From the IMG/VR virus record IMGVR_UViG_3300031857_011362, positions 1 to 64,000 of that record: 64,000 nt of DNA, one strand, 5' to 3'. Each line of letters starts with the position of its first letter. Position 1 is the stretch's first letter. The position numbers were made by a program, and so were the translations under genes. The DNA is from a virus. This document shows, piece after piece, positions 1 to 64,000 of the stretch. The notes under the pieces are model-generated. The model was not told where the DNA came from. It was given only the letters and a program-made list of their open reading frames with translations, and did no database searches.

Positions 1-1
1 C

Positions 2-820
2 GATTTAATTATCAATGAGAACGAAGAACAAGCACGTGCATTATTCCACGATATCGTAGTTGAAAAAAGCCGCGAAATTTATGAGTCAATGATGGACGAA
101 GAATTAGAAGAAGCCCAAGACGAAGACCTAGAAGAAGGTCAAGAAGAACTTGAAGAAGGGGCTGATGAAGACCTAGAAGAAGGTTTTGATGACATGGGCG
201 AAGGTCAAGATGAAGTCGGTGGATTGATGGACGAAATTGCCTATGAAGAAGAAGGCATGACCGAAGAAGAAGACGAATTTGCTGATATCGATATGGATGA
301 CAGCATGGACGGTGAAGAAACACCAGAAGGTGGTTTAGAAGACCGCGTAGTTGAACTAGAAGACAAACTAGACGAACTAATGGCTGAATTCGAAGAAATG
401 ATGGGTTCAGACGAAGGTGGAGAAGACATGGGCGGTGAAGAAGGCGACATGGATATGGCTGCACCAGAAGAAGAAGAAGGCATGATGGAAGCTGTACAGT
501 TGCAGAAAGTTTCTGTAACACACGGTGACAACGGTGTTAACACTAAGAGCGTAACTAGCAATGGACCAAAGATTCCGTCAAATGGCGCTAAAGCTAATCA
601 CTTAGGTGGTGGCGATGGTGGCAAGGGTGGTACACAAGGTGGACTATTGAACCCAGCAGTTAAAGACATTCCTGGCAATTACAAAAATGCTCCAGGCAAA
701 GGTAACTTCTCTGAAAAAGGTGAAGCAGCCCCTAAGCCAGCAAAAGGTGATGATGGACAGAACAGTAAGTCTATCGTTGGTGAGTCAAGAAAGACAGTCA
801 AGAAGATTGTTAAGAAGTAA
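2..820 (+). CDS. Acidic prohead core/scaffold-like protein, 5' partial (T4 gp67/68 position)
   Basis: The frame is open from nt 2 (DLIINENEEQARALFHDIVVEKSREIYESMM), so the ORF-track start at 89 is internal. Very D/E-rich with a basic C-terminus, and directly upstream of the protease gene. Confidence 0.7.
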   Translation, partial: DLIINENEEQARALFHDIVVEKSREIYESMMDEELEEAQDEDLEEGQEELEEGADEDLEEGFDDMGEGQDEVGGLMDEIAYEEEGMTEEEDEFADIDMDDSMDGEETPEGGLEDRVVELEDKLDELMAEFEEMMGSDEGGEDMGGEEGDMDMAAPEEEEGMMEAVQLQKVSVTHGDNGVNTKSVTSNGPKIPSNGAKANHLGGGDGGKGGTQGGLLNPAVKDIPGNYKNAPGKGNFSEKGEAAPKPAKGDDGQNSKSIVGESRKTVKKIVKK

Positions 821-834
821 GGATACCTAAGATA

Positions 835-1470
835 ATGGCTTTGTATCTTAAAGAGCATCTAACTTTTGACCGTGCTAGTATGGAGGTCTTGAGTGAAGGT
901 GAAGGTAACAAGAAGTCCCTTTATATGAAGGGGATATTCATTCAGGGTGGGGTACGCAACGCTAATGAGCGTGTGTATCCTGTTTCTGAAATTGAATCTG
1001 CTGTTAATGCTCTAAATGAACAAGTTACCGAAGGCTATTCTGTATTGGGTGAAGTAGATCACCCAGATGATTTAAAAATCAATTTGGATCGTGTTTCACA
1101 TATGATTACTCAAATGTGGATGGATGGTGCAAATGGATTCGGGAAGTTAAAGATTTTACCAACTCCAATGGGACAGTTAGTGTCTACTATGTTGGAGAGT
1201 GGTGTCAAACTAGGCGTATCTAGCAGAGGTAGCGGAAACGTTAACGATGCTAATGGCCATGTCAGTGACTTTGAAATAGTCACTGTGGATATCGTTGCAC
1301 AACCTAGTGCACCTAATGCTTATCCTAAAGCGATATACGAAGGTATGATGAACATGAAACATGGTCATAAAACGCTTGAGATTGCAAAAGATGCGCAAAG
1401 TAACGCAAAAGTACAGAGATACTTGAAAGAGGAAGTAATGCGCCTCATCAGTGAGTTAAAGATTAAATGA
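835..1470 (+). CDS. gp21: Prohead core protease (T4 gp21-like)
   Basis: Motifs GIFIQGGVRNANERVYP, GEVDHP (catalytic His), GVSSRG (catalytic Ser) and DIVAQPSAPNAY. SD-like AAGGA upstream. Confidence 0.95.
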   Translation: MALYLKEHLTFDRASMEVLSEGEGNKKSLYMKGIFIQGGVRNANERVYPVSEIESAVNALNEQVTEGYSVLGEVDHPDDLKINLDRVSHMITQMWMDGANGFGKLKILPTPMGQLVSTMLESGVKLGVSSRGSGNVNDANGHVSDFEIVTVDIVAQPSAPNAYPKAIYEGMMNMKHGHKTLEIAKDAQSNAKVQRYLKEEVMRLISELKIK

Positions 1471-2063
1471 CAACTTCTTACATTTACAAATGGACTCATT
1501 TACCAACAATGAAATGGTATATAGGTTCACGTACTAGTAAAAATGCTCATGTAAATGATGGTTATATTTGTTCTAGTAAAATTGTAAAACCTTTGATTGT
1601 TGAAAATAAAATTGAATGGAAACGTGAAATTATTCAAACAGGAGATCCATTGGAAATGAGAAAATTAGAAGTAGAGATACTTCAATTACTTGATGCTAAA
1701 AATGATCCTAGAAGTTTTAATAAACACAACGGAGATGGTCTGTTTAACAACGATGGACATAACAAAGGTAAAAAAACGGTAAATAAAAACGGACTCTATA
1801 AAAGAGTTCATGTTAATTTATTAGATGAATATATATCTGCTGGGTGGGTCTTGGGAACACCGGCAATGGTAAAACAAAAAATTTCTGCATCCACAACAGG
1901 TGTTAATAAACTTGGTCATAAAAACGGCGGTGCAAAAAAGGGTTCTATTCCTTGGAACAAGGGTCGTAAAGAAACTCGTACTGAGGTTTTGAAAAAGCAA
2001 TCTCTAAGTCATGTAGGTAAAACCTACAGTAAAGAGATTAAACATAAAGGGGAAATCCAATGA
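1467..2063 (+). mobile_element. Free-standing GIY-YIG (Seg-like) homing endonuclease gene
   Basis: N-terminal YIYKW...WYIGSR...DGYICSS motif and a basic C-terminal part with PWNKG. Interrupts the gp21-gp22 adjacency, with ATGA overlaps at both ends. Confidence 0.85.
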
Positions 2064-3163
2064 GTTTGGAAATTATTAAACCATTACTTGAAAGTGGATT
2101 AATCAACGAAGAAACTAGTGTCGCATTAAATGAGGCATGGGAAACTAAGTTGAATGAAGCCAAAGAGCAAGTACGTGCAGAATTGCGTGAAGAATTCGCA
2201 CAACGTTATGAACATGATAAAAACGTAATGGTAGAAGCCCTAGATAATATGGTTACAGAAGGTCTTTCAGAAGAAATTTCCGAATTTCAGATTGAAAGAC
2301 AAGCGATGAACGAAGACCGCGCAAACGCAAAACGCAAGCTACATGAAAATGCAGCCAAGTTCAATAATTTTATGGTTACTAAACTATCCGAAGAAATTAA
2401 AGAACTACGCAATGAGCGTAAGATCCAGAAAGAAAGTCAAGAAAAGTTAGAACAATTCGTTGTTCGTGCTCTTTCACGTGAAATTAAAGAATTCACGCAA
2501 GACAAACAAGCTGTGGTCGAAGCAAAAGTTAAGTTAGTTGCAGAAGGTCGTAGACAACTTGAAGCATTGAAGGCACGTTTCGTGACCGAATCTGCTAAGA
2601 GAATGAACGAAACTGTAAGCAAACATCTTAAGGGTGAACTAGGCCAATTGAAAGAAGATATTAAGACTGCCCGTGAAAACGATTTTGGTCGTAAAATCTT
2701 TGAATCTTATGCAAGTGAATTCAGCACTACCTATTTACAGGAAAAAGCTGAGACACGTAAGTTATTCAAACAACTACAAGCAAAAGATCAGCAATTAGCT
2801 GAATCTATTACTACAATGAAAGCCGCAAAGCAATTAGTTGAAAACAAGGAACGTGAAATTCGTATCATTAAAGAATCCAATGTCCGTCAAACGACAATGA
2901 ATGAATTGCTATCTACTCTAAATGAGGAAAAAGCAACTATAATGAAGGATTTACTAGAAAGCGTACAAACAACCCGTTTGCAAACAGCTTTCGATAAGTA
3001 TTTACCAGCCGTATTGAATAACATCAATGAAAAATTAGAATCTAAAAAGTCTATGATTTCAGAAGGTGTAAAAGCAGTTACTGGTGATAAATCTGCCATG
3101 ACACAAGTTGAAGACCAACCACGTGATAACGTGATTGACCTAAGACGATTGGCAGGGCTTTAA
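2060..3163 (+). CDS. gp22: Prohead scaffolding protein (T4 gp22-like)
   Basis: E/K-rich coiled-coil of 367 aa between protease and major capsid genes; C-terminal LRRLAGL. Confidence 0.85.
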   Translation: MSLEIIKPLLESGLINEETSVALNEAWETKLNEAKEQVRAELREEFAQRYEHDKNVMVEALDNMVTEGLSEEISEFQIERQAMNEDRANAKRKLHENAAKFNNFMVTKLSEEIKELRNERKIQKESQEKLEQFVVRALSREIKEFTQDKQAVVEAKVKLVAEGRRQLEALKARFVTESAKRMNETVSKHLKGELGQLKEDIKTARENDFGRKIFESYASEFSTTYLQEKAETRKLFKQLQAKDQQLAESITTMKAAKQLVENKEREIRIIKESNVRQTTMNELLSTLNEEKATIMKDLLESVQTTRLQTAFDKYLPAVLNNINEKLESKKSMISEGVKAVTGDKSAMTQVEDQPRDNVIDLRRLAGL

Positions 3164-3192
3164 AAATCGACATAATTTAGGAGAAATATAAA

Positions 3193-4389
3193 ATGTCACA
3201 AGTTCTATTAGAAGGTCGTTGGGACGAGACCAAAGAAGCCCTACTTGAAGGTCTAAAAGGTACTCGCCGCTCAACAATGAGTGTTATCTTAGAAAACACT
3301 AAAAAATCGTTACTATCTGAGTCATCAGCTGGCACAACTACATCTGGCAATATCGCTACACTAAACCGTGTGATTCTACCAGTTATCCGTCGTGTCATGC
3401 CAACCGTTATTGCTAACGAGTTGGTTGGCGTTCAGCCAATGACTGGCCCAGTTGGTCAAATTCACACTCTACGTGTTCGTTATGCTCAGTCTTTAACAGA
3501 CAACAGCACAGCGGCAACAAGCGTATCAGCAGGTGAAGAAGCTCTAAGCCCGTTCAAAATTGCTCAGGCTTACTCAACACAGACAAATGCATCTGGTTCA
3601 TCATCTATCTATACTGGCAATAACACTGCCGCTCTAGAAGGTAATGGCGGTAAGCAAATCAGTGTTCAAATCTTGCGTCAGGCTGTTGAAGCTAAGTCAC
3701 GTAAGTTACAAGCTCGCTGGACATTCGAAGCTGCCCAAGACGCTCAAAGCCAACATGGTATTGACGTTGAAGCAGAAATTATGGCCGCTCTAGCACAAGA
3801 AATTACTGCTGAGATCGACCAAGAGATTCTATTGTCATTGAGCACATTGGCTACATTGGAAGAAACATTTGACCAAGCCGCTGTATCCGGTACAGCTACA
3901 TTCGTTGGTGATGAGCACGCCGCATTGGCAGTTCTAATCAACCGTGTTGCTAACAAGATTGCTCAACGCACTCGTCGTGGCGCTGGTAACTGGGCAGTTG
4001 TATCTCCAGCTGTGTTGACTGTATTGCAATCTGCAACTACATCAGCATTTGCTCGTACAACAGAAGGTACTTTTGAAGCTCCAACTAACACTAAGTTCGT
4101 TGGTACATTGAACGGTGCAATGCGTGTTTTCGTTAACACATATGCATCTGACAGCCAAGCTGTTCTAGTTGGTTACAAAGGTACATCTGAGACTGATGCG
4201 GCAGCATTCTATTGCCCATACATCCCATTGATGTCTTCTGGCGTTGTTCTAGATCCATCAACATTCGAACCAGTCGTGTCTTTCATGACTCGTTACGGTT
4301 ATGTTGAATTGACAAACACTGCATCATCTTTCGGTAATGCAGCCGACTATCTAGGCGAAATCGATGTTGCTAACTTGACATTCAAGTAA
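3193..4389 (+). CDS. gp23: Major capsid protein (T4 gp23-like)
   Basis: Motifs LPVIRRVMPTVIANELVGVQPMTGP, RKLQARWTFEAAQD, EIDQEI, FYCPYIPL and FMTRYG. AGGAG SD. Plausible gp21 cleavage at LLSE/SS. Confidence 0.97.
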   Translation: MSQVLLEGRWDETKEALLEGLKGTRRSTMSVILENTKKSLLSESSAGTTTSGNIATLNRVILPVIRRVMPTVIANELVGVQPMTGPVGQIHTLRVRYAQSLTDNSTAATSVSAGEEALSPFKIAQAYSTQTNASGSSSIYTGNNTAALEGNGGKQISVQILRQAVEAKSRKLQARWTFEAAQDAQSQHGIDVEAEIMAALAQEITAEIDQEILLSLSTLATLEETFDQAAVSGTATFVGDEHAALAVLINRVANKIAQRTRRGAGNWAVVSPAVLTVLQSATTSAFARTTEGTFEAPTNTKFVGTLNGAMRVFVNTYASDSQAVLVGYKGTSETDAAAFYCPYIPLMSSGVVLDPSTFEPVVSFMTRYGYVELTNTASSFGNAADYLGEIDVANLTFK

Positions 4390-4412
4390 GCACAAACATC
4401 TTCTTGTTCGGG

Positions 4413-4434
4413 AGCACAGACCGCGGTCTGTGCT
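4413..4434. repeat. Perfect 22-bp palindrome AGCACAGACCGCGGTCTGTGCT
   Basis: The sequence equals its own reverse complement; it lies 23 nt after the gp23 stop. Confidence 0.9.
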
Positions 4435-4447
4435 ACGGGAAGGAATC

Positions 4448-4472
4448 AAAGAGCACTTCGGTGCTCTTTTTT
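4448..4472 (+). terminator. Rho-independent terminator after gp23
   Basis: AAAGAGCAC-TTCG-GTGCTCTTT hairpin with a cUUCGg loop followed by a T run. Confidence 0.9.
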
Positions 4473-4504
4473 GTTGGCTACTCAAACACATATCATTGAA
4501 AAAT

Positions 4505-4512
4505 GATAAATA
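4505..4512 (+). promoter_or_regulatory. T4-type late promoter-like element (GATAAATA)
   Basis: Intergenic TAAATA just after the gp23 terminator and before 4541; resembles the T4 late consensus TATAAATA. Confidence 0.55.
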
Positions 4513-4540
4513 AGATATAAAATAATATTTGGGACTATAA

Positions 4541-5248
4541 ATGGCAGCTAATGCATTCAATTCGGTAGGTGGGTATACAGTAAATATACCTCCAGTTAAC
4601 ATTATAGATACTAATGGGAATATTACAGCCCCAAGAGCTAATATTTCTGGCAATCTTACGGTTGGTGGAAATGCCGCTGTATCTGGATCTATCACTGCTA
4701 CAAATTTTTACGGAAATGTTCAAGGTAACATTACGGCCAACATTACTATTACAGGTACTGATGGTGCATTATTGTTCAACGATAATTCTTTAGCAGGTTC
4801 AGCTTCTGGAGTTATTTACGATAAAGTTACTAAATCATTAACTGTAGAAGAAAATCTAACAGCAAACAATTTCTCATTAGGATTGGGCAATAATCAATTC
4901 TATACAATTTCATCTTTTATTGCTACTACAAATAGTACTGCGGTAGATCAAGTATTACACCGAGTATTAGCATCATCTGTAATTTCAATGGATTATACTA
5001 TCATTGCTACTGATACTATAGGAAACACTAGACAAACTAGTAAATTAATTGCTAGTGTATTAGGCACTGATGTTGGTTATTATGAGTATGGTACAATTGA
5101 TGCACCTATAACTAGTCCTGGTGTAGGTGATTTTAAGGTTAATTATGAAAGTGGTGGCATAGCTTCCGGAAACGTTACATTAACAGTAACACCAAAAGCC
5201 GCGCACTTAACAAATTACAAAGTTTTGATAACTAGCTACAAAGCATAA
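4541..5248 (+). CDS. Putative virion structural protein
   Basis: N-terminal FNSVGG motif and C-terminal domain are shared with 5261 (and partly 8297 and 11863). Confidence 0.65.
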   Translation: MAANAFNSVGGYTVNIPPVNIIDTNGNITAPRANISGNLTVGGNAAVSGSITATNFYGNVQGNITANITITGTDGALLFNDNSLAGSASGVIYDKVTKSLTVEENLTANNFSLGLGNNQFYTISSFIATTNSTAVDQVLHRVLASSVISMDYTIIATDTIGNTRQTSKLIASVLGTDVGYYEYGTIDAPITSPGVGDFKVNYESGGIASGNVTLTVTPKAAHLTNYKVLITSYKA

Positions 5249-5260
5249 AGGAAAAACGCA

Positions 5261-8200
5261 ATGGCAATAAGAACGTTTAATTCGGTTGGTGGATTCTCAG
5301 TAGGAGAAATACCAACCAATGTAATATATCCTAATGGTGATATATCAACTAGTAATGTTACGATTTTAACTAACATTACTGTTGGTAACATCTTATCAAA
5401 TACAGGTAACGTTACAGTAGGGAATACTCTAATTGCCGGAAATATTAGAACAAATAATTTATTATATGCTAATGGTACAGCATGGGATTTACAAGAGGCA
5501 GCAGGTAGTAATAATTATATTCAGTTTAATACAAGTAATAACTTTGCAGCCAGCGCTGATTTAACTTATGATGATTCTACTGGTGTAAAGAAGTTCAAAA
5601 CAGTTAATATTGAAGCTACGGGAAATTTAGTAGCGGCAAATGTTACAGTCAATACAGTATCAAATACTCAAGTATTATTTGCAGGCGCAAGTGGTTTATT
5701 AACAGGATCAAGCAGTCTCGTATTCAGTACAGCAACTAATACACTTACTGTTGAGAATTTAATAGCTAATACTGATGCAACCATCAATGGTAACTTAACT
5801 GTTAACGGTACAGTAACTAGTTTATCTACTAACAATACAACCATTGATGATAACACTATCACATTAAACAAAGGTGAAACAGGTAACGGAGTAACAGCGG
5901 GATCAGGGACGTCTGGTTTTGAAATTGACAGAGGTACTGCAGGAGCTAACGCAACACTATTGTGGACTGAATCGTCAAGTTCATGGACTTTTAAATTAGG
6001 AACTACCAATGCAGATGTATCACTTGGTAATCTGTTTGTAAGTGCTAACGCAAACATAGCCGGTAACGTCAACGTAACCAATGATGTTACAGCAGTTAAT
6101 TTTTACGGTAATTTAACTGGTAATGTTCAAGGTGGAAGTATTAAAGGTAATTTGGAAGCTCCTGGCTCAAATACTGAAATGCTTTTCAACGACGCCAATG
6201 TTGTTAAAAGTACACCTGGTGTAACATATAATAAGACTAGTAATTTAGTAACACTAACTGGTAATTTATCAGTAGCTCATATTACAAATGCATCAAGTAT
6301 AACGTTTTCAAACGGTGGCTATATTGACGGCACCGGCACAAACTCAATAGTAATTACAGCTAATACTTCAGCACAATTAAAATATAATGATGTAGCTAAT
6401 GTAAGTAACAGTACAATTGCAACAGCAAATGTCAATGGATTTGATATTCAAGTTCATGGTAATCATTGGTCATTCGACACAAGCGGTGATCTTAAAGCTC
6501 CTGGAAATATCTTTGCAAATACCGGAACATTTAGTGGTAGTCAATTATACATTTCAACTACCGGTAACATTCGCGGTGACGTTGAATTAGGTGGTAATTT
6601 AAGTGTAGCAAGTACTACAAATATACTAGGTGACTTAACAGTTGGTGATGGCACTACAGCAAGGGATGCAAACGTTACCGGTAATCTAGTAGTTGGGGTT
6701 GATGCAAATATTACTGCTAATCTAACTACTAATAACTTGACTGTTAGTAATTATGTAAACAGTAATTTATTACCTTCAGTACATGCTAACGGGGATCCTA
6801 AACTTGACTTAGGATCAGAAACACATCCGTGGAGAGATTTGTGGTTATCCGGGTTTACAATTAAATTAGGTAGTACTACACTTTCTTCCGGAACAAATAA
6901 TACTTTTGTGACAGCTAATGCAAACATATTTACTGGTTTGTTAGCAGGTAATATTAATACTACTGGTATCGTAAATGTTGGTAACGCAACTAATAGACAA
7001 ACATTAACTGTATCAGGTAATACTAGTATCACTACTAGTACAGCCGCTACTAGCAATACAACTGGTGCACTAACTGTAACAGGTGGTGTTGGAATTGGTG
7101 GGAATATATACATTGGTGGTGCTACTGCAAACATAGATGGTAATCTTTTAGTTGGTAAAGCAGGTGTAGGTAATGCGGCAAATGCAAACATCACCGGAGA
7201 TCTTAAAGTAGGCGGTAATGCTAGTGTTACCGGTGATGTTACAGTAAGTGGTAATTTGTTAGTAACAGGGGCTACAACTTATATTGACGTAACTACATCA
7301 AGTATCAAAGATCCAGTGATTGATTTAGGTGGTAATGGAAACGGTGTTAATGCAACTACATCTGATGGATATGATAGGGGTATAGTATTAAGAACATATG
7401 ATATTAGTCCGATTAATCACTTTATGGGTTGGAAGACCGGATCAAATCAATTCCAAATGTTGTCTAATATTACTGAAACTAGTAATAATGTTGTTAGCGG
7501 AACATACGCTACATTACGCATAGGAACTCTAAACAGTGACCACGTATATGGGACAATCGAAACAAGTAGTCAACCCAATATTGGAAATCTACTTGGATTA
7601 ACTCACGCAAATATATCTAATACACTTAATGTTAACAATGCAACAGTAACTACATTAGTTGCTAGTGATTTAAAATATCCAAAGAATGACGGTAATGTAC
7701 CGGCAGCAGATGAACTAACTATTTTAACATCAGATGGTGCAAAAAATCTTGGGTTTACTACAATTAAAAGAAACAGTTTGCTTAATGGTACTAGTAATAT
7801 TGTTGTCTTACATAACGGTAATATTAATCTAACTGCTAACGCTAACACATCTTTGGTTGTAACTGAAACTGGTGCGAACGTTTTTGGCAATCTAACAATC
7901 AGTGGTTCATTGATTGCTGGCAACATTAAATTAAATGACATATCAAGTAACACTGTAACTATTGGAAATTCTTCTATTGGTGCTTTTACAGTAACTACTA
8001 CCGCTGTAACAGCGGGGCAAATTCTTGCAGAAGTAAGTTCTGCTACTAATAGAGCAGTTGAATTTTTTGTAAAAGGCGAAGAAGTTGCTGGTGGTAAATA
8101 TAGTGTAGCCACAGTGGTTGCAGTACATAACGGAACAGATATAGCATATGATGTATATGGTACGTTAAACATAGGAGGCTATACTGGTAGTTTAGGAGTT

Positions 8201-8287
8201 AATAACGCTGGCGGAAAAATTAAATTAACCGTGACTCCAGCAACTAGTGATTCTACAGTATGGACAACTCAATATAAAACTATTTAA
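5261..8287 (+). CDS. Large Asn/Thr/Gly-rich virion (fibre/baseplate-like) protein
   Basis: 1008 aa with beta-repeat composition (GNLxV, ANVT); carries the DRGIVL..FMGW module; C-terminal domain like 4541. Confidence 0.7.
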   Translation: MAIRTFNSVGGFSVGEIPTNVIYPNGDISTSNVTILTNITVGNILSNTGNVTVGNTLIAGNIRTNNLLYANGTAWDLQEAAGSNNYIQFNTSNNFAASADLTYDDSTGVKKFKTVNIEATGNLVAANVTVNTVSNTQVLFAGASGLLTGSSSLVFSTATNTLTVENLIANTDATINGNLTVNGTVTSLSTNNTTIDDNTITLNKGETGNGVTAGSGTSGFEIDRGTAGANATLLWTESSSSWTFKLGTTNADVSLGNLFVSANANIAGNVNVTNDVTAVNFYGNLTGNVQGGSIKGNLEAPGSNTEMLFNDANVVKSTPGVTYNKTSNLVTLTGNLSVAHITNASSITFSNGGYIDGTGTNSIVITANTSAQLKYNDVANVSNSTIATANVNGFDIQVHGNHWSFDTSGDLKAPGNIFANTGTFSGSQLYISTTGNIRGDVELGGNLSVASTTNILGDLTVGDGTTARDANVTGNLVVGVDANITANLTTNNLTVSNYVNSNLLPSVHANGDPKLDLGSETHPWRDLWLSGFTIKLGSTTLSSGTNNTFVTANANIFTGLLAGNINTTGIVNVGNATNRQTLTVSGNTSITTSTAATSNTTGALTVTGGVGIGGNIYIGGATANIDGNLLVGKAGVGNAANANITGDLKVGGNASVTGDVTVSGNLLVTGATTYIDVTTSSIKDPVIDLGGNGNGVNATTSDGYDRGIVLRTYDISPINHFMGWKTGSNQFQMLSNITETSNNVVSGTYATLRIGTLNSDHVYGTIETSSQPNIGNLLGLTHANISNTLNVNNATVTTLVASDLKYPKNDGNVPAADELTILTSDGAKNLGFTTIKRNSLLNGTSNIVVLHNGNINLTANANTSLVVTETGANVFGNLTISGSLIAGNIKLNDISSNTVTIGNSSIGAFTVTTTAVTAGQILAEVSSATNRAVEFFVKGEEVAGGKYSVATVVAVHNGTDIAYDVYGTLNIGGYTGSLGVNNAGGKIKLTVTPATSDSTVWTTQYKTI

Positions 8288-8296
8288 AGAACACGT

Positions 8297-11200
8297 ATGG
8301 CAACAATACTAAAGAAATTTAACTCGCTTGGTGGATTCTCGGTAGGTGAATTAACACAAACACAAACGCCAATAGACGTAGTAGACGCTAATGCCAACGT
8401 TAGTGCAAATTATCTATCAGTTGGAAATAATTTAGCAGTATCCGGCGACGCTAATATAACTGGTAATACTAGTATTACTGGTAACTTGACAGTACTGGGT
8501 GCCGTATCATATATTCAAACAACTACTACCTACGTATCTGATCCGTTAACAGAAACAGGTGGCGGCCCTAACGGTGCACCTTTAACAAGTGATGATAATT
8601 CAGATAGAGGTTCTGTTCTTCATTATTATGAAGGTAATGTTGCCAATGGTGCTCCAGTTGACGCCTTTATTGGTTGGGATAATAGCAATTCAGAATTTGC
8701 ACTCGCAAGTAATGTAGTAGTGAACAAGGCTAATAACACTGTATCATATAATCAATTTGGTAATATACGGTTGGGTAACATAAGTGCAACTGGTGATATC
8801 AGCACAGCCGGTAATATAACAATTGAAGGCAATATTAATATTACAGGTTCTATTACTTCAGCAGGTGGCAGTGCAGCCATTGTAGGTAATGTAATTCCAC
8901 TGGGAGATCCTTATGATGCTAACTTACTATCACCTGGTGCACTAGATACTTGGTCTAATACCACAACAGTAACTAATGCTATTGATGACCTAAACGAAGT
9001 AATGTTAAATGTTGTTAAAAATACTTTTGTAGGTAATGTAGACTTTACGGCAAACGCAGTAGCAGGTCCTAGTCCATTATCGTTATCATTTAGTAGAACA
9101 TTTAATGGAAATGGTACTAGCTATCTATGGAATTTTGGTGACGGTACAACAAGTACAAGTTCAACACCTACTAAAACATATACTAATACATTAGGTGGTC
9201 AATTTACAGTTAGCTTAACCGTAACTAATAGTAGTGGTATAGGTGCTGGCTCAAGTGACGATAAAGTAAAAACAAACTACATTACATTATATACACCTAC
9301 TCCTATTGCATCGTTTACATTAGACAAAACGTCATTGGATACTGGTACTAGTGTAAGTTTGACCAATACTAGTCAATATGCACAAAGCTATGTGATTTAT
9401 TGGGGCGATGGCACAAGTGATACTATAGCAACAAACAGTGAGGCTGGTGGTACTACTGGCGGTGCAAAAACACATACATATAGTGTAACTGGAAGCGCAG
9501 ATACTAGATATCAACCATATATTGTAGCTACTAGTACAACCGCGGGCCCAATCGATGTGAGTATAACAAGTTCAACACAAAATGTTTACGTATACAAAAC
9601 ACATAGCCCAACATTTACAACAAGTACACTTGAAGGAAACAATGATTATACATTAAATCCAGATGGTTGGAATGTAATATTTACAAATACTACACCTGCA
9701 GGCGTGGGTGCTACATCTACATTCTCTAATAACTATTACAAGTGGACATGGGGTGATGGTACTACATCCAACGTGAATGCAGGTTCGGGTAGTGCAGGTG
9801 ATAGAAACGTTAACATAACTCATAAGTTTAGTTTAACAAATCCAGCAGTAACACAAACGTTTACCGTACAATTAGAAGTATACAATGGATATTCAACTAG
9901 CCCATTCAGTTCATCAACTGTTACAGTAACAGTTCACCCAGATCCACAATCAATCTTTACTGGCAATGTAGTTACGTTGTCTGATAGAACGGGTGACACA
10001 TCACAAACAGGATATTATTTTACTGATTTGAATGGTACTAACAGAGCAATTGTTAGATTTACTAATAGTTCACTAAACACAGATTCATTCAAGTGGACAT
10101 GGGGTGATGGAAGTAATAGTGGAGTAATAACAAGTGGAGCCGGAACACCTGGCTCTACTATTGACCATACATTTACGAGCGTAGGTAATTACACTATTGC
10201 ATTACTAGCTACTGGTACGTACAGTGAATCAGCTACTGATGATACAAATACTAAAACTAATTACATTTCAATTAATGCGGCTCCGGCAGCACCAGCTGGA
10301 TTGAGTTCTAAGACATTAAGTATGAGTACAGCTAGTGTTGGAACAAGTCCATTTTTGGCAGCACTTGCAACTGATAATTCAGGTGGTAATATTCCAGCTG
10401 CCGGCACAAGTGTAACACGATATACAACTGGTACAGTAATAACTAGTACACTTAGTGACGTATACAATTCATATACAGGTACATTAACTAATGAGTTCAA
10501 TGGAGTAGATGATGGTGCTATTGCATTTACTTCTAGCGATAATGCAGGAACATATGGTAATCTAGTAGTTACATTAGATAGAGATGCTCATGTACCTAGT
10601 CCGGCTACTTACCCTAGTGATTTCTATAAAGTTTTTTCAGCATACGCAACAAAAACAATTTCTTCTGTAAGTACAGGTTATAATCAAATCAAACTAACAC
10701 ATTCTACTACTGGAAATACAAACCCAGCTGGTTTTGTTAAAGACGATTTAACGTCAGTACCAACGGTAGACGTTTCTGGTGCCACACTCACTACAGGAAC
10801 AGCAGGCACTTACTTGTATATTTCGGGTGTTCCGTACTTTAACACAGGTAGTCCAACTGTATCATTAGCTGGCGCACAGATTTATGACTGGATAGGTCAA
10901 ACTTATCGAAATACTACAACACCATTTACTATCGCACCGGATACAAACGATGAAAGTACAACAGGTAACGTTATTGTGTCGCAGACTAAAACATATAGTA
11001 ATTTAGATGGTGCAACTACATTCTTAGCTACTGGTATACCAAAAGCTGACACAGGTAAAAATTCTAGTAACAAATATACTATAGGATCACAAACTATTAA
11101 CGTAGCCCCTGCAAGTACAGCGGCAGTTCAAACTATTAAGTATAGTGCTACAAACGTAAATGGAACAAGTGCAACAGCAACTGTAGCTACAAAAATTCAA

Positions 11201-11863
11201 GTGTTTACATCAACCCCTACTGGTTTTGTAGAGACTAGTATTCCTTACGGTGCTACTACTGCTAAACGTATTGTTATAGCCGGAGCGACCGGTGCTAACC
11301 CAACATATAATAGTGCAACAAATTATTATTTAAACAACGCATGGTCTGGTGCGGTAACAATTGCAGGTACTGATGAAGCAGTGGTTCGTTGGAATCAACT
11401 AAAGTGGTTCAATACTAATTTGAGTACAGGGTATTTACCAGTAGGACCTAATTTAAATTCAGGTAGAACTAGTGGAAATCAATACTTCCGTGGTGCATTT
11501 TCAAAAACATTGGTTCAAAATTTTAGAGTTACTATAACAGGTAAAATATCAGGACTATTCTTTGCAGTTCCAGGCACAACGATTGATACAGCTAGTACGT
11601 TGAATGGTTGGATTGATGCATCAATAACATACGATGGCGCAGGCGTACCTGGTGCAGGCGCTGGAGGAAATGGCAGTAACGGTTGTGCTAGTACACCTGG
11701 AGATAGAGTCCCTCTAGGTTCAGTAATTTCTGGAACAACATATAATATGACATTGGGTTCAGTGAGTACCGGAACTGCGATTTCAGGTTCTACCGGTAAT
11801 CAAGTACTATTCAGTATAGTGTTAGCCTCAGGAGATTATATAACATCATGGAGTTTTAGTTAA
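8297..11863 (+). CDS. PKD-domain virion structural protein
   Basis: Four W(N/T)xGDG-type PKD signatures (YLWNFGDG, IYWGDG, KWTWGDG twice) and the DRGSVLHYY..FIGWD module. Confidence 0.75.
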   Translation: MATILKKFNSLGGFSVGELTQTQTPIDVVDANANVSANYLSVGNNLAVSGDANITGNTSITGNLTVLGAVSYIQTTTTYVSDPLTETGGGPNGAPLTSDDNSDRGSVLHYYEGNVANGAPVDAFIGWDNSNSEFALASNVVVNKANNTVSYNQFGNIRLGNISATGDISTAGNITIEGNINITGSITSAGGSAAIVGNVIPLGDPYDANLLSPGALDTWSNTTTVTNAIDDLNEVMLNVVKNTFVGNVDFTANAVAGPSPLSLSFSRTFNGNGTSYLWNFGDGTTSTSSTPTKTYTNTLGGQFTVSLTVTNSSGIGAGSSDDKVKTNYITLYTPTPIASFTLDKTSLDTGTSVSLTNTSQYAQSYVIYWGDGTSDTIATNSEAGGTTGGAKTHTYSVTGSADTRYQPYIVATSTTAGPIDVSITSSTQNVYVYKTHSPTFTTSTLEGNNDYTLNPDGWNVIFTNTTPAGVGATSTFSNNYYKWTWGDGTTSNVNAGSGSAGDRNVNITHKFSLTNPAVTQTFTVQLEVYNGYSTSPFSSSTVTVTVHPDPQSIFTGNVVTLSDRTGDTSQTGYYFTDLNGTNRAIVRFTNSSLNTDSFKWTWGDGSNSGVITSGAGTPGSTIDHTFTSVGNYTIALLATGTYSESATDDTNTKTNYISINAAPAAPAGLSSKTLSMSTASVGTSPFLAALATDNSGGNIPAAGTSVTRYTTGTVITSTLSDVYNSYTGTLTNEFNGVDDGAIAFTSSDNAGTYGNLVVTLDRDAHVPSPATYPSDFYKVFSAYATKTISSVSTGYNQIKLTHSTTGNTNPAGFVKDDLTSVPTVDVSGATLTTGTAGTYLYISGVPYFNTGSPTVSLAGAQIYDWIGQTYRNTTTPFTIAPDTNDESTTGNVIVSQTKTYSNLDGATTFLATGIPKADTGKNSSNKYTIGSQTINVAPASTAAVQTIKYSATNVNGTSATATVATKIQVFTSTPTGFVETSIPYGATTAKRIVIAGATGANPTYNSATNYYLNNAWSGAVTIAGTDEAVVRWNQLKWFNTNLSTGYLPVGPNLNSGRTSGNQYFRGAFSKTLVQNFRVTITGKISGLFFAVPGTTIDTASTLNGWIDASITYDGAGVPGAGAGGNGSNGCASTPGDRVPLGSVISGTTYNMTLGSVSTGTAISGSTGNQVLFSIVLASGDYITSWSFS

Positions 11864-13089
11864 TGGCCTTATCTACTACAGAACAACTTGACTTCCTTTG
11901 GAAAAAGGTAGGCTTCGGGGTAACTAAAACTGATACCGCAGCAAATAAATTAGCGTTTAACGAAGCTATACCTAGTCCGTTACTATTACGTGCGGATAAA
12001 CTATGGGCACAGGCTTCAGAAATTCCTAATGCTAGACCCGATACAACTTCTACTATTGTTAGAATTTATAAAGATGGTACTGGTTCTTGGACTCCTACTG
12101 CTAAATTAATAGAAGACACTGCCGCAAGTGACAATAGAACTTGGAAAACGAATCTTACTGATTGGATTCCGCCCGAGTTTGGATCAACATATTTAGTTAG
12201 TGTTTACATTGATAATGATAATGCTACAACCCCACAAACTACAGGAACACGTATATTTGCCGCTGGCGCCAGCGGAACCAGCAATGATGAATGGTTCTTT
12301 GATTATCAATCGGGTGTACTGCATTTTATAGGAACAAACTTACCTACAGCAATTACAACCGGTGTTACTGGCAAAAGTATATTCATAAGTGGTGCTAGAT
12401 ATGTAGGTAAATTTGGTATTAGTTCCGCCGATACCCTAACTGCCAATACAGTTGTTATTACTACTTCTGCTAATATTGGTAACTTGAGAATAGCTGATAC
12501 AACTATTTCAAGCACAACAGCTAATAGTGATATAACATTGAATCCAGATGGTACTGGTAATATTAGTTTATCTGCAAACACAACTGTTACCGGAAACACA
12601 ACCGTTATAGGAAATCTAGTAGCTACCAATGCTAATTTGGGTAACGCTACATATGCTAATTACTTCATTGGTGATGGTAGTTTACTAACTAATATCTCAA
12701 CCTCTGCGATTGCAGGAAATTTATCAGTAGATAATGTTACTGCAAACTCAATAACCATATCTACTATTTTTAGTGGGAATTTGAACACCGTTAATGTTGT
12801 CACTGGTGCTAATACCGAAATTGACAGTTTTGCGATTGCATCGGCCAGAACCGCTAAATATGTAGTTAAAGCCAGTAATGATGATGGTTATGAATCTCTA
12901 GAAATATTATTGATACACAACGGCACTGACAGTTTCATAACAATTTATGGTTCAATTAGTACCGCGACAGACAGTAATAGTATTGTTAGTCTTTCTAGCA
13001 ATATTTCATCAGGGAACATTAAATTATATGCATCGGGATCCAATGCAAACACGGTTGTAAATTTTGTTGGTACCTACATTACTGATTAA
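11863..13089 (+). CDS. Putative virion structural protein
   Basis: 408 aa with a TAATG overlap; C-terminal domain paralogous to 4541 and 5261. Confidence 0.65.
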   Translation: MALSTTEQLDFLWKKVGFGVTKTDTAANKLAFNEAIPSPLLLRADKLWAQASEIPNARPDTTSTIVRIYKDGTGSWTPTAKLIEDTAASDNRTWKTNLTDWIPPEFGSTYLVSVYIDNDNATTPQTTGTRIFAAGASGTSNDEWFFDYQSGVLHFIGTNLPTAITTGVTGKSIFISGARYVGKFGISSADTLTANTVVITTSANIGNLRIADTTISSTTANSDITLNPDGTGNISLSANTTVTGNTTVIGNLVATNANLGNATYANYFIGDGSLLTNISTSAIAGNLSVDNVTANSITISTIFSGNLNTVNVVTGANTEIDSFAIASARTAKYVVKASNDDGYESLEILLIHNGTDSFITIYGSISTATDSNSIVSLSSNISSGNIKLYASGSNANTVVNFVGTYITD

Positions 13090-13106
13090 TGAGAACATAG
13101 AATAAC

Positions 13107-13634
13107 ATGACAACAAGAAATTTTAACGTTAAAGTAGGTATATCTACTGGTAATATCATACTAGACGCTGCCAGCGGAAATGCAAACGTAGCCAACCTTA
13201 ATGCCGTTAATTATGTAAGAGCGGGCAACTTGTCAGTTACCTTATTAGCGTCTAATCTGATTCCTAATTCCAATGGTGTATTATCACTAGCAAACGCTAA
13301 TAGCAGATACAAAGACTTATTTTTAACTGGTAATATTGACATTAATGGGCAAACAATCTCAGCAAATGTTGACGGGATTACTGCCGGAAACATGTTTTTA
13401 GATGCTCTAAATGTTGACACTGTAACAGTGAATACGCAACTTGTCATAAATAGTAGTACACAATCTACATCTACTGGTACCGGAAGTTTTGTTACTGAGG
13501 GTGGGGTTGGGATTAAGAAAGATTTGACAGTGGGAGGCAATATTAACTTAGCAACAAGTTCAAATGCTAATCCATTGGGAGTTATTAATTATAACTCAAC
13601 TTCTAGTAGTATAGATTTTAAATTTAACGGATAA
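13107..13634 (+). CDS. Putative virion structural protein
   Basis: 175 aa; SLANANSRYKDLFLTG motif; the C-terminal SIDFKFNG end is shared with 14629. Confidence 0.6.
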   Translation: MTTRNFNVKVGISTGNIILDAASGNANVANLNAVNYVRAGNLSVTLLASNLIPNSNGVLSLANANSRYKDLFLTGNIDINGQTISANVDGITAGNMFLDALNVDTVTVNTQLVINSSTQSTSTGTGSFVTEGGVGIKKDLTVGGNINLATSSNANPLGVINYNSTSSSIDFKFNG

Positions 13635-13637
13635 TAT

Positions 13638-14585
13638 ATGGCAACAATTGGGGCAAGATTAAAGAATGACGGGACACTGCTTACAGCAGGTAATGATCCG
13701 TTGGAATTTGACGATGGCTTGGATGAGGTAACTCAATCCATACATAGTGTCACGGTTACACAAATATTTGCAAGCGAATTTGATGAAGTTACTCTGTCAA
13801 CTGGTCAACCCTCAGGTGGCTCAATTTTGTTAAATGGGTCAACTAGTTATCTAACAGTGCCTGGTAGTGGGGACTTTCAATTTGGAAATGATCCGTTTAC
13901 CATTGAAGGATGGTTTTATGCTACTGCAAATACATATCAACGTTTATGGTGTTTTCCAAACGGAGACAATGTTGAACTACTAGGCTCAGCATTATACTAT
14001 TGGAATGGGGTAGATACTCCTATTAGTAGTGGATCTAATGTAATTCCTCAAAATCAATGGTTTCACGTAGCACTAGTTAAAACATCTGTAAGTGATGCTA
14101 AAGTATATGTCAATGGGATATCAGTAATTACTGACAATGCCCCTTATAATTCAAGTACATCTAGAGCACTAGTTATAGGTGGTGAAGGTGGTTCTGACGT
14201 TACTGGACAAAGTCCGTCCTCTGGGGCAGATGGTTTTTTCACCGGTAACATAACTAATTTTCGTGTAGTAAAAGGAGTAGCAGTGTATACTGGTAATTTC
14301 AGTACACCCTATTCTCCTCTTGGCGCTACACAACTTAGCAGTGTTAACATTTCTGCTATAACCGGTTCAGCTACTGTGTTGTTGTTAAGAGCAATAACGT
14401 CACTAGCTTTAACAACAGATGATTCGGGAACGAATAAAGCTGTTACTAATGTTGGTGGCGCAGTGTTTAGTGCATTGACACCGCTATCGTCTAATTACAA
14501 CGGAAAAATGAAGCAGAGAAAATCTGGTCAATTACTTGTTGCAAATGAATTCGATGAGTATACTGGGATTACAGTGTCAGTGTAA
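13638..14585 (+). CDS. LamG/ConA-like lectin-domain structural protein
   Basis: Motifs FTIEGWFY, WFHVALV, VYVNG and FTGNITNFRVVKG; both termini match the 77-aa gene at 18738. Confidence 0.8.
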   Translation: MATIGARLKNDGTLLTAGNDPLEFDDGLDEVTQSIHSVTVTQIFASEFDEVTLSTGQPSGGSILLNGSTSYLTVPGSGDFQFGNDPFTIEGWFYATANTYQRLWCFPNGDNVELLGSALYYWNGVDTPISSGSNVIPQNQWFHVALVKTSVSDAKVYVNGISVITDNAPYNSSTSRALVIGGEGGSDVTGQSPSSGADGFFTGNITNFRVVKGVAVYTGNFSTPYSPLGATQLSSVNISAITGSATVLLLRAITSLALTTDDSGTNKAVTNVGGAVFSALTPLSSNYNGKMKQRKSGQLLVANEFDEYTGITVSV

Positions 14586-14628
14586 AAACACTATAAACTA
14601 ACAAACGAAAGAATAAAAGGAAAATAAA

Positions 14629-17600
14629 ATGGCAAAATTAAAAGGCGGTACTAGAATTTACGGTAATGCTAATGTTGATTCTACGCTAACCACGTTGGAT
14701 TTAGTTGTTACCGGTAACATGACGATTCAGGGAACAACTACTACAGTTGATTCAACAATAACAACAATTGAAGATCCAGTAATCACGTTAGGTACAAACG
14801 CTACAAATGACGGGCTTGACCGTGGTCTTATCTTACAATATAATGACGGCGCAGCCAAAACAGGCTTCTTGGGTTGGGATCAAAGCCTAGGTGAATTTGC
14901 CGCGGTAGCCACAACTACTTTTACGGCAGCAAACAATAGCGTTGTAATTGGTACTTATGGTAATGTTCATGGATTACACTTTGTTGGTATTGGTGACACG
15001 CTATCTAGTATCACTGGTGCTAATGTTACTGGTACGGTTAATAATGCAAACATGTCTGCATTTGCAGGTAACGTTACAAACCCTGCACAGGGAAATATTA
15101 CTAGTGTAGGTACACTGACTGGTTTAACTGTAGGTAATGTAACTGCAAACACTACATTTGGTAATGGTACAATTACAGCTAATGGTGTAGTATCTATTAC
15201 TGATGCTACTATTTCTACATCAACATCATCCGGTGCATTAAAAGTTACAGGTGGTGCGGGGGTTGGTGGTAATTTATACGTTGGTGGAAACATCTATGGT
15301 AACTTTGCAGGTAACATTGCAGCCAAAGGCGCCAATACACAAGTTCAGTTCAATGATGATGGTGTTCAAAACGCAACGGCTGGACTTACTTTTAATAAGA
15401 ACGATAATGCACTAACTGCAACAGGCACAATCACTGGTGGCAATTTATCAACCGCCGGTACACTAAGTGTAACAGGTAATGCTAACGTTGGTAATTTAGG
15501 TACAGTTGGATCAATTGATGCTACAGGTACAATTACTGGTGGTAATTTATCAACAGGTGGAACACTAAGTGTAACGGCCAATGCTAACGTTGGTAATTTA
15601 GGTACAGGTGGACTAATTACTGCTACTGGCAATGTGTCTGGTGGTAACTTAACAACAGCCGGTGACGTAACAACGGTTACAGTAACTGCTTCGGGGAACA
15701 TCAGCACTACTGCAAATCTTTCTGTCACTGGTACAGCAAATGTTACTGGTATTGCAAATGCAGCCGGTGGCTTTAGAACTGGTGCAAATATTGACGGTAC
15801 CGGCTCAAGTAGTAGCTTAAATATCAAATATATCGAGGCAACTGGTACAGCAAATATTACAAGTACTGCTACTGTTGGTAATTTAGTATCAGGTGGTACA
15901 GCAAACGTAACTGGTAACGCTACAGTCGGTAATTTAAGTACTGCAGGTAGAGCTACTGTTGGTAACTTGACAATGAGTGCAGGTGCATTGGTTACCGGTA
16001 ATTTTATTCCAGATACAAATATTGCATATGATTTGGGTAATTCTACACGTGCATGGAGAGACTTATATTTGTCTGGTAGTAGTCTTATACTAGGTTCACA
16101 AACAATTACTTCCAATACAGATGGAGTTACTTTATCTAACTCAATTAACACAACCAATATTACTGCTTCTAATACAATTAGCACAGTGACACTGAATGCA
16201 TCTGGTGCAATCACTGGTGCTAACGTTACCGCTAACAACCTATCAAATACACAAGTTGCATTTGCAAATGGTAGCAAGATAGTTGGAGATGCTAATCTTA
16301 CATTTACTTCAACTACTGGTACATTAAGTGCTAATTTATTTACAGGTACACTAACAACAAATGCACAACCTAACGTCACTAGTGTTGGCACATTAACTGG
16401 ATTGACAGTAACCTCTAACATTGTTGGTAACATTGCTGGTTTTGCATATACTGTTGCTAATGGAACTCAATCCAACATTACTAGTTTGGGTACATTAACA
16501 AGTTTAGTTGTTTCCGGAAATATTCAATCTAATGCAACTGTAATCACAGATAACATTCTTGCAAAAGGAATAAACGTAACTGTAACTGCCGGTACAGATG
16601 GTAACATTGTATTAGCCCCGCAAGGTACTGGTACAGTTGATGTTTCTAGCAAGCGTATTACTGGTCTAGCAACCCCAACACAAGCGACAGATGCCGCTAC
16701 AAAAGGCTATGTTGATGCTTCATCACAAGGATTGGATATTAAGAATTCAGTTCGTGCGGCTACAACAACAAACATTACTTTAAGCGGTACTCAAACTGTT
16801 GACGGTGTGGCACTTGCTGTTGGTAATCGTGTACTAGTTAAAGATCAAACTACTGCAAGTCAGAATGGTATCTATGTTGTAGCCTCAGGCTTGTGGTCAC
16901 GTGCAGTAGATGCCGATGACAACGGAGATCTTACTGCTGGGTCATTTACTTTCGTTGAAGAAGGTACTTACAATAATGATTCAGGTTGGGTAATTTCTAC
17001 TAATGGCGAGATTGTTATTGGTACTGATGGTATAGCTTGGACACAATTCTCAGGTACTGGCTCATACTCAGCTAGTAATGGTGTACAATTAATTGGTACT
17101 AATTTTAGTGCTAATGTTGATAATTCTACAATTGCTGTTGTATCTGGTGCATTAAAAGTTAAAGATGGTCTAACATTAGTTACACCAAACATCGGTGTTG
17201 CAACTGGTACAAGTTTAAACTTAGGTTCTGGAGCAATCGATTCCGGTAACATCACTGTTGTGGCGAATGCGGACATCACATTAAGTGGTGTTGACTCACA
17301 AATCACTGGTGCAAACTTAGTTAGTGCTACATATATTACCGGTACATTAACAACGGCTGCACAACCTAACATTACTAGTGTTGGTACGTTGGGTAATCTA
17401 AATGTTGCTACAACACTAAATGTAGCTACTAATGCATTTATTGCAAATGCAAATGGTATCTACACAAATGGATACTACTATGCAAACGGAGCAGCAATTG
17501 ACTTCCAAACAGCCGCAGGTAATGCTACTGAACTTCAGTTCAAAGCAACTGGTTCTAATGATTTAGCATCAAGTCCTAACTTAACATTCAGTGGTACTGA

Positions 17601-18726
17601 ATTGAGTGTTACTGGTACAGCCAATATATCTGGTCAAGTAATTGCAGGTAACTTAAAAACAGATAGTTTGACTACTGGTCGTGTTACCTTACAAGGTGCA
17701 GGTAATGTATTAGCTGATAATGCTAACTTAACATTCAGTGGTACTGAATTGAGTGTTACTGGTACAGCCAATATATCTGGTCAAGTAATTGCAGGTAACG
17801 TTAAAACAGCTAGCCTAACTGTTGGCCGTGTAACATTTGCTGGTACTGGAAATATATTAGCTGACGATGAAGGCTTAACATTTGATGCATCAACTAATGA
17901 ATTACAGAGTGGAAATGCTAACGTTGCAGTTAATATGACTGCGGGTAATGTCACTTCACGTAACTTAACTTCAGGTAGAATTACGTTTGCAACATCAGGT
18001 GGATTACTATCTGACAATGCAAACTTGTTGTTTAATACAACTGGTAATATTCTCACAGTTGACAATGTGACCGCATCGGGTAATGTAAATGCTGGACAAT
18101 TTATTGGTAATGGTGTTCAACTTAGTAACGTTGCCGGTGGTAATGTTTCTGGTCAAGTTGCTAATGCATTAGTTGCAGGTACGGTTTATACTGCGGCACA
18201 ACTAAACATTACTAGCGTAGGTAATTTGACCGGATTAACTGTAACTGGTTTAACTACGCTAAACACCCTTGCTAATGTTAAAATTTCCGGTGGTGCAAAT
18301 GGTCAAATTATTTCAACAGATGGCGCAGGCAATTTAAGTTTCATATCTAATGATAGTGGTACAATTGTAAATGGTACAAGTAACGTAAGCATCCCCACTC
18401 TAAATGGTAACATCATTATGGTCAGCGGAGGAAATACTGTACTTACTGTGACTGGTGTAGGAGCTAATATAACTGGTACACTTGACGTAACTGGTAACAT
18501 TAGTGGTAATAATATATCTGCCGCAAATACAATTACTGCATCAGCTAATACAGATTCAACATCTAGTATTACTGGTACAATAAAAGTAACAGGTGGTATG
18601 GCAGCAACGGGTAATATCTATACTGGTAAATCAGTTGGATTTGCTAACAACAACGGTGGAACTACTAGTAAGGCATACATTCAATTCAACGACACTGCAA
18701 ATAGTTTAGACTTCATCTTCAATTAA
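14629..18726 (+). CDS. Large tail-fibre-like protein
   Basis: 1365 aa of beta-repeats; DAATKGYVD...SVRAATT...RVLVKDQT..QNGIYV domain typical of phage fibre proteins. Confidence 0.75.
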   Translation: MAKLKGGTRIYGNANVDSTLTTLDLVVTGNMTIQGTTTTVDSTITTIEDPVITLGTNATNDGLDRGLILQYNDGAAKTGFLGWDQSLGEFAAVATTTFTAANNSVVIGTYGNVHGLHFVGIGDTLSSITGANVTGTVNNANMSAFAGNVTNPAQGNITSVGTLTGLTVGNVTANTTFGNGTITANGVVSITDATISTSTSSGALKVTGGAGVGGNLYVGGNIYGNFAGNIAAKGANTQVQFNDDGVQNATAGLTFNKNDNALTATGTITGGNLSTAGTLSVTGNANVGNLGTVGSIDATGTITGGNLSTGGTLSVTANANVGNLGTGGLITATGNVSGGNLTTAGDVTTVTVTASGNISTTANLSVTGTANVTGIANAAGGFRTGANIDGTGSSSSLNIKYIEATGTANITSTATVGNLVSGGTANVTGNATVGNLSTAGRATVGNLTMSAGALVTGNFIPDTNIAYDLGNSTRAWRDLYLSGSSLILGSQTITSNTDGVTLSNSINTTNITASNTISTVTLNASGAITGANVTANNLSNTQVAFANGSKIVGDANLTFTSTTGTLSANLFTGTLTTNAQPNVTSVGTLTGLTVTSNIVGNIAGFAYTVANGTQSNITSLGTLTSLVVSGNIQSNATVITDNILAKGINVTVTAGTDGNIVLAPQGTGTVDVSSKRITGLATPTQATDAATKGYVDASSQGLDIKNSVRAATTTNITLSGTQTVDGVALAVGNRVLVKDQTTASQNGIYVVASGLWSRAVDADDNGDLTAGSFTFVEEGTYNNDSGWVISTNGEIVIGTDGIAWTQFSGTGSYSASNGVQLIGTNFSANVDNSTIAVVSGALKVKDGLTLVTPNIGVATGTSLNLGSGAIDSGNITVVANADITLSGVDSQITGANLVSATYITGTLTTAAQPNITSVGTLGNLNVATTLNVATNAFIANANGIYTNGYYYANGAAIDFQTAAGNATELQFKATGSNDLASSPNLTFSGTELSVTGTANISGQVIAGNLKTDSLTTGRVTLQGAGNVLADNANLTFSGTELSVTGTANISGQVIAGNVKTASLTVGRVTFAGTGNILADDEGLTFDASTNELQSGNANVAVNMTAGNVTSRNLTSGRITFATSGGLLSDNANLLFNTTGNILTVDNVTASGNVNAGQFIGNGVQLSNVAGGNVSGQVANALVAGTVYTAAQLNITSVGNLTGLTVTGLTTLNTLANVKISGGANGQIISTDGAGNLSFISNDSGTIVNGTSNVSIPTLNGNIIMVSGGNTVLTVTGVGANITGTLDVTGNISGNNISAANTITASANTDSTSSITGTIKVTGGMAATGNIYTGKSVGFANNNGGTTSKAYIQFNDTANSLDFIFN
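17576..17799 (+). repeat. Two exact 77-bp copies with a 147-bp period (17576-17652 and 17723-17799)
   Basis: Direct comparison of the two segments; in-frame 49-aa repeat. Confidence 0.9.
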
Positions 18727-18737
18727 TTGGAGGTGAA

Positions 18738-18971
18738 ATGGCTAATATTGCGGCTAGATTGGATAGCACTGGCAAGCTCTACACTAACAGTAATGGTAAT
18801 GTAGGGTTTAACGAGATCAGTCAGAGCAACATAAGCATCACCCTTAACGGGGTGTTTGCTTATACTTTGGATGAGTACACTGGCACTGAAAATGGCAAGG
18901 CCATGCAACAGCTAAATACGGGTGTACTTAAAATTTCCGGAGTTTTTGACGAGGTGTCGGGAATTACATAA
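18738..18971 (+). CDS. Small structural/connector protein; LamG-less paralogue of 13638
   Basis: MANIAARL...DEYTG...FDEVSGIT aligns with both ends of 13638. Confidence 0.7.
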   Translation: MANIAARLDSTGKLYTNSNGNVGFNEISQSNISITLNGVFAYTLDEYTGTENGKAMQQLNTGVLKISGVFDEVSGIT

Positions 18972-18992
18972 GTATATGTAAGGCAGAAATGT

Positions 18993-20786
18993 ATGGCTCT
19001 ATTAAAATCAGGTACTAGAATTTATGGAAATGCAACTATCGATACCCAATTGGCAATCGATGGTAGTAATTCCGCAACCAGTGCTAATACCGGTGCACTA
19101 GTTTTATCAAACGGTGGTTTAGGTGTACATGGTAACATCTACTCTGGTGCTGGATTATTTGCCACAGACGCTACTATCAGTGGTAATTTAACTGTAGGTG
19201 GCAATATAGCATACATCAATGTAACCAATTCTTACTTAACTGATGCACTAATTGAATTGGGTGGTAATAGTAACGGTGGTGCATTAACTTCTGATGACAA
19301 CAAAGATAGGGGTACTTTACTTCATTATCACGATGGCAACACGGCCGTTGACGCATTTATGGGTTGGGATAACTCAAATAATGAATTTGGATTTGGTAGT
19401 AATGTAACTGTAGCTAACAACGTAGTAACTATTAATCAATATGGTAATGTACGTGCTGACAGGTATTATGGTAATGGTAGTTCGTTGACTGGAGTTGTAG
19501 CAGATACACTTGGCGGACCTATTGCCAATCTAACGGTATCAGGTAATATTAATTTTGCAGGTACTAGTAACATCTTATTGGGCAATGTTTCTAACATCAA
19601 CTTAGGTGGTGGAACTGTTGGACAATTCTTACGTACAGATGGTAATGGTAATATTGCATTCGCATCAGTACAATCATTAGTCAAATCAAATATAACAAAT
19701 ATTGTTGCAGGATCTGCGATTGACATAACAGTGGATATGGGTAATTTAACATATCCGGGTGGTATATTTACACTAGAACAGTTAGGACCGATCAGTTTAT
19801 CAGCTACAAATCAATGGAATCAGAGTGGAGCTAACATTGGTACAAGTAAAAACGCTTATGCAAATTTTATTGCAAACACGGTTAATACATCGAATATAAA
19901 AATTACATTAAATCTAGCTAATGCTACATTTAATATCAATGCACAAAGTGATTCAATAACTTTTGGTAGTAGTACTATAACAGGTGCTAATCTAACAGCC
20001 TTAGGTATCACTGGTACAGGCGGAACTTATACTGTACCTAGCACATATCTAACCTCTAGTTCAACGCAAACAAATACTTCAGTACCTACCTCTGTAAGTT
20101 TAACTACTAATAGAAACATTCAAACTGGTTCTGGAACAACATTAACAAACAATCAACCAGTACCGTTTAATGTTACTGCATTGTCTGGTACGTTCCCAGC
20201 GAGTACAGTTCCATATTGGAGCTTGAATCAAACATTCAATTGGAATGCTACCACAACTGCAGGTGCAACTGTAGCCAGCGGTAATGTTGCATATGCAAAT
20301 ACAGCTAATAGCGTCAGTGGATCATTAACTAGTGTAGGTGCTACTAGTGGAACAAGTGTATCATTGGATAGTACGTTAACATATACCCTTACTAGTAATG
20401 ATTACTTTGGCGCTGGCCAATTTGGTGCTGGGTCTAGAACAATGACAACTACAGTAAATGGCACAGTTAACCCTGCAACAAAATACTACCCGTTGTTTTG
20501 GAAAACAACAGCTAACAGCACTATCCCTACATTTACAACCAGTGATAGTCGCAATAGCAATAATTTTGCAGTAGGTCAATCAGCAAATACAACAGCAATA
20601 TCTACGGATTTTCTATGGCTAGCAACACCTACTAATGTCGCACATACTTTTAAACATATTTTCTTAGGCTCAGATATTGTAGACACACCAGATGCATCTG
20701 CTAATATTACTATATCCGAACAAACATACCGTGTTTGGGGATTTACGAACTTTAGTGCAATTACTGCAATTATAGTAACTTCATAA
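18993..20786 (+). CDS. Virion structural protein
   Basis: N-terminus LKSGTRIYGNA matches 14629; carries the DRGTLLHYH..FMGWD module. Confidence 0.7.
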   Translation: MALLKSGTRIYGNATIDTQLAIDGSNSATSANTGALVLSNGGLGVHGNIYSGAGLFATDATISGNLTVGGNIAYINVTNSYLTDALIELGGNSNGGALTSDDNKDRGTLLHYHDGNTAVDAFMGWDNSNNEFGFGSNVTVANNVVTINQYGNVRADRYYGNGSSLTGVVADTLGGPIANLTVSGNINFAGTSNILLGNVSNINLGGGTVGQFLRTDGNGNIAFASVQSLVKSNITNIVAGSAIDITVDMGNLTYPGGIFTLEQLGPISLSATNQWNQSGANIGTSKNAYANFIANTVNTSNIKITLNLANATFNINAQSDSITFGSSTITGANLTALGITGTGGTYTVPSTYLTSSSTQTNTSVPTSVSLTTNRNIQTGSGTTLTNNQPVPFNVTALSGTFPASTVPYWSLNQTFNWNATTTAGATVASGNVAYANTANSVSGSLTSVGATSGTSVSLDSTLTYTLTSNDYFGAGQFGAGSRTMTTTVNGTVNPATKYYPLFWKTTANSTIPTFTTSDSRNSNNFAVGQSANTTAISTDFLWLATPTNVAHTFKHIFLGSDIVDTPDASANITISEQTYRVWGFTNFSAITAIIVTS

Positions 20787-20787
20787 T

Positions 20788-21768
20788 ATGGCAGCATTAA
20801 CGTTCCCCTCACCAACGCAACTGAAGAATATATCTGCACCATCGGATGGTGCGGATGCCGCCACAAAGATATATGTAGATAACGCATTAGCTAGTGGTAG
20901 TGCAGTTGCAGCCGCGGCCGGTAGTAATAACTATATTCAATTTAACAGCAATGGTGTACTAGGGGCAAATAGTAACTTCACGTTTGATAGTACTACAAGT
21001 CTATTAACACTTACTGGTGATGGTATAATTACTGGTAATTTAAATGTTGGTGGTAATGTACAGTATGTTAACGTAACTAATTTATATGTAAAAGATGCAT
21101 TAATTGAGCAAGGTGGCGGAGCTAATAATGCTTTACTGTCTGCTAATGATGGAAAAGATAGGGGAACATTACTTCACTATTATACCACTGTTCCTGTAGA
21201 TGCTTTCATGGGCTGGCAAACAGCTAACAGTGAGTTTGTGTTTGCAAGTAATGCTAGTGCTAGTAATAATTTAGTTACAGTAAACAGTTTAGGTAATGTA
21301 CGAGCAAATTACTTTATCGGTAATGGTAGTTCTATAACCGGTGTTTCAGCCTCAAGTGCAACAACGGCAGTAACAGTAACCGGTAACGCTCAACCTAACA
21401 TCACCAGTCTTGGAACATTAGCTAACTTAACCGTTGCCGGCCCGGTTAATCTAGGTAATATAGGTAATATCACAATTACTGGTGGCAGTAACGGACAAGT
21501 TATAACTACAAATGGTAGTGGTGTATTAACTTTCAATACTCCCGTAGTTCCTGCATTGTCAGCTACAGTAGACGAATTTACAGGTAACGGCATACAAACT
21601 AGTTTTACCTTATCAGTTATTCCTACCGGAAAGAACTATACTTTTGCAGTAATACAGGGTATTATGCAACCAAAAAGTTCATATTCAGTAACAGGAGCCG
21701 TGTTGACATTTAGTTCTGCACCCCCGGATACTGCGTTAATAGAAATTACAACAATGGGGGTCAATTAA
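20788..21768 (+). CDS. Virion structural protein
   Basis: Contains DAATKIYVD, the DRGTLLHYY module and a C-terminal FTGNG..FTLS..FSSAPP module. Confidence 0.7.
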   Translation: MAALTFPSPTQLKNISAPSDGADAATKIYVDNALASGSAVAAAAGSNNYIQFNSNGVLGANSNFTFDSTTSLLTLTGDGIITGNLNVGGNVQYVNVTNLYVKDALIEQGGGANNALLSANDGKDRGTLLHYYTTVPVDAFMGWQTANSEFVFASNASASNNLVTVNSLGNVRANYFIGNGSSITGVSASSATTAVTVTGNAQPNITSLGTLANLTVAGPVNLGNIGNITITGGSNGQVITTNGSGVLTFNTPVVPALSATVDEFTGNGIQTSFTLSVIPTGKNYTFAVIQGIMQPKSSYSVTGAVLTFSSAPPDTALIEITTMGVN

Positions 21769-21908
21769 TATGGATATTGGACCCGTAATGGTAATAACAA
21801 GTGGATCCTATCCTGCAGTTATTACTTACCGTAGAATATCTAGAAGTTGTGTATTTTATAAGTAGACTAGCTATATTATTGAGTGTAGACTACTAATATC
21901 ACGTAAAA

Positions 21909-21916
21909 GATAAATA
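21909..21916 (+). promoter_or_regulatory. Late promoter-like GATAAATA
   Basis: Intergenic, upstream of a GAGGA SD and 21939. Confidence 0.5.
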
Positions 21917-21938
21917 TAATATAGAAAGAGGAATCACC

Positions 21939-24900
21939 ATGGCAATTTTAAAAATTAAACCATTCAGTATTGATACTGCTGAACGTTTCACGTTTGCTAA
22001 CGCAAATATTACCGGTAATATAGAATCGGGTAATGCAAATCTAGGTAATTTAGCAATAGCTAATTTCTTTAGCGGTAACGGTAGCGCACTGACTTCAATA
22101 GTCGGTGCTAACGTCTCCGGTCAAGTAGGCAATGCATTAGTAGCTAGCACAGTTTATACTGCGGCTCAACCAATTATTACAAGTGTTGGTACGTTAACTA
22201 GTTTAACTGTATCAGGTAACAGTGATCTTGGTTCAGTTGCGAATGTTAAAATTAGTGGTGGTTCTAACGGGTATGTACTAAAGACTGATGGTTCTGGTAA
22301 TTTGTCATGGATAGCCGCTTCGACTGGTAATGCAAATGTTGGTGGTAGTAATTCTCAAGTTCAGTTTAATAACGGTACTAATCTAGCAGGAAGTGCGAAT
22401 CTAACATTTGACACAACAACAAACACGTTGTCTGCTACTAATTTCGTTGGTAACGGTAGTGGATTAACTGGTATTGTCGCTTCAAGCGGCACTGCAACTA
22501 AAACAGCAAACGGTACAAGTAACGTAGACATAGCAACTGCTAGTGGTAATATTACAATGGGTGTTGGTGGTACAGCCGGCGTAGTAACAATTACAACAAC
22601 AGGTATCAATGCTAATGGATACATTACTGCATCAGGTAACATAACTGGTAGTTATATTCTTGGTAATGGTAGTTCATTATCTAGCATCACTGGTGCTAAC
22701 GTAACAGGTGCAGTAGCATATGCTACCACTGCTAATAGTGTCGCCGGCGCTAACGTATCTGGTGCTGTTAATTTAGCAACATTTGCAGGTACCGCTAATA
22801 GTGTCGCCGGCGCTAACGTATCTGGTGCTGTTAATTTAGCAACATTTGCAGGTACTGCAAATGCAGTAGCTGGTGCTAATGTATCTGGTGCTGTTGCATA
22901 TGCTACTACTGCTAATAGTGTAGCAGGGGCTAATGTATCTGGTCAAGTCGCTAATGCACTAGTTGCAGGTACAGTTTATACTGCGGCTCAACCAATTATT
23001 ACAAGTGTTGGTACACTAACAAGTGTAGCTGTAACAGGTAATTTAACTGCCGGTAACGCTAATATATCCGGTACGTTAACTGTTGGTACAATTACAACAG
23101 CAGCCGGTGGTAGTGGTAACATCAGTGGTGTTGATGTTATTTCTGCAAATTTCTTTAGCGGTTCAGGTAATTTATTAAGCAATATTCAAGGTGCTAACGT
23201 AACAGGTGCTGTTGGTTTAGCAACATTTGCAGGTACTGCAAATGCAGTAGCTGGTGCTAACGTATCTGGTGCTGTCGCATATGCTACTACTGCTAATAGT
23301 GTAGTCGGTGCTAACGTCTCCGGTCAAGTAGGCAATGCATTAGTAGCTAGCACAGTTTATACTAATGCACAACCAAACATTACTAGTGTTGGTACATTAA
23401 CAAGTTTAAGTGTTACCGGCGATATTGGTGCAGCCAATCTAACATTAACTGGCAATTTAATTATCAGTGGAACCACAACTTCAGTTAACTCAACAGTTAC
23501 ACGTGTAGTTGATCCGTTGTTTGAATTGGGCGGCGGCGCAAATGGCGCAGCTCTTTTAGCAGACGATAACAAAGACCGTGGTTTATTGTTACACTATTAT
23601 AGTGGATCATCTACCGTTGATGCATTTATGGGTTGGGACGACAGCAACGGTGAATTTGGTGTTGGTAGCAATGTAACCGTAACTAATGAAGTTGTTACAT
23701 TTAATAGTTATGGTAATATTCGTGCTAATGTATATTTTGGTAATGGTAGTCAGTTAACTGGAGTAACTGCAACCGAACTTGGAACATTTGCAAACGCCGG
23801 ATTAACTACAGATGAATTATATCTACAAGCCACAACACGACTAAATGTAACCGCTAGTGGCACATCTGGATATTTATTTGACCAATATGGTGCTACAGTC
23901 AATCCTACAATATATGTTACTAGTGGTCAAACAATAGCATTTAATTTGAATGTATCTGGTCATCCATTTTTAATACAAACGGGTGCTGGATCAAACTACG
24001 ACACTGGCTTAGAACACGTTGATACTACGGGAACAGTATTAACTACTAGTTCAGCACAGGGAAAAGTAGCAGGAACACTATACTGGAAAGTTCCATATGG
24101 CATAACAGGTACTTACAAATATCAATGTTCTGCACATGGCGGGATGAATGGCAATATTATTGTAACTGATGCTAATATTGCAAACATAACCGTTGGTTTA
24201 GCAACATTCGCAACCACAGCAAATGCAGTAGCGGGGGCTAATGTCTCTGGTGCTGTGTCTTTTGCAACAACAGCAAATGCTGTAGCACTTGCAAATGTAT
24301 CAGGTGCCGGAAATATTGCATCTATCAATATCAGTGGAAATGCATCAGAAATATTATATGGTAATGGTGTATTTGCTACCGCTCCAGTAACATATAGTAA
24401 TAGTAATGTAGCAACATTCTTAGCAAGTTTTGGAAATAATAATATCTCTACTACAGGTAATGTAGCATTTAGTGGTGCTAACATAACTTTAGGATCGGTT
24501 TCTAACTTACACATTAGTGGCGGTAGTGCTAATTATGTATTAAAAACAGATGGTACAGGTAATTTAAGCTGGACAGCATTAACAACTACTACGCTAGTTG
24601 TAGATAGATTTACCGGTGACGGTACATGGACAATGCAAACATTATCTGCTACACCCCTTAGTGTAGACTATACGATTGTAGCTATTGGTGGTGTATTGCA
24701 ACCAAGAAACACATACAGTGTATTGGTGGCAGTTATTACATTCAGCGAAGCTCCTCCAGTTGGAGCAGTAGTTGAGATTACAACTGTTACCGGTGGAACC
24801 GGAGGTGGAGGTGGTAGCGGATCAGCACTTACTATACAAGATGAAGGATCAAATTTAACTACTACTGCGTCACTTATTAATTTTGTAGGTAATGGAATAT

Positions 24901-25244
24901 CATCTACAAACGTAGGAAATAGTGTTACTGTTACAGTAAATGGTGGTGCAAGCTGGACATATTCAGCAATTAGTGCAAACACATCAATGGTTCCGTCATA
25001 TAAGTATATTGTAGATACATCAACTGCTAACTTGACATTGACATTACCTGCTTCAGGTACGTTGGGCGATGAAATTTCTATTATTGATGGAACTGGCAAT
25101 GCAAGCACACATGCTATTACTGTAGCTAGAAATGGTGGTAATATTCAAGGTACTGCAAGCGATATGACAGTTACGACTGACAGAGCCGCATTTACTTTAG
25201 CGTATTATAATAGTACACAAGGTTGGTTGTTAACTAACGTTTAA
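21939..25244 (+). CDS. Fibre/baseplate-like protein with a cupredoxin-like domain
   Basis: 21-aa ANVSG repeats; GHPF...CSAHGGM; C-terminal TLTLPASGTLGDEISIID..RNG..GW domain seen in T4-like baseplate/fibre proteins. Confidence 0.75.
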   Translation: MAILKIKPFSIDTAERFTFANANITGNIESGNANLGNLAIANFFSGNGSALTSIVGANVSGQVGNALVASTVYTAAQPIITSVGTLTSLTVSGNSDLGSVANVKISGGSNGYVLKTDGSGNLSWIAASTGNANVGGSNSQVQFNNGTNLAGSANLTFDTTTNTLSATNFVGNGSGLTGIVASSGTATKTANGTSNVDIATASGNITMGVGGTAGVVTITTTGINANGYITASGNITGSYILGNGSSLSSITGANVTGAVAYATTANSVAGANVSGAVNLATFAGTANSVAGANVSGAVNLATFAGTANAVAGANVSGAVAYATTANSVAGANVSGQVANALVAGTVYTAAQPIITSVGTLTSVAVTGNLTAGNANISGTLTVGTITTAAGGSGNISGVDVISANFFSGSGNLLSNIQGANVTGAVGLATFAGTANAVAGANVSGAVAYATTANSVVGANVSGQVGNALVASTVYTNAQPNITSVGTLTSLSVTGDIGAANLTLTGNLIISGTTTSVNSTVTRVVDPLFELGGGANGAALLADDNKDRGLLLHYYSGSSTVDAFMGWDDSNGEFGVGSNVTVTNEVVTFNSYGNIRANVYFGNGSQLTGVTATELGTFANAGLTTDELYLQATTRLNVTASGTSGYLFDQYGATVNPTIYVTSGQTIAFNLNVSGHPFLIQTGAGSNYDTGLEHVDTTGTVLTTSSAQGKVAGTLYWKVPYGITGTYKYQCSAHGGMNGNIIVTDANIANITVGLATFATTANAVAGANVSGAVSFATTANAVALANVSGAGNIASINISGNASEILYGNGVFATAPVTYSNSNVATFLASFGNNNISTTGNVAFSGANITLGSVSNLHISGGSANYVLKTDGTGNLSWTALTTTTLVVDRFTGDGTWTMQTLSATPLSVDYTIVAIGGVLQPRNTYSVLVAVITFSEAPPVGAVVEITTVTGGTGGGGGSGSALTIQDEGSNLTTTASLINFVGNGISSTNVGNSVTVTVNGGASWTYSAISANTSMVPSYKYIVDTSTANLTLTLPASGTLGDEISIIDGTGNASTHAITVARNGGNIQGTASDMTVTTDRAAFTLAYYNSTQGWLLTNV
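22731..22855 (+). repeat. Tandem 63-bp repeat (62 nt exact), with degenerate neighbours
   Basis: ANSVAGANVSGAVNLATFAGT unit at 22731 and 22794; further degenerate units around 22860-22960 and 23180-23350. Confidence 0.9.
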
Positions 25245-25259
25245 CCGAAAGTTAATATC

Positions 25260-27620
25260 ATGGCAAATTATAATTCATTAAAAAACGCGGGAATAGCAAA
25301 ACCTACAGGAAACATAAGTTTGGGTTCGGATTCTAGTAGATACACAGATATCTTTCTGAGCGGTAATGTTAATATTGCTGGTACTAGCTTGACCAGTACC
25401 AATGCTATTGCACCTAGAATAGCATCTATTGCTTATTTAGGTAATGATACAGCAGCCGATATTGCAGGCGGCACAACTGTTACATTAACTGGTAGTGGCT
25501 TTCAATCGGGCGCAGCAGTTTATGTAAGTGGTACTATAGCGTCATTGGTTGTCGTAGTAAGTTCAACTCAACTAACTTTTACTGCACCAGTAAAAGCTGC
25601 AGGAAATTATTCTCTTAGTGTAGTAAATTCAGACGGAGCAACTGCAACATTTATTCCAGGAATACAATATTCAGGTGTTCCAACTTGGTCTACTACTGCC
25701 GGTAGTTTAGCTACAGTATATGAAACATTCGCAATTAGCAACACCTTATCTGCTACTAGTGATAGCACAGTTACATACTCAGTAACATCTGGCTCACTAC
25801 CTGCAGGTGGTTCATTAAATTCATCTACTGGTGCACTAACTGGTACAGCATCTTCGGTTGGTTCTTCTACCACGTATAATTTCACAGTACGTGCAAGTGA
25901 TGGTGAAAATCAAGACACCGATAGAAATTTCAGTTATACAATCAATCCAGACGTAGTAACTTGGTCATCACCTGCAGCAGGTGCAACATTAACCGCTCAA
26001 ACAGGAATTGCATATACCCAAGCATTGAGCGCAACTAGTGCCGCAGGAAAATCTATCACATATTCAGCAAATGCATTGCCCGCTGGGCTAAGTATCAGTG
26101 GTTCAAGTATTACCGGAACGCCAAGTGCGGCGTCTTCTATTGCATCATTAATAACTGCAACGGCTGCAACCACAAATAAAACTGCAACTAGGACATTTAA
26201 TTGGAATATTCCTCTTGCACCTACTTATACCCTAACACCGGCATCTTCAAGTGTTAATGAAGGTTCAGCGTTGACATTTAATGTTGGTGGAACAAATATT
26301 ACCAATGGAACATATTACTGGTCGATTAATAATATCTCAACTGCGGCTGGTGATTTTTCAGCCAGTACTGGTTCATTTACAATAACTTCTAATGCCGGAT
26401 CATTTACAGTAACACCAACAGCCGATACAACAACTGAAGGAGTTCAAGCATTTACGGTGTCATTGAGAACTGGTAGTACTAGTGGTACCATAGTTGCCAC
26501 AAGTAGTACAGTAACAATTAATGATACTAGTGTGTCTCCGATTAATATTCTTTACTCTTGGGGATTTAATGAATATGGCCAGCAAGGCGTAGGTGATACT
26601 ACAAATAGATCTAGTCCAGTGCAGATTAGCAACACTACTACTTGGTCACAAATTTCTGCAGGTAATCTTAGTGGTCTGGCCATCAAAACAGATGGCACTA
26701 TGTGGTCATGGGGATATAATGGCAACGGCACCCTGGGTTTAGGTGACACTCTTCACCGATCCAGCCGAGTACAAATTGGAGCAGGTACTACATGGTCAAA
26801 AATTTCTGCAAATGGGGCTAGTAGCCTGGCCATCAAAACAGATGGTACGTTGTGGGCATGGGGCAAAAATGATAAAGGTCAACTAGGACAAGGTGATACC
26901 ACAAATAGATCCAGCCCAGTACAGATTGGTACACTAACTAATTGGTTAAGTATTTCTGCAGGTTATTATAGCTCTAGGGCCATCAAAACAGATGGTACGT
27001 TGTGGGCATGGGGTCGCGGCGACTTTGGGACGTTGGGTTTAGGAAATACTACAAATATATCCAGCCCAGTACAAATTGGTGCACTAACTAATTGGTCAAG
27101 CATTGCCATTGGCAATTATCACAACGTGGCCATCAAAACAGATGGTACGTTGTGGGCATGGGGACTTAATTCTTTTGGTGGCGCCGCATTACTTGGTTTA
27201 GGTAACGATACTATAAGTAGGTCTAGCCCAACACAGGTTGGGGCATTAACCAATTGGTCAACGCTTCCTGAAAATCTGAAAGGCACACACTGCGTGGCCA
27301 TCAAAACTGATGGTACGATGTGGTCATGGGGATATAATAACAATGGTCGATTGGGCCGAGATGGTACAGGTTCAAGTCCTCTGCAAATTGGTGAATTAAC
27401 TAATTGGTTAAATATTGCTGCAGGTTATGATTTCAACATTGCAGTCAAAACAGATGGTACCATATGGTCTTGGGGGCATAATAACCATGGTCAATTAGGT
27501 GTCACCACAGCCCTGCTTGCAGGCGAGCTTCGCCTGAATTATCCGGCACAAATTGGCGCATCAAACACTTGGTTAAGAGCTGCTGCTGGGCGCCAATTCG
27601 CATTAGCCGGGACAAGTTAA
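25260..27620 (+). CDS. IPT/Ig/Calx-beta-like stalk plus 7-blade RCC1 beta-propeller protein
   Basis: Seven WxWG..G.LG / KTDGT repeats preceded by Ig-like modules. Confidence 0.85.
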   Translation: MANYNSLKNAGIAKPTGNISLGSDSSRYTDIFLSGNVNIAGTSLTSTNAIAPRIASIAYLGNDTAADIAGGTTVTLTGSGFQSGAAVYVSGTIASLVVVVSSTQLTFTAPVKAAGNYSLSVVNSDGATATFIPGIQYSGVPTWSTTAGSLATVYETFAISNTLSATSDSTVTYSVTSGSLPAGGSLNSSTGALTGTASSVGSSTTYNFTVRASDGENQDTDRNFSYTINPDVVTWSSPAAGATLTAQTGIAYTQALSATSAAGKSITYSANALPAGLSISGSSITGTPSAASSIASLITATAATTNKTATRTFNWNIPLAPTYTLTPASSSVNEGSALTFNVGGTNITNGTYYWSINNISTAAGDFSASTGSFTITSNAGSFTVTPTADTTTEGVQAFTVSLRTGSTSGTIVATSSTVTINDTSVSPINILYSWGFNEYGQQGVGDTTNRSSPVQISNTTTWSQISAGNLSGLAIKTDGTMWSWGYNGNGTLGLGDTLHRSSRVQIGAGTTWSKISANGASSLAIKTDGTLWAWGKNDKGQLGQGDTTNRSSPVQIGTLTNWLSISAGYYSSRAIKTDGTLWAWGRGDFGTLGLGNTTNISSPVQIGALTNWSSIAIGNYHNVAIKTDGTLWAWGLNSFGGAALLGLGNDTISRSSPTQVGALTNWSTLPENLKGTHCVAIKTDGTMWSWGYNNNGRLGRDGTGSSPLQIGELTNWLNIAAGYDFNIAVKTDGTIWSWGHNNHGQLGVTTALLAGELRLNYPAQIGASNTWLRAAAGRQFALAGTS

Positions 27621-27632
27621 AAAATTAATAAA

Positions 27633-27845
27633 ATGAAATTTATAGGAATAACTATATTCGGCGGAGTCAACATTACATCTCCTCCTCCACCGCTTGGTAA
27701 TAAAGCTATATTTGGATATGGAAATAATGGATCAATAACATCAATAACTAACCTAGTATCAAACACCGGTGTTGTTTCTAGTAATATAACAGGGGTTGGT
27801 ACTGTAATGCGAATGCTCGCAGCCGCAGGATATTCATCAACTTAA
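27633..27845 (+). CDS. 70-aa protein with one KAIFGYG..TNLVSNTG..LAAAGY unit (possibly a collapsed repeat gene)
   Basis: The same unit occurs in 42277. Confidence 0.55.
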   Translation: MKFIGITIFGGVNITSPPPPLGNKAIFGYGNNGSITSITNLVSNTGVVSSNITGVGTVMRMLAAAGYSST

Positions 27846-27898
27846 CAATTTTATTAGATATACTTTGGAATTGCCTTAACGGGATGAATAGGTAATTT

Positions 27899-27906
27899 GA
27901 TAAATA
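27899..27906 (+). promoter_or_regulatory. Late promoter-like GATAAATA, 4 nt before ATG
   Basis: TAAATA-CAGT-ATG with no SD upstream. Confidence 0.6.
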
Positions 27907-27910
27907 CAGT

Positions 27911-30418
27911 ATGGCACTAGAAAAAATAAGACCCAGAGTAGTAGATGCAACCGGTAATTACACCTTCAATAATGTAACTCTTACCGGTAACATTTCCTCA
28001 CCTACAGCAAACATAGGAAATGTTACCGGTGTAGACAATATAGTAGCTAGTAGTAGTAGTATTACAGTTACTGGTAGCTTATCAACAACTGCAAATATTA
28101 CTGCTGGTAACATAAAAACAAACAATTTACTGTATGCAAACGGTAGTCCATGGCAAATCGGAACTACAACTACAGTATCGGGCAGTAATTCACAAGTTCA
28201 GTTTAATGACTCTAGTAGCTTTGGCGCTAGCGCAAACTTTACATTTGATAAAACATCTAATACTCTTACTGTTACTAACTTAGTAACAAATGGTTCTGGA
28301 ATAACTAATATAACTGGTAGTAGTGTAACTGGACAAGTACCTAACGCACTAATAGCAGCTACTGTTTATACTAACAGTCAACCTAATATTACAAGTGTTG
28401 GTACACTATCTAGTTTAACTGTAACAGGTAGTATCAATAGTGGTAATGCTGACTTAGGCAATACTGCTACAGCTAATTACTTTGTTGGTAGTGGTAATAA
28501 TTTAAGTAATATTCAAGGTTCAAATATTACTGGTGCAGTATCGTATGCCACCACTGCTAATAGCGTATCTGGTTCTAATGTTTCCGGCGCAGTAACCTAT
28601 GCCGCTACAGCTAACGCAGTAGCAGGAGCTAACGTATTAGGTCAAGTTGCTAATAGTATAGTAGCTGGAACAATATATACAGCGGCACAACCAAATATTA
28701 CGTCAGTTGGTACATTAACTAGTTTGGCTGTAACAGGTAATATCACATCTGGTAATGCTAACTTAGGTAACTTAGTTACAGCTAATTTCTTTACTGGTAA
28801 CGGTAGTTTATTAAGTTCATTAACTTTTGGTAATATCACAACTTTCAGTACTGCCGGAATAACTACAGATGAATTATATCTACCTAGTACAACACGACTA
28901 AATGTCACTGCTAGTGGAGCGTCTGGATATTTATTTGACCAATATGGTGCCACATTAAATCCTGCAATATATGTTACTAGTGGTCAAACATTGGCATTTA
29001 ATTTGAATGTATCAGGACATCCATTTTTAATTCAAACAAGTGGTGGTGCAAATTACAGTACTGGCTTAGAACATGTTGATAGTACAGGAACAGTATTAAC
29101 TACTAGTTCAGCACAAGGACAAGTAGCAGGAACATTATATTGGAAAGTTCCATATGGCATAACAGGTAATTACAAATATATATGCTCTATTCATGGTGGG
29201 ATGAATGGCAATATCGTTATAACCGACGCAAATGTTGCGAACATAACTGTTGGATTGGCAACATATGCTACTACAGCTAATGCAGTAGCCGGAGCTAATG
29301 TTTCTGGTCAAGTAGGAAATGCATTAGTAGCTAGCACAGTTTATACTAATGCACAACCAAACATTACTAGTGTTGGTACATTAAGTAACTTAGCGGTTAC
29401 GGGTAATATAAGTGCAGGTAATGTATTAACTAACAACTTACTATATGCTAATGGTGTTGCATGGTCTTTTGGTGGCGGAGCATCTATTAGTAATGGTAAT
29501 AGTAATGTAAATATTGCAACATCAGGTGGCAATATAAACTTTAGTGCAGATGGTACTGCTAATGTAATGACTATTACTGGTACTGGAGCAAACATTAATG
29601 GATATGCAAATATCTCTGGTAATGTAAATGCAGGTAACGCTAACTTAGGTAATTTAGTTACTGCAAATTACTTTACCGGTGACGGTGGATTACTAAGTAA
29701 TATTGCCCCGTCTAGCTCATTAGTCAGTGGGAACAGCAATGTTAAAGTTAGTACAAGCAGTGATATTTCATTCAGTATGAACGGTACATCCAATGTGGTT
29801 GTTCTTACTTCATTGGGTGCAAACATAAACGGTTATGCAAACATCACTGGTAATGTTACTTTTGGTAATTTAATAGTGTCTACATACGCAAACTTAGGAT
29901 CAGTAAGCGGTCTTACTATTACCGGTGGTAGCAACAATTATGTGTTACAGACTAATGGTAATGGTGCACTAAGTTGGGCGCCTCTTGGTGCATTAGTCAC
30001 ATTAGATACTTTTTCAGGTAACGGAGTTCAAACAACCTTCACTCTGTCTACAACACCGGCAACAATAAACCATACAATTATAAATATTAACGGTGTCCAA
30101 CAGTTTAAGAATTCATACAGCTTGACGGGTAACAGCGTAATCTTCTCAGAAGCTCCCCCAAATACAAGCTATATTGAAATCACCACTTTTGCACAGCGTC
30201 CTACTGTAGCAGGTTATATTAATAGAAAATACATCGGAAATGGATCTGCTAATACATACACGGTAACTGCTGGTTGCGGGGAAAATGATGTGTTAGTATT
30301 TCTGAATGGATTATGTCAAATGCCAGTTGATGGATACACAATAAGTGGAAGTAGTTTAACTTTCTCTTTCGCAATCTCAGCTGGTACCGAAATACAGATT
30401 AGAGAGTTACCTAGATGA
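27911..30418 (+). CDS. Fibre/baseplate-like protein with a cupredoxin-like domain
   Basis: GHPF...CSIHGGM; ANVSG repeats; two C-terminal F(S/T)GNG modules. Confidence 0.75.
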   Translation: MALEKIRPRVVDATGNYTFNNVTLTGNISSPTANIGNVTGVDNIVASSSSITVTGSLSTTANITAGNIKTNNLLYANGSPWQIGTTTTVSGSNSQVQFNDSSSFGASANFTFDKTSNTLTVTNLVTNGSGITNITGSSVTGQVPNALIAATVYTNSQPNITSVGTLSSLTVTGSINSGNADLGNTATANYFVGSGNNLSNIQGSNITGAVSYATTANSVSGSNVSGAVTYAATANAVAGANVLGQVANSIVAGTIYTAAQPNITSVGTLTSLAVTGNITSGNANLGNLVTANFFTGNGSLLSSLTFGNITTFSTAGITTDELYLPSTTRLNVTASGASGYLFDQYGATLNPAIYVTSGQTLAFNLNVSGHPFLIQTSGGANYSTGLEHVDSTGTVLTTSSAQGQVAGTLYWKVPYGITGNYKYICSIHGGMNGNIVITDANVANITVGLATYATTANAVAGANVSGQVGNALVASTVYTNAQPNITSVGTLSNLAVTGNISAGNVLTNNLLYANGVAWSFGGGASISNGNSNVNIATSGGNINFSADGTANVMTITGTGANINGYANISGNVNAGNANLGNLVTANYFTGDGGLLSNIAPSSSLVSGNSNVKVSTSSDISFSMNGTSNVVVLTSLGANINGYANITGNVTFGNLIVSTYANLGSVSGLTITGGSNNYVLQTNGNGALSWAPLGALVTLDTFSGNGVQTTFTLSTTPATINHTIININGVQQFKNSYSLTGNSVIFSEAPPNTSYIEITTFAQRPTVAGYINRKYIGNGSANTYTVTAGCGENDVLVFLNGLCQMPVDGYTISGSSLTFSFAISAGTEIQIRELPR

Positions 30419-32988
30419 GTCAAACAAAAATAGATATTTCAAACTTATCAGATGCTGTAATTGCAGCATTGTCTGTGCCAAAAATTACCTCGATAACATA
30501 TCCAGGAGATGATACTGCTGCAAACCCAACTGGCGGGCAAGAGATCATTCTTACTGGTTCAGGATTTGGTACTGGTGCAATTGTACATGTTGCAGGTGTT
30601 CCTGTATCAGTATCATCAGTGGTAAATAATAATACTCTCTCTTTCACTAGTCCAGCTAAATCTACTGGTACATATTCATTGGCAGTCATTAACACAGACG
30701 GTGGAATTGCTACTTCTATTTCTAACATAGAATATTCCGGTGTACCAGCTTGGTCAACCCCTGCGGGCACACTAGGTACATTATATGAAGCATCATCCAT
30801 TAATGCACAATTAACCGCAACTAGTGACAGCACAGTAACATATGCAGTCACTGCAGGGGTTTTACCCACCGGTGGTTCATTAAATTCATCTACTGGTGCA
30901 CTGACTGGTACAGCATCTTTGGTTGGTTCTTCAACTACTTATAGTTTTACAATAGATGCGGTTGATGCAGAACAACAGGACACTAGCAGAAATTTCAGTT
31001 TTACAGTCAATCCAGACGTAGTTACTTGGTCATCACCTGCTGAAGGTGCAACATTGACTGGCACTCAAGACACTGCATTTAGTCAAGAATTGAGTGCAAC
31101 TAGTGCAGCAGGTAGGACAATTTCATATTCCGCAAATGCATTACCGTCTGGATTAAGCATCAGTGGATCAACCATTACCGGAACACCTACTGTAGGTTAT
31201 TCTAGTTCATCACTAATAACTGCGACAGCCGCAACTACAGGTAGAACTGCAACTAGAACATTTGTTTGGAATATTGCTTCACTTGCACCTACTTACACCA
31301 TAACACCGGCATCTTCAAGTGTTAATGAGGGTTCAGCATTGACATTTAATGTTGGTGGAACAAATATTACCAATGGAACATATTACTGGTCAATTAATAA
31401 TACCACTACTGCGGCTGGTGATTTTTCTGGCTCAGTAACTTCTGGTTCATTTACAATAACCTCTAATGCTGGTTCATTTACTGTAACAGCAACGGCTGAT
31501 GCAACAACAGAAGGAGCAGAAACATTTACGGTGTCATTGAGAACTGGTAGTACCAGTGGTACCATAGTTGCAACAAGTAGTACTGTAACTATTAATGATA
31601 CTAGTTTAACACCTACTTACACCATAACACCGGCATCTTCAAGTGTTAATGAAGGTACATCATTGACATTTACTGCAGGTGGAACAAATATTACCAATGG
31701 AACATATTACTGGTCAATTAATAATATCTCAACTGCGGCTGGTGATTTTTCAGCTAGTACTGGTTCATTTACAATAACATCAAATGCTGGTTCATTTAAT
31801 GTAACAGCAACGGCTGATGTAACAACAGAAGGTGCTCAAACATTTACAGTGTCATTGAGAACTGGTAGTGTTAGTGGTACCATAGTTGCAACAAGTAGCA
31901 CTGTAACTATTAATGATACTAGTTTGACTCTTTGGTCACCAATATCTGGTAAATTATTCACATGGGGCAGGAATGACTATGGCCAAATGGGTATCGGTGT
32001 TACTGGTGGAGGACTCTCTCCTACTCAAGTCGGTGCATTATCTACCTGGGTAAAAATTGACGGCGGCAATACAAGAACTGCAGGATTCAAAAATGATGGT
32101 ACTATGTGGACCTGGGGAACTTATGCCGATCAGGTTAGCGGATCATGGATTGATAGATCATCTCCCGTCCAAGTTGGTACAGAAACTAATTGGCGCGATA
32201 TGGCAGCAGGGACGTTTCACACCCTAGGAGTAAAAGACACCGGTACATTATGGGGCTGGGGAGTGCAGCAGCAAGGAGAAATTGTCAATCCAGGGCAATT
32301 CCCCTTACCTCAGCAGATAGGTACATTAACTAATTGGTCATCAGTTGGCGCCGCGTCATATTCATCGGCAGCTATCAAGACAGATGGTACACTGTGGACC
32401 TGGGGACAGAATGATTTTGGACAATTGGGATTAGGAACCACAATAAATATTTCAAGTCCTCAGCAAGTTGGTGCATTAACTAATTGGTATCAGGTTAGTG
32501 TGGGCAGTTCGAAATATATGATGGCTCTCAAGACAAATGGTACACTTTGGGCATGGGGTAACGGTGCTTGGGGCCAACTGGGCCTAGGTAGCGGAACCAA
32601 CGTTACTAGCCCGGTACAAATTGGTGCATTAACTAATTGGTCAAGTATTTCCGCCGGCGGATACACCTCAGCAGCAATCAACACGTCCAACGCATTGTGG
32701 GTCTGGGGAATTAACAACTATGGGGGGTTAGGACAAGGTGACACTATTAGCCGCTCTAGTCCTGTACAAGTTGGAACTGATTATTCTAAAGTTGCTGCAA
32801 ACTTTTCTCGCATAGCAGCTATTAAAACGAACGGTACTCTATGGGCTTGGGGTATCGGAGACAATGGCGGCGGCGGCGTGGGAGATGGTACTTCTTTAAA
32901 TAGATTTAGTCCAACTCAGATTGGTGCACTAACTACCTGGCTAAATGTATATTCACCAGAGAACACCAATGGGGCAATTAGGTCCTAA
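30415..32988 (+). CDS. IPT/Ig/2x Calx-beta-like stalk plus 7-blade RCC1 protein
   Basis: Seven WxWG repeats; tandem duplicated NEGS..TINDTS module; ATGA overlap. Confidence 0.85.
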   Translation: MSQTKIDISNLSDAVIAALSVPKITSITYPGDDTAANPTGGQEIILTGSGFGTGAIVHVAGVPVSVSSVVNNNTLSFTSPAKSTGTYSLAVINTDGGIATSISNIEYSGVPAWSTPAGTLGTLYEASSINAQLTATSDSTVTYAVTAGVLPTGGSLNSSTGALTGTASLVGSSTTYSFTIDAVDAEQQDTSRNFSFTVNPDVVTWSSPAEGATLTGTQDTAFSQELSATSAAGRTISYSANALPSGLSISGSTITGTPTVGYSSSSLITATAATTGRTATRTFVWNIASLAPTYTITPASSSVNEGSALTFNVGGTNITNGTYYWSINNTTTAAGDFSGSVTSGSFTITSNAGSFTVTATADATTEGAETFTVSLRTGSTSGTIVATSSTVTINDTSLTPTYTITPASSSVNEGTSLTFTAGGTNITNGTYYWSINNISTAAGDFSASTGSFTITSNAGSFNVTATADVTTEGAQTFTVSLRTGSVSGTIVATSSTVTINDTSLTLWSPISGKLFTWGRNDYGQMGIGVTGGGLSPTQVGALSTWVKIDGGNTRTAGFKNDGTMWTWGTYADQVSGSWIDRSSPVQVGTETNWRDMAAGTFHTLGVKDTGTLWGWGVQQQGEIVNPGQFPLPQQIGTLTNWSSVGAASYSSAAIKTDGTLWTWGQNDFGQLGLGTTINISSPQQVGALTNWYQVSVGSSKYMMALKTNGTLWAWGNGAWGQLGLGSGTNVTSPVQIGALTNWSSISAGGYTSAAINTSNALWVWGINNYGGLGQGDTISRSSPVQVGTDYSKVAANFSRIAAIKTNGTLWAWGIGDNGGGGVGDGTSLNRFSPTQIGALTTWLNVYSPENTNGAIRS

Positions 32989-33041
32989 CTGATAATCAGA
33001 CTACTACCATTCTAAAAGAATAAAAGATAAAAGGATAATAA

Positions 33042-35195
33042 ATGGCCATTACTAGACTCCCCGGTTTCATTATAGACAGTACAACTTCGTTTACGTTTGC
33101 AAATGTAAGTGTGACGAGTAATGTCACGGCTAGTAATGCTAATTTAGGAAACGCAGCAACCGCAAACTTCTTTATAGGTAACGGTAGTCTATTGACAGGT
33201 ATCATTGCATCTGGTGGTACAGCAACTAAAACAGCAAATGGTACAAGTAACGTAGATATTACAACTGCTAATGGCAACATTACAATGGGTGTTGGTGGAA
33301 CCGGTAATGTAGTTATTGTAACTACCACTGGTGTTAATGTTGCAGGTACATTAAATGCGACTGGTAATCTAACAGCCGCTAATGCTAACTTGGGTAATCT
33401 AGTAATAGCTAATTTCTTTGCCGGTAATGGTAGTTCATTAACATCTATCACTGGTGCTAACGTAACAGGCGGAGTTAGTTTTGCGGCAACTGCAAATGCA
33501 GTAGCTGGTGCTAATGTCTCAGGTGCAGTAGCATATGCAACAACTGCTAACGCAGTAGCCGGCGCTAATGTCTCTGGACAAGTAGCTAATGCATTGGTCG
33601 CTGGTACTGTATATACTGCGGCCCAGCCAAATATCACCAGTGTTGGTACATTAACTAGTTTGGCTGTAACAGGTAATATCACATCTGGTAATGCTAACTT
33701 AGGTAACTTAGTTACAGCTAATTTCTTTACTGGTAACGGTAGTTTATTAAGTTCATTAACTTTTGGTAATATCACAACTTTCAGTACTGCCGGAATAACT
33801 ACAGATGAATTATATCTACCTAGTACAACACGGCTAAATGTCACTGCTAGTGGATCAAGTGGATATCTATTTGACCAACACGGCGCTACAATAAATCCTG
33901 CAATATATGTTACTAGTGGTCAAACATTGGCATTTAACTTAAATGTATCTGGTCATCCATTTTTAATTCAAACAAGTGGTGGTGCAAACTATAATGTTGG
34001 TTTAGAACATGTTGATAGTACAGGAACAGTATTAACTACTAGTTCAGCACAAGGACAAGTAGCAGGAACATTATACTGGAAGATACCGTATGGCATAACA
34101 GGTAATTACAAATATATATGCTCTATTCATGGTGGGATGAATGGTAATATTGTTGTAACCGACGCAAATGTTGCGAACATAACTGTTGGATTGGCAACAT
34201 ATGCTACTACAGCTAATGCAGTAGCAGGAGCTAATGTCTCTGGTCAAGTAGGCAATGCATTAATCGCAGACACAGTTTATACTGCGGCTCAACCTAATAT
34301 TACAAGTGTCGGCACATTAACAAGTTTAGCCGTTACTGGTAATATCACATCTGGCAACGCTAATTTAGGTAATGCAGTCACTGCTAATTACTTTATTGGT
34401 GACGGTAGTATGTTGACTGGTATTACTGGTGGTGGCGGTGGTGGCGGCACCCCCGGCGGGGCAAACACTTATATTCAGTTCAATGACGGTAGTGTTTTTG
34501 CAGGTAATGCAGGTTTAACTTTTAATAAAACAAATACTGTTCTTACTGCAAATAATTTAGTAGTAACGGCGACCACTAACTTAGGAGCTGTTAGTAACAT
34601 TACAGTTACTGGCGGCGTGGGTGGTCAAGTACTTGGTACTAATGGTAGCAATATTCTGTCTTGGATTACTCCAGCAACAACTTCAATCACATCGACAACT
34701 GGTATTACGGTTGATACATTTACAGGTGATGGTTCAACTGTAGTGTTCCCTTTAAGTGTTACCCCAGCAACTATTACGCAAACTCAAGTTAACTATAACG
34801 GTGTGTTGCAATTGCGTTCTGCATATACACTGACTGGTTCGACTATTATATTCTCAACTGCGCCAATAAGTGGGTCATTAATTGAAATCACAACGACACA
34901 GGGAGTTAGTGCAACTTCGGGTTCATACGGAGTGCGTTCATACACTGGTACAGGTTCACTAACTACATTTACAGTAACAAATGGCTCAACTACTAGTAGT
35001 GTGCTTGTTACAGAAAACGGAGTATTACAAACCCCAACAACTGATTACACGGTATCAGGTACTGTACTAACCTTCACTACAGCACCGGCTAATGGGGTGT
35101 CAATACAAATTAGAGAGCTTGGTATTTTCGTAGTAAATACCACATCACCTACAACGACTGACATATTAAGTCCGTTCTTATTGATGGGAGCTTAA
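33042..35195 (+). CDS. Fibre/baseplate-like protein with a cupredoxin-like domain
   Basis: Mosaic of 21939-like and 27911-like segments; GHPF...CSIHGGM. Confidence 0.75.
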   Translation: MAITRLPGFIIDSTTSFTFANVSVTSNVTASNANLGNAATANFFIGNGSLLTGIIASGGTATKTANGTSNVDITTANGNITMGVGGTGNVVIVTTTGVNVAGTLNATGNLTAANANLGNLVIANFFAGNGSSLTSITGANVTGGVSFAATANAVAGANVSGAVAYATTANAVAGANVSGQVANALVAGTVYTAAQPNITSVGTLTSLAVTGNITSGNANLGNLVTANFFTGNGSLLSSLTFGNITTFSTAGITTDELYLPSTTRLNVTASGSSGYLFDQHGATINPAIYVTSGQTLAFNLNVSGHPFLIQTSGGANYNVGLEHVDSTGTVLTTSSAQGQVAGTLYWKIPYGITGNYKYICSIHGGMNGNIVVTDANVANITVGLATYATTANAVAGANVSGQVGNALIADTVYTAAQPNITSVGTLTSLAVTGNITSGNANLGNAVTANYFIGDGSMLTGITGGGGGGGTPGGANTYIQFNDGSVFAGNAGLTFNKTNTVLTANNLVVTATTNLGAVSNITVTGGVGGQVLGTNGSNILSWITPATTSITSTTGITVDTFTGDGSTVVFPLSVTPATITQTQVNYNGVLQLRSAYTLTGSTIIFSTAPISGSLIEITTTQGVSATSGSYGVRSYTGTGSLTTFTVTNGSTTSSVLVTENGVLQTPTTDYTVSGTVLTFTTAPANGVSIQIRELGIFVVNTTSPTTTDILSPFLLMGA

Positions 35196-35201
35196 TAAAT
35201 A
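35194..35201 (+). promoter_or_regulatory. Late promoter-like AATAAATA, 4 nt before ATG
   Basis: TAAATA-CAGC-ATG. Confidence 0.55.
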
Positions 35202-35205
35202 CAGC

Positions 35206-35826
35206 ATGGCAATAACATACAAAGTCCTTGGACAAATCAACCCCTCAGCAGCCACAGCTACTACCTTGTACACAGTGCCAGCCACTGTGAGCGCAGTGGT
35301 CAGTACCATTGTGATGTGCAATCAAGCAGCCACTGCAACTACATTTAGTTTGTTAATTAGACCAGCTGGTGCCACGGCTGACACTAAGCATTACTTGAAC
35401 TTTAACACTGCTATCTCAGCTAATGATATGATTCCATTAACACTGGGATTGACATTAGCACCAACTGATGTGTTGACTGCTAGTTCAGCATCGGGTAGTG
35501 TCAGCTTCAGTGCATTTGGTGCAGAAAGCACATTGGCAATCGGACCAGCACCCATCATCACACACTTGTACATAACTAACAGCAATTATGTGACACAAGT
35601 AGAAACAGTATTGCCTCTTGGGGGTGGATACATTAAATTGATTGGCATAGGGTTTGAGTCTGGTTGCGTAATTTATATCAACGGTGTTGCAGTTACTACC
35701 ACTGTAGTAAGCAGCACTGAACTTCGTACAGAACTATCTGCAAGAACAGCGGGCACATACTCAGTAATGGCGTTTAACACAACCGGCTCTGGTGCTATCT
35801 ATGCTAATGGCATTGTTTATTCGTAA
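35206..35826 (+). CDS. Domain-A plus IPT protein; probable RCC1-less deletion derivative of the 37637 type
   Basis: Colinear with the first ~207 aa of 37637 and stops at the IPT boundary. Confidence 0.7.
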   Translation: MAITYKVLGQINPSAATATTLYTVPATVSAVVSTIVMCNQAATATTFSLLIRPAGATADTKHYLNFNTAISANDMIPLTLGLTLAPTDVLTASSASGSVSFSAFGAESTLAIGPAPIITHLYITNSNYVTQVETVLPLGGGYIKLIGIGFESGCVIYINGVAVTTTVVSSTELRTELSARTAGTYSVMAFNTTGSGAIYANGIVYS

Positions 35827-35908
35827 TGCCATATTAGCCATTGTTAATTAAAAAGAAGAACAAAAATGAACTTTAACCTCTATCTAGACGAATAAACAGG
35901 AACAAATT

Positions 35909-37573
35909 ATGACAACAAAACTAACAATAGCTAACTTAGATTCTTCGTTAGCATCAATTCTACCAATAGTAACTGCTGTGTCAGTGTGTGACGTTAATGG
36001 AACTGTTTTACCAGACTTGGTATTAAGACCCACTGGCGGCCACTTAAAACTAACTGGTTCTAATTTTGTCACTGGTTGCATACTGTATGTAAACGGTTTG
36101 CCTGCTACAGCTACAACTGTTATAAGTGCAACCGAAGTTCGTGTTCAGATGCCAGCACTGGCTGTGGGAACATATTCAATCATGCTGTTCAACACTGCTA
36201 CTGTTGCTGCAATTTGGGTGGCTGGTATAGTATACTCAGCCGCACCCGTTTGGACTACTAGTTCATACAGTAACTCTGGTAATGTGGTCAATGTTCAATT
36301 ATTGACAACGGGTGATGTACCATTAATCTATAGCTTACAAGCGGGAAGTACATTACCGACTGGTGTTACATTAAGTAGCTCTGGATTATTATCAGGTACT
36401 GCTACCGAAATATCAAGTACAACCACAGTTACATTCACTGTGGTAGTGACTGATCTACAGTCGCAATCTACTCCTCAATTGATCAGTCTATCGATGACGT
36501 TTTATATTGGTAAGTTGTGGATGTGGGGCCGTAACACCAACGGCCAGCTTGGTGACAATACAACTATTAATAAGTCTTCGCCTGTTCAAATTGGTGCACA
36601 AACCGAATGGAATTTAATTGACGGCGGCGGCCAGGGATTTACTGCATCTATTAAAACAGATGGTACGTTGTGGTCATGGGGTAACAATAGTTATGGGCCA
36701 TTAGGTTTAGGAAATACTACATCTTATTCTAGTCCAAAACAGATTGGTTCATTAACTACTTGGTCAAGTATGACTCTTGGCTGGTCGCATATTGCAGCAA
36801 TTAAAACGGATGGAACACTTTGGACATGGGGAAAAAATGGGTCTGGCCAACTCGGTTTGAGCAATTCTACATCTTATTCTAGTCCAAAACAGATTGGTAC
36901 CCTCGCAGATTGGGTAAGGGTATCCAGTAACTATAACCATACTGTTGCAATAAAAACGAACTACACTCTTTGGGCATGGGGTCTCAATACCTCGGGGCAA
37001 CTTGGCGACAATACTACTGCTAATAAATTAAGTCCGGTGCAAATTGGCACATTAACCGACTGGGCAAATGTCAGTGCAGGGTTCCAGTATACTATAGCAA
37101 TTAAAACAAATGGTACCCTTTGGGCTTGGGGTAGGAATGGCTATGGTCAATTGGGAGATAATACTATAATAAACCGATCTAGTCCAGTACAAGTCGGCGC
37201 ACTAACTACCTGGACAAGTTCCGATTCTACCCTCGCATCGGGGTTGTATCACAATGTAGCAATTAAAACAGACGGCACACTATGGGCCTGGGGCCGGAAT
37301 TATTTAGGAAGAATCGGGGACGGCACAACTATCAATAGGTCTAGTCCGGTGCAGTTAGGTGCAATCACCAATTGGTTAAAAGTTAGCGCCGGCAACTATC
37401 ACAGTATCGCAACTAGGACAACTGGGACATTATGGGCATGGGGAGATGGTTGGTATGGGCAAATCGGTGACAACGCCAATACTACCAAAACTGGCCCAAC
37501 GCAAGTTGGCACGCTTACTAATTGGTTAAATATTGGTGCCGGTTCCTATCACAGTATGGCAGTTTCTGCCTAA
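35909..37573 (+). CDS. IPT/Ig plus 7-blade RCC1 protein
   Basis: Seven WxWG repeats. Confidence 0.85.
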   Translation: MTTKLTIANLDSSLASILPIVTAVSVCDVNGTVLPDLVLRPTGGHLKLTGSNFVTGCILYVNGLPATATTVISATEVRVQMPALAVGTYSIMLFNTATVAAIWVAGIVYSAAPVWTTSSYSNSGNVVNVQLLTTGDVPLIYSLQAGSTLPTGVTLSSSGLLSGTATEISSTTTVTFTVVVTDLQSQSTPQLISLSMTFYIGKLWMWGRNTNGQLGDNTTINKSSPVQIGAQTEWNLIDGGGQGFTASIKTDGTLWSWGNNSYGPLGLGNTTSYSSPKQIGSLTTWSSMTLGWSHIAAIKTDGTLWTWGKNGSGQLGLSNSTSYSSPKQIGTLADWVRVSSNYNHTVAIKTNYTLWAWGLNTSGQLGDNTTANKLSPVQIGTLTDWANVSAGFQYTIAIKTNGTLWAWGRNGYGQLGDNTIINRSSPVQVGALTTWTSSDSTLASGLYHNVAIKTDGTLWAWGRNYLGRIGDGTTINRSSPVQLGAITNWLKVSAGNYHSIATRTTGTLWAWGDGWYGQIGDNANTTKTGPTQVGTLTNWLNIGAGSYHSMAVSA

Positions 37574-37643
37574 TTGCCAGGCCAGATCTGGAAACCTCGA
37601 CAACTGCACTACTAGTACAAAATTAATAAATACATCATGGCAA
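37571..37643 (+). repeat. Duplicated intergenic/promoter segment, copy 1
   Basis: 67/73 nt identical to 39585-39657; contains AATAAATA-N4-ATG. Confidence 0.9.
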
Positions 37644-39583
37644 TATCATATCTAGTTCTTGGTCAAATAATTCCCCCTGCTAATGCGGCTACTAATCTAT
37701 ACACAGTTCCGCCTTATATCAGCACAGTGGTCAGTACAATTGCAGTGTGCAATCAAGCAAATACTCCCACTACATTTAGTTTGTCAATTAGGCCGGCTGG
37801 AGCTAATGTAGAAACCAAACACTATTTAAATTACAACACTGCAATAGCCGGGAATGATACTATTGCATTGACACTGGGTATCACACTGGCAACCACAGAT
37901 GTAATCACTGCTACTTCTGCCTCGGGCACGGTCAGTTTTGTTGCATTTGGTGCAGAGACTGGTACATTGCCTGTGATAGTTGCTCCTGTTATTAACACGA
38001 TTGCTATCACTGATAGTTCTTATAGTACGATAAGTGCTACTGCTGTTGCATTAAGTGGTGGATATATTAAAATATTGGGTTCGGGATTTACACCTAGCTC
38101 AGTTGCATATTTGGGTGGAGTTGTTGCCACAACCACTACTTATATTAGTCCTGCTGAAGTCAGAGTACAATTGCCTGCAAAAACAGCAGGTACTCATTCA
38201 TTGATGTTGTTTACCGATATAGGCCTAGGAGCTATCTACGCTAATGGTGTGGTATATTCACCGACTCCAATATGGACATTTAGTTCTTACACCAATCCTA
38301 ATTTTAATAATATAGTTAACGTGCAGTTACTTGCAACTGGCGACGTGCCTTTGGTATACAGCTTGCAAAGTGGAAGTTCATTGCCAACTGGCGTTACACT
38401 AAGTTCGACTGGATTGATATCAGGTACTGCCACTGAAATTACTAGTACGACTACATTTACATTTACAGTAGTCGTGAGCGACCTGCAACTACAAACAGCA
38501 CCGCAATTGATTAGCTTGAGTATGACAGTTTATACTGGTATTATGTGGTCATGGGGCGCCGGCGGAAATGGCACCCTGGGGTTAGGCAATACTACATCTT
38601 ATTCTAGTCCAAAACAGATTGGTTCATTAACTGCTTGGTCAAAAGTTTCTGCAGGCTCCGCCCATGGGCTGGCCATCAAATTTGATGGTACTATGTGGTC
38701 ATGGGGTAGCGGTGGATCCGGCAAACTGGGGTTAGGCAATACTACATCTTATTCTAGTCCAGTACAGATTGGTTCATTAACTACTTGGTCAAGTATTTCT
38801 GCAAGTGATAGCAGCATAGCCGTCAAAACAGATGGTACCATGTGGTCATGGGGTACCAATGTTTGGGGTACTTTAGGTTTAAGCAATACTACATCTTATT
38901 CTAGTCCAAAACAGATTGGTTCATTAACTACTTGGTCAAATGTTTCTGCAGGTCAACGTCACGCCTTGGCCGTTAAAACAGATGGTACCATGTGGACATG
39001 GGGTAGCAATAGTTATGGGCAATTAGGTTTAAGCAATACTACATATTATTCTAGTCCAAAACAGATTGGTTCATTAACTACTTGGTCAAAAGTTTCTGCA
39101 GGTTTTAGTCACACCTTGGTCGTTAAAACAGATGGTACCATGTGGTCTTGGGGGCAAAATAGCTATGGGCAATTAGGTTTAGGTAATACTACATCTTATT
39201 CTAGTCCAAAACAGATTGGTTCATTAACTGCTTGGTCAAAAGTTTCTGTAGGTAATTATGGCAGCATGGCCATTAAAACAGATGGTACCATGTGGTCTTG
39301 GGGTTACAACATTGGTCAACTAGGATTAGGAGATACTATACGTAGATCCAGTCCAGTACAAGTTGGTGCATTAACTACTTGGTTAAATGTATCTGCCGGT
39401 AAGTATTACAGTGCAGCCATTAAAACAGATGGTACATTATGGGCTTGGGGTCGCAATTACGTCGGGCAATTAGGATTAGGCAATACTGCAAATACATCTA
39501 GTCCAGTACAGATTGGTGCGTTAACTACTTGGGCAAGTATTTCTGCGGGTCTTGGTAATTTTAGTTACGCAACTAGCAACTAA
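37637..39583 (+). CDS. Domain-A/IPT/Ig plus 7-blade RCC1 protein
   Basis: Seven WxWG repeats whose frameworks are nearly identical at nucleotide level. Confidence 0.85.
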   Translation: MAISYLVLGQIIPPANAATNLYTVPPYISTVVSTIAVCNQANTPTTFSLSIRPAGANVETKHYLNYNTAIAGNDTIALTLGITLATTDVITATSASGTVSFVAFGAETGTLPVIVAPVINTIAITDSSYSTISATAVALSGGYIKILGSGFTPSSVAYLGGVVATTTTYISPAEVRVQLPAKTAGTHSLMLFTDIGLGAIYANGVVYSPTPIWTFSSYTNPNFNNIVNVQLLATGDVPLVYSLQSGSSLPTGVTLSSTGLISGTATEITSTTTFTFTVVVSDLQLQTAPQLISLSMTVYTGIMWSWGAGGNGTLGLGNTTSYSSPKQIGSLTAWSKVSAGSAHGLAIKFDGTMWSWGSGGSGKLGLGNTTSYSSPVQIGSLTTWSSISASDSSIAVKTDGTMWSWGTNVWGTLGLSNTTSYSSPKQIGSLTTWSNVSAGQRHALAVKTDGTMWTWGSNSYGQLGLSNTTYYSSPKQIGSLTTWSKVSAGFSHTLVVKTDGTMWSWGQNSYGQLGLGNTTSYSSPKQIGSLTAWSKVSVGNYGSMAIKTDGTMWSWGYNIGQLGLGDTIRRSSPVQVGALTTWLNVSAGKYYSAAIKTDGTLWAWGRNYVGQLGLGNTANTSSPVQIGALTTWASISAGLGNFSYATSN

Positions 39584-39584
39584 C

Positions 39585-39657
39585 TAATTGCCTGGCCAGG
39601 TCTGAAAACCTCGATAACTACACTACTAGTACAAAATTAATAAATACAGCATGGCAA
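39585..39657 (+). repeat. Duplicated intergenic/promoter segment, copy 2
   Basis: Matches 37571-37643 with the same 66-nt distance to the ATG. Confidence 0.9.
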
Positions 39658-39980
39658 ACACATATAAAATCTTAGGACAAGTCAACACAGCAGTTGACAC
39701 ACTGACCACACTGTACACAGTGCCAGTCGCAACCAGTACCATTATCAGTACTTTAGCAGTGTGCAATCAAGCAAACACTGCATCTACATACAGTATAGCA
39801 ATCAGACCGGCTGGAGCGGCAATAGACTCTAGGCACTATATCAACTACAACACCACTGTGCCAGCCAATGACACAGTGACACTAGCTATTGGCATAACAC
39901 TAGGTGCAACTGATGTAATCACAGTGAGTTCAAATTCCGTATTGGTCAGTTTTCTAGCATTCGGAAGTGAGATTTCGTAA
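39651..39980 (+). CDS. Stand-alone domain-A structural protein
   Basis: 109 aa, homologous to the N-termini of 35206 and 37637. Confidence 0.75.
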   Translation: MANTYKILGQVNTAVDTLTTLYTVPVATSTIISTLAVCNQANTASTYSIAIRPAGAAIDSRHYINYNTTVPANDTVTLAIGITLGATDVITVSSNSVLVSFLAFGSEIS

Positions 39981-41941
39981 TGGGAGTCAGGCTCAGTAGC
40001 AAGCAGTCAACCGCGAGTGCTAGTGCAGTATCTAGCACGGTGATTACCACTACTACCAGTGTTTCTGCACCTGTCATAAGTCAAATCTATTACACTGACA
40101 GTTCGTACAACAATACTGCATCTACACTAATTTTATCAACTGGTGGATATATTAAAATAATTGGCACAGGCTTTGAAGCTGGATCCGTTGTGTATGTAGG
40201 TGGACAAACTTCAAATGTTATAGAAAAAACTTTTGTTAGTAGCACAGAAATTCGTATTCAAGTTGGTGCATTAATTTCTGCTACATATTCACTCATGGTG
40301 TTTAATACTAACAATACCGGCGCAATATATGCAAACGGTGTTGTGTCATCTTCTGTACCAAATTGGACAATTCCAGCTGGCAGTATAGCGACTGTTTATG
40401 AAACAATAGCTGTCAACAATTTGGTTACTGCTCCTAGTGATAGCGCAGTAACTTATTCTATAACCGGTGGCGCACTCCCGCCTGGTGTACTGTTAAATTC
40501 AGTTACCGGCAGTTTGAGTGGAACTGCTCCAACAGTAGCAAATCAAACTATATATAATTTCACAGTTACTGCTATTGATGCCGAATTACAGACAACAAGC
40601 AGAGAATACAGTTACACAATTAACCCAGACGTAGTTACTTGGAACTCCCCCGCAGCAGGTGCAACATTAACCGCTCAAATAGGAACTGCATATACCCAAG
40701 CATTGAGCGCAACTAGTGCCGCAGGAAAGACGATTTCTTATTCCGCAAATGCATTGCCCGCTGGGTTAAGTATCAGTGGTTCAAGTATTACCGGAACGCC
40801 AAGTGCGACGTCTTCTATTTCATCATTAATAACTGCAACGGCTGCAACCACAAATAGAACTGCAACTAGGACATTTAATTGGAATATTCCTCTTTTACCT
40901 ACTTATACCATAACACCGGCAGCATCAAGTGTTAATGAGGGTTCAGCATTAACATTTAATGTTGGTGGAACAAATATTACCAATGGAACATATTACTGGT
41001 CAATTAATAATTCTACTACTGCAGCCGGTGATTTTTCAGCCAGTACTGGTTCATTTACAATAACCTCTAATGCCGGTTCATTTACAGTAACTGCGGTTGC
41101 CGATGTAACAACAGAAGGTGCTCAAACATTTACGGTGTCATTGAGAACTGGTAGTACCAGTGGTACCATAGTTGCCACAAGTAGTACTGTGACAATTAAT
41201 GATACAAGCAGAGCGTCAGGTCAAGAATCCTTCACAACCGCTGGCACTTACACTTGGGTTGCGCCAGTCGGAATCACTAGTGTATGTGTAGTTGCTGTTG
41301 GAGGCGGTGGCGCAAGTGGCGGATGGAACGGCGGCTCCGGCGGCGGCCTTGGATGGAAAAATAACATAGCAGTAACACCAGGAGCAAGTTATACAGTCAG
41401 AGTCGGTGCAGGCGGTACGAAAGTTAACGGGGCGGTCGCTGGCAGTGCCGGCGGTGACAGTTATTTCATCAATACGACCACTGTCAAAGGTGGTGGCGGC
41501 GCAGGTGGAGCACAGGGCTTTGATGCACCGGCTGCAGCAGGTGGAACATACACTGGCGACGGCGGTGGTAACGGCGGCGCGAGTGGAATATACAACCTAT
41601 CCCCAAGCCAATATGGTGGCGGGGGTGGTGCAGGGGGCTACGCAGGCGCCGGTGGCCGGGGCAACAACGCCACGAATCCGCCAACGGCCGGCAGTGGTGG
41701 CGGTGGCGGTGGCGGTAATAGCGCACCCGGCGGTGGCGTAGGACTGAATGGACAAGGTACCAATGGCGCCGCTGGCACTGGCGGCGTCGGTGGTGGTGGC
41801 TCGGGCGGCACTACTGCCGGTTATGGTGCTGGCTCAAGTCATGCCGGCGGCACACTGCCAGTCACTGCTTCCAGTGGTGCAGTTCGTATTATCTGGGGAC
41901 CGGGTCGAGCATTCCCATCTACACTCACTACAGATCAATAA
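39980..41941 (+). CDS. IPT/Ig/Calx-beta-like stalk plus glycine-rich tip domain
   Basis: Stalk nearly identical to that of 25260; C-terminal FTTAGTYTWVAP..VVAVGGGG Gly-rich domain. Confidence 0.8.
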   Translation: MGVRLSSKQSTASASAVSSTVITTTTSVSAPVISQIYYTDSSYNNTASTLILSTGGYIKIIGTGFEAGSVVYVGGQTSNVIEKTFVSSTEIRIQVGALISATYSLMVFNTNNTGAIYANGVVSSSVPNWTIPAGSIATVYETIAVNNLVTAPSDSAVTYSITGGALPPGVLLNSVTGSLSGTAPTVANQTIYNFTVTAIDAELQTTSREYSYTINPDVVTWNSPAAGATLTAQIGTAYTQALSATSAAGKTISYSANALPAGLSISGSSITGTPSATSSISSLITATAATTNRTATRTFNWNIPLLPTYTITPAASSVNEGSALTFNVGGTNITNGTYYWSINNSTTAAGDFSASTGSFTITSNAGSFTVTAVADVTTEGAQTFTVSLRTGSTSGTIVATSSTVTINDTSRASGQESFTTAGTYTWVAPVGITSVCVVAVGGGGASGGWNGGSGGGLGWKNNIAVTPGASYTVRVGAGGTKVNGAVAGSAGGDSYFINTTTVKGGGGAGGAQGFDAPAAAGGTYTGDGGGNGGASGIYNLSPSQYGGGGGAGGYAGAGGRGNNATNPPTAGSGGGGGGGNSAPGGGVGLNGQGTNGAAGTGGVGGGGSGGTTAGYGAGSSHAGGTLPVTASSGAVRIIWGPGRAFPSTLTTDQ

Positions 41942-41954
41942 AAAGGAAAACAAA

Positions 41955-42215
41955 ATGCAAGAAAATCTTTATATTGAAATTGAAAACGGTGTAACAAAAA
42001 ACCATCCTGCGTATGAAAGTAATTTAATTCAAGCGTTTGGTTCAGTACCATCTAATTGGATGCCGTTTATCCGTGTTGAGCGCCCTAAACCTAGTAGTTA
42101 CCAAATTGTTTTAGATGATACACCTGTTTATACGATAGTAGATGGTGTTTGCATGGATGTTTGGTCAGTACGAGAAATGACCGAAGAAGAAAAAATAGAA
42201 TATGATAGTCAATAG
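41955..42215 (+). CDS. Small tail-fibre-associated/assembly-like protein
   Basis: AAGGA SD and ATG at 41955; the ORF-track extension from 41748 is a shadow of the Gly-rich gene. Function is inferred from position only. Confidence 0.55.
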   Translation: MQENLYIEIENGVTKNHPAYESNLIQAFGSVPSNWMPFIRVERPKPSSYQIVLDDTPVYTIVDGVCMDVWSVREMTEEEKIEYDSQ

Positions 42216-42276
42216 AAAAAACTAGAAGAACTCTTGGCCATAAACACATAAACACATTTATTACAAAGGAAACAAA

Positions 42277-42534
42277 ATGATAGACTTAGAAAACATGCCT
42301 GCTCCAACAGCAGAACAAATTGCACAAGCCAGAGAAAACGCAATAAATGCTGAACGACCTGCAGCCGCAGGTTATGGCACAGATAAAGCTATATTTGGTT
42401 ATGGATTTAATAGTAGTTCACAAAGGGTATCAATGACAAATCTAGTATCAAACACTGGTATTGTAGCTACTGATACTGCAGGTGTTGGTACTGCTAGATT
42501 TTTATTAGCAGCCGCAGGGTATTCATTAAGTTAA
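42277..42534 (+). CDS. 85-aa protein with about 1.2 KAIFGYG/LAAAGY units (possible collapsed or chimeric gene)
   Basis: AAGGA SD; shares the unit with 27633. Confidence 0.55.
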   Translation: MIDLENMPAPTAEQIAQARENAINAERPAAAGYGTDKAIFGYGFNSSSQRVSMTNLVSNTGIVATDTAGVGTARFLLAAAGYSLS

Positions 42535-42545
42535 AAGAGTAAAAA

Positions 42546-44285
42546 ATGGCGTATAAGACTACCAGCAAGAAATCAGTAGCAAACATTGGTGTTAAGGCTA
42601 GCAGTAATATAACTACAACTCCGCCTCCGGTGATCAGTCAAGTTTACTATACCGACAGTGCATACAATGTAATTCCAGCAATCACACCCGTTAGCTATCT
42701 CAAGTTAGTTGGCACTGGATTTCAGTACGGTGCCACCGTATATCTAAACGGATTAACAACCACAGTGTTGTCCACTACTGTGGTCAACAGCACAGAAATC
42801 AGAGTTCGCATCGCCGCACTCAGTGCAGGCACCTATTCACTCATGCTGTTTAATCCCAACAACACTGGCGGAATATATGCAACGGGTGTGACATTTTTAA
42901 CATCTACTTATACCATAACACCTGCAGCATCAAGTGTCAATGAAGGTAGTTCTTTAACATTTAATGTTGGTGGAACAAATATTATCAATGGAACATATTA
43001 CTGGTCGATTAATAATATCTCAACTGCGGCAGCTGATTTTTCTGGCTCAGTAACTTCTGGTTCATTTACAATAACTTCTAATGCCGGATCATTTACAGTA
43101 ACACCAACGGCTGATATAACAACCGAAGGTGCAGAAACATTTACGGTGTCATTGAGAACTGGTAGTGTTAGTGGTACCATAGTTGCAACAAGTAGTACTG
43201 TAACGATTAATGATACTAGTGTTCTTGTATATTATCTTTGGTCTTGGGGCCAGAATAACGGCACCCTGGGGTTAGGCAATAATACATCTTATTCTAGTCC
43301 AAAACAAGTGGGTGCATTAACTACTTGGTTAAATATTTCTGCAGGTAAATATCACTCCCTGGCCATTAAAACTGATGGTACGATGTGGTCATGGGGTGCT
43401 GGCGCAAACGGCAGAACAGGTTTAAGTAATACTACATTTTATTCTAGTCCAGTACAAATTGGTGCATTAACCACATGGTCAAGTATTTCTGCAAAAAATG
43501 CTGATCACTCCCTGGCCACCAAAACTGATGGTACGATGTGGTCATGGGGATTTAATGGCAACGGCCGACTTGGTTTAGGAGATACTACAGATAGATCCAG
43601 CCCAGTACAAATTGGTGCATTAACTACTTGGTCAAAGACTACTGTAAGTGAATACCACTGCCTGGCCATTAAAACTGATGGTACGATGTGGTCATGGGGT
43701 TCTGGCCAGAACGGCAAACTGGGTTTAAATAGTAGCGGAGAACAATATGTTCCAGCACAGATTGGTGCATTAACTACTTGGTCAAGTATTTCTGCAAGTA
43801 TTTATCACGGCATGGCCATTAAAACAAATGGTACTCTGTGGGTATGGGGTGGCAACCAGGTGGGCGTACTTGGTTTAGGAGATACTATATCTAGATCCAG
43901 TCCAGTACAAATTGGTGCATTAACTACTTGGTCAAAAATTAGTACAGGTCAGACTCACAACATGGCCATTAAAACAGATGGTACTCTGTGGGTATGGGGT
44001 GAAAATTCATATGGGCGGTTAGGTTTAGGAGATACCACAAATAGATCCAGTCCAGTACAAATTGGCGCATTAACTACTTGGTTAAATATTTCTGCCGGTA
44101 AGTATTACAGTTCGGCAATCAAAACAGATGGTACCATGTGGGCTTGGGGAAGAAATATATTCGGTGAGCTAGGACAAGGTGACACTATCAATCGGTCCAG
44201 CCCAGTGCAAGTTGGCGCATTAACTACTTGGTTAAATATTTCTGGAGGTGGTAGACACACCCTGGCTATTGGAGGCCTCCGATAA
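42546..44285 (+). CDS. IPT/Calx-beta-like plus 7-blade RCC1 protein
   Basis: Seven WxWG repeats. Confidence 0.85.
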   Translation: MAYKTTSKKSVANIGVKASSNITTTPPPVISQVYYTDSAYNVIPAITPVSYLKLVGTGFQYGATVYLNGLTTTVLSTTVVNSTEIRVRIAALSAGTYSLMLFNPNNTGGIYATGVTFLTSTYTITPAASSVNEGSSLTFNVGGTNIINGTYYWSINNISTAAADFSGSVTSGSFTITSNAGSFTVTPTADITTEGAETFTVSLRTGSVSGTIVATSSTVTINDTSVLVYYLWSWGQNNGTLGLGNNTSYSSPKQVGALTTWLNISAGKYHSLAIKTDGTMWSWGAGANGRTGLSNTTFYSSPVQIGALTTWSSISAKNADHSLATKTDGTMWSWGFNGNGRLGLGDTTDRSSPVQIGALTTWSKTTVSEYHCLAIKTDGTMWSWGSGQNGKLGLNSSGEQYVPAQIGALTTWSSISASIYHGMAIKTNGTLWVWGGNQVGVLGLGDTISRSSPVQIGALTTWSKISTGQTHNMAIKTDGTLWVWGENSYGRLGLGDTTNRSSPVQIGALTTWLNISAGKYYSSAIKTDGTMWAWGRNIFGELGQGDTINRSSPVQVGALTTWLNISGGGRHTLAIGGLR

Positions 44286-44323
44286 TTTTGGTCCGAAATT
44301 ATCGGTTAAAAGTAAATTTAAAT

Positions 44324-44465
44324 ATGACAATACTACAATTACCTATATATATTAGTTTTAATACCAACATTAGCTTTTGCTGATCCACAAATTCTTACTT
44401 TTGATGGTTACTGTGATAAAACTGAAAACATTTTTAAAGCATTAAGAGAAAGATTTAATGTATAG
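44324..44465 (+). pseudogene. Frameshifted remnant of a signal-peptide protein
   Basis: One reading frame gives YYNYLYILVLIPTLAFA-DPQILTFDGYCDK..., but the ATG at 44324 is out of frame by 1 nt. Confidence 0.45.
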
Positions 44466-44523
44466 TGGCGGATGGGTACTTTCATACGATTGCAATCTCT
44501 AGCTAACTAAACAATCAACTCAG

Positions 44524-44531
44524 CATAAATA
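44524..44531 (+). promoter_or_regulatory. Late promoter-like CATAAATA
   Basis: Intergenic, upstream of 44550. Confidence 0.5.
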
Positions 44532-44549
44532 CAATAAGAGAACACAAAT

Positions 44550-44933
44550 ATGGCATTAACACAAATACTCAGCTCCAGCGTATCAAACATAGCATCCATT
44601 ATCTTGAACGACATTTCTAGTCAGTTTGACGGGGCGAAATCTGTGTTTCCATTGATGTTAGATCAAACAAGCATAAATACTATTATTGATAGTAAAGATT
44701 TAGAAGTAGTGGTCAATGGACAAAGGTTAGCTCCGTACGTGACTACTTATACGTATCCATGGTTAACACCATATGATTCATTCAAAGGATTCAAAGTTAG
44801 TGGTAGCAATCTTATAATTTACAATGCGCCTTATATTGGCGACACTGCATTTTTAAAGTTGACACCCGTGTCTGCAACTAAGCAGACGAGAAGGTACCCG
44901 TTTTCAGCAACAACAATTGTATTAGGAGATTAA
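44550..44933 (+). CDS. Putative virion structural protein
   Basis: 127 aa; ISSQFDG..SVFPL start resembles the FTGNG module; structural gene context. Confidence 0.6.
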   Translation: MALTQILSSSVSNIASIILNDISSQFDGAKSVFPLMLDQTSINTIIDSKDLEVVVNGQRLAPYVTTYTYPWLTPYDSFKGFKVSGSNLIIYNAPYIGDTAFLKLTPVSATKQTRRYPFSATTIVLGD

Positions 44934-44937
44934 TTAA

Positions 44938-47832
44938 ATGGCAAAACACGTAATATTAGAGAGTTATACATTCACACCGTCAACTCGCACACTGGTAGTA
45001 AATGGTAAAAACATTCGCAGAGAGCAATTACTGCTAATTACTAATACCAACACCGGTACAGTAATATATAATTTCTCTGATCCGTCGTTACTTGCAACTG
45101 CTTACACTAATGCAGTGGACAGCGTAACGGGACTAGAAACAACTACACTGATATTGGCATACAATACCACTGCAATGCAGTCCTCAGATAAGATTTCAAT
45201 CGTAACAGAAGAAACTTATCAGGAAATCATTCCTTCGGAAGTGATGCGAGATCCAGTTGATAAACTTCGTGTGAGTACGCCACAATCATTGATTGATACT
45301 GACTTTGAATATGGTACACAGCCTACAAAATGGGACAATCTTAACTTATTACACAATCGCCCAATTGCATCATATGACCCAACACAAGGTATTAGTAATA
45401 CTTCAAGAAGCGATTTAACATTTGTTGGTTCTAATACTAGTGCTTATCAAATTACCAACGTTACATCAAGTGCAAAAGTAGTCACGGTTGCTATTAATAA
45501 CACTACTGGTATTACGGTTGGTTTACCAATCTATATTACAGGAACAGCAGATAACGCTAACGTAGATGGATGGTGGATAGTTGAAACAATTAGCGCCAAC
45601 ACTAATTTTACGTTCACTGTAACTAACACCCCAGTTACAACAGCATTATATGATGCTTTTAAAACTTATGTGTTTATTGGTGCTCGGTATACTGGGTCGG
45701 CAATTCCTCTTACAAGTATTGTAATGAATGGAACTGTAGGTACTGTCACTACATCTGTAGAACACGGGATGCGTGTGGGTGATGGTTTCAATATTGTTGG
45801 TACAACAGGTACAAGCGGTGCAGCTACAGCAGCCGGTACTATTAACTCAAGTTGGGTAGTAGCAACAACTCCCACTAATAGTACGTTTACGTTTGCGGCG
45901 GTATCAAATGCTGTTACTGCTACATTAAGCGCAGGAGTAGGTGCAACATTATTTCCAAGAGCACTGGGTTTCATACAACATAGACCATTTGACGGTGGAG
46001 TACAGTTTAGCAACGAAGTACCATATCACGGTTATCAATTAATTCGACAAACACGCCGCCAATTTCGCTATCAATCTGGTAAGGGTATACAGTTTTCAAC
46101 CGGTAGTATGATGAAACCATTAATTGTAACTGAAAATATTACATCAAGTGGTACTACGGTTACAGTCACTACAAAATATGCTCACGGCTTATTGCCGGGT
46201 GCATATGTGCGTGTTACAGGTTGCATTGAAACAGCTTACAATGGTACATTTGTTGTTGCAACCACAGCATCCGCAACAACTTTTACATATACTGCATTGT
46301 CTACTCCAACAGCATCACCGGCTACAGGTAACAATATAAATGTGAATCCGTGGACATGGTACGGTAGCAGTAACCGTCTCGGTATGTTTGATAGTCAAAA
46401 CGGATTCTTCTTTGAATTTGATGGGCAAACACTCTATGCTGTTAAACGCAGTAGTACCACACAACTATCAGGAGTAGCCTCAGTTACCAACGCTAGTCAA
46501 AGTATTACTGGTACAGGCACTAAATTTGGTAGTCAATTAAAACCAGGAGACTCCATTGTTATTCGAGGTATGACATATTTTGTAAACAATATTCAAAGTG
46601 ATACAGCAATGACTATCTCTCCAGAGTACAGGGGTGTTACCAACAGTTTAATTACAATAAGTAAAACTGTTGATACTCGTTTCCCACAGAGTTCTTGGAA
46701 CATTGACCGTTGTGACGGAACTGGTGCAAGTTTATTCAACATAGATTTGACTAAAATGCAAATGTTTTATATTGACTATACATGGTACGGTGCCGGTGCA
46801 ATACGATTTGGTTTTAAGAATAGTCGTGGTGAAGTGATCTACTGTCATAGAATTCCTAACAACAACTTAAATCCCGAAGCATACATGCGTTCTGGTAATT
46901 TAGTTGCTCGTTATGAAACTAATACAATACCGTACAGAACACATTTAACTGCTACACTAGCAAGTGCAGCCACTACCGGAGCTACAATTTCTGTAGCAGA
47001 TACAACAGATTGGCCATCTAGTGGTACTGTTGTGTTAAAACAGGCAGCGGCAACCGGTGCTGTGATTGAGTATATAACATACAGTGCCAAAACATTAACT
47101 TCATTGACTATTGCTGCCCGAGGACAAACAGGTGGCTCTAGTGCTACATTATTTACATTCTCTGCAACTGCTCCTATTTTAGCAGAACTATACAGTCCGC
47201 AGACTGCAAGTACAATCAGCCATTGGGGTAGTTCTGTCATTATGGACGGACGTTTTGATGACGATAAGTCATTGGTGTTTGTTGCGGGAATGCGCCGCAC
47301 ACAAACTATCACCAACGTAGGACAAGACGTTACTGTACCATTGATTAGTATTCGTATTGCACCAACTGTTGACAATGGTTTAACAGGTATATTAGGAGCA
47401 AGAGAAGTTATAAACCGTATGCAGTTAACAATGCGTAGTATGGGTTGTCAAACTACTGGTACTAACGCAACATTCTTAATTTCTCTGCGTTTGAATGGTC
47501 GTGTAAGTACAGGAACATTTAATTCAGCCGGCGGATCTAGTCTAGCGCAGGTAGCTTATCATGGTGCTGGTGCAACAATTACTGGTGGTGAAGATATATT
47601 TAGTTTCTATACAAACACCCCAGGTGTAACTGCACAGGACTTATCAACTGTTCGAGACATTGGCAATAGTATTTTAGGTGGCGGAACTAACAACACTTGC
47701 CCAACTACTGCCAGTGCTACTAACTTGTATCCAGATGGTCCTGATATTATTACAATTTGCGCCACAAACATTACTGCATCGAGTACAAACTCTATCAACG
47801 CACGTATTTCTTGGACTGAGGCTCAGGCTTAA
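44938..47832 (+). CDS. Large virion structural protein
   Basis: 964 aa; N-terminal YTFTPSTRT..LLLITN..VIYNFSDP resembles T4-like cyanophage structural proteins as recalled; repeated VTT..HG domains. Confidence 0.7.
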   Translation: MAKHVILESYTFTPSTRTLVVNGKNIRREQLLLITNTNTGTVIYNFSDPSLLATAYTNAVDSVTGLETTTLILAYNTTAMQSSDKISIVTEETYQEIIPSEVMRDPVDKLRVSTPQSLIDTDFEYGTQPTKWDNLNLLHNRPIASYDPTQGISNTSRSDLTFVGSNTSAYQITNVTSSAKVVTVAINNTTGITVGLPIYITGTADNANVDGWWIVETISANTNFTFTVTNTPVTTALYDAFKTYVFIGARYTGSAIPLTSIVMNGTVGTVTTSVEHGMRVGDGFNIVGTTGTSGAATAAGTINSSWVVATTPTNSTFTFAAVSNAVTATLSAGVGATLFPRALGFIQHRPFDGGVQFSNEVPYHGYQLIRQTRRQFRYQSGKGIQFSTGSMMKPLIVTENITSSGTTVTVTTKYAHGLLPGAYVRVTGCIETAYNGTFVVATTASATTFTYTALSTPTASPATGNNINVNPWTWYGSSNRLGMFDSQNGFFFEFDGQTLYAVKRSSTTQLSGVASVTNASQSITGTGTKFGSQLKPGDSIVIRGMTYFVNNIQSDTAMTISPEYRGVTNSLITISKTVDTRFPQSSWNIDRCDGTGASLFNIDLTKMQMFYIDYTWYGAGAIRFGFKNSRGEVIYCHRIPNNNLNPEAYMRSGNLVARYETNTIPYRTHLTATLASAATTGATISVADTTDWPSSGTVVLKQAAATGAVIEYITYSAKTLTSLTIAARGQTGGSSATLFTFSATAPILAELYSPQTASTISHWGSSVIMDGRFDDDKSLVFVAGMRRTQTITNVGQDVTVPLISIRIAPTVDNGLTGILGAREVINRMQLTMRSMGCQTTGTNATFLISLRLNGRVSTGTFNSAGGSSLAQVAYHGAGATITGGEDIFSFYTNTPGVTAQDLSTVRDIGNSILGGGTNNTCPTTASATNLYPDGPDIITICATNITASSTNSINARISWTEAQA

Positions 47833-47847
47833 TCACAGGAATACCCA

Positions 47848-48732
47848 ATGTCAAGTAGAAATAGCTTACAACATACTGTGTCAGCGGTTGAACCCGTTGG
47901 CGCGGCCTTGGGTGACGAATGGTATAACTCCACTACCAACTTACTGTACAAACGTATGGTGGTTGGTGGCGTACCCCAATGGGCCACTATCACTGCTGGC
48001 GCCTCTTCGTCAACTAGTTCTGTAGTTGTTCCTACTAATATCTCAGAAAAAGTCAACAGGACTATTACTAATCAGACTAGCTACACTGTAACCAGCGCTT
48101 TGGCCGCGGCACTGACATTGCCTGTCACACCGGGCTATATGTACATCATACACTCAATTTATGTAACTAATGTTGATACAGCTTACGCTACTACCACTAC
48201 GGTCAGCGGCACTATAGCATATGCAACTCCCGTATCTACTGTGTCTTTTGCTAACAAGATACCAATTCCAGCAAGAGGCGCATTAGAACTACTACGCAAG
48301 CCGCAGTTGTTAAATCCCGGTGATGTAATTAATATACAGTCATTGGCTGCTGGCGTAGGCGCAAATAATTTGCTACAAGTTACTATAACATACGAACAAG
48401 TTCCTGCTGATGCCAACTACTTTGGTGTTGGTGTAAGTACTGCTGCTACAGTAGGCGATGTATATGTTGTGCCTGCAACTAGTGTTGCTGCTGTGATTGA
48501 CAGCATTAGAGTAGTAAATAGTAGTGACGTGGGTGATATTGCAATAACACTAACTTGGACTAATGCAACTAATTCGGTATTAGGAACACTGACTAGTAGT
48601 TTTATCGTACCAGCAAATTCTACTGTAGAATTATGTGAAACTGCCAAGCGTATTCCAACTGGAAATAAGATAAGAGCTGTGGCCACTACTGCATCAGCAA
48701 TAAGTGTTTTTGTATCTGGTAGGACACAGTAA
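47848..48732 (+). CDS. Putative virion structural protein with two internal repeats
   Basis: Two similar domains (IHSIYVTN / IDSIRVVN ... IPARGALEL / VPANSTVEL), loosely like domain A. Confidence 0.6.
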
Positions 48733-49874
48733 TGCCCGGTGGGATTTTTAGCCTGACTCAGGTTACCGAGCAACAAATAGACGGTACTTGGCCTACTCAA
48801 TGGTATTCCCCTGGATTATATAGTTGGGGTAATAATGGATATGGTCGATTGGGTTTAGGTGATACTACAGCTAGATCTAGTCCTAACCAAACTAGTTCTT
48901 TGACGCCTTGGTCAAGTATTTCTGCAGGTAGATTTCACAACCTAGCAATTAAAACCGATGGTACCATGTGGTCATGGGGGTTAAATCAATATAGTTGGTT
49001 TGGAATTCTTGGTTTAGGTGATACTACAGATAGATCCAGCCCAGTACAAATTGGTGCATTAACTACTTGGTTAAGTATTTCTGCCGGTGCCGGCAGTTAT
49101 CACAACCTGGCCATCAAAACAGATGGTACCATGTGGACATGGGGTAGAAATCATTATGGGCAATTAGGTCAAGGCAATACTACAGATAGATCCAGCCCAG
49201 TACAAATAGGTGCATTAACTACTTGGTCAAAAATTTCTGCCGGCGGTTATCACAGCATGGTCATCAAAACCGATGGTACACTGTGGTCATGGGGTAGGAA
49301 TGGCTCTGGTAATTTGGGTTTAGGTGATACTACAGATAGATCCAGCCCAGTACAAATTGGTGCATTAACTACTTGGTCAAAAATTTCTGCAGGTAGTCAC
49401 AGCACAGCCATCAAAACCGATGGTACACTGTGGTCATGGGGATATAATGGTTGGGGTGGTTTAGGTTTAGGTGATCTAACAAATAGATCCAGTCCAGTAC
49501 AAATAGGTGCATTAACTAATTGGTTAAGTGTTTCTGCCAGCTACAATCAGACGTGCATAGCAATTAAAACAGATGGTACACTATGGTCATGGGGATATAA
49601 TGCTCAAGGGCAATTAGGTTTAGGAAATACTACATCTAGAAATAGTCCAGTACAGATTGGAGCATTAACTACTTGGTTAAATGTTTCTGCCGGTAGCTAT
49701 CTCGGCTTGGCCGTTAAAACCGATGGTACCATGTGGACATGGGGCCAAAATAATAATGGGGAATTAGGTCAAGGCAATACTACAGATAGATCCAGCCCAG
49801 TACAGGTTGGTGCATTAACTACTTGGGAAAAAATTGCTGCAGGATCTAGGCACAGCCTAGCCACCAAGAATTAA
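48732..49874 (+). CDS. 7-blade RCC1 protein with an N-terminal GxWP motif
   Basis: Seven WxWG repeats; TAATG overlap. Confidence 0.88.
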
Positions 49875-49893
49875 TAATAAAAAGAACAACTAA

Positions 49894-50268
49894 ATGCCAT
49901 TTACTTTTTCAGGCTTAAATTTCGTCGGCGACGTTAGCGCGCAAGCAGTCTTTGCTCCTACTCCAGAATATTACCTTTGGTCATGGGGTCGCAATAGTTA
50001 TGGTAATTTAGGTTTAGGTGATACTACAAATAAATCCAGTCCAGTACAGATTGGTGCATTAACCACATGGTCAAATATTTCTGCAGGTAATGCTAACAGT
50101 GCAGCCATTAAAACAAATGGTACACTGTGGGTCTGGGGAATTGGCAACTTTGGGGGGTTAGGACAAGGTAACACTATTAGCCGCTCTAGTCCTGTACAAA
50201 TTGGCGCATTAACTACTTGGTCAAATATTTCTGCAGCCAACAATCACATCCTTGCCATCTTTAATTAA
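49894..50268 (+). CDS. Two-blade RCC1 protein (collapsed, possibly a pseudogene)
   Basis: Only two WxWG repeats, but a normal HILAI C-terminus is retained. Confidence 0.7.
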   Translation: MPFTFSGLNFVGDVSAQAVFAPTPEYYLWSWGRNSYGNLGLGDTTNKSSPVQIGALTTWSNISAGNANSAAIKTNGTLWVWGIGNFGGLGQGNTISRSSPVQIGALTTWSNISAANNHILAIFN

Positions 50269-50308
50269 TACTTCAATTTATTGATACCCTTGTAAAATAT
50301 TTTCCACC

Positions 50309-50334
50309 ATCAAGCATCACAGTAAATACTTGAT
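50309..50334. promoter_or_regulatory. Dyad ATCAAGCAT-N8-ATACTTGAT overlapping AGTAAATA and the start codon
   Basis: One mismatch between arms; a second, perfect copy is at 55819. Confidence 0.6.
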
Positions 50335-52105
50335 GCAAAAAACACTTCACTTCTTATCAGGCATTCCCCGTTCGGGTTCAACGGTACTTGCTGCAATTTT
50401 AAATCAAAACCCACTTACTCATGTCAGTACAACTTCTGGGTTAGTTCATGCATTAGACGGACTAGCCAACACTTGGCACAGTGCTGGACTACTTAATGAA
50501 ACAGACGCTGACCGCTCTAAACTAGCTGCTACAATGCGAGGCACTATTGACGCATTTTATAGTGATATTGACAAACCAGTTATCATTGACAAATCACGAG
50601 GATGGCCTATTGCTCAAATCATGCAAGCAATGGCACAGGTACTACAACATGCACCCCGCATCATTGCTACTGTGCGCTCAGTACCTGACTGTGCTGCAAG
50701 TTTTATTCGTGTTGCAAAGCCCACTGACTTAGATGACTTTATGCAATCAGGGCAACTAATGGATCATTTACGGGCGGCATATATCTCATTGCAAAACGGG
50801 TATAACTTTGCACCCGAATGCTTCTTGTTTGTAGAGTATGAAGACTTAGTGCGTGACCCTAAAACAGAACTTGCAAGAGTACATGCTTTCTTGGGATTGC
50901 CTGACTTTGAATATGACTTTAACAACATCGACGGTTCCACTGTGTCTGAAGATGACGAGAACTTGCACGGACATGCAGGTATGCATGATGTTAAACCCGT
51001 GCTAGAGCGTCAACACAATCAAGACCCAAGAGAACTACTGAAGCACCACTATGCTACATTCTGTCAAGGTGAGTTCTGGTTAGAGCGGCCGCGCACTGTA
51101 CCCGAGATACATGATTTGGATTTGCAATTGGCAGCAAGCACAATTGGTGACTTCGTTGAAGGATGGAGATTAGCACAAAAGTTAGAAACAGAAGAACCTA
51201 ATAATCATCGTGCAGCATACAATCGTGGTTGGTACTTGCTACATCAAAGACAGATACAAAAAGGTTATCAGCTAATGAATCGCGGTAGATTGTCTAGTGT
51301 TTTTGGTGATGCAAGACCAAATGTACCTACCCCAGAATGGGATGGCAAGAGCAAGGGTATTGTGTTGTTATGCTTGGAAGGTGGACTGGGCGATCAGATT
51401 CATCAAATTCGTTATGCAAAGAACATTGCAGACCGTGGATGTAAAGTTATCGTAGCATGTTCGGGCCCACTAGCATCGCTATTCTTCAATGCAGAAGGTG
51501 TCTCTAGTGTGATTCAACATGAAGCAGTGTTTGGTATCTATCACGACTTTTGGGTTGCTGGCATGAGTGCAGTTGTGCCACTGGGCTTTGAGTTAGAAGA
51601 TATAAGTGGCAAGCCTTATCTAGCCAAGCCTAATGTAATCAAGGGTCATAAGAAACGAATCGGTCTACGCTGGCAGGGCAACAGCAAGTTTGAGCATGAG
51701 CATCACAAAAAGTTCCCCTTCTACTTGATGTTTGACGCAGTGAAAGATGCTGATGTTGAGTTTATCAGCTTGCAACGTGATGAAGGTGCAGAAGCATGTC
51801 CTTACTGGGTCAAGCAAGTTCCGTTAAACTCTTGGGAAGATACCCGTGCCGCAGTTGCCAGTTGTGATTTAGTTATCAGTTCTTGCACTTCAGTCAGTCA
51901 TTTGGCAGGAGCAATGGGAGTCGATACTTGGGTAGTTACCCCAATCATGCCCTACTTTTTGTATGCATTGCCCGGCGAGAAAACTCCCTATTATGACAGC
52001 TTTACTCTGTTCAGACAGGAATCTTTCGGAGACTGGACAGCACCGTTTGTCAAAATGAAAGAACGCTTGTCTATTACCAATCCCAAGCTAAAACTTGTGG
52101 GGTAA
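50333..52105 (+). CDS. Sulfotransferase-TPR-glycosyltransferase (GT9-like) fusion
   Basis: GIPRSGST (5'-PSB), DKSRGW and R..DCAAS; TPR-like AAYNRGWYLL; GGLGDQI, IGLRWQG and CDLVISSCTSVSHLAGAMG. ATG at 50333 (the track start is TTG at 50330). Confidence 0.85.
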   Translation: MQKTLHFLSGIPRSGSTVLAAILNQNPLTHVSTTSGLVHALDGLANTWHSAGLLNETDADRSKLAATMRGTIDAFYSDIDKPVIIDKSRGWPIAQIMQAMAQVLQHAPRIIATVRSVPDCAASFIRVAKPTDLDDFMQSGQLMDHLRAAYISLQNGYNFAPECFLFVEYEDLVRDPKTELARVHAFLGLPDFEYDFNNIDGSTVSEDDENLHGHAGMHDVKPVLERQHNQDPRELLKHHYATFCQGEFWLERPRTVPEIHDLDLQLAASTIGDFVEGWRLAQKLETEEPNNHRAAYNRGWYLLHQRQIQKGYQLMNRGRLSSVFGDARPNVPTPEWDGKSKGIVLLCLEGGLGDQIHQIRYAKNIADRGCKVIVACSGPLASLFFNAEGVSSVIQHEAVFGIYHDFWVAGMSAVVPLGFELEDISGKPYLAKPNVIKGHKKRIGLRWQGNSKFEHEHHKKFPFYLMFDAVKDADVEFISLQRDEGAEACPYWVKQVPLNSWEDTRAAVASCDLVISSCTSVSHLAGAMGVDTWVVTPIMPYFLYALPGEKTPYYDSFTLFRQESFGDWTAPFVKMKERLSITNPKLKLVG

Positions 52106-52122
52106 ATTACCAAACATATGTT

Positions 52123-52130
52123 GATAAATA
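52123..52130 (+). promoter_or_regulatory. Late promoter-like GATAAATA
   Basis: Followed by CTGT-ATG of an 11-codon uORF, then 52163. Confidence 0.55.
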
Positions 52131-52162
52131 CTGTATGAAGAATTTATCAACGGAATATTATT

Positions 52163-53341
52163 ATGGCTGAAACAAATACAAAAGGCGTACTGACAGTAGG
52201 AGAAGTTTACGAACGGCAGACTGCTGGAGTGTGGCCAACTGAGCGGCATAATAATTATGTTAATCTGGCGATACGTACAGCTGGCCTTGCCACCAACGGC
52301 CAGCTTGGTAATGATAGTCGTATTGGACGCAGTAGCCCGGTACAAGTTGGTGAGCACGCCGACTGGAGTACTACCTCTGGTGGCACATACTTCACTACTG
52401 CAATCAAAACAAATGGAACACTATGGGCATGGGGATTTAATAATGTTGGCCAGCTAGGATTAGGTGATGCTGGTATTGGTATTAACAGATCCAGCCCAGT
52501 ACAAGTTGGTGCATTAACTAATTGGTCAAAGATTAGTGGAGGTGATGCGCACATTGCGGCCATCAAAACAGGCGGAACATTGTGGACATGGGGAAGCAAT
52601 ACAAATGGCGGCCTTGGCTTGGGTGACACTACTAGTAGATCCAGTCCGGTGCAAGTCGGTGCATTGACTACTTGGAAACAAGTAAGTGTATCTTTTTATA
52701 ATCATTTATATGCTGTTAAAACAGACGGCACCCTATGGAGCTGTGGAAATAACAGCTTCGGCCAGCTAGGACTAGGTGATACTCTTAGCCGATCCAGCCC
52801 GGTGCAAGTCGGAACATTAACTACCTGGAGTACTGTAGCTGCCTGCGGTTACCACGGAATTATGGTAAAGACAGATGGTACCCTTTGGACCTGCGGCTAC
52901 AATTTTCAAGGTCGGCTCGGCCTAGGTGATACTCTTAGCCGATCCAGCCCAGTGCAAGTTGGCTTATTAACTAATTGGAAATCTGCCACAGCATCGTTGA
53001 GCAGTAGCACTACACTTAAAACAGATGGTACTATTTGGGCTTGGGGCAGTAACAGCAATGGCCAGCTAGGACTAGGTGATACTCTTAGCCGATCCAGCCC
53101 AGTGCAAGTCGGCGCATTAACTACTTGGAAATCTATTGCTGCAGGTGGCGGAGGTCATGTAAGCGCAACTAGAATAACTACTGATACTCTATGGAACTGG
53201 GGAAATAACAACTATGGTCAACTAGGCTTAGGTGACACTGTTAGCCGATCTAGTCCGGTTCAAGTAAGTTCAATCACGCTTCGGACGATCTCAATTGGCG
53301 AACCGTCTGGATATTATCACATGTTAGCAATCATCGAATAA
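52163..53341 (+). CDS. 7-blade RCC1 protein with an N-terminal GxWP motif
   Basis: Seven repeats, the first divergent. Confidence 0.88.
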   Translation: MAETNTKGVLTVGEVYERQTAGVWPTERHNNYVNLAIRTAGLATNGQLGNDSRIGRSSPVQVGEHADWSTTSGGTYFTTAIKTNGTLWAWGFNNVGQLGLGDAGIGINRSSPVQVGALTNWSKISGGDAHIAAIKTGGTLWTWGSNTNGGLGLGDTTSRSSPVQVGALTTWKQVSVSFYNHLYAVKTDGTLWSCGNNSFGQLGLGDTLSRSSPVQVGTLTTWSTVAACGYHGIMVKTDGTLWTCGYNFQGRLGLGDTLSRSSPVQVGLLTNWKSATASLSSSTTLKTDGTIWAWGSNSNGQLGLGDTLSRSSPVQVGALTTWKSIAAGGGGHVSATRITTDTLWNWGNNNYGQLGLGDTVSRSSPVQVSSITLRTISIGEPSGYYHMLAIIE

Positions 53342-53368
53342 ACTATTTCTAAATAACTCAGCACAAAG

Positions 53369-53376
53369 AATAAATA
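53369..53376 (+). promoter_or_regulatory. Late promoter-like AATAAATA
   Basis: Intergenic, before an AAGGA SD and 53408. Confidence 0.45.
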
Positions 53377-53407
53377 CATAACAGCATTTTACATAAAGGA
53401 AAACAAA

Positions 53408-53794
53408 ATGGCACTATTCGTACAAGTAATCAACGGTGAAGTCAAACAAGTCTGGGACTCTACTCCACCAGCCGGCGAAGCAGGCTGGGCAGATGCAGTA
53501 GAAGTTCGTTCACCTATTCAACCCGGGCGTCAGGGCTACCTAGCACATCGTTTTGATTTGACAACTACACCAATTCAAATCATCTGGGATACATATGATA
53601 TTTCGGTTGAGGATCGCAAAAATGACATGTCTGCTAATGCAGGTTTCGTGTTCCAGCAAGTTCTACAAGAACAAGCCCGCGATCCAGCATCTTACAATGC
53701 AGAGCAAGTTGAAGCAGCAAGAGAAGTAATGGTTGCTAAACAAGCGGCAATTGCAGCAACTACTACACATGACGAGCTAGACGCACTGGTTTGA
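53408..53794 (+). CDS. Hypothetical protein (fibre-associated/chaperone-like by context)
   Basis: 128 aa with a good SD; no family recognised. Confidence 0.6.
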   Translation: MALFVQVINGEVKQVWDSTPPAGEAGWADAVEVRSPIQPGRQGYLAHRFDLTTTPIQIIWDTYDISVEDRKNDMSANAGFVFQQVLQEQARDPASYNAEQVEAAREVMVAKQAAIAATTTHDELDALV

Positions 53795-54573
53795 TGATTT
53801 ATTTCTTAAGTGGCTTGCCACGATCGGGTTCAACATTGTTAGGCTCAATATTGAATCAAAATCCAGATGTTTATGTTTCACCAACAAGTCCTTTATTGGA
53901 CTTGTTGTGCCTACAGAATGAAGCATTAAACCGTGTCAAAGAGCAGTATACATTTGATGAAGATAAACAATCTGAATCAATTTACAAAGCATTGCCCCAG
54001 GCTTTCTATCAGCATATAAACAAACCACATATCATTGACAAGCACAGAGCTTGGGCAAGAAATGTGTTGCCAGCACAAATGCATATCAATAGTGACCCCA
54101 AAGTCATTTGCACATATCGTCCTGTTGCTGAAGTTGTAGTTAGTTTTTTAAAACTAATCAACAAAGACCCCAACAACTTTGTTGACGCTGAGTTACGAAA
54201 AAAAAGCATTGCTATTACTACCGAGAATCGTGCTAGAGAGTTATGGGAAGGCTATATCAGTGACCCGTGGCAAAGTATACAGATAGGATTGCAAAACTAT
54301 AAAAATAACTTATATTTTGTGTCATATGATGATTTAGTCAATAAACCTGAGACCACTATTGCAAGTGTATATAACTTTCTCGGTATTGATCAATACCAGC
54401 ATGTGTTTGATAGTATCAGCAATAGTTGCGGTGAATCAAAAGACGCAGCATGGGGACTCAAAGACCTACATACAATTAGACCTAAGCTAGCTAAGACTAG
54501 TGATGATCCTGTAACTGTGTTAGGTGAGAATTTGTGTAAATACTTTAATCAATTTGATATTAAACGAGTATAA
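53794..54573 (+). CDS. PAPS-dependent sulfotransferase
   Basis: GLPRSGSTLL, DKHRAW and YRP..EVVVS; TGATG overlap; paralogous to the N-terminus of 50333. Confidence 0.85.
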   Translation: MIYFLSGLPRSGSTLLGSILNQNPDVYVSPTSPLLDLLCLQNEALNRVKEQYTFDEDKQSESIYKALPQAFYQHINKPHIIDKHRAWARNVLPAQMHINSDPKVICTYRPVAEVVVSFLKLINKDPNNFVDAELRKKSIAITTENRARELWEGYISDPWQSIQIGLQNYKNNLYFVSYDDLVNKPETTIASVYNFLGIDQYQHVFDSISNSCGESKDAAWGLKDLHTIRPKLAKTSDDPVTVLGENLCKYFNQFDIKRV

Positions 54574-54576
54574 CAC

Positions 54577-55707
54577 ATGACTAACAAGACCGCCCTGACA
54601 TTAACTCAAGCATACAATAAGCAATTAAGCGGCACTTGGCCTACTCAATGGTATATACCCATTGGATTATATAGTTGGGGATTTAATGGTAATGGTAACT
54701 TAGGTTTAGGCAATACTACAAATTATTCTAGTCCAAAACAGATTGGTGCATTAACTACTTGGTCAAAAATTGCTGCAGGTTATGATCACAACATAGCCGT
54801 AAAAACAGATGGTACGATGTGGTCATGGGGGCAAAATTTCTATGGCGCCTTGGGTTTAGGTAATACTACAAATAGATCTAGTCCAGTACAGGTTGGTGCA
54901 TTAACCACTTGGTCAAGTATTGTTGCCAACAGTTTTAATGGCAGCATAGCTATTAAAACAGATGGTACTATATGGTCTTGGGGTTACAATAATAATGGTG
55001 AATTAGGTTTAGGCAATACTACAGATAGATCCAGCCCAGTACAAATTGGAGCATTAAGTACTTGGTCAAGTATTTCTGGAGGTAGATTTCGCAGCCATGC
55101 AATTAAAACAGATGGTACACTGTGGTCATGGGGATCTAATAACCATGGTCGCTTGGGGTTAGGTAATACTACAAATTATTCTAGTCCAAAACAAATAGGT
55201 GCATTAACTACTTGGTTAAGTATTTCTGCAGGTAATTATCATAGCATAGCCATCAAAACCGATGGTACACTGTGGACGTGGGGGCAAAATAGCTATGGCC
55301 AATTAGGTCAAGGTGATACTACATCTAGATCCAGTCCAGTACAGATTGGTGCATTAACTACTTGGTTAAAGATTGCTGGAGGTATTTATCACAGCATGGC
55401 CATTAAAACAGATGGTACACTATGGACATGGGGCCAAAACAGTCATGGTCAATTAGGTTTAAGTGATACTATACGTAGATCCAGCCCAGTACAAATTGGT
55501 GCATTGACTAATTGGTTAAATATTGCTGCTGCATATCACAGCATGGCCATTAAAACAGATGGTACCATGTGGTCATGGGGATTGAATCAAGATGGCCAGC
55601 TTGGGGTAGGAGATACTACAGCTAAATCTAGTCCAGTACAAGTTGGTGCATTAACTAATTGGTTAAATGTTTCTGCAGGTAATAATCACAGCCTGGCCAT
55701 CGGTTAA
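54577..55707 (+). CDS. 7-blade RCC1 protein with an N-terminal GxWP motif
   Basis: Seven WxWG repeats; GTWPTQWY is shared with 48732. Confidence 0.88.
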   Translation: MTNKTALTLTQAYNKQLSGTWPTQWYIPIGLYSWGFNGNGNLGLGNTTNYSSPKQIGALTTWSKIAAGYDHNIAVKTDGTMWSWGQNFYGALGLGNTTNRSSPVQVGALTTWSSIVANSFNGSIAIKTDGTIWSWGYNNNGELGLGNTTDRSSPVQIGALSTWSSISGGRFRSHAIKTDGTLWSWGSNNHGRLGLGNTTNYSSPKQIGALTTWLSISAGNYHSIAIKTDGTLWTWGQNSYGQLGQGDTTSRSSPVQIGALTTWLKIAGGIYHSMAIKTDGTLWTWGQNSHGQLGLSDTIRRSSPVQIGALTNWLNIAAAYHSMAIKTDGTMWSWGLNQDGQLGVGDTTAKSSPVQVGALTNWLNVSAGNNHSLAIG

Positions 55708-55728
55708 TTAAAAAGAAGAACAAAAAAC

Positions 55729-55753
55729 ATAGAATTTGTAGGAATAACTATAT
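55729..55753 (+). pseudogene. Start-less remnant of a 27633-type gene
   Basis: 22/25 nt identical to 27633-27657, with ATG replaced by ATA. Confidence 0.5.
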
Positions 55754-55818
55754 GGTTAATAGTTATATATCTAATAGATACAATTTATTGGTGATCCGTT
55801 CATGAAATATTTCACACT

Positions 55819-55844
55819 ATCAAGTATCTTAGTAAATACTTGAT
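55819..55844. promoter_or_regulatory. Perfect dyad ATCAAGTAT-N8-ATACTTGAT overlapping AGTAAATA
   Basis: The 9-bp arms are exact reverse complements. Confidence 0.65.
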
Positions 55845-55845
55845 A

Positions 55846-56412
55846 ATGAAATTAAACTTAGGCTGTGGGTACAACAAGTTGCCCGGATATATCAATGTAG
55901 ATCACGACCCTATTTGTAAACCAGATGTGGTCGCTGATTTAGAAGCAACATTACCTTTCGAAGACAACACGATAGATGAGATTGTGCTTCACCATGTGCT
56001 AGAACATCTGGGACAGACAACCGAAACATACTTCAGTGTTTGGCGCGAGTTCTATAGAATTCTAAAAGATCAAGGTGTTATCAAAATCACCGTGCCGCAT
56101 TGGCAGCACGATAATTTCCATCACGACCCCACCCATGTACGCAAAGTAACACCCGTTGGGGTAGACATGTTTAGTCAGTCACGCAACATGAACACAATAA
56201 AAACTGGTGGCAATGAAACTACACTGGGCTTACAACTTAACATTGATATTGGGGTGACTGATGTGGGCTATGACATTGTGCCTGAATTCCAACAACAGAT
56301 CGAAAGTCAGCCAAAAAACTTCTTAGAAAATGCTATGGCAACATATAACAATGTATGTTATCAGATACAGATTCATGCAAAGGCACACAAGCCAGCTAGG
56401 AGCACCTTATGA
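55846..56412 (+). CDS. Class I SAM-dependent methyltransferase
   Basis: KLNLGCG, INVD, LPFEDNTIDEI..HVLEHL, RILK..G and DPTH; ATG at 55846. Confidence 0.85.
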   Translation: MKLNLGCGYNKLPGYINVDHDPICKPDVVADLEATLPFEDNTIDEIVLHHVLEHLGQTTETYFSVWREFYRILKDQGVIKITVPHWQHDNFHHDPTHVRKVTPVGVDMFSQSRNMNTIKTGGNETTLGLQLNIDIGVTDVGYDIVPEFQQQIESQPKNFLENAMATYNNVCYQIQIHAKAHKPARSTL

Positions 56413-57038
56413 TTTTTGATAAAAAAATCATCATCATTGATGACTTCTACCCTGATCCTTACTCAGTGCGACAAACTGCATTGAATGCAGAGTACGAAGA
56501 TGTACCGGGAATTAAGAACTATCCCGGTAATAATACAACAAAATCATTCTGGAGTGATGAATTAACTAGACTTGTATGCAATGCTACTGGGGAGAATATA
56601 GAACCAGAACCCACATCAAGCTGTGGTCATTTTAGATATACACCTGCTACTGCAACCTCTAGACAAATCATTCACTTTGATCCTAAGCCAACTCAATGTT
56701 GGGCGGGAGTAGCATATCTAAGTTTGCCCGAACACTGTATCCCTGACGCTGGAACTAAGATATACTCACACAAGCGTACTGGCATGAGCACCGCACCCAA
56801 AGATCACATAGAAGCAAGTATCATTGGTGTTCGTACTGTAGAAGATATGAAAACTTTCTTTGAAACAGAGGGGTTAGATGAATCACTATGGCAAACAGAA
56901 CTAAATGTAGAAATCAAATTCAACAGATTAGTATTGTTCAGACCCTGGTTATGGCATGGAATATCTAAACATTTTGGCACAGACCTTACCAACAGCAGAT
57001 TAACTCAACTAATATTCTTACAACCTAAAGGACAATAA
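56409..57038 (+). CDS. Putative 2OG-Fe(II) oxygenase (DUF6445-like)
   Basis: IIDDFYPDP, HFD...WH facial-triad pattern, FNRLVLF and RLTQ. Confidence 0.7.
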   Translation: MIFDKKIIIIDDFYPDPYSVRQTALNAEYEDVPGIKNYPGNNTTKSFWSDELTRLVCNATGENIEPEPTSSCGHFRYTPATATSRQIIHFDPKPTQCWAGVAYLSLPEHCIPDAGTKIYSHKRTGMSTAPKDHIEASIIGVRTVEDMKTFFETEGLDESLWQTELNVEIKFNRLVLFRPWLWHGISKHFGTDLTNSRLTQLIFLQPKGQ

Positions 57039-57040
57039 AC

Positions 57041-57892
57041 ATGAAAAAAATTCTCATCATGGGCTTACCAGGCTCAGGTAAAACATTTCTAGCAACAGCA
57101 CTTAAAAAGTATTTGGAAGAAAACTCCAACATACAAACGATGCCAATTGAGCGTATGCTACATTTAGAATTGCCACCTATCTCGTATACTAGCAAAGTTG
57201 ACTGGTTCAACGCAGACGAGATTCGAAAACGATTCAATGACTGGGACTTTAGTCGTGAAGGACGCATTAGACAGAGTTTGCGCATGGCAGAGTTTGCATT
57301 GAAGTCAACTGGTGACTTTGTTATCTGTGACTTTGTTGCACCACTAGTAGAGATGCGTAATAACTTCAAAGCAGACTGGACTATCTGGATGGATACTATT
57401 GATGCTGGAAGATTCGATGATACTAACAAAGCATTTGTTCCACCAGAAGTATATGACTTTAGAGTAACAGAACAGAATGCAGACAAGTGGGCAGAGTTTA
57501 TCGGCAATCATATTTTAGAAAATCGTCGGAGACCTGTGTTTGATTGGCAAAAAGAAACAGTGCAACAACTTGGCCGGTGGCAACCTTGGCACCCGGGACA
57601 CCGTGCATTATTTGACAGATTGATTCAACGCACTGGTCAAGTTGTGATTCAAATTAGAGATTGTCAGGGATGGCAAGGAAGCAATCCATTTGCAATCGAT
57701 CAAGTTAAAAATGCAATTCGCAGAGACTTAGATCCGGTGTATCAGGGTCAATACGAGATTCAAGTCGTGCCTAATATCACGCACATTGGATGGGGTCGTG
57801 GTGTTGGGTATACCTCAGGTGAAGAAACATTTGACGAATCTATCACTAGTATCTCGGGTACACAAATTCGTAAGGAAATGGGCCTTGGTTGA
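57041..57892 (+). CDS. APS-kinase-like P-loop domain fused to an HxGH nucleotidyltransferase domain
   Basis: GLPGSGKT, NADEIRK..DWDFSREGR and DFVAP; then GRWQPWHPGH and ISGTQIR. Confidence 0.75.
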   Translation: MKKILIMGLPGSGKTFLATALKKYLEENSNIQTMPIERMLHLELPPISYTSKVDWFNADEIRKRFNDWDFSREGRIRQSLRMAEFALKSTGDFVICDFVAPLVEMRNNFKADWTIWMDTIDAGRFDDTNKAFVPPEVYDFRVTEQNADKWAEFIGNHILENRRRPVFDWQKETVQQLGRWQPWHPGHRALFDRLIQRTGQVVIQIRDCQGWQGSNPFAIDQVKNAIRRDLDPVYQGQYEIQVVPNITHIGWGRGVGYTSGEETFDESITSISGTQIRKEMGLG

Positions 57893-58088
57893 AACCGGAA
57901 CACGAAGTTTAGTCAAAACAATAAGCTGGCGGATAACCGGTTCTGGCGCGACATTTCTAGTTGCGTGGTTGATTTCTGGAAACCTAGCAGTATCCACTTC
58001 CATTGCAATAGTACAATTAACAATTAACACGATATTGTATTACTTTCACGAACGAATTTGGAACAGAGTATCTTGGGGCAAAGAGTAA
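57885..58088 (+). CDS. DUF2061-like small membrane protein
   Basis: RSLVKTISWRI..YYFHERIWNRV.WG; likely TTG start at 57885 behind AAGGA. Confidence 0.75.
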   Translation: MVETGTRSLVKTISWRITGSGATFLVAWLISGNLAVSTSIAIVQLTINTILYYFHERIWNRVSWGKE

Positions 58089-58093
58089 ACATA

Positions 58094-58810
58094 ATGGATA
58101 ATACACTTAATTTATTTTATTCACGTAACTGTGAAGTAGAACGTGCATACATCATTACTGTAAAAGGTAATGAGTCATCTGAGAAATATTCAGAACGATG
58201 CCAGAAAAGTTGCACTCAAGTGGGTATGAAATATCAAGTCTGGGACGCATTTGATGGCACTAAAGGCCCAATTACTACACCGGCGCAGTGCGAGAACGAT
58301 TCGTTCATGCGTATGCTGAAAGTAACGGATCATTATCTCACTAGGGGTGAAGTTGCTTGTGCATTGAGTCACATTAGTCTCTGGGCGCATTGTGTGAAGA
58401 TAGATCGTCCCATTGTTATTTTAGAGCATGACAGTATTGTTGTGAAAAAATTCGAAATGATGAGCACCTACAACTCTGTAGTATATCTAGGCGGCAGCGA
58501 ATGGGCTGAACAGGGTTGGAATATGTATCCTATCCCCCCACATGCTAGCGAAGGTCCTAATTATTTGTTCATTTGCCGTGCCCATGCATACGCAATTGAC
58601 CCGGTGGTTGCTAAGAATCTACTAAGTCATGTATTAAAGATGGGAATCTGTGCTCCATTAGATATTATTATGAAAGCTGACTTGTTTAACATATCGCATC
58701 AGGGTTTGTTTGCCTATGACAAGAATATTGATCTAGTGAATGATACTACTATTAAGTCACGCCCCAAAGCTGGCAGAACAACTGACCGCAACGATAACCT
58801 AACAACATAA
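58094..58810 (+). CDS. Glycosyltransferase, GT25-like
   Basis: WDAFDG, GEVACALSHISLW, ILEHD and HAYAI; likely ATG at 58094. Confidence 0.75.
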   Translation: MDNTLNLFYSRNCEVERAYIITVKGNESSEKYSERCQKSCTQVGMKYQVWDAFDGTKGPITTPAQCENDSFMRMLKVTDHYLTRGEVACALSHISLWAHCVKIDRPIVILEHDSIVVKKFEMMSTYNSVVYLGGSEWAEQGWNMYPIPPHASEGPNYLFICRAHAYAIDPVVAKNLLSHVLKMGICAPLDIIMKADLFNISHQGLFAYDKNIDLVNDTTIKSRPKAGRTTDRNDNLTT

Positions 58811-58811
58811 T

Positions 58812-59417
58812 ATGTACAAATTCAGCATGGATTTTAACATGGGCAAGGGTGCGATGCAAAACATCAGTAATCTTGTCGGCATCTACGGTGTACCACACAC
58901 TATCATTGAAGTTGGTGTGTTCGAGGGTGGCACTACGTTCTGGATCAGTGAGCAACTTGCTAAAACTAGTGCAACATCACAGATTTATGCCATTGATCCG
59001 CATGTGGGCAGCAATGACATGAGTGAAGATTTTGCAGTAATCAAGCAGAACTTTGAATATAACTTGTCAGTTCACCCAGCTAAAAATGTAACTTACATTC
59101 AAAAGCACAGCAAGAATGGACTGATTGACCTGATCAATTTGGGTGTCCGTGCTGAGTTAATCTACATCGACGGTGACCACAAAGCTGCTGAAGTATTAAC
59201 CGATCTTGTGCTAGCATGGGAACTACTTAAAGTAGGTGGCATCATGCTATGTGACGATACTACGACATGGAAGTACAAAGACGCTAATGGAACGCAATCT
59301 GCACAAATGAGTCCTAGACTTGCAGTTGAAACCTTTATACAATGCAATTGGCACAAGCTAAATGTGTTGAGTCTCCCAGACGGCGCACAAACTGCGTTTA
59401 TTAAAATTCAAGAATAG
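58812..59417 (+). CDS. Class I SAM-dependent methyltransferase (Methyltransf_24-like)
   Basis: IEVGVFEG, AIDPH, IYIDGDH and LKVGGIMLCDD. Confidence 0.85.
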   Translation: MYKFSMDFNMGKGAMQNISNLVGIYGVPHTIIEVGVFEGGTTFWISEQLAKTSATSQIYAIDPHVGSNDMSEDFAVIKQNFEYNLSVHPAKNVTYIQKHSKNGLIDLINLGVRAELIYIDGDHKAAEVLTDLVLAWELLKVGGIMLCDDTTTWKYKDANGTQSAQMSPRLAVETFIQCNWHKLNVLSLPDGAQTAFIKIQE

Positions 59418-59462
59418 TCAGTAATTCTTAGTCATAATATCTATCTGATAAGTATAGTTGTA

Positions 59463-59897
59463 ATGAATGTATTCCAATTGAATTATGATACCAGGCTCAG
59501 CGACTGGTATAAGTTAAGGTCAAAACTAGAACATAGTGATACTAAAACCAAATGTGTGGAAATTGATAACTGGTGGCAAAAAGCTCCATTAGTTAATCAC
59601 CACCTACATATTTTGGACAGTGAGAATTGGCCCGGCCCCTGGGATCTTTTGGTAGAAAATACCTACTGTATGGTTGCAAGAGCATTAGGAATGTGTTATA
59701 CTTTACTTCTGACTGGAGTACAGGATATAGATTTGGTAGAAGCAACAGACATGCAGGGTGAAGATATGGTATTAGTCCTGGTCGATAGTGCAAAGTATGT
59801 ACTTAATTACTGGCCCGATACTGTAGTAAATAACAGTTCAAACGACTTTACAATTAAACGGCACATCGATGTGTCACCAATAAAATTAAAATTATAA
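59463..59897 (+). CDS. Hypothetical protein, possibly transglutaminase-like (BTLCP) fold
   Basis: WPGPWDLL....YC..ARALGMCYTL pattern. Confidence 0.5.
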   Translation: MNVFQLNYDTRLSDWYKLRSKLEHSDTKTKCVEIDNWWQKAPLVNHHLHILDSENWPGPWDLLVENTYCMVARALGMCYTLLLTGVQDIDLVEATDMQGEDMVLVLVDSAKYVLNYWPDTVVNNSSNDFTIKRHIDVSPIKLKL

Positions 59898-59908
59898 TAG
59901 GCAAAAAT

Positions 59909-62239
59909 ATGAATATAAACGTAGTTAAACGCAACGGGGAAACCGTACCCTTAGATATTTCAAAAATACAAAGACAGGTAGCATATGGATGTAGAGGCAT
60001 CGATAACGTTAGCCCGAGTATGATCGAAATCAAAGCACAAATAGAACTATGTGATGGAATGACTACAAAAACAATTGATGAACTACTGCTTAAAGCAATG
60101 GTTAATCTGATTGATGAAAGCGAAAACAGCGATATCAATAACGTAAACTATCAATACGTAGCCGGTAGACAAAAAGTCTCTATGCTACGTAAAGAAGTAT
60201 ATGGAACCTATGATCCCCCTCCTTTATATGATATTGTAAAGACAAATATTGAAAAGGGAATGTACACTAGCGAACTACTAGACTGGTATACTAAAGAAGA
60301 ATGGGATATCATCGACTTATTTCTTGACCACAGCAAGGACGAAAATTACACTTATGCGGCTATCGCACAACTAACCGAAAAGTACTTAGTGCAGAACCGT
60401 GCTACTGGCCAAGTTTTTGAAAGTCCTCAAGTACGTTATGCAATCGCGGCCGCCACTGCCTTCCACAATGAACCCAAAGAAAAAAGATTAAAATATGTTA
60501 AAGAATATTATGAATGTGCGTCTGATGGTCATTTTACTCTCGCTACTCCTGTGCTCGCTGGCCTCGGTACTACAACTAAACAGTTCAGCAGTTGTGTGCT
60601 TATTAGCAGTGACGATACCCTTGATTCGATATTCGCCTCAGGAGAAATGATGGCAAAGTATGCTAGCAAACGTGCTGGCATTGGATTAGAGTTAGGGCGC
60701 ATTCGCCCACTAGGAGCCGCCATTCGTAATGGAGAAATCAAACACACAGGCATGATTCCTTTCTTAAAGAAGTGGTTTGGTGATCTACGTAGTTGCAGTC
60801 AAGGTGGTGTTCGCAATGCATCCTGCACAGTTACATTCCCAGTATGGCACTATCAATTTGAAGACCTTATTGTGTTAAAGAACAATCAAGGCACAGAAGA
60901 AACACGTGTGCGTCAAATGGATTACTCTGTTGTAGTCAACAAGATGTTCTGGAATCGTTATCGTAACAACGAAAATATTACATTGTTTGATCCACACGAA
61001 GTTCCTGATTTGTATGAAGCATATTACAGAGACAGTGAAGAATTTGAGAAACTGTATAAAAAATATGAACAAGATAAGACAAAGAAAAAGAAGGTACTAC
61101 CCGCGGTTGAAATATTCAAAAATGGAATACTTAAAGAACGCACTGATACTGGCAGAATTTATCTTGTCAATATCGACAACGTTATCAATCAGGGCCCGTT
61201 CGACACAAAACTTGATCCAATATATCAATCAAACCTATGCCAAGAGATACTTTTACCCACCCGTCCTTTCCAGAGAATTGAAGACGAAAAGGGCAGAATT
61301 GCTCTTTGCACTCTTGGTAGCATAAACTGGGGAGCATTCAAAACCCCACAAGAAATGCGTAAAGCATGTCGTGTATTAGTACGTAGCTTAAGTAATTTGT
61401 TAACCTATCAAGACTTTCTATCAATACAAAGTAAACTGGCTAACTTAGATTTTGAACCGTTAGGTGTTGGTATTACTAACTTAGCTTACTGGCATGCACG
61501 TAAGAGTTTCAAGTATGGTGAAGCAGATGCACTAGCAGAAGTCAAGCGTTGGATGGAACATCAAGCATACTACCTCACTGAGATGAGCGTAGAACTAGCA
61601 CAAGAAAAAGGTGCGTGTAAACGCAGTGAACATACGTATTATGGCAAGGGAGTATTTCCTTGGGAACGTAGAAATCCCGGAGTCAATGAACTAACAGATT
61701 TTACTCCTAGTGCAAATTTAGACTGGGAAGTCTTGCGCCAAAATCTATTGAAGTATGGCATTAGAAATGCTACACTAATGGCAGTAGCACCAGTTGAAAG
61801 TTCAAGCGTTGTATTGAATAGTACAAATGGTATTGAGATGCCAATGGAATTGATTAGTGTTAAGGAAAGCAAAGCTGGATCGTTTGTACAAGTAGTACCA
61901 GAATACAGACGATTAAAGAATCGATATCAACTAATGTGGGATCAAAAAGACTGTGTAGAGTATTTAAAAACTAGTGCAGTATTGGCAGTATACATTGACC
62001 AATCACTATCAACAAATACGTTCTATAACCCTGCATTCTTTGATCAAGGTAAAGTACCTGGCACATTGATTGCTAAGAACTTGATGCTAGCATATAAGTG
62101 GGGAATCAAAACTATATATTATAGTTTGATTAACAAAGTAGGTAGCAAAGCGTCCCTACAAGAAGAAAATAATATTATTCCTTTTGTAAAGTTAGATGCA
62201 ATAGAAGATGAAGAATACTGTGAAAGTTGTGTATTATGA
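59909..62239 (+). CDS. nrdA: Ribonucleotide reductase class Ia alpha subunit with ATP cone
   Basis: VVKRNG ATP cone, SSCVL, SNLCQEI, ALCTL, KTIYY and C-terminal CESC. Confidence 0.97.
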   Translation: MNINVVKRNGETVPLDISKIQRQVAYGCRGIDNVSPSMIEIKAQIELCDGMTTKTIDELLLKAMVNLIDESENSDINNVNYQYVAGRQKVSMLRKEVYGTYDPPPLYDIVKTNIEKGMYTSELLDWYTKEEWDIIDLFLDHSKDENYTYAAIAQLTEKYLVQNRATGQVFESPQVRYAIAAATAFHNEPKEKRLKYVKEYYECASDGHFTLATPVLAGLGTTTKQFSSCVLISSDDTLDSIFASGEMMAKYASKRAGIGLELGRIRPLGAAIRNGEIKHTGMIPFLKKWFGDLRSCSQGGVRNASCTVTFPVWHYQFEDLIVLKNNQGTEETRVRQMDYSVVVNKMFWNRYRNNENITLFDPHEVPDLYEAYYRDSEEFEKLYKKYEQDKTKKKKVLPAVEIFKNGILKERTDTGRIYLVNIDNVINQGPFDTKLDPIYQSNLCQEILLPTRPFQRIEDEKGRIALCTLGSINWGAFKTPQEMRKACRVLVRSLSNLLTYQDFLSIQSKLANLDFEPLGVGITNLAYWHARKSFKYGEADALAEVKRWMEHQAYYLTEMSVELAQEKGACKRSEHTYYGKGVFPWERRNPGVNELTDFTPSANLDWEVLRQNLLKYGIRNATLMAVAPVESSSVVLNSTNGIEMPMELISVKESKAGSFVQVVPEYRRLKNRYQLMWDQKDCVEYLKTSAVLAVYIDQSLSTNTFYNPAFFDQGKVPGTLIAKNLMLAYKWGIKTIYYSLINKVGSKASLQEENNIIPFVKLDAIEDEEYCESCVL

Positions 62240-63336
62240 GTAAAGAACAATATAATTTAAGTAAGCAAACAAACTACCTCAAGCGTACAATGTTTTTAGA
62301 CCCAGCCGGTCCTGTAACAGTACAACGTTTTGAAGAAGTTAAGTACCCTCGCATTGCCAAGTATGAAGAAACAGCACGTGGCTTCTTTTGGGTGCCCGAA
62401 GAGATTTCGTTGACTAAAGATAAAATGGATCACAAAGATTCCAGTGATGCTATCAAGCATATTTTTACTAGCAACCTACTAAGACAAACAGCCTTAGACA
62501 GTATTCAAGGTCGTGCACCTAGTCAAGTGTTTAGTCCTGTAATCAGTATACCTGAACTTGAAGCACTAGTGGGTAACTGGAGTTTCTTTGAGACTAACAT
62601 TCACAGTAAGTCATACAGTCATATCATTCGCAATGTATATGGTGTACCTAAAGAAGAATTCAACAAGATACATGATACAAAAGAGATTATTGACATGGCT
62701 GCTAGCATCGGTAGATACTATGAAGCACTACATCAACTTAATTGTTTAAAAGAAACAGGTTCTGAAGTATCAGAACGTGAACACATTAAAGCTATTTGGA
62801 TGGCACTACATGCAAGTTATGCATTAGAAGCATTTAGATTTATGGTAAGTTTTGCAACAAGTCTTGCTATGGTAGAGAATCGAATTTACATTGGTAACGG
62901 AAACATTATCTCCTTGATCCTGCAAGATGAGTTGCTTCACGCTGAGTGGACAGCATGGTTGATTAATAACGTGACTAAGGATGATACTAGATTTGCTTCT
63001 ATTGTAGAAGAATGTCGTGTCGAAGTGTATGCATTGTATATGGAAGTTATTAAAGAAGAAAAAGAGTGGGCCGAGTATCTATTCAGTAAGGGTGTAGTAA
63101 TTGGCTTGAATGCAGAGATATTAAAAGACTTTGTAGACTTTACTGCATTTACTCGTTTGAAAGAAATTGGTATCAAGTACACGGAAAACTATCCTAAGCA
63201 TAGTCCTATCCCATGGTTCAACAAGCACGTTAATTTAAATAAAAAACAGGCCGCGCTCCAGGAGACAGAAAGTACATCCTATGTAATAGGGGTAATGTCA
63301 GATACAGTTAATTATGATGAGTTGCCAATTCTATGA
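62236..63336 (+). CDS. nrdB: Ribonucleotide reductase class Ia beta subunit
   Basis: [34 protein letters not shown] and STSY; ATGA overlap with nrdA. Confidence 0.96.
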
Positions 63337-63872
63337 CGACAATTATCAAAATGATACCTCTTCATTGCATTTGAGCCACCTTCTAGCTCACAGTGTGGGC
63401 AAGTAGTTTTAAGTTTTGACCCTAATTTTTTGCCCTTCAATATATTAGGCAACCCTTTATTCCAAGCAACATATCCTCTAGCCTTAGGACTAGCTAATCT
63501 AGCAGCCACAACATTCGCAATGTGCTCTGGTGATTTTTTACGGCCAGTAAGTTGTTTACTTGCATTGGATTTAAATTCATCGGACCTAATACATCCGGTA
63601 CCTCCTTCGCCACCGTCTGTCATATTGTGAAGTATCCCGTTACCCAAGTCTTTACGACCGTACCATTTGATATAACGTCTTTCTAATGCAAAAGCGCCTA
63701 GCTCAGATAGATTTTTCTCTAAAAAAACAATCCTACGTAGATCCTTAGGTGTATGTACTCCACCTCTCTTGGTACGATGTGATTGAAATGCTCTGCTATC
63801 TTTACCCTTACCAATGTAGTAGGGTTTGCCGTCTTTTCTTATATAGGCGTAGACATAATATGCTAAATACAT
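63312..63872 (-). mobile_element. GIY-YIG homing endonuclease with a NUMOD3-like segment
   Basis: YVYAY...[22 protein letters not shown] and CPHC; convergent with nrdB and overlapping it by 25 bp. Confidence 0.85.
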
Positions 63873-63942
63873 TGCTGATTGCTCCCTTAAAGCGTTAGAG
63901 TAGTTAGGAACTCCAATTCCGTGAACTACACTAATATTTATG
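63873..63942 (-). promoter_or_regulatory. Late promoter (CATAAATA) plus two-hairpin leader of the endonuclease gene
   Basis: Stem-loop at 63896-63933; small hairpin at 63881-63893 covering the AAGGGAG SD; promoter at 63935-63942. Confidence 0.6.
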
Positions 63943-64000
63943 CCATTATCATTGATAATGATAGGTATATCGTGTATAATATAAAATTATAAAGGAAAAA

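Follow-up and report, generated by a model that had tools for sequence, protein, structure and literature searches.

The window analysed here, a stretch of 64,000 nucleotides, comprises the structural arm of a freshwater jumbo myovirus (an uncultured giant phage from lake water), and its RCC1 beta-propeller genes raise the question of what these propellers serve and whether they are being actively diversified. A sequence-only reading had proposed an antibody- or VLR-like library of binders. The most likely explanation, to which a probability of about 0.6 is given as a whole, is that the propellers are interchangeable, host-binding heads at the distal ends of virion appendages, as judged from gene sequences, that an expanded island for host adhesion occupies the region from 21.9 to 55.7 kb at the far end of the structural arm, and that a fixed repertoire is evolving slowly in the germ line rather than by programmed diversification.

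Genomic setting and gene content

The full record of the phage amounts to 124 kb (approximately 35% complete), and its capsid protein shares 65-67% identity with those of the Rak2/121Q-like and Vibrio 2.275.O jumbo phages. All genes are on one strand, with head, baseplate and fibre PHROGs located upstream of the RCC1 region. Pfam RCC1/RLD domains (PF00415 / PF25390) were identified in nine plus-strand ORFs, referred to as g1 to g9, with PF00415 scoring 77-297 bits (cut-off 21.7). The 56 PF00415 matches found genome-wide all lie between 26550 and 55701. The island is composed of the following features:

21939-25244, + strand, first of three paralogous fibre proteins (phrog_677 and tail-fibre PHROGs)
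25260-27620, + strand, g1, 786 aa, TIG and He_PIG stalk, neck module and C-terminal seven-blade RCC1 propeller (Pfam, blade count)
27911-30418 and 33042-35195, the other two fibre paralogues, sharing 860 nt at 90% with each other
30415-32988, + strand, g2, 857 aa, TIG/He_PIG/Ig stalk, neck module duplicated in tandem (31286-31607 and 31610-31925, 91% nt identity) and divergent seven-blade propeller
35206-35826, + strand, N-terminal module of about 107 aa with TIG domain, 62% aa identity to g4 residues 1-208
35909-37573, + strand, g3, 554 aa, TIG stalk and seven-blade propeller, blade 2 with a g4-like mosaic tract
37637-39583, + strand, g4, 648 aa, N-module, Ig-like stalk and seven-blade propeller
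39651-39980, + strand, stand-alone copy of the approximately 107-aa N-module, 109 aa, its stop overlapping the start of the next gene
39980-41941, + strand, paralogue with He_PIG stalk and neck as in g1, g2 and g5, glycine-rich C-terminal head (Pfam Gly_rich_2) and no propeller
42546-44285, + strand, g5, 579 aa, stalk, neck module (42901-43220) and seven-blade propeller
44550-47832, + strand, pair of conserved genes for virion structural proteins of 127 aa and 964 aa (phrog_5838, E-value 1e-258)
47848-48732, + strand, 294-aa protein of which the first 45 or so residues alone are conserved in sister phages
48732-49874, + strand, g6, 380 aa, stand-alone seven-blade propeller with short N-terminal motif
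49894-50268, + strand, g7, 124 aa, two-blade ORF, blade 2 sharing a mosaic tract with g2 blade 6
50330-52105, + strand, 591 aa, sulfotransferase domain (Pfam) with a C-terminal extension of about 390 aa
52163-53341, + strand, g8, 392 aa, stand-alone propeller with degenerate first blade
53791-54573, + strand, sulfotransferase, 260 aa (Pfam)
54577-55707, + strand, g9, 376 aa, stand-alone seven-blade propeller (AF2 model)

Five of the nine propellers are thus C-terminal on Ig-like stalks, three are stand-alone with a short N-terminal motif, and one ORF, g7, has two blades, cannot close a propeller alone and is probably a remnant. The three fibre paralogues interleave with g1 and g2. The ORF at 35206-35826 is the upstream part, encoded separately, of a g4-like fibre of which g3 is the remainder. 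The family to which the N-module belongs consists of viral proteins of about 109 aa, one member of which is annotated as a virion structural protein. At least 599 related viral contigs have the island anchored by the two structural genes at 44550-47832. In sister phages the body of the adjoining 294-aa protein differs (152-850 aa), and the protein reads as a fibre-like anchor with a variable body.

Blades, frameworks and variable loops

When blades are delimited by their WxWG anchor, the nine genes total 58 blades, as originally counted: g7 contributes two and every other gene seven. The exact 45-mer described at 36713, 38588, 38885 and 39185 was recovered at all four positions, three of which lie in g4, the gene in which blades 1-5 resemble each other most. 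Another three copies carry 1-3 mismatches, while 0 of 100 shuffles gave matches. The sharing of frameworks at nucleotide level, which had been put forward for the genes in general, is strong for a core of about 70 nt in the blades of g4, g5, g6, g7 and g9 and is weak in the other four genes.

The loops following WxWG and SAG do vary from blade to blade, are rich in Tyr, Asn and Ser, and contain indels in a few blades. Entropy peaks at 3.6, 3.3 and 2.9 bits after WxWG and at 3.5 and 2.9 bits after SAG, with framework columns at 0-1 bit. The high-entropy columns are composed of 19% Y, 15% N and 12% S, aromatic residues making up 30% of them versus 11% overall. Distinct strings were found for the first loop in 55 of 58 blades and for the second in 57 of 58. 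This pattern of constant and variable positions is common to at least 7,995 metagenomic relatives.

Fold and predicted variable face

The AF2 model of g9, the sole one of the nine genes modelled, has a pLDDT of 93.6 and forms a closed propeller of seven blades with a TM score of 0.85-0.88 to UVR8 and HERC RLDs. Among structures it most resembles Arabidopsis UVR8 (TM 0.85, rmsd 1.5 Å), which is also the closest solved structure by sequence (E-value 5e-53), with human RCC1 giving a weaker match (E-value 5e-31). The residue following WxWG aligns with W94/W250/W302 of UVR8, and those following SAG with the W-R of its GWRHT motif, all of these being dimer-interface residues (PMC4501546). By this homology, in which the face is assigned from alignment to UVR8 and not from model coordinates, both loops of each blade would lie on the face matching the UVR8 dimer interface and so would form one composite binding surface per propeller. 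The phage proteins resemble UVR8 in being very regular seven-blade propellers whose variable positions align with its interface residues; however, they are without the GWRHT tryptophan triad and a photoreceptor role is not implied. The suggestion that such propellers inhibit host surface enzymes in the manner of beta-lactamase inhibitors finds no support, as none of the 32 PDB sequences to which phmmer gave a match at E <= 1e-5 bears the name of BLIP-II or of a beta-lactamase inhibitor.

Propellers as probable exchangeable binding heads

The reading of the propellers as binding heads draws on their location in a tail-fibre block, their fusion to Ig-like stalks, their replacement by a glycine-rich domain within the genome and by lectin or carbohydrate-binding domains in sister phages, and the presence of RCC1 proteins in the virions of distant relatives. 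The stalks of g1, g2 and g5 share 85-91% nt identity with that of the ORF at 39980-41941, which ends in the glycine-rich domain; with g1 this ORF has 656 nt in common at 89%, the two stalks being 68% identical at aa level. The neck of g5 is shared by community contigs at 10-20 times the depth, with divergence at 43220 in three runs. With its closest sister phages, whose anchor gene matches at 76-82%, the phage has no more in common than the anchor genes and the 45-aa N-terminus; their flanks in the same island encode paralogous proteins of ConA-like lectin, CBM_4_9 and glycine-rich type. RCC1 genes are nearby in only 3 of 80 related loci. A C-terminal head that can be exchanged on a conserved N-terminal anchor or stalk is an architecture of phage fibres and receptor-binding proteins. 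No enzymatic domain was detected in the propeller heads, and a host surface glycan is their probable ligand. Whole heads would be traded between phages at the conserved neck or anchor modules.

It is possible, though unlikely, that the propellers instead tip hair- or whisker-like appendages on the capsid or sheath and give the virion a general stickiness, holding it to polysaccharide matrices, particles and non-host surfaces. Strings of Ig-like domains in the stalks recall Hoc-type decorations, the N-module belongs to a family of small stand-alone viral proteins, and phages phAPEC6 and CBB bear hair- or whisker-like appendages, with virions of relatives containing RCC1 proteins. Against such decorations, baseplate-connector-like and tail-fibre-like paralogues are interspersed among the RCC1 genes, and lectin/CBM genes replace the propellers beside a conserved fibre anchor in sister phages, a pattern typical of host-range determinants yet compatible with decorations.

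Beyond the stalkless genes g6-g9, which lie among sulfotransferases, come genes for a methyltransferase, a kinase and an oxygenase; as g6-g9 adjoin such modifying enzymes, they could be non-structural. The 260-aa sulfotransferase is 45% identical to one of Synechococcus phage S-SRM01, which likewise follows an RCC1 gene. A role for the propellers in or on the infected cell, whether in DNA condensation, as inner-body proteins or as partners of the neighbouring sulfotransferases, would suit this recurrent adjacency and the lack of a stalk in g6-g9. It would also agree with the annotation of the relatives' proteins as "DNA condensation protein" and with the DNA condensation or inner-body role suggested by the authors of the phAPEC6 study. 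Such a role is nevertheless improbable, given that five of the nine proteins are fused to extracellular-type Ig-like domains, that heads are swapped with glycine-rich and lectin domains, and that the nearest relatives of solved structure are protein-binding propellers of a generic kind. In addition, the chromatin role of RCC1 depends on eukaryotic Ran and nucleosomes, and bacteria are not known to have Ran.

Exchange between blades and concerted evolution

In a per-blade comparison the blades intermix across genes as had been anticipated, the nearest neighbour being in another gene for 39 of 58, and 43 of 1484 inter-gene blade pairs exceed all 20,000 null simulations. The PHI test is significant for the younger blades (p = 0.002) and not with all 58 blades. 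Mosaic tracts are few and of 60-120 nt, examples being g3 blade 2 versus g4 blade 4 (88/93 identical inside, 28/57 outside) and g7 blade 2 versus g2 blade 6 (67/71 inside, 32/61 outside).

Silent sites were compared as synonymous codon differences at codons for the same residue. Among g4, g5, g6, g7 and g9 these differences are 0.19-0.23 in the core versus 0.42-0.45 in the periphery (column-wise Mann-Whitney p = 0.003), with equal values for same-gene and different-gene blade pairs; between genomes they are 0.61-0.63 and 0.62, respectively. Recombination or gene conversion between blades, as earlier proposed, is thus borne out by the mosaic tracts and by a homogenised core confined to within-genome comparisons. 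At the level of sequence, the data show in-genome concerted evolution, in which the approximately 70-nt blade core is homogenised within and between five genes and the loop-bearing flanks are not. The dN/dS of the loops is 0.76 against their own dS and 3.6 against framework dS, figures affected by saturated loop silent sites and biased pair selection.

Duplication of blades and genes within the genome would have expanded the family. Homologous recombination over short tracts (gene conversion) would keep the core of each 150-nt blade uniform while the loop flanks remain diverged, and occasional tracts of 60-120 nt would carry a loop between genes.

That these shared segments, the gene number or the blade order are chimeras of mis-joined repeats is extremely unlikely. 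Logan short-read contigs do break where blades are repeated, and some short unitigs link blades that belong to separate genes. Given these breaks, the order of blades in g4, g6, g8 and g9 lies outside independent contig support. However, the longest exact repeat in the RCC1 parts is 64 nt, below ordinary read length, the nine ORFs are all open with exactly seven blades in eight of them, and the unique flanks recur with 0-1 differences in four independent studies.

Stability of the repertoire

Profile searches across the 124 kb record, beyond the window, agree with the initial observation that no dedicated reverse transcriptase or invertase is present: there was no PF00078 match at E <= 1 and no PF00239 or PF00589 match for serine or tyrosine recombinases in this approximately 35% of the genome. 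Adenine-biased mismatches are absent, the best candidate template having 44% of its mismatches at A versus 29% A in the sequence, and inverted repeats are limited to four weak pairs of 73-79% complementarity. A diversity-generating retroelement target was rejected on the lack of a reverse transcriptase in the 124 kb and of an adenine-specific template/variable pair, and invertase or shufflon switching on the lack of a recombinase match in the same 124 kb, the weak inverted pairs and the single coding strand.

With regard to stability, 77-90% of the 31-mers recur in each of 20 runs that 15 studies obtained from lakes or fresh water, and the contig pieces listed from four lake studies (2017-2025) have 0-1 differences over 0.7-3.7 kb. 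These are contig-level data, and since contigs drop rare variants, low-frequency mosaics could escape the comparison.

An actively diversifying library of antibody, VLR or pilS type, in which the core/flank DNA is the substrate for frequent new loop combinations during infection and g7 a silent partial cassette, is highly doubtful. The core/flank architecture with its inter-gene homogenisation, the tracts that carry a loop between genes and the tract shared by the two-blade g7 with g2 all speak for it. They are opposed by the near-identity of the contigs from four studies, the lack of the three enzyme types in the 124 kb, the lack of an adenine-biased mismatch pattern and of meaningful inverted repeats and the retention of exactly seven blades in eight genes. 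The library proposed from sequence is not supported: the 124 kb yielded no diversity generator, and at least 7,995 metagenomic relatives display the same blade pattern. It is also very unlikely, if marginally less so, that the core/flank DNA, in which homogenised cores of about 70 nt alternate with diverged flanks of about 80 nt bearing both loops, is an evolved recombination scaffold, with in-register conversion among the 58 blades of nine genes and g7 as silent donor yielding new loop combinations so frequently as to shift host range within phage populations. If true, this would represent a VLR/pilS-like system by which a virus diversifies without a retroelement. The preferred reading remains that of slow evolution of a fixed set of heads.

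Comparison with known systems

Arsenals of multiple receptor-binding proteins are known in phages, examples being the depolymerases of the Klebsiella jumbo phage K64-1 and tip exchange in T4-type fibres. The lake phage resembles these in combining conserved N-terminal anchors and necks with swappable C-terminal heads, and in carrying many paralogues within a single jumbo genome. However, its heads are RCC1 propellers and not beta-helix depolymerases or fibre tips.

The WD40 repeats of the HNWD family (het-d/het-e) of Podospora anserina likewise undergo concerted evolution, both inside a locus and among paralogous loci, with a few hypervariable interaction-face positions (PMC1805685), and the silent-site data of the lake phage display such homogenisation within and between loci. 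HNWD proteins differ in belonging to another propeller superfamily and to fungal allorecognition; their repeats vary in number, are polymorphic in populations and have been shown to be under positive selection (PMC1805685). No polymorphism of repeat number or alleles was seen in the lake phage at contig level, eight genes having seven blades and the contigs of four studies differing at 0-1 positions.

The highly repetitive RCC1/BLIP-II propellers amplified from single blades (PMC9218822) have a parallel in g4, g5, g6 and g9, whose blades are 61-67% identical to one another. That survey concerns mostly bacterial proteins and the origin of single propellers, whereas the lake phage has a nine-gene set in a fibre module. 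In-genome blade amplification was also observed in other viral loci, such as locus L018.

Arrays of RCC1 genes, with some products in virions, are already known from related giant phages, having been published for phAPEC6 (11 genes), 121Q (121Q_234-248), PBECO4 and GAP32 (gp1) (PMC7247149, PMC5259590). The virion proteome of phAPEC6 includes RCC1-type proteins of about 40 kDa (PMC7247149) and GAP32 gp1 is a virion protein (PMC5259590). These Rak2-like coliphages are of a related lineage (about 65% capsid-protein identity) and likewise encode several paralogous, approximately 40-kDa seven-blade RCC1-type proteins per genome. Several of theirs have been found in virions by mass spectrometry. Identity to the phAPEC6/121Q proteins is only about 30% over half the length, so that their virion location transfers weakly to the lake phage. 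The coliphage proteins have been annotated and discussed as DNA-condensation proteins; in the lake phage, by contrast, five of the propellers sit on Ig-like stalks within a fibre block, as heads exchangeable with glycine-rich and lectin domains.

Gene content and setting

The window covers the initial 64 kb of a viral record that is 124,442 bp long and has a CheckV completeness of 35%, which puts the genome at approximately 350 kb. All large ORFs of the window lie on the + strand, and the nine RCC1 propeller genes (g1 to g9) sit at the end of the structural arm. These are a real paralogue family, with RCC1/RLD domains identified by Pfam in all nine ORFs, as the sequence-only reading had held, and in a genome-wide scan RCC1 repeats (56 in number) were confined to 26550-55701.

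25260-27620, +, g1, stalked propeller
30415-32988, +, g2, stalked propeller
35909-37573, +, g3, stalked propeller
37637-39583, +, g4, stalked propeller
42546-44285, +, g5, stalked propeller
48732-49874, +, g6, stand-alone propeller
49894-50268, +, g7, two-blade ORF
50330-52105, +, sulfotransferase, with an extension of ~390 aa that has no Pfam match
52163-53341, +, g8, stand-alone propeller
53791-54573, +, sulfotransferase of 260 aa
54577-55707, +, g9, stand-alone propeller

Upstream are genes for a prohead protease, a major head protein, a baseplate-wedge-like protein and fibre-like proteins, while those downstream of 55707 encode a methyltransferase, a minor coat-like protein, a kinase, a 2OG-Fe oxygenase-like protein and a ribonucleotide reductase. 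Vibrio phage 2.275.O and the Rak2/121Q-like jumbo coliphages have head proteins with 65-67% identity to the one encoded here. A homing-endonuclease-like ORF (1467-2063, phrog_314) separates the prohead protease from the next gene of the head module. No megablast match to 35909-44285 was found among cultured phages.

The two sulfotransferase genes are interleaved with the stand-alone propeller genes. The shorter product has 45% identity to a sulfotransferase of the freshwater Synechococcus phage S-SRM01 that is encoded directly behind an RCC1 gene. S-SRM01 has three RCC1 genes adjoining a tail-fibre gene and this sulfotransferase, and the same region also codes for a glycosyltransferase and a nucleotide-sugar epimerase.

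Blades, variable loops and fold

Anchoring on WxWG gives the 58 blades counted earlier, seven in each of eight genes and two in the 124-aa ORF g7. The shared 45-mer is likewise exact at 36713, 38588, 38885 and 39185, with three near-copies besides, and shuffles of the window gave zero matches. Column entropy is highest after WxWG and after SAG, the two places where loops had been described as hypervariable; 55 of the 58 first loops and 57 of the 58 second loops are distinct strings. The loops are rich in Tyr, Asn and Ser, with 30% aromatic residues at high-entropy positions, and indels do occur in a few blades.

The AF2 model of g9 from a single sequence had a pLDDT of 37; when rebuilt with a 60-sequence alignment this was 93.6, showing seven blades with a low-confidence helix in front at the N-terminus. 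Its best structural matches are UVR8 (TM 0.85, rmsd 1.5 Å) and the RLDs of HERC1/2, with UVR8 also being the best sequence match (E-value 5e-53). In the UVR8 alignment, W94/W250/W302 pair with the residue that follows WxWG, and the W-R of the GWRHT motif pairs with the two that follow SAG; all of these UVR8 residues belong to the dimer interface (PMC4501546). Because the variable positions align with this interface, both loops of each blade are predicted by homology to lie on one face of the propeller.

At the start of the stand-alone propellers a short motif is conserved, approximately W/L-T-L-x-Q ... G-x-W-P (48732-48820, 52163-52250 and 54577-54670; also at loci L001, L005, L015 and L018), which precedes propellers of unrelated viral contigs too, is modelled as the low-confidence helix and may be a docking peptide.

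With regard to selection, the framework has a dN/dS of ~0.3. For loop columns defined a priori, the most similar pairs give a dN of 0.84 and a ratio of 0.76 to their own dS, which is saturated at 1.10; the ratio exceeds 1 only against framework dS (3.6), a value that conversion limited to the core would alone produce. As the loop dS is saturated as well, positive selection is not claimed. An NG86 dN/dS on entropy-chosen loop columns was dropped as circular.

Exchange between blades

As had been anticipated, blades intermix between genes. In nucleotide comparison the nearest neighbour lies in another gene for 39 of the 58, with equal blade number in only five of these. Mosaic tracts were also found, between g2 blade 6 and g7 blade 2 (67/71 positions identical inside, 32/61 outside) and between g3 blade 2 and g4 blade 4 (88/93 inside, 28/57 outside), and the first loop travels along with some of them. 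Altogether, 43 of 1484 inter-gene blade pairs exceed all 20,000 null simulations. The PHI test bears out recombination among the younger blades (p = 0.002) and is not significant with all 58, whose sites are saturated. Unitig joints between blades of different genes, with sides of at most 40 nt, probably reflect repeats or other phages and were discarded as mosaic evidence.

Silent sites were compared as synonymous differences at codons for the same residue, the core being Leu12-Ser34. Between genomes, core (0.61-0.63) and periphery (0.62) differ equally, whereas among g4, g5, g6, g7 and g9 the core differs by 0.19-0.23 and the periphery by 0.42-0.45 (column-wise test, p = 0.003), and the in-genome values are equal whether the paired blades come from one gene or from two. 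The contrast rules out constraint at codon level and shows that a core of ~70 nt in each 150-nt unit is homogenised in the genome, atop a fairly recent in-genome expansion. Participation of g1, g2, g3 and g8 is weak (ratio 0.73-0.78). The within- versus between-genome comparison is a clean and reusable demonstration of concerted evolution in repeat proteins.

The same tendency is seen at other loci, for example L018 on a 146-kb viral record (G002). This locus has 42 RCC1 repeats in three open frames of ~740 aa, each therefore apparently a double propeller, and its blades are near-identical at silent sites (0.04 core, 0.09 periphery), pointing to a very recent amplification.

No sign of a diversity generator, and stability in lakes

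An antibody- or VLR-like library undergoing ongoing diversification had been proposed; this is not supported by the gene content or by the population data. No reverse transcriptase was found in the 124 kb of the record (~35% of the genome) and mismatches have no adenine bias, and on these grounds a diversity-generating retroelement (DGR) was rejected. An invertase or shufflon was rejected likewise, as no serine or tyrosine recombinases were found in the same 124 kb and there are no meaningful inverted repeats.

Between 77 and 90% of the region's 31-mers are present in 20 lake or freshwater runs from 15 studies (2017-2025). Contigs of four studies have 0-1 differences from the window across the listed 0.7-3.7-kb pieces, inside and between RCC1 genes, a comparison that is informative where long contigs cover, hides rare variants, so that low-frequency mosaics may escape it, and is interrupted by contig breaks at repeated blades, which makes the blade order in g4, g6, g8 and g9 provisional. 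Exact repeats within the RCC1 parts reach 64 nt at most, a length that ordinary reads span. There is no sign of programmed diversification, and the gene set does not amount to a diversity generator of a new kind. Lake metagenomes show the phage to be common, and stable over eight years, so its host and receptors could be found.

Two further observations concern these runs. At 51248-52201, from the end of the sulfotransferase fusion to the start of g8, the 2025 lake run X2 has a variant contig with ~20 substitutions, while in the other three the sequence there is identical to the window. Runs X1, X3, X15 and X20 hold 77-90% of the region's 31-mers under the label "fungus metagenome", which may conceal a freshwater source.

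Stalks, necks and exchangeable heads

In g1-g5 the propeller is preceded by TIG, He_PIG or Ig domains. An N-module of ~107 aa opens g4, starts the ORF at 35206-35826 and recurs as a separate 109-aa gene (39651-39980); 35206-35826 together with g3 corresponds to a split g4. The module falls in a family of viral proteins of ~109 aa, among which one carries a virion-structural annotation. A paralogue (39980-41941) has the stalk and neck of g1, g2 and g5 at 85-91% nucleotide identity, with a C-terminal glycine-rich domain where the propeller would stand.

In four lake metagenomes the stalk/neck modules (40529-41188, 41849-43828) have 10-20 times the contig depth of neighbouring genes, and in three runs contigs diverge exactly at the g5 neck-propeller junction (43220), so other community members attach different heads to the g5 neck. 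The modules are common to many other community phages and look like recombination junctions. Many variant letters and loose ends (42361, 42498, 43220) were observed in this region.

For a conserved virion protein of 964 aa (44938-47832), IMG/VR contains at least 599 relatives, and among the 80 loci retained only three have RCC1 genes within 10 kb. What the closest relatives (76-82% identity) have in common is limited to the 964-aa gene, the small gene upstream of it and the N-terminal ~45 residues of 47848-48732. The regions flanking these in the relatives code for paralogous proteins of ~380-400 aa with ConA-like lectin, CBM_4_9 or glycine-rich domains. RCC1 propellers thus fill the genomic niche that belongs to lectin and carbohydrate-binding heads in sister phages.

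This context of Ig-like stalks, glycine-rich exchange and lectin/CBM genes in sister phages argues that the RCC1 proteins are putative host-binding heads, and the likeliest reading of g1-g9 is a repertoire of propeller heads, fixed but exchangeable, on putative virion appendages. Such a repertoire would evolve by duplication, with gene conversion limited to the blade core and heads swapped at conserved necks.

The longest exact repeat of the island (191 nt; 28706-28896 and 33642-33832) is part of an 860-nt segment that two fibre paralogues, 27911-30418 and 33042-35195, share at 90% identity. It is the spot of the island most at risk of short-read mis-assembly.

Relation to known systems

Among metagenomic proteins g9 has at least 7,995 matches at E < 1e-20 (50-65% identity). 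In their consensus, positions are constant or variable just where they are in the blades of the window, and other large viral records have 21-42 blades apiece; the constant framework with variable loops is thus a trait of the family rather than of this genome. Phage RCC1-type proteins are named "chromosome/DNA condensation" factors in databases, and if the host-binding reading holds, this very large environmental family would need relabelling. "RCC1" in papers on prasinoviruses, RcGTA and rumen phages refers to strain or locus names, not proteins.

The closest cultured homologues are those of freshwater Synechococcus phages (45-49%). Phage phAPEC6 encodes eleven RCC1-like proteins and its virion proteome includes six "DNA condensation" proteins of ~30-42 kDa (PMC7247149), while gp1 of GAP32 is found in virions, and arrays of RCC1-like genes are present in 121Q and PBECO4 (PMC5259590). 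Identity of these proteins to g9 is only ~30% and extends over half of g9. The present gene set is a new member of an already published kind, the RCC1 arrays of Rak2-like jumbo phages. In its evolutionary mode it resembles the HNWD WD40 family (PMC1805685), and likewise the repetitive propellers of PMC9218822.

What the first reader, a model, noticed from the sequence alone, without database searches (positions are those of the whole stretch)
57041..58088. Candidate miniature bifunctional PAPS synthase
Seen: a CysC-like P-loop domain fused to a ~115-aa HxGH domain (QLGRWQPWHPGH ... ISGTQIR) in only 283 aa. Established: eukaryotic PAPS synthases have the same order (APS kinase then HxGH-type ATP sulfurylase), and both ATP sulfurylases and NMN adenylyltransferases use HxGH and SGTxxR motifs. 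The GRxQP spelling looks more like NMNAT. As I recall, DUF2061 neighbours sulfate-assimilation genes in some bacteria. Inference: a minimal ATP sulfurylase evolved from an NMNAT-like fold supplies PAPS to the adjacent sulfotransferases.
Basis: partly seen in the sequence, partly recalled or inferred. Interest (0 to 1): 0.7.

Follow-up and report, generated by a model that had tools for sequence, protein, structure and literature searches.

The report
Miniature PAPS synthase in lake phage
A 283-residue jumbo-phage protein joins a trimmed APS kinase to a ~120-residue adenylyltransferase that, by comparative genomics, is probably an unrecognised miniature ATP sulfurylase, the enzyme thought "missing" from most SAR11 ocean bacteria, so the phage can probably make its own activated sulfate (PAPS).

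Summary
ORF 57041..57892 (+, 283 aa) is an APS-kinase-like P-loop domain fused to a ~119-aa HxGH nucleotidyltransferase. A separate DUF2061 ORF (57885..58088) overlaps its stop codon.

By sequence and fold the small transferase is nearest to archaeal/NadM NMN adenylyltransferases, but only over the ATP-binding half. Wherever it occurs, it travels with enzymes that handle APS:
- It is fused or translationally coupled to the short kinase.
- In one SAR11 genome it lies beside a canonical APS kinase.
- In SAR11 it sits directly upstream of aprM-aprB-aprA, the position sat occupies in classical operons.
- It is linked to DUF2061, which is itself fused to canonical APS kinases.
- It lies next to PAPS-type sulfotransferases in phages and soil Alphaproteobacteria.

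In 81 SAR11 genomes, 36 of 37 with AprB carry it and only 2 of those 37 have canonical Sat. Genomes with the transferase alone have no strong sulfotransferase hit. Twelve genomes with strong sulfotransferase hits have the kinase-transferase pair and no Sat.

Published work says most SAR11 lack ATP sulfurylase. No held paper describes this enzyme.

Caveat: related phages without sulfotransferases also carry the fusion, so feeding them is not its only role.

The parts
57041..57892 (+). Gene for the 283-aa bifunctional protein (short APS kinase + mini adenylyltransferase)
   Evidence: ORF; phrog_10255 spans residues 56-281; AF2 pLDDT 90.7
57041..57535 (+). APS-kinase-like P-loop domain (residues 1-165), with a lid about 20 residues shorter than canonical CysC
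   Evidence: PF01583 above cut-off; profile vs PDB APS kinases E 1e-15; Foldseek top hits are APS kinases; K14, D59, R62 and F70 conserved, aligned to human PAPSS1 D89, R92 and F101
57062..57085 (+). Walker A / P-loop GLPGSGKT (residues 8-15)
   Evidence: Sequence; conserved in alignment A1
57122..57196 (+). Clade-specific insertion in the kinase domain (about residues 28-52), modelled with low confidence
   Evidence: Gap in all non-lake-phage relatives; pLDDT 49-61
57533..57889 (+). Mini HxGH adenylyltransferase domain (residues 165-283), the proposed ATP sulfurylase
   Evidence: AF2 pLDDT 94.3; fold matches; 46% identical (E 3e-35) to the aprMBA-linked SAR11 protein
57572..57601 (+). GRWQPWHPGH motif (residues 178-187; HxGH ATP-binding signature)
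   Evidence: G178, R179, Q181, H184 and H187 invariant in 45 homologues
57794..57811 (+). GRGVGY (residues 252-257; family consensus YGRDVGY), family-specific arginine loop
   Evidence: G252, R253 and G256 invariant; no counterpart in the NMNAT alignments, which end before it
57851..57871 (+). ISGTQIR motif (residues 271-277)
   Evidence: R277 invariant, I271 and S272 nearly so; aligns with ISGTEIR of the Aquifex ATP sulfurylase
57885..58088 (+). DUF2061 small membrane protein; its start overlaps the stop of the synthase gene
   Evidence: Pfam PF09834 E 2e-21; two hydrophobic segments; DUF2061 fused to canonical APS kinases and to both modules of this family elsewhere
50330..52105 (+). Sulfotransferase (N-terminal Sulfotransfer_3 domain) with a long uncharacterised C-terminal part; presumed PAPS consumer
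   Evidence: Pfam E 1e-15; genome search hit
53791..54573 (+). Sulfotransferase (260 aa); presumed PAPS consumer
   Evidence: Pfam Sulfotransfer_3 E 5e-16 and Sulfotransfer_1 E 6e-14

Best explanation
The 283-aa protein is a miniature bifunctional PAPS synthase. Its C-terminal ~120-residue HxGH domain acts as an ATP sulfurylase (ATP + sulfate <-> APS + PPi). This is a new small class, derived from the NMNAT/PPAT-like branch of the nucleotidyltransferase superfamily rather than from Sat. Its N-terminal short-lid APS kinase then phosphorylates the 3'-OH of APS to give PAPS, which pulls the unfavourable first step forward. In this jumbo lake phage the PAPS most likely feeds the two phage sulfotransferases encoded 3-7 kb upstream on the same strand. 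The overlapping DUF2061 gene probably provides a small membrane partner. Shown here: the domain identities, motif conservation, fusion/fission pattern, gene neighbourhoods and co-occurrence. Inferred: the substrate of the small transferase, the direction of flux, the sulfation target and the role of DUF2061.
For: (1) The kinase half is an APS-kinase homologue that keeps the residues aligned with human PAPSS1 D89, R92, F101, R106 and N109 (here D59, R62, F70, R75, Q78) (D87/D89 role from PMC11697783).
(2) The two halves are fused in phages, soil Alphaproteobacteria and some SAR11. In about 22 SAR11/SAR86 loci they are separate genes with overlapping stop and start.
(3) The transferase also occurs next to a canonical APS kinase (L168; 101 bits).
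(4) In 11 of 12 fetched SAR11 loci the stand-alone transferase lies directly upstream of a multi-TM aprM-like gene, aprB and aprA. PMC2211403 says aprM always precedes aprBA in this lineage. Five such genomes have no Sat and no APS kinase.
(5) In 81 SAR11 genomes the AprB x transferase table is 36/1/10/34 (Fisher 1e-12, not phylogeny-corrected). Sat is in 4 of 81. 34 AprB+ genomes have the transferase and no Sat.
(6) The apr-linked kinase-less forms are one clade (95/91) nested in kinase-fused SAR11 forms on short branches. The window's domain is 46% identical to them.
(7) Sulfotransferases: 39 of 80 related viral loci and 12 of 80 cellular loci have one within the flank. Two TPR-sulfotransferases are adjacent in Bradyrhizobium. 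The only Sulfotransfer_3 hit in a 7.4-Mb Inquilinus genome is about 3 kb away. In SAR11, strong sulfotransferase hits occur in 17 of 38 genomes with a kinase against 2 of 43 without, and in 0 of 13 transferase-only genomes. Twelve have the short-kinase pair and no Sat.
(8) DUF2061 is fused to canonical APS kinases (173-187 bits), to the short kinase and to the transferase.
(9) Five test genomes already have CoaD, NadD and CoaE.
(10) ATP sulfurylase shares the fold (1v47, Z 8.9, 114 of 119 residues aligned).
(11) The literature records the gap: 'most SAR11 lack ATP sulfurylase' (PMC10356861); pathways 'incomplete' while aprAB is core (PMC12636525).
Against: No biochemical evidence exists. The best sequence and fold matches of the transferase are NMNAT and PPAT, not ATP sulfurylase. 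Pfam ATP-sulfurylase is not matched by the window's domain, and only 1 of 22 relatives matches it, weakly at E 1e-3. The sulfate-binding QxRN spelling of Sat is replaced by GRxQP. The kinase lid is shortened by about 20 residues, and whether the second adenine-stacking Phe survives depends on the alignment chosen. Sano/Salvo-like phages and DLP_6 carry the fusion with no Sulfotransfer_3 gene, next to a NADAR gene. Five large related phage contigs also lack Sulfotransfer_3. In most SAR11 the split pair is not adjacent to sulfotransferases. The co-occurrence statistics are not corrected for shared ancestry. Ten AprB-negative SAR11 genomes carry the transferase.
Confidence: 0.65

Rival explanations
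1. The kinase is a true APS kinase, but the small transferase runs only in the APS-consuming direction or uses another acceptor. Examples are an APS:phosphate adenylyltransferase / ADP-sulfurylase-type reaction, or APS + PPi -> ATP only. In fusions it would recycle or buffer APS rather than make it, and APS would come from the host.
For: The cleanest context, NT-aprM-aprB-aprA without a kinase, only requires APS consumption. Some hosts with the fusion also have CysDN/CysNC (Inquilinus).
Against: Nucleotidyl transfer in this fold is reversible (established chemistry of HxGH enzymes). Twelve SAR11 genomes with strong sulfotransferase hits have the kinase-transferase pair and no Sat, and the two checked for CysD (G001, G003) have no convincing hit. 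Those genomes have no other evident APS source apart from AprBA. A fusion to the enzyme that consumes APS is the arrangement expected for synthesis.
Confidence: 0.12
2. The transferase activates a different small anion or phosphate ester, for example a sugar phosphate or glycerol phosphate for glycan decoration, or selenate or a phosphonate. The kinase then acts on that adenylylated or cytidylylated product. The sulfur-gene neighbourhoods would be coincidental or reflect a sulfur-containing but non-sulfate substrate.
For: Automatic names are 'cytidyltransferase'. Pfam CTP_transf_like is the only family hit. The window's island also holds a GT25 glycosyltransferase and methyltransferases. Some SAR11 fused copies lie in polysaccharide-like regions (SIS-domain neighbour).
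Against: This does not explain the repeated linkage to APS reductase, canonical APS kinase and DUF2061-CysC fusions. The domain is too small to hold a large acceptor: the NMN-binding segment of NMNAT is missing. The kinase keeps the APS-kinase substrate motif.
Confidence: 0.1
3. It is an NAD-related bifunctional enzyme: an NMN adenylyltransferase joined to a kinase (NadR-like logic, or NAD to a phospho-NAD). It would serve phage NAD salvage or counter-defence.
For: The closest solved relatives of the C-half are NMNATs (1f9a E 1.6e-11; NadM 4e-10; Z about 10). A NADAR-domain gene overlaps the fusion's start in Sano/Salvo-like phages.
Against: Similarity to NMNAT stops after the ATP-binding half. 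NCBIfam NMNAT models score 23 bits against a 181 cut-off. The kinase matches APS kinases, not NadR/Nrk kinases (P-loop-only hits, E above 1e-3). All five tested genomes, including the three streamlined SAR11 genomes, already have NadD. No NAD genes appear in any cellular neighbourhood examined.
Confidence: 0.06
4. It is a compact CoA synthase: a PPAT-like adenylyltransferase plus a kinase that phosphorylates the 3'-OH of dephospho-CoA.
For: PPAT is the top VIA-align match (Z 10.4). Enoyl-CoA hydratase and CoA-binding genes follow the pair in many SAR11. The chemistry is formally parallel: adenylylation, then 3'-phosphorylation.
Against: All five genomes tested have canonical CoaD and CoaE. The kinase is APS-kinase-like, not CoaE-like. 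This reading gives no explanation for the apr, sulfotransferase or DUF2061 links.
Confidence: 0.02

Closest known systems
Animal bifunctional PAPS synthase (PAPSS1/2)
   Same: Same domain order (N-terminal APS kinase, C-terminal HxxH adenylyltransferase) and the same proposed two-step chemistry (PMC11697783). The kinase halves are homologous.
   Different: PAPSS is over 600 aa, with a ~390-aa Sat-type sulfurylase that includes a PUA-like domain. Here the whole protein is 283 aa. The transferase is ~120 aa, is not a detectable Sat homologue by sequence and is closer to NMNAT/PPAT. The kinase lid is about 20 residues shorter.
Sat-type ATP sulfurylase (Pfam PF01747), including the Sat-APS kinase fusions of Aquifex (2gks) and Thiobacillus (3cr8)
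   Same: Same superfamily fold (1v47 Z 8.9; 2gks Z 6.3). Both have the HxxH and ISGTxxR motifs. Same genomic partners: APS reductase and APS kinase.
   Different: No significant sequence match. It lacks the QxRN sulfate-binding spelling and the N-terminal domain, and is about a third of the size. In bacterial Sat-APSK fusions the order is reversed (sulfurylase first).
CysDN / NodPQ (GTPase-coupled ATP sulfurylase with CysC or fused CysNC)
   Same: It provides APS/PAPS. NodPQ is a precedent (established knowledge) for a dedicated PAPS supply encoded beside a sulfotransferase gene, as seen here in Bradyrhizobium and the phage.
   Different: CysD is a PP-loop ATPase fold and CysN a GTPase. They are unrelated to this domain, and no GTPase partner is present here.
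Archaeal / NadM-type NMN adenylyltransferase (1f9a, 1hyb, 2qjt)
   Same: This is the best sequence and fold match. GRFQPxHxGH, the NPF motif and ISGTxIR are shared.
   Different: The family is about 45 residues shorter. Alignment ends before the NMN-binding part. The family has its own conserved (V/I)RD and YGRDVGY motifs. NCBIfam cut-offs are missed by a wide margin. The genomic context is sulfur, not NAD.
Canonical APS kinase CysC (PF01583 / TIGR00455)
   Same: P-loop, the (D/N)xDxxR...F-S..R motif and the FxxP strand. Pfam gathering score passed.
   Different: Only positions 32-93 of 152 of the Pfam model match for the window protein. TIGR00455 scores 22.5 against a 138.7 cut-off. The lid is shorter. 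The lake-phage clade has a 25-residue insertion after the P-loop helix.

Membership tests
APS kinase (Pfam PF01583) | Score above the Pfam gathering threshold | tested here: met
   31.5 bits against 21.1, but partial (model positions 32-93 of 152). Relatives score up to 61 bits.
APS kinase (NCBIfam TIGR00455 equivalog) | Score above the equivalog cut-off | tested here: not met
   22.5 bits against 138.7. It is a divergent short subfamily, not a canonical CysC.
APS kinase | Walker A P-loop and the DGDxxR / F-S..R..N substrate and Mg motif | tested here: met
   GLPGSGKT is present. D59, R62 and F70 are invariant or nearly so, R75 and Q78 nearly invariant. They align to D89, R92, F101, R106 and N109 of human PAPSS1. 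The first Asp (D87) is Asn in this protein.
APS kinase | Full-length mobile lid (RDxKGLYxxAR...FTGID) | tested here: not met
   About 20 residues are absent relative to three DUF2061-CysC fusions and a SAR11 CysC.
APS kinase | Fold | tested here: met
   The first 20 ranked Foldseek hits are APS kinases; the listed E-values run from 5e-6 to 1e-4, with TM to target up to 0.73.
Sat-type ATP sulfurylase (Pfam PF01747) | Sequence match to the family model | tested here: not met
   No hit for the window protein. 1 of 22 relatives hits at E 1e-3. Only insignificant local matches to 2gks.
Sat-type ATP sulfurylase | HxxH and ISGTxxR motifs | tested here: met
   H184-x-x-H187 and I271-SGTQI-R277. These are shared with the whole superfamily, so they do not discriminate.
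Sat-type ATP sulfurylase | QxRNP sulfate/phosphate-binding spelling before HxxH, and the GRD loop | tested here: inconclusive
   The motif here is GRxQP, not QxRNP. A conserved YGR(D/G)VGY loop stands between the HxGH and ISGT motifs, where I recall the Sat 'GRD' loop to be. That equivalence rests on my recollection and could not be checked on coordinates.
Sat-type ATP sulfurylase | Catalytic-domain fold | tested here: inconclusive
   1v47 Z 8.9 (114 residues, rmsd 3.2). Other sulfurylases Z 5.5-6.3. NMNAT and PPAT score higher, Z about 10.
Sat-type ATP sulfurylase | Enzymatic activity (ATP + sulfate <-> APS + PPi) | not testable with these tools
   Needs an assay. It is supported indirectly by context.
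NMN adenylyltransferase, archaeal/NadM type (TIGR01527) | Score above the equivalog cut-off | tested here: not met
   23.3 bits against 181.2.
NMN adenylyltransferase, archaeal/NadM type | GRFQPxHxGH and SGTxIR ATP-binding motifs | tested here: met
NMN adenylyltransferase, archaeal/NadM type | NMN-binding segment following the third strand | tested here: not met
   Profile alignments to 1f9a, 2qjt and 1hyb end at about profile position 70-85 of 126. The family is about 45 residues shorter than the 164-181-aa NMNATs.
Bifunctional PAPS synthase (functional class) | APS kinase and sulfate adenylyltransferase on one chain, or coupled | tested here: inconclusive
   The architecture and fission/fusion pattern fit. 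The second activity is inferred only.
DUF2061 (PF09834), neighbouring ORF | Pfam match | tested here: met
   76.7 bits against 23.1, full model length.

The most novel reading that the evidence does not exclude
The ~120-residue HxGH domain founds a third, miniature class of ATP sulfurylase, alongside Sat and CysDN. It would be the long-'missing' sulfate adenylyltransferase of SAR11: it completes AprBA-dependent sulfite oxidation (APS + PPi -> ATP + sulfate) in the most abundant marine heterotrophs. Coupled to a short APS kinase, it would also give SAR11, soil Alphaproteobacteria and jumbo or temperate-zone phages a self-contained PAPS supply.
Probability: 0.6. Interest if true: 0.88.

Novelty: new variant of a known kind. 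Interest (0 to 1): 0.8.

Why it matters
If the small domain is an ATP sulfurylase, four things follow.
1. A recognised hole in SAR11 sulfur metabolism is filled. aprAB is core and under strong purifying selection, yet 'most SAR11 lack ATP sulfurylase'. With this enzyme, sulfite from taurine, DMSP or sulfonate breakdown could be oxidised to sulfate with substrate-level ATP gain. That changes energy and sulfur budgets for the most abundant ocean heterotrophs.
2. SAR11 genomes that carry sulfotransferases but no Sat or CysDN would have a PAPS source.
3. Marker-gene surveys that count sat or cysDN would be systematically missing sulfate activation in SAR11, SAR116, SAR86 and many soil Alphaproteobacteria.
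4. Phages would be shown to carry a complete sulfation toolkit (PAPS synthase plus sulfotransferases). This is a new type of auxiliary function that could modify virion fibres or host surfaces.

At 283 aa it would also be the smallest known PAPS synthase, which could be useful for enzymatic PAPS regeneration.

Tried and rejected
- **Phage collection search.** It returned only distant relatives (below 60% identity), because records near the window are withheld. It gave the Sano/Salvo/DLP_6 contexts, which were uninformative about the substrate.
- **Literature.** Searches for the fusion, for DUF2061 function and for a novel ATP sulfurylase found no description of this enzyme. Most subscription papers are not in the library, so this is not proof of novelty.
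- **Foldseek on the isolated C-domain.** Nothing below E 1e-3. The fold is clear from VIA-align, but fold cannot separate sulfurylase, NMNAT and PPAT.
- **CoA synthase and NMNAT readings.** Rejected mainly because all five tested genomes, including three streamlined SAR11, already have CoaD, NadD and CoaE.
- **Neighbours of the fusion in sulfotransferase-free phage loci.** They are a TctA/TctC transporter, DnaJ, a radical-SAM-like gene and a GH19-like lysin. None informs on function.
- **Active-site geometry.** Model coordinates are not exposed to the script box, so I could not test whether R206 and R253 cluster at the HxGH site.
- **DUF2061 joined to the synthase by read-through.** Considered and rejected. 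It lies in the +1 frame relative to the synthase, with a TTG start overlapping the stop, so it is a separate coupled ORF.
- **Not run.** Complex prediction was not used, because the report does not claim that the modules bind each other. The sequencing-run tools were not used either.
- **Earlier scan notes.** They held only untested first-reader versions of the same idea on other phages.
Full report
**Observation.** The window belongs to a 124,442-bp virus record rated about 35% complete, so it is a fragment of a jumbo phage. A major head protein lies at 3193..4389. The stated range 57041-58088 holds two genes. The second is a DUF2061 ORF (Pfam E 2e-21) in another frame. Its likely TTG start at 57885 overlaps the TGA stop at 57890-57892.

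**Domain identities.** The N-half passes the Pfam APS_kinase threshold (31.5 against 21.1 bits), but only over model positions 32-93. NCBIfam equivalogs for CysC and for NMNAT are both missed by a wide margin. A PHROG family annotated only as 'kinase' spans both halves (E 2e-40). I aligned 45 full-length homologues of 35-86% identity (A1). Invariant residues are K14, R62, F70, G178, R179, Q181, H184, H187, G252, R253, G256 and R277.

The A1 profile hits solved APS kinases with its N-half (E 1e-15 to 1e-12). Its C-half hits archaeal/NadM NMNATs (1.6e-11 and 4e-10). Sat-type sulfurylase domains are not significant. The printed alignments put D59, R62, F70, R75 and Q78 opposite D89, R92, F101, R106 and N109 of human PAPSS1. 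D87/D89 are the mutationally defined phosphotransfer motif (PMC11697783).

The AF2 model is confident (pLDDT 90.7), and its first 20 ranked Foldseek matches are APS kinases. Compared with canonical CysC sequences found here, the kinase lacks about 20 lid residues.

The C-domain modelled alone has pLDDT 94.3. VIA-align gives PPAT Z 10.4, NMNAT Z 10.2, NadM Z 10.1, NadR Z 9.2 and T. thermophilus ATP sulfurylase-APS Z 8.9 with 114 of 119 residues aligned. Fold therefore places it in the HxGH adenylyltransferase superfamily but cannot name the substrate. Sequence similarity to NMNAT covers only the ATP-binding half. The acceptor-binding part is missing. In its place are the family-specific motifs (V/I)RD and YGRDVGY.

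**Distribution and fission.** The family is very large: over 7,700 hits among the 8,000 candidates scored, and 1,836 cluster representatives at E below 1e-3. It occurs in hundreds of uncultured phage contigs and in Sano/Salvo-like siphophages and DLP_6. Unexpectedly, it also occurs in cellular genomes: many Pelagibacteraceae including complete chromosomes, SAR116, SAR86, and soil Alphaproteobacteria such as Bradyrhizobium and Inquilinus.

In about 22 SAR11/SAR86 loci the two halves are separate genes (about 135 aa and 124 aa) whose stop and start overlap. So these are autonomous modules kept together by selection.

**Context: everything points to APS.**

(i) Sulfotransferases. An HMM built iteratively from the window's and Bradyrhizobium's sulfotransferases finds one within the flank in 39 of 80 viral loci and 12 of 80 cellular loci. 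In Bradyrhizobium two TPR-sulfotransferase genes are immediately upstream. In a 7.4-Mb Inquilinus genome the only Sulfotransfer_3 hit lies about 3 kb from the fusion.

(ii) DUF2061. This domain is fused to canonical full-length APS kinases (173-187 bits), to this family's short kinase and to this family's transferase.

(iii) Canonical CysC. In one SAR11 genome the transferase is adjacent to a canonical APS kinase (101 bits).

(iv) APS reductase. In a SAR11 subclade the transferase stands alone (126 aa). In 11 of 12 fetched loci it sits in the fixed order MFS transporter, TENA/PQQC-like gene, transferase, a 264-aa protein with at least four TM segments, AprB (110 bits), AprA. PMC2211403 states that in this Apr lineage aprBA is always preceded by and co-transcribed with the membrane gene aprM. 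The transferase therefore occupies the slot where, to my knowledge, sat sits in sat-aprMBA operons of sulfur oxidisers. Five such genomes have no Sat match and no APS kinase.

**Phylogenetic profiles.** I used a sample of 81 SAR11 genomes of at least 85% completeness.
- 46 carry the transferase and 37 carry AprB.
- 36 of 37 AprB-positive genomes carry the transferase. The exception has aprB on a small contig.
- 10 of 44 AprB-negative genomes carry it (Fisher 1e-12, not corrected for phylogeny).
- Canonical Sat is in 4 of 81, and in 2 of the 37 AprB-positive genomes.
- All 13 transferase-only genomes are AprB-positive, and none has a strong sulfotransferase hit.
- Strong sulfotransferase hits occur in 17 of 38 genomes with any APS kinase against 2 of 43 without (p 3e-5).
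- 12 genomes combine strong sulfotransferase hits with the short-kinase/transferase pair and no Sat.

A tree of 104 transferase domains puts the apr-linked, kinase-less forms as one clade (95/91) nested among kinase-fused SAR11 forms on short branches. The window's domain is 46% identical to them (E 3e-35), with every motif retained. The simplest reading is one catalytic activity used in two settings.

**Mechanistic model.** The transferase catalyses ATP + sulfate <-> APS + PPi. Beside AprBA it runs towards ATP and sulfate, which is sulfite detoxification with substrate-level ATP gain. Joined to the kinase it runs towards APS, which is pulled on to PAPS. That is the classical cure for the very unfavourable equilibrium of sulfate activation (established biochemistry; animal PAPS synthase has the same domain order).

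In the phage, the gene lies in a co-oriented island with two sulfotransferases (50330..52105 and 53791..54573). Both keep, by my reading of the sequence, the GxPRSGST phosphosulfate-binding loop. The island also holds RCC1-repeat fibre-like proteins, methyltransferases, a DUF6445 oxygenase-like gene and a GT25 glycosyltransferase. This suggests sulfation of virion or host surface structures. The target is unknown.

**Rivals.**
- An NMNAT or NadR-like role fits the best structural neighbours and the NADAR neighbour in Sano-like phages. But the NMN site is absent, and all five tested genomes, including three streamlined SAR11, already have NadD.
- A PPAT/DPCK-like role is excluded on the same grounds.
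- A different acceptor cannot be excluded without assays, but it would leave the APS-centred contexts unexplained.
- An APS-consuming-only enzyme remains possible for the apr context. It fits poorly with genomes that have sulfotransferases, the pair and no other sulfurylase.

**Unexplained.** Sano/Salvo-like phages, DLP_6 and about half of the related jumbo-phage contigs carry the fusion without any Sulfotransfer_3 gene. Either other acceptor enzymes are used, or PAPS/APS production serves another purpose there.

**Literature and novelty.** PMC10356861 notes that 'most SAR11 lack ATP sulfurylase'. PMC12636525 (2025) still describes the sulfate pathways of all Pelagibacteraceae examined as incomplete, while aprAB is core and under the strongest purifying selection. 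No paper in the held library describes this enzyme. Databases call the small protein 'cytidyltransferase' and the fusion 'kinase' or 'adenylylsulfate kinase'.

First-stage readers of this scan raised the same idea on other lake-phage windows, without tests.

I rate it a new variant of a known kind: a PAPS synthase and ATP sulfurylase built from a different, much smaller branch of the same superfamily. Confidence in the central claim is 0.65, because all the evidence is comparative.

Noticed in passing
window 35909-55707: Six RCC1-repeat proteins (PHROG 'regulator of chromosome condensation'/tail protein hits) lie in a row, the last ones alternating with the two sulfotransferase genes. They may be the sulfation or glycosylation targets, or fibre proteins.
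   Followed up: partly
window 50330-52105: In the 591-aa sulfotransferase, the Pfam-recognised domain covers only residues 8-193. About 390 C-terminal residues have no family hit. Homologues at 68-81% identity recur upstream of the fusion in many related phage loci.
   Followed up: no
window 63312-63872 (-): A 186-aa ORF on the opposite strand right after nrdB starts with a GIY-YIG-like string ([18 protein letters not shown]). It is probably a homing endonuclease beside the ribonucleotide reductase genes.
   Followed up: no
L164-L175 (SAR11), e.g. L167:5902-6573: A TENA/THI-4/PQQC-family (haem-oxygenase-like) gene of 221-223 aa and an MFS transporter are strictly conserved just upstream of the transferase-aprMBA cluster. 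A Cys/Met PLP enzyme lies further up. Their role in the sulfite/APS pathway is unknown.
   Followed up: no
P0165 (395 aa); G036:C11:36289-36633: Longer architectures exist: DUF4118 (a membrane domain) + short kinase + transferase, and a SAR11 copy of the transferase inside a 465-aa ORF. Together with DUF2061 this hints at recurrent membrane anchoring of the module.
   Followed up: partly
L007:3710-4663, L029:3248-4690 and related jumbo-phage loci: Phage-encoded TctC-like binding protein and TctA-like membrane transporter lie close to the fusion in sulfotransferase-free phage loci, together with DnaJ and a radical-SAM-like gene.
   Followed up: partly
L001:5559-6735, L002:5559-6735 (Sano/Salvo-like phages): The fusion gene overlaps the end of a NADAR-domain gene by 8 nt and is followed by a DNA methyltransferase. 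No sulfotransferase is present in these 56-kb genomes.
   Followed up: partly
L116:8835-10250, L103:6340-7959: Arylsulfotransferase (ASST, Arylsulfotran_2) genes are directly adjacent to the fusion in Inquilinus and a Rhodospirillaceae genome. ASST enzymes are regarded as PAPS-independent, so the link is curious.
   Followed up: no
L168:6567-7076 (-): The canonical-length APS kinase next to the transferase in this SAR11 genome has a degenerate substrate motif (no Arg at the R75-equivalent position). Its partner transferase sits on a very long branch (1.71) in the tree.
   Followed up: no
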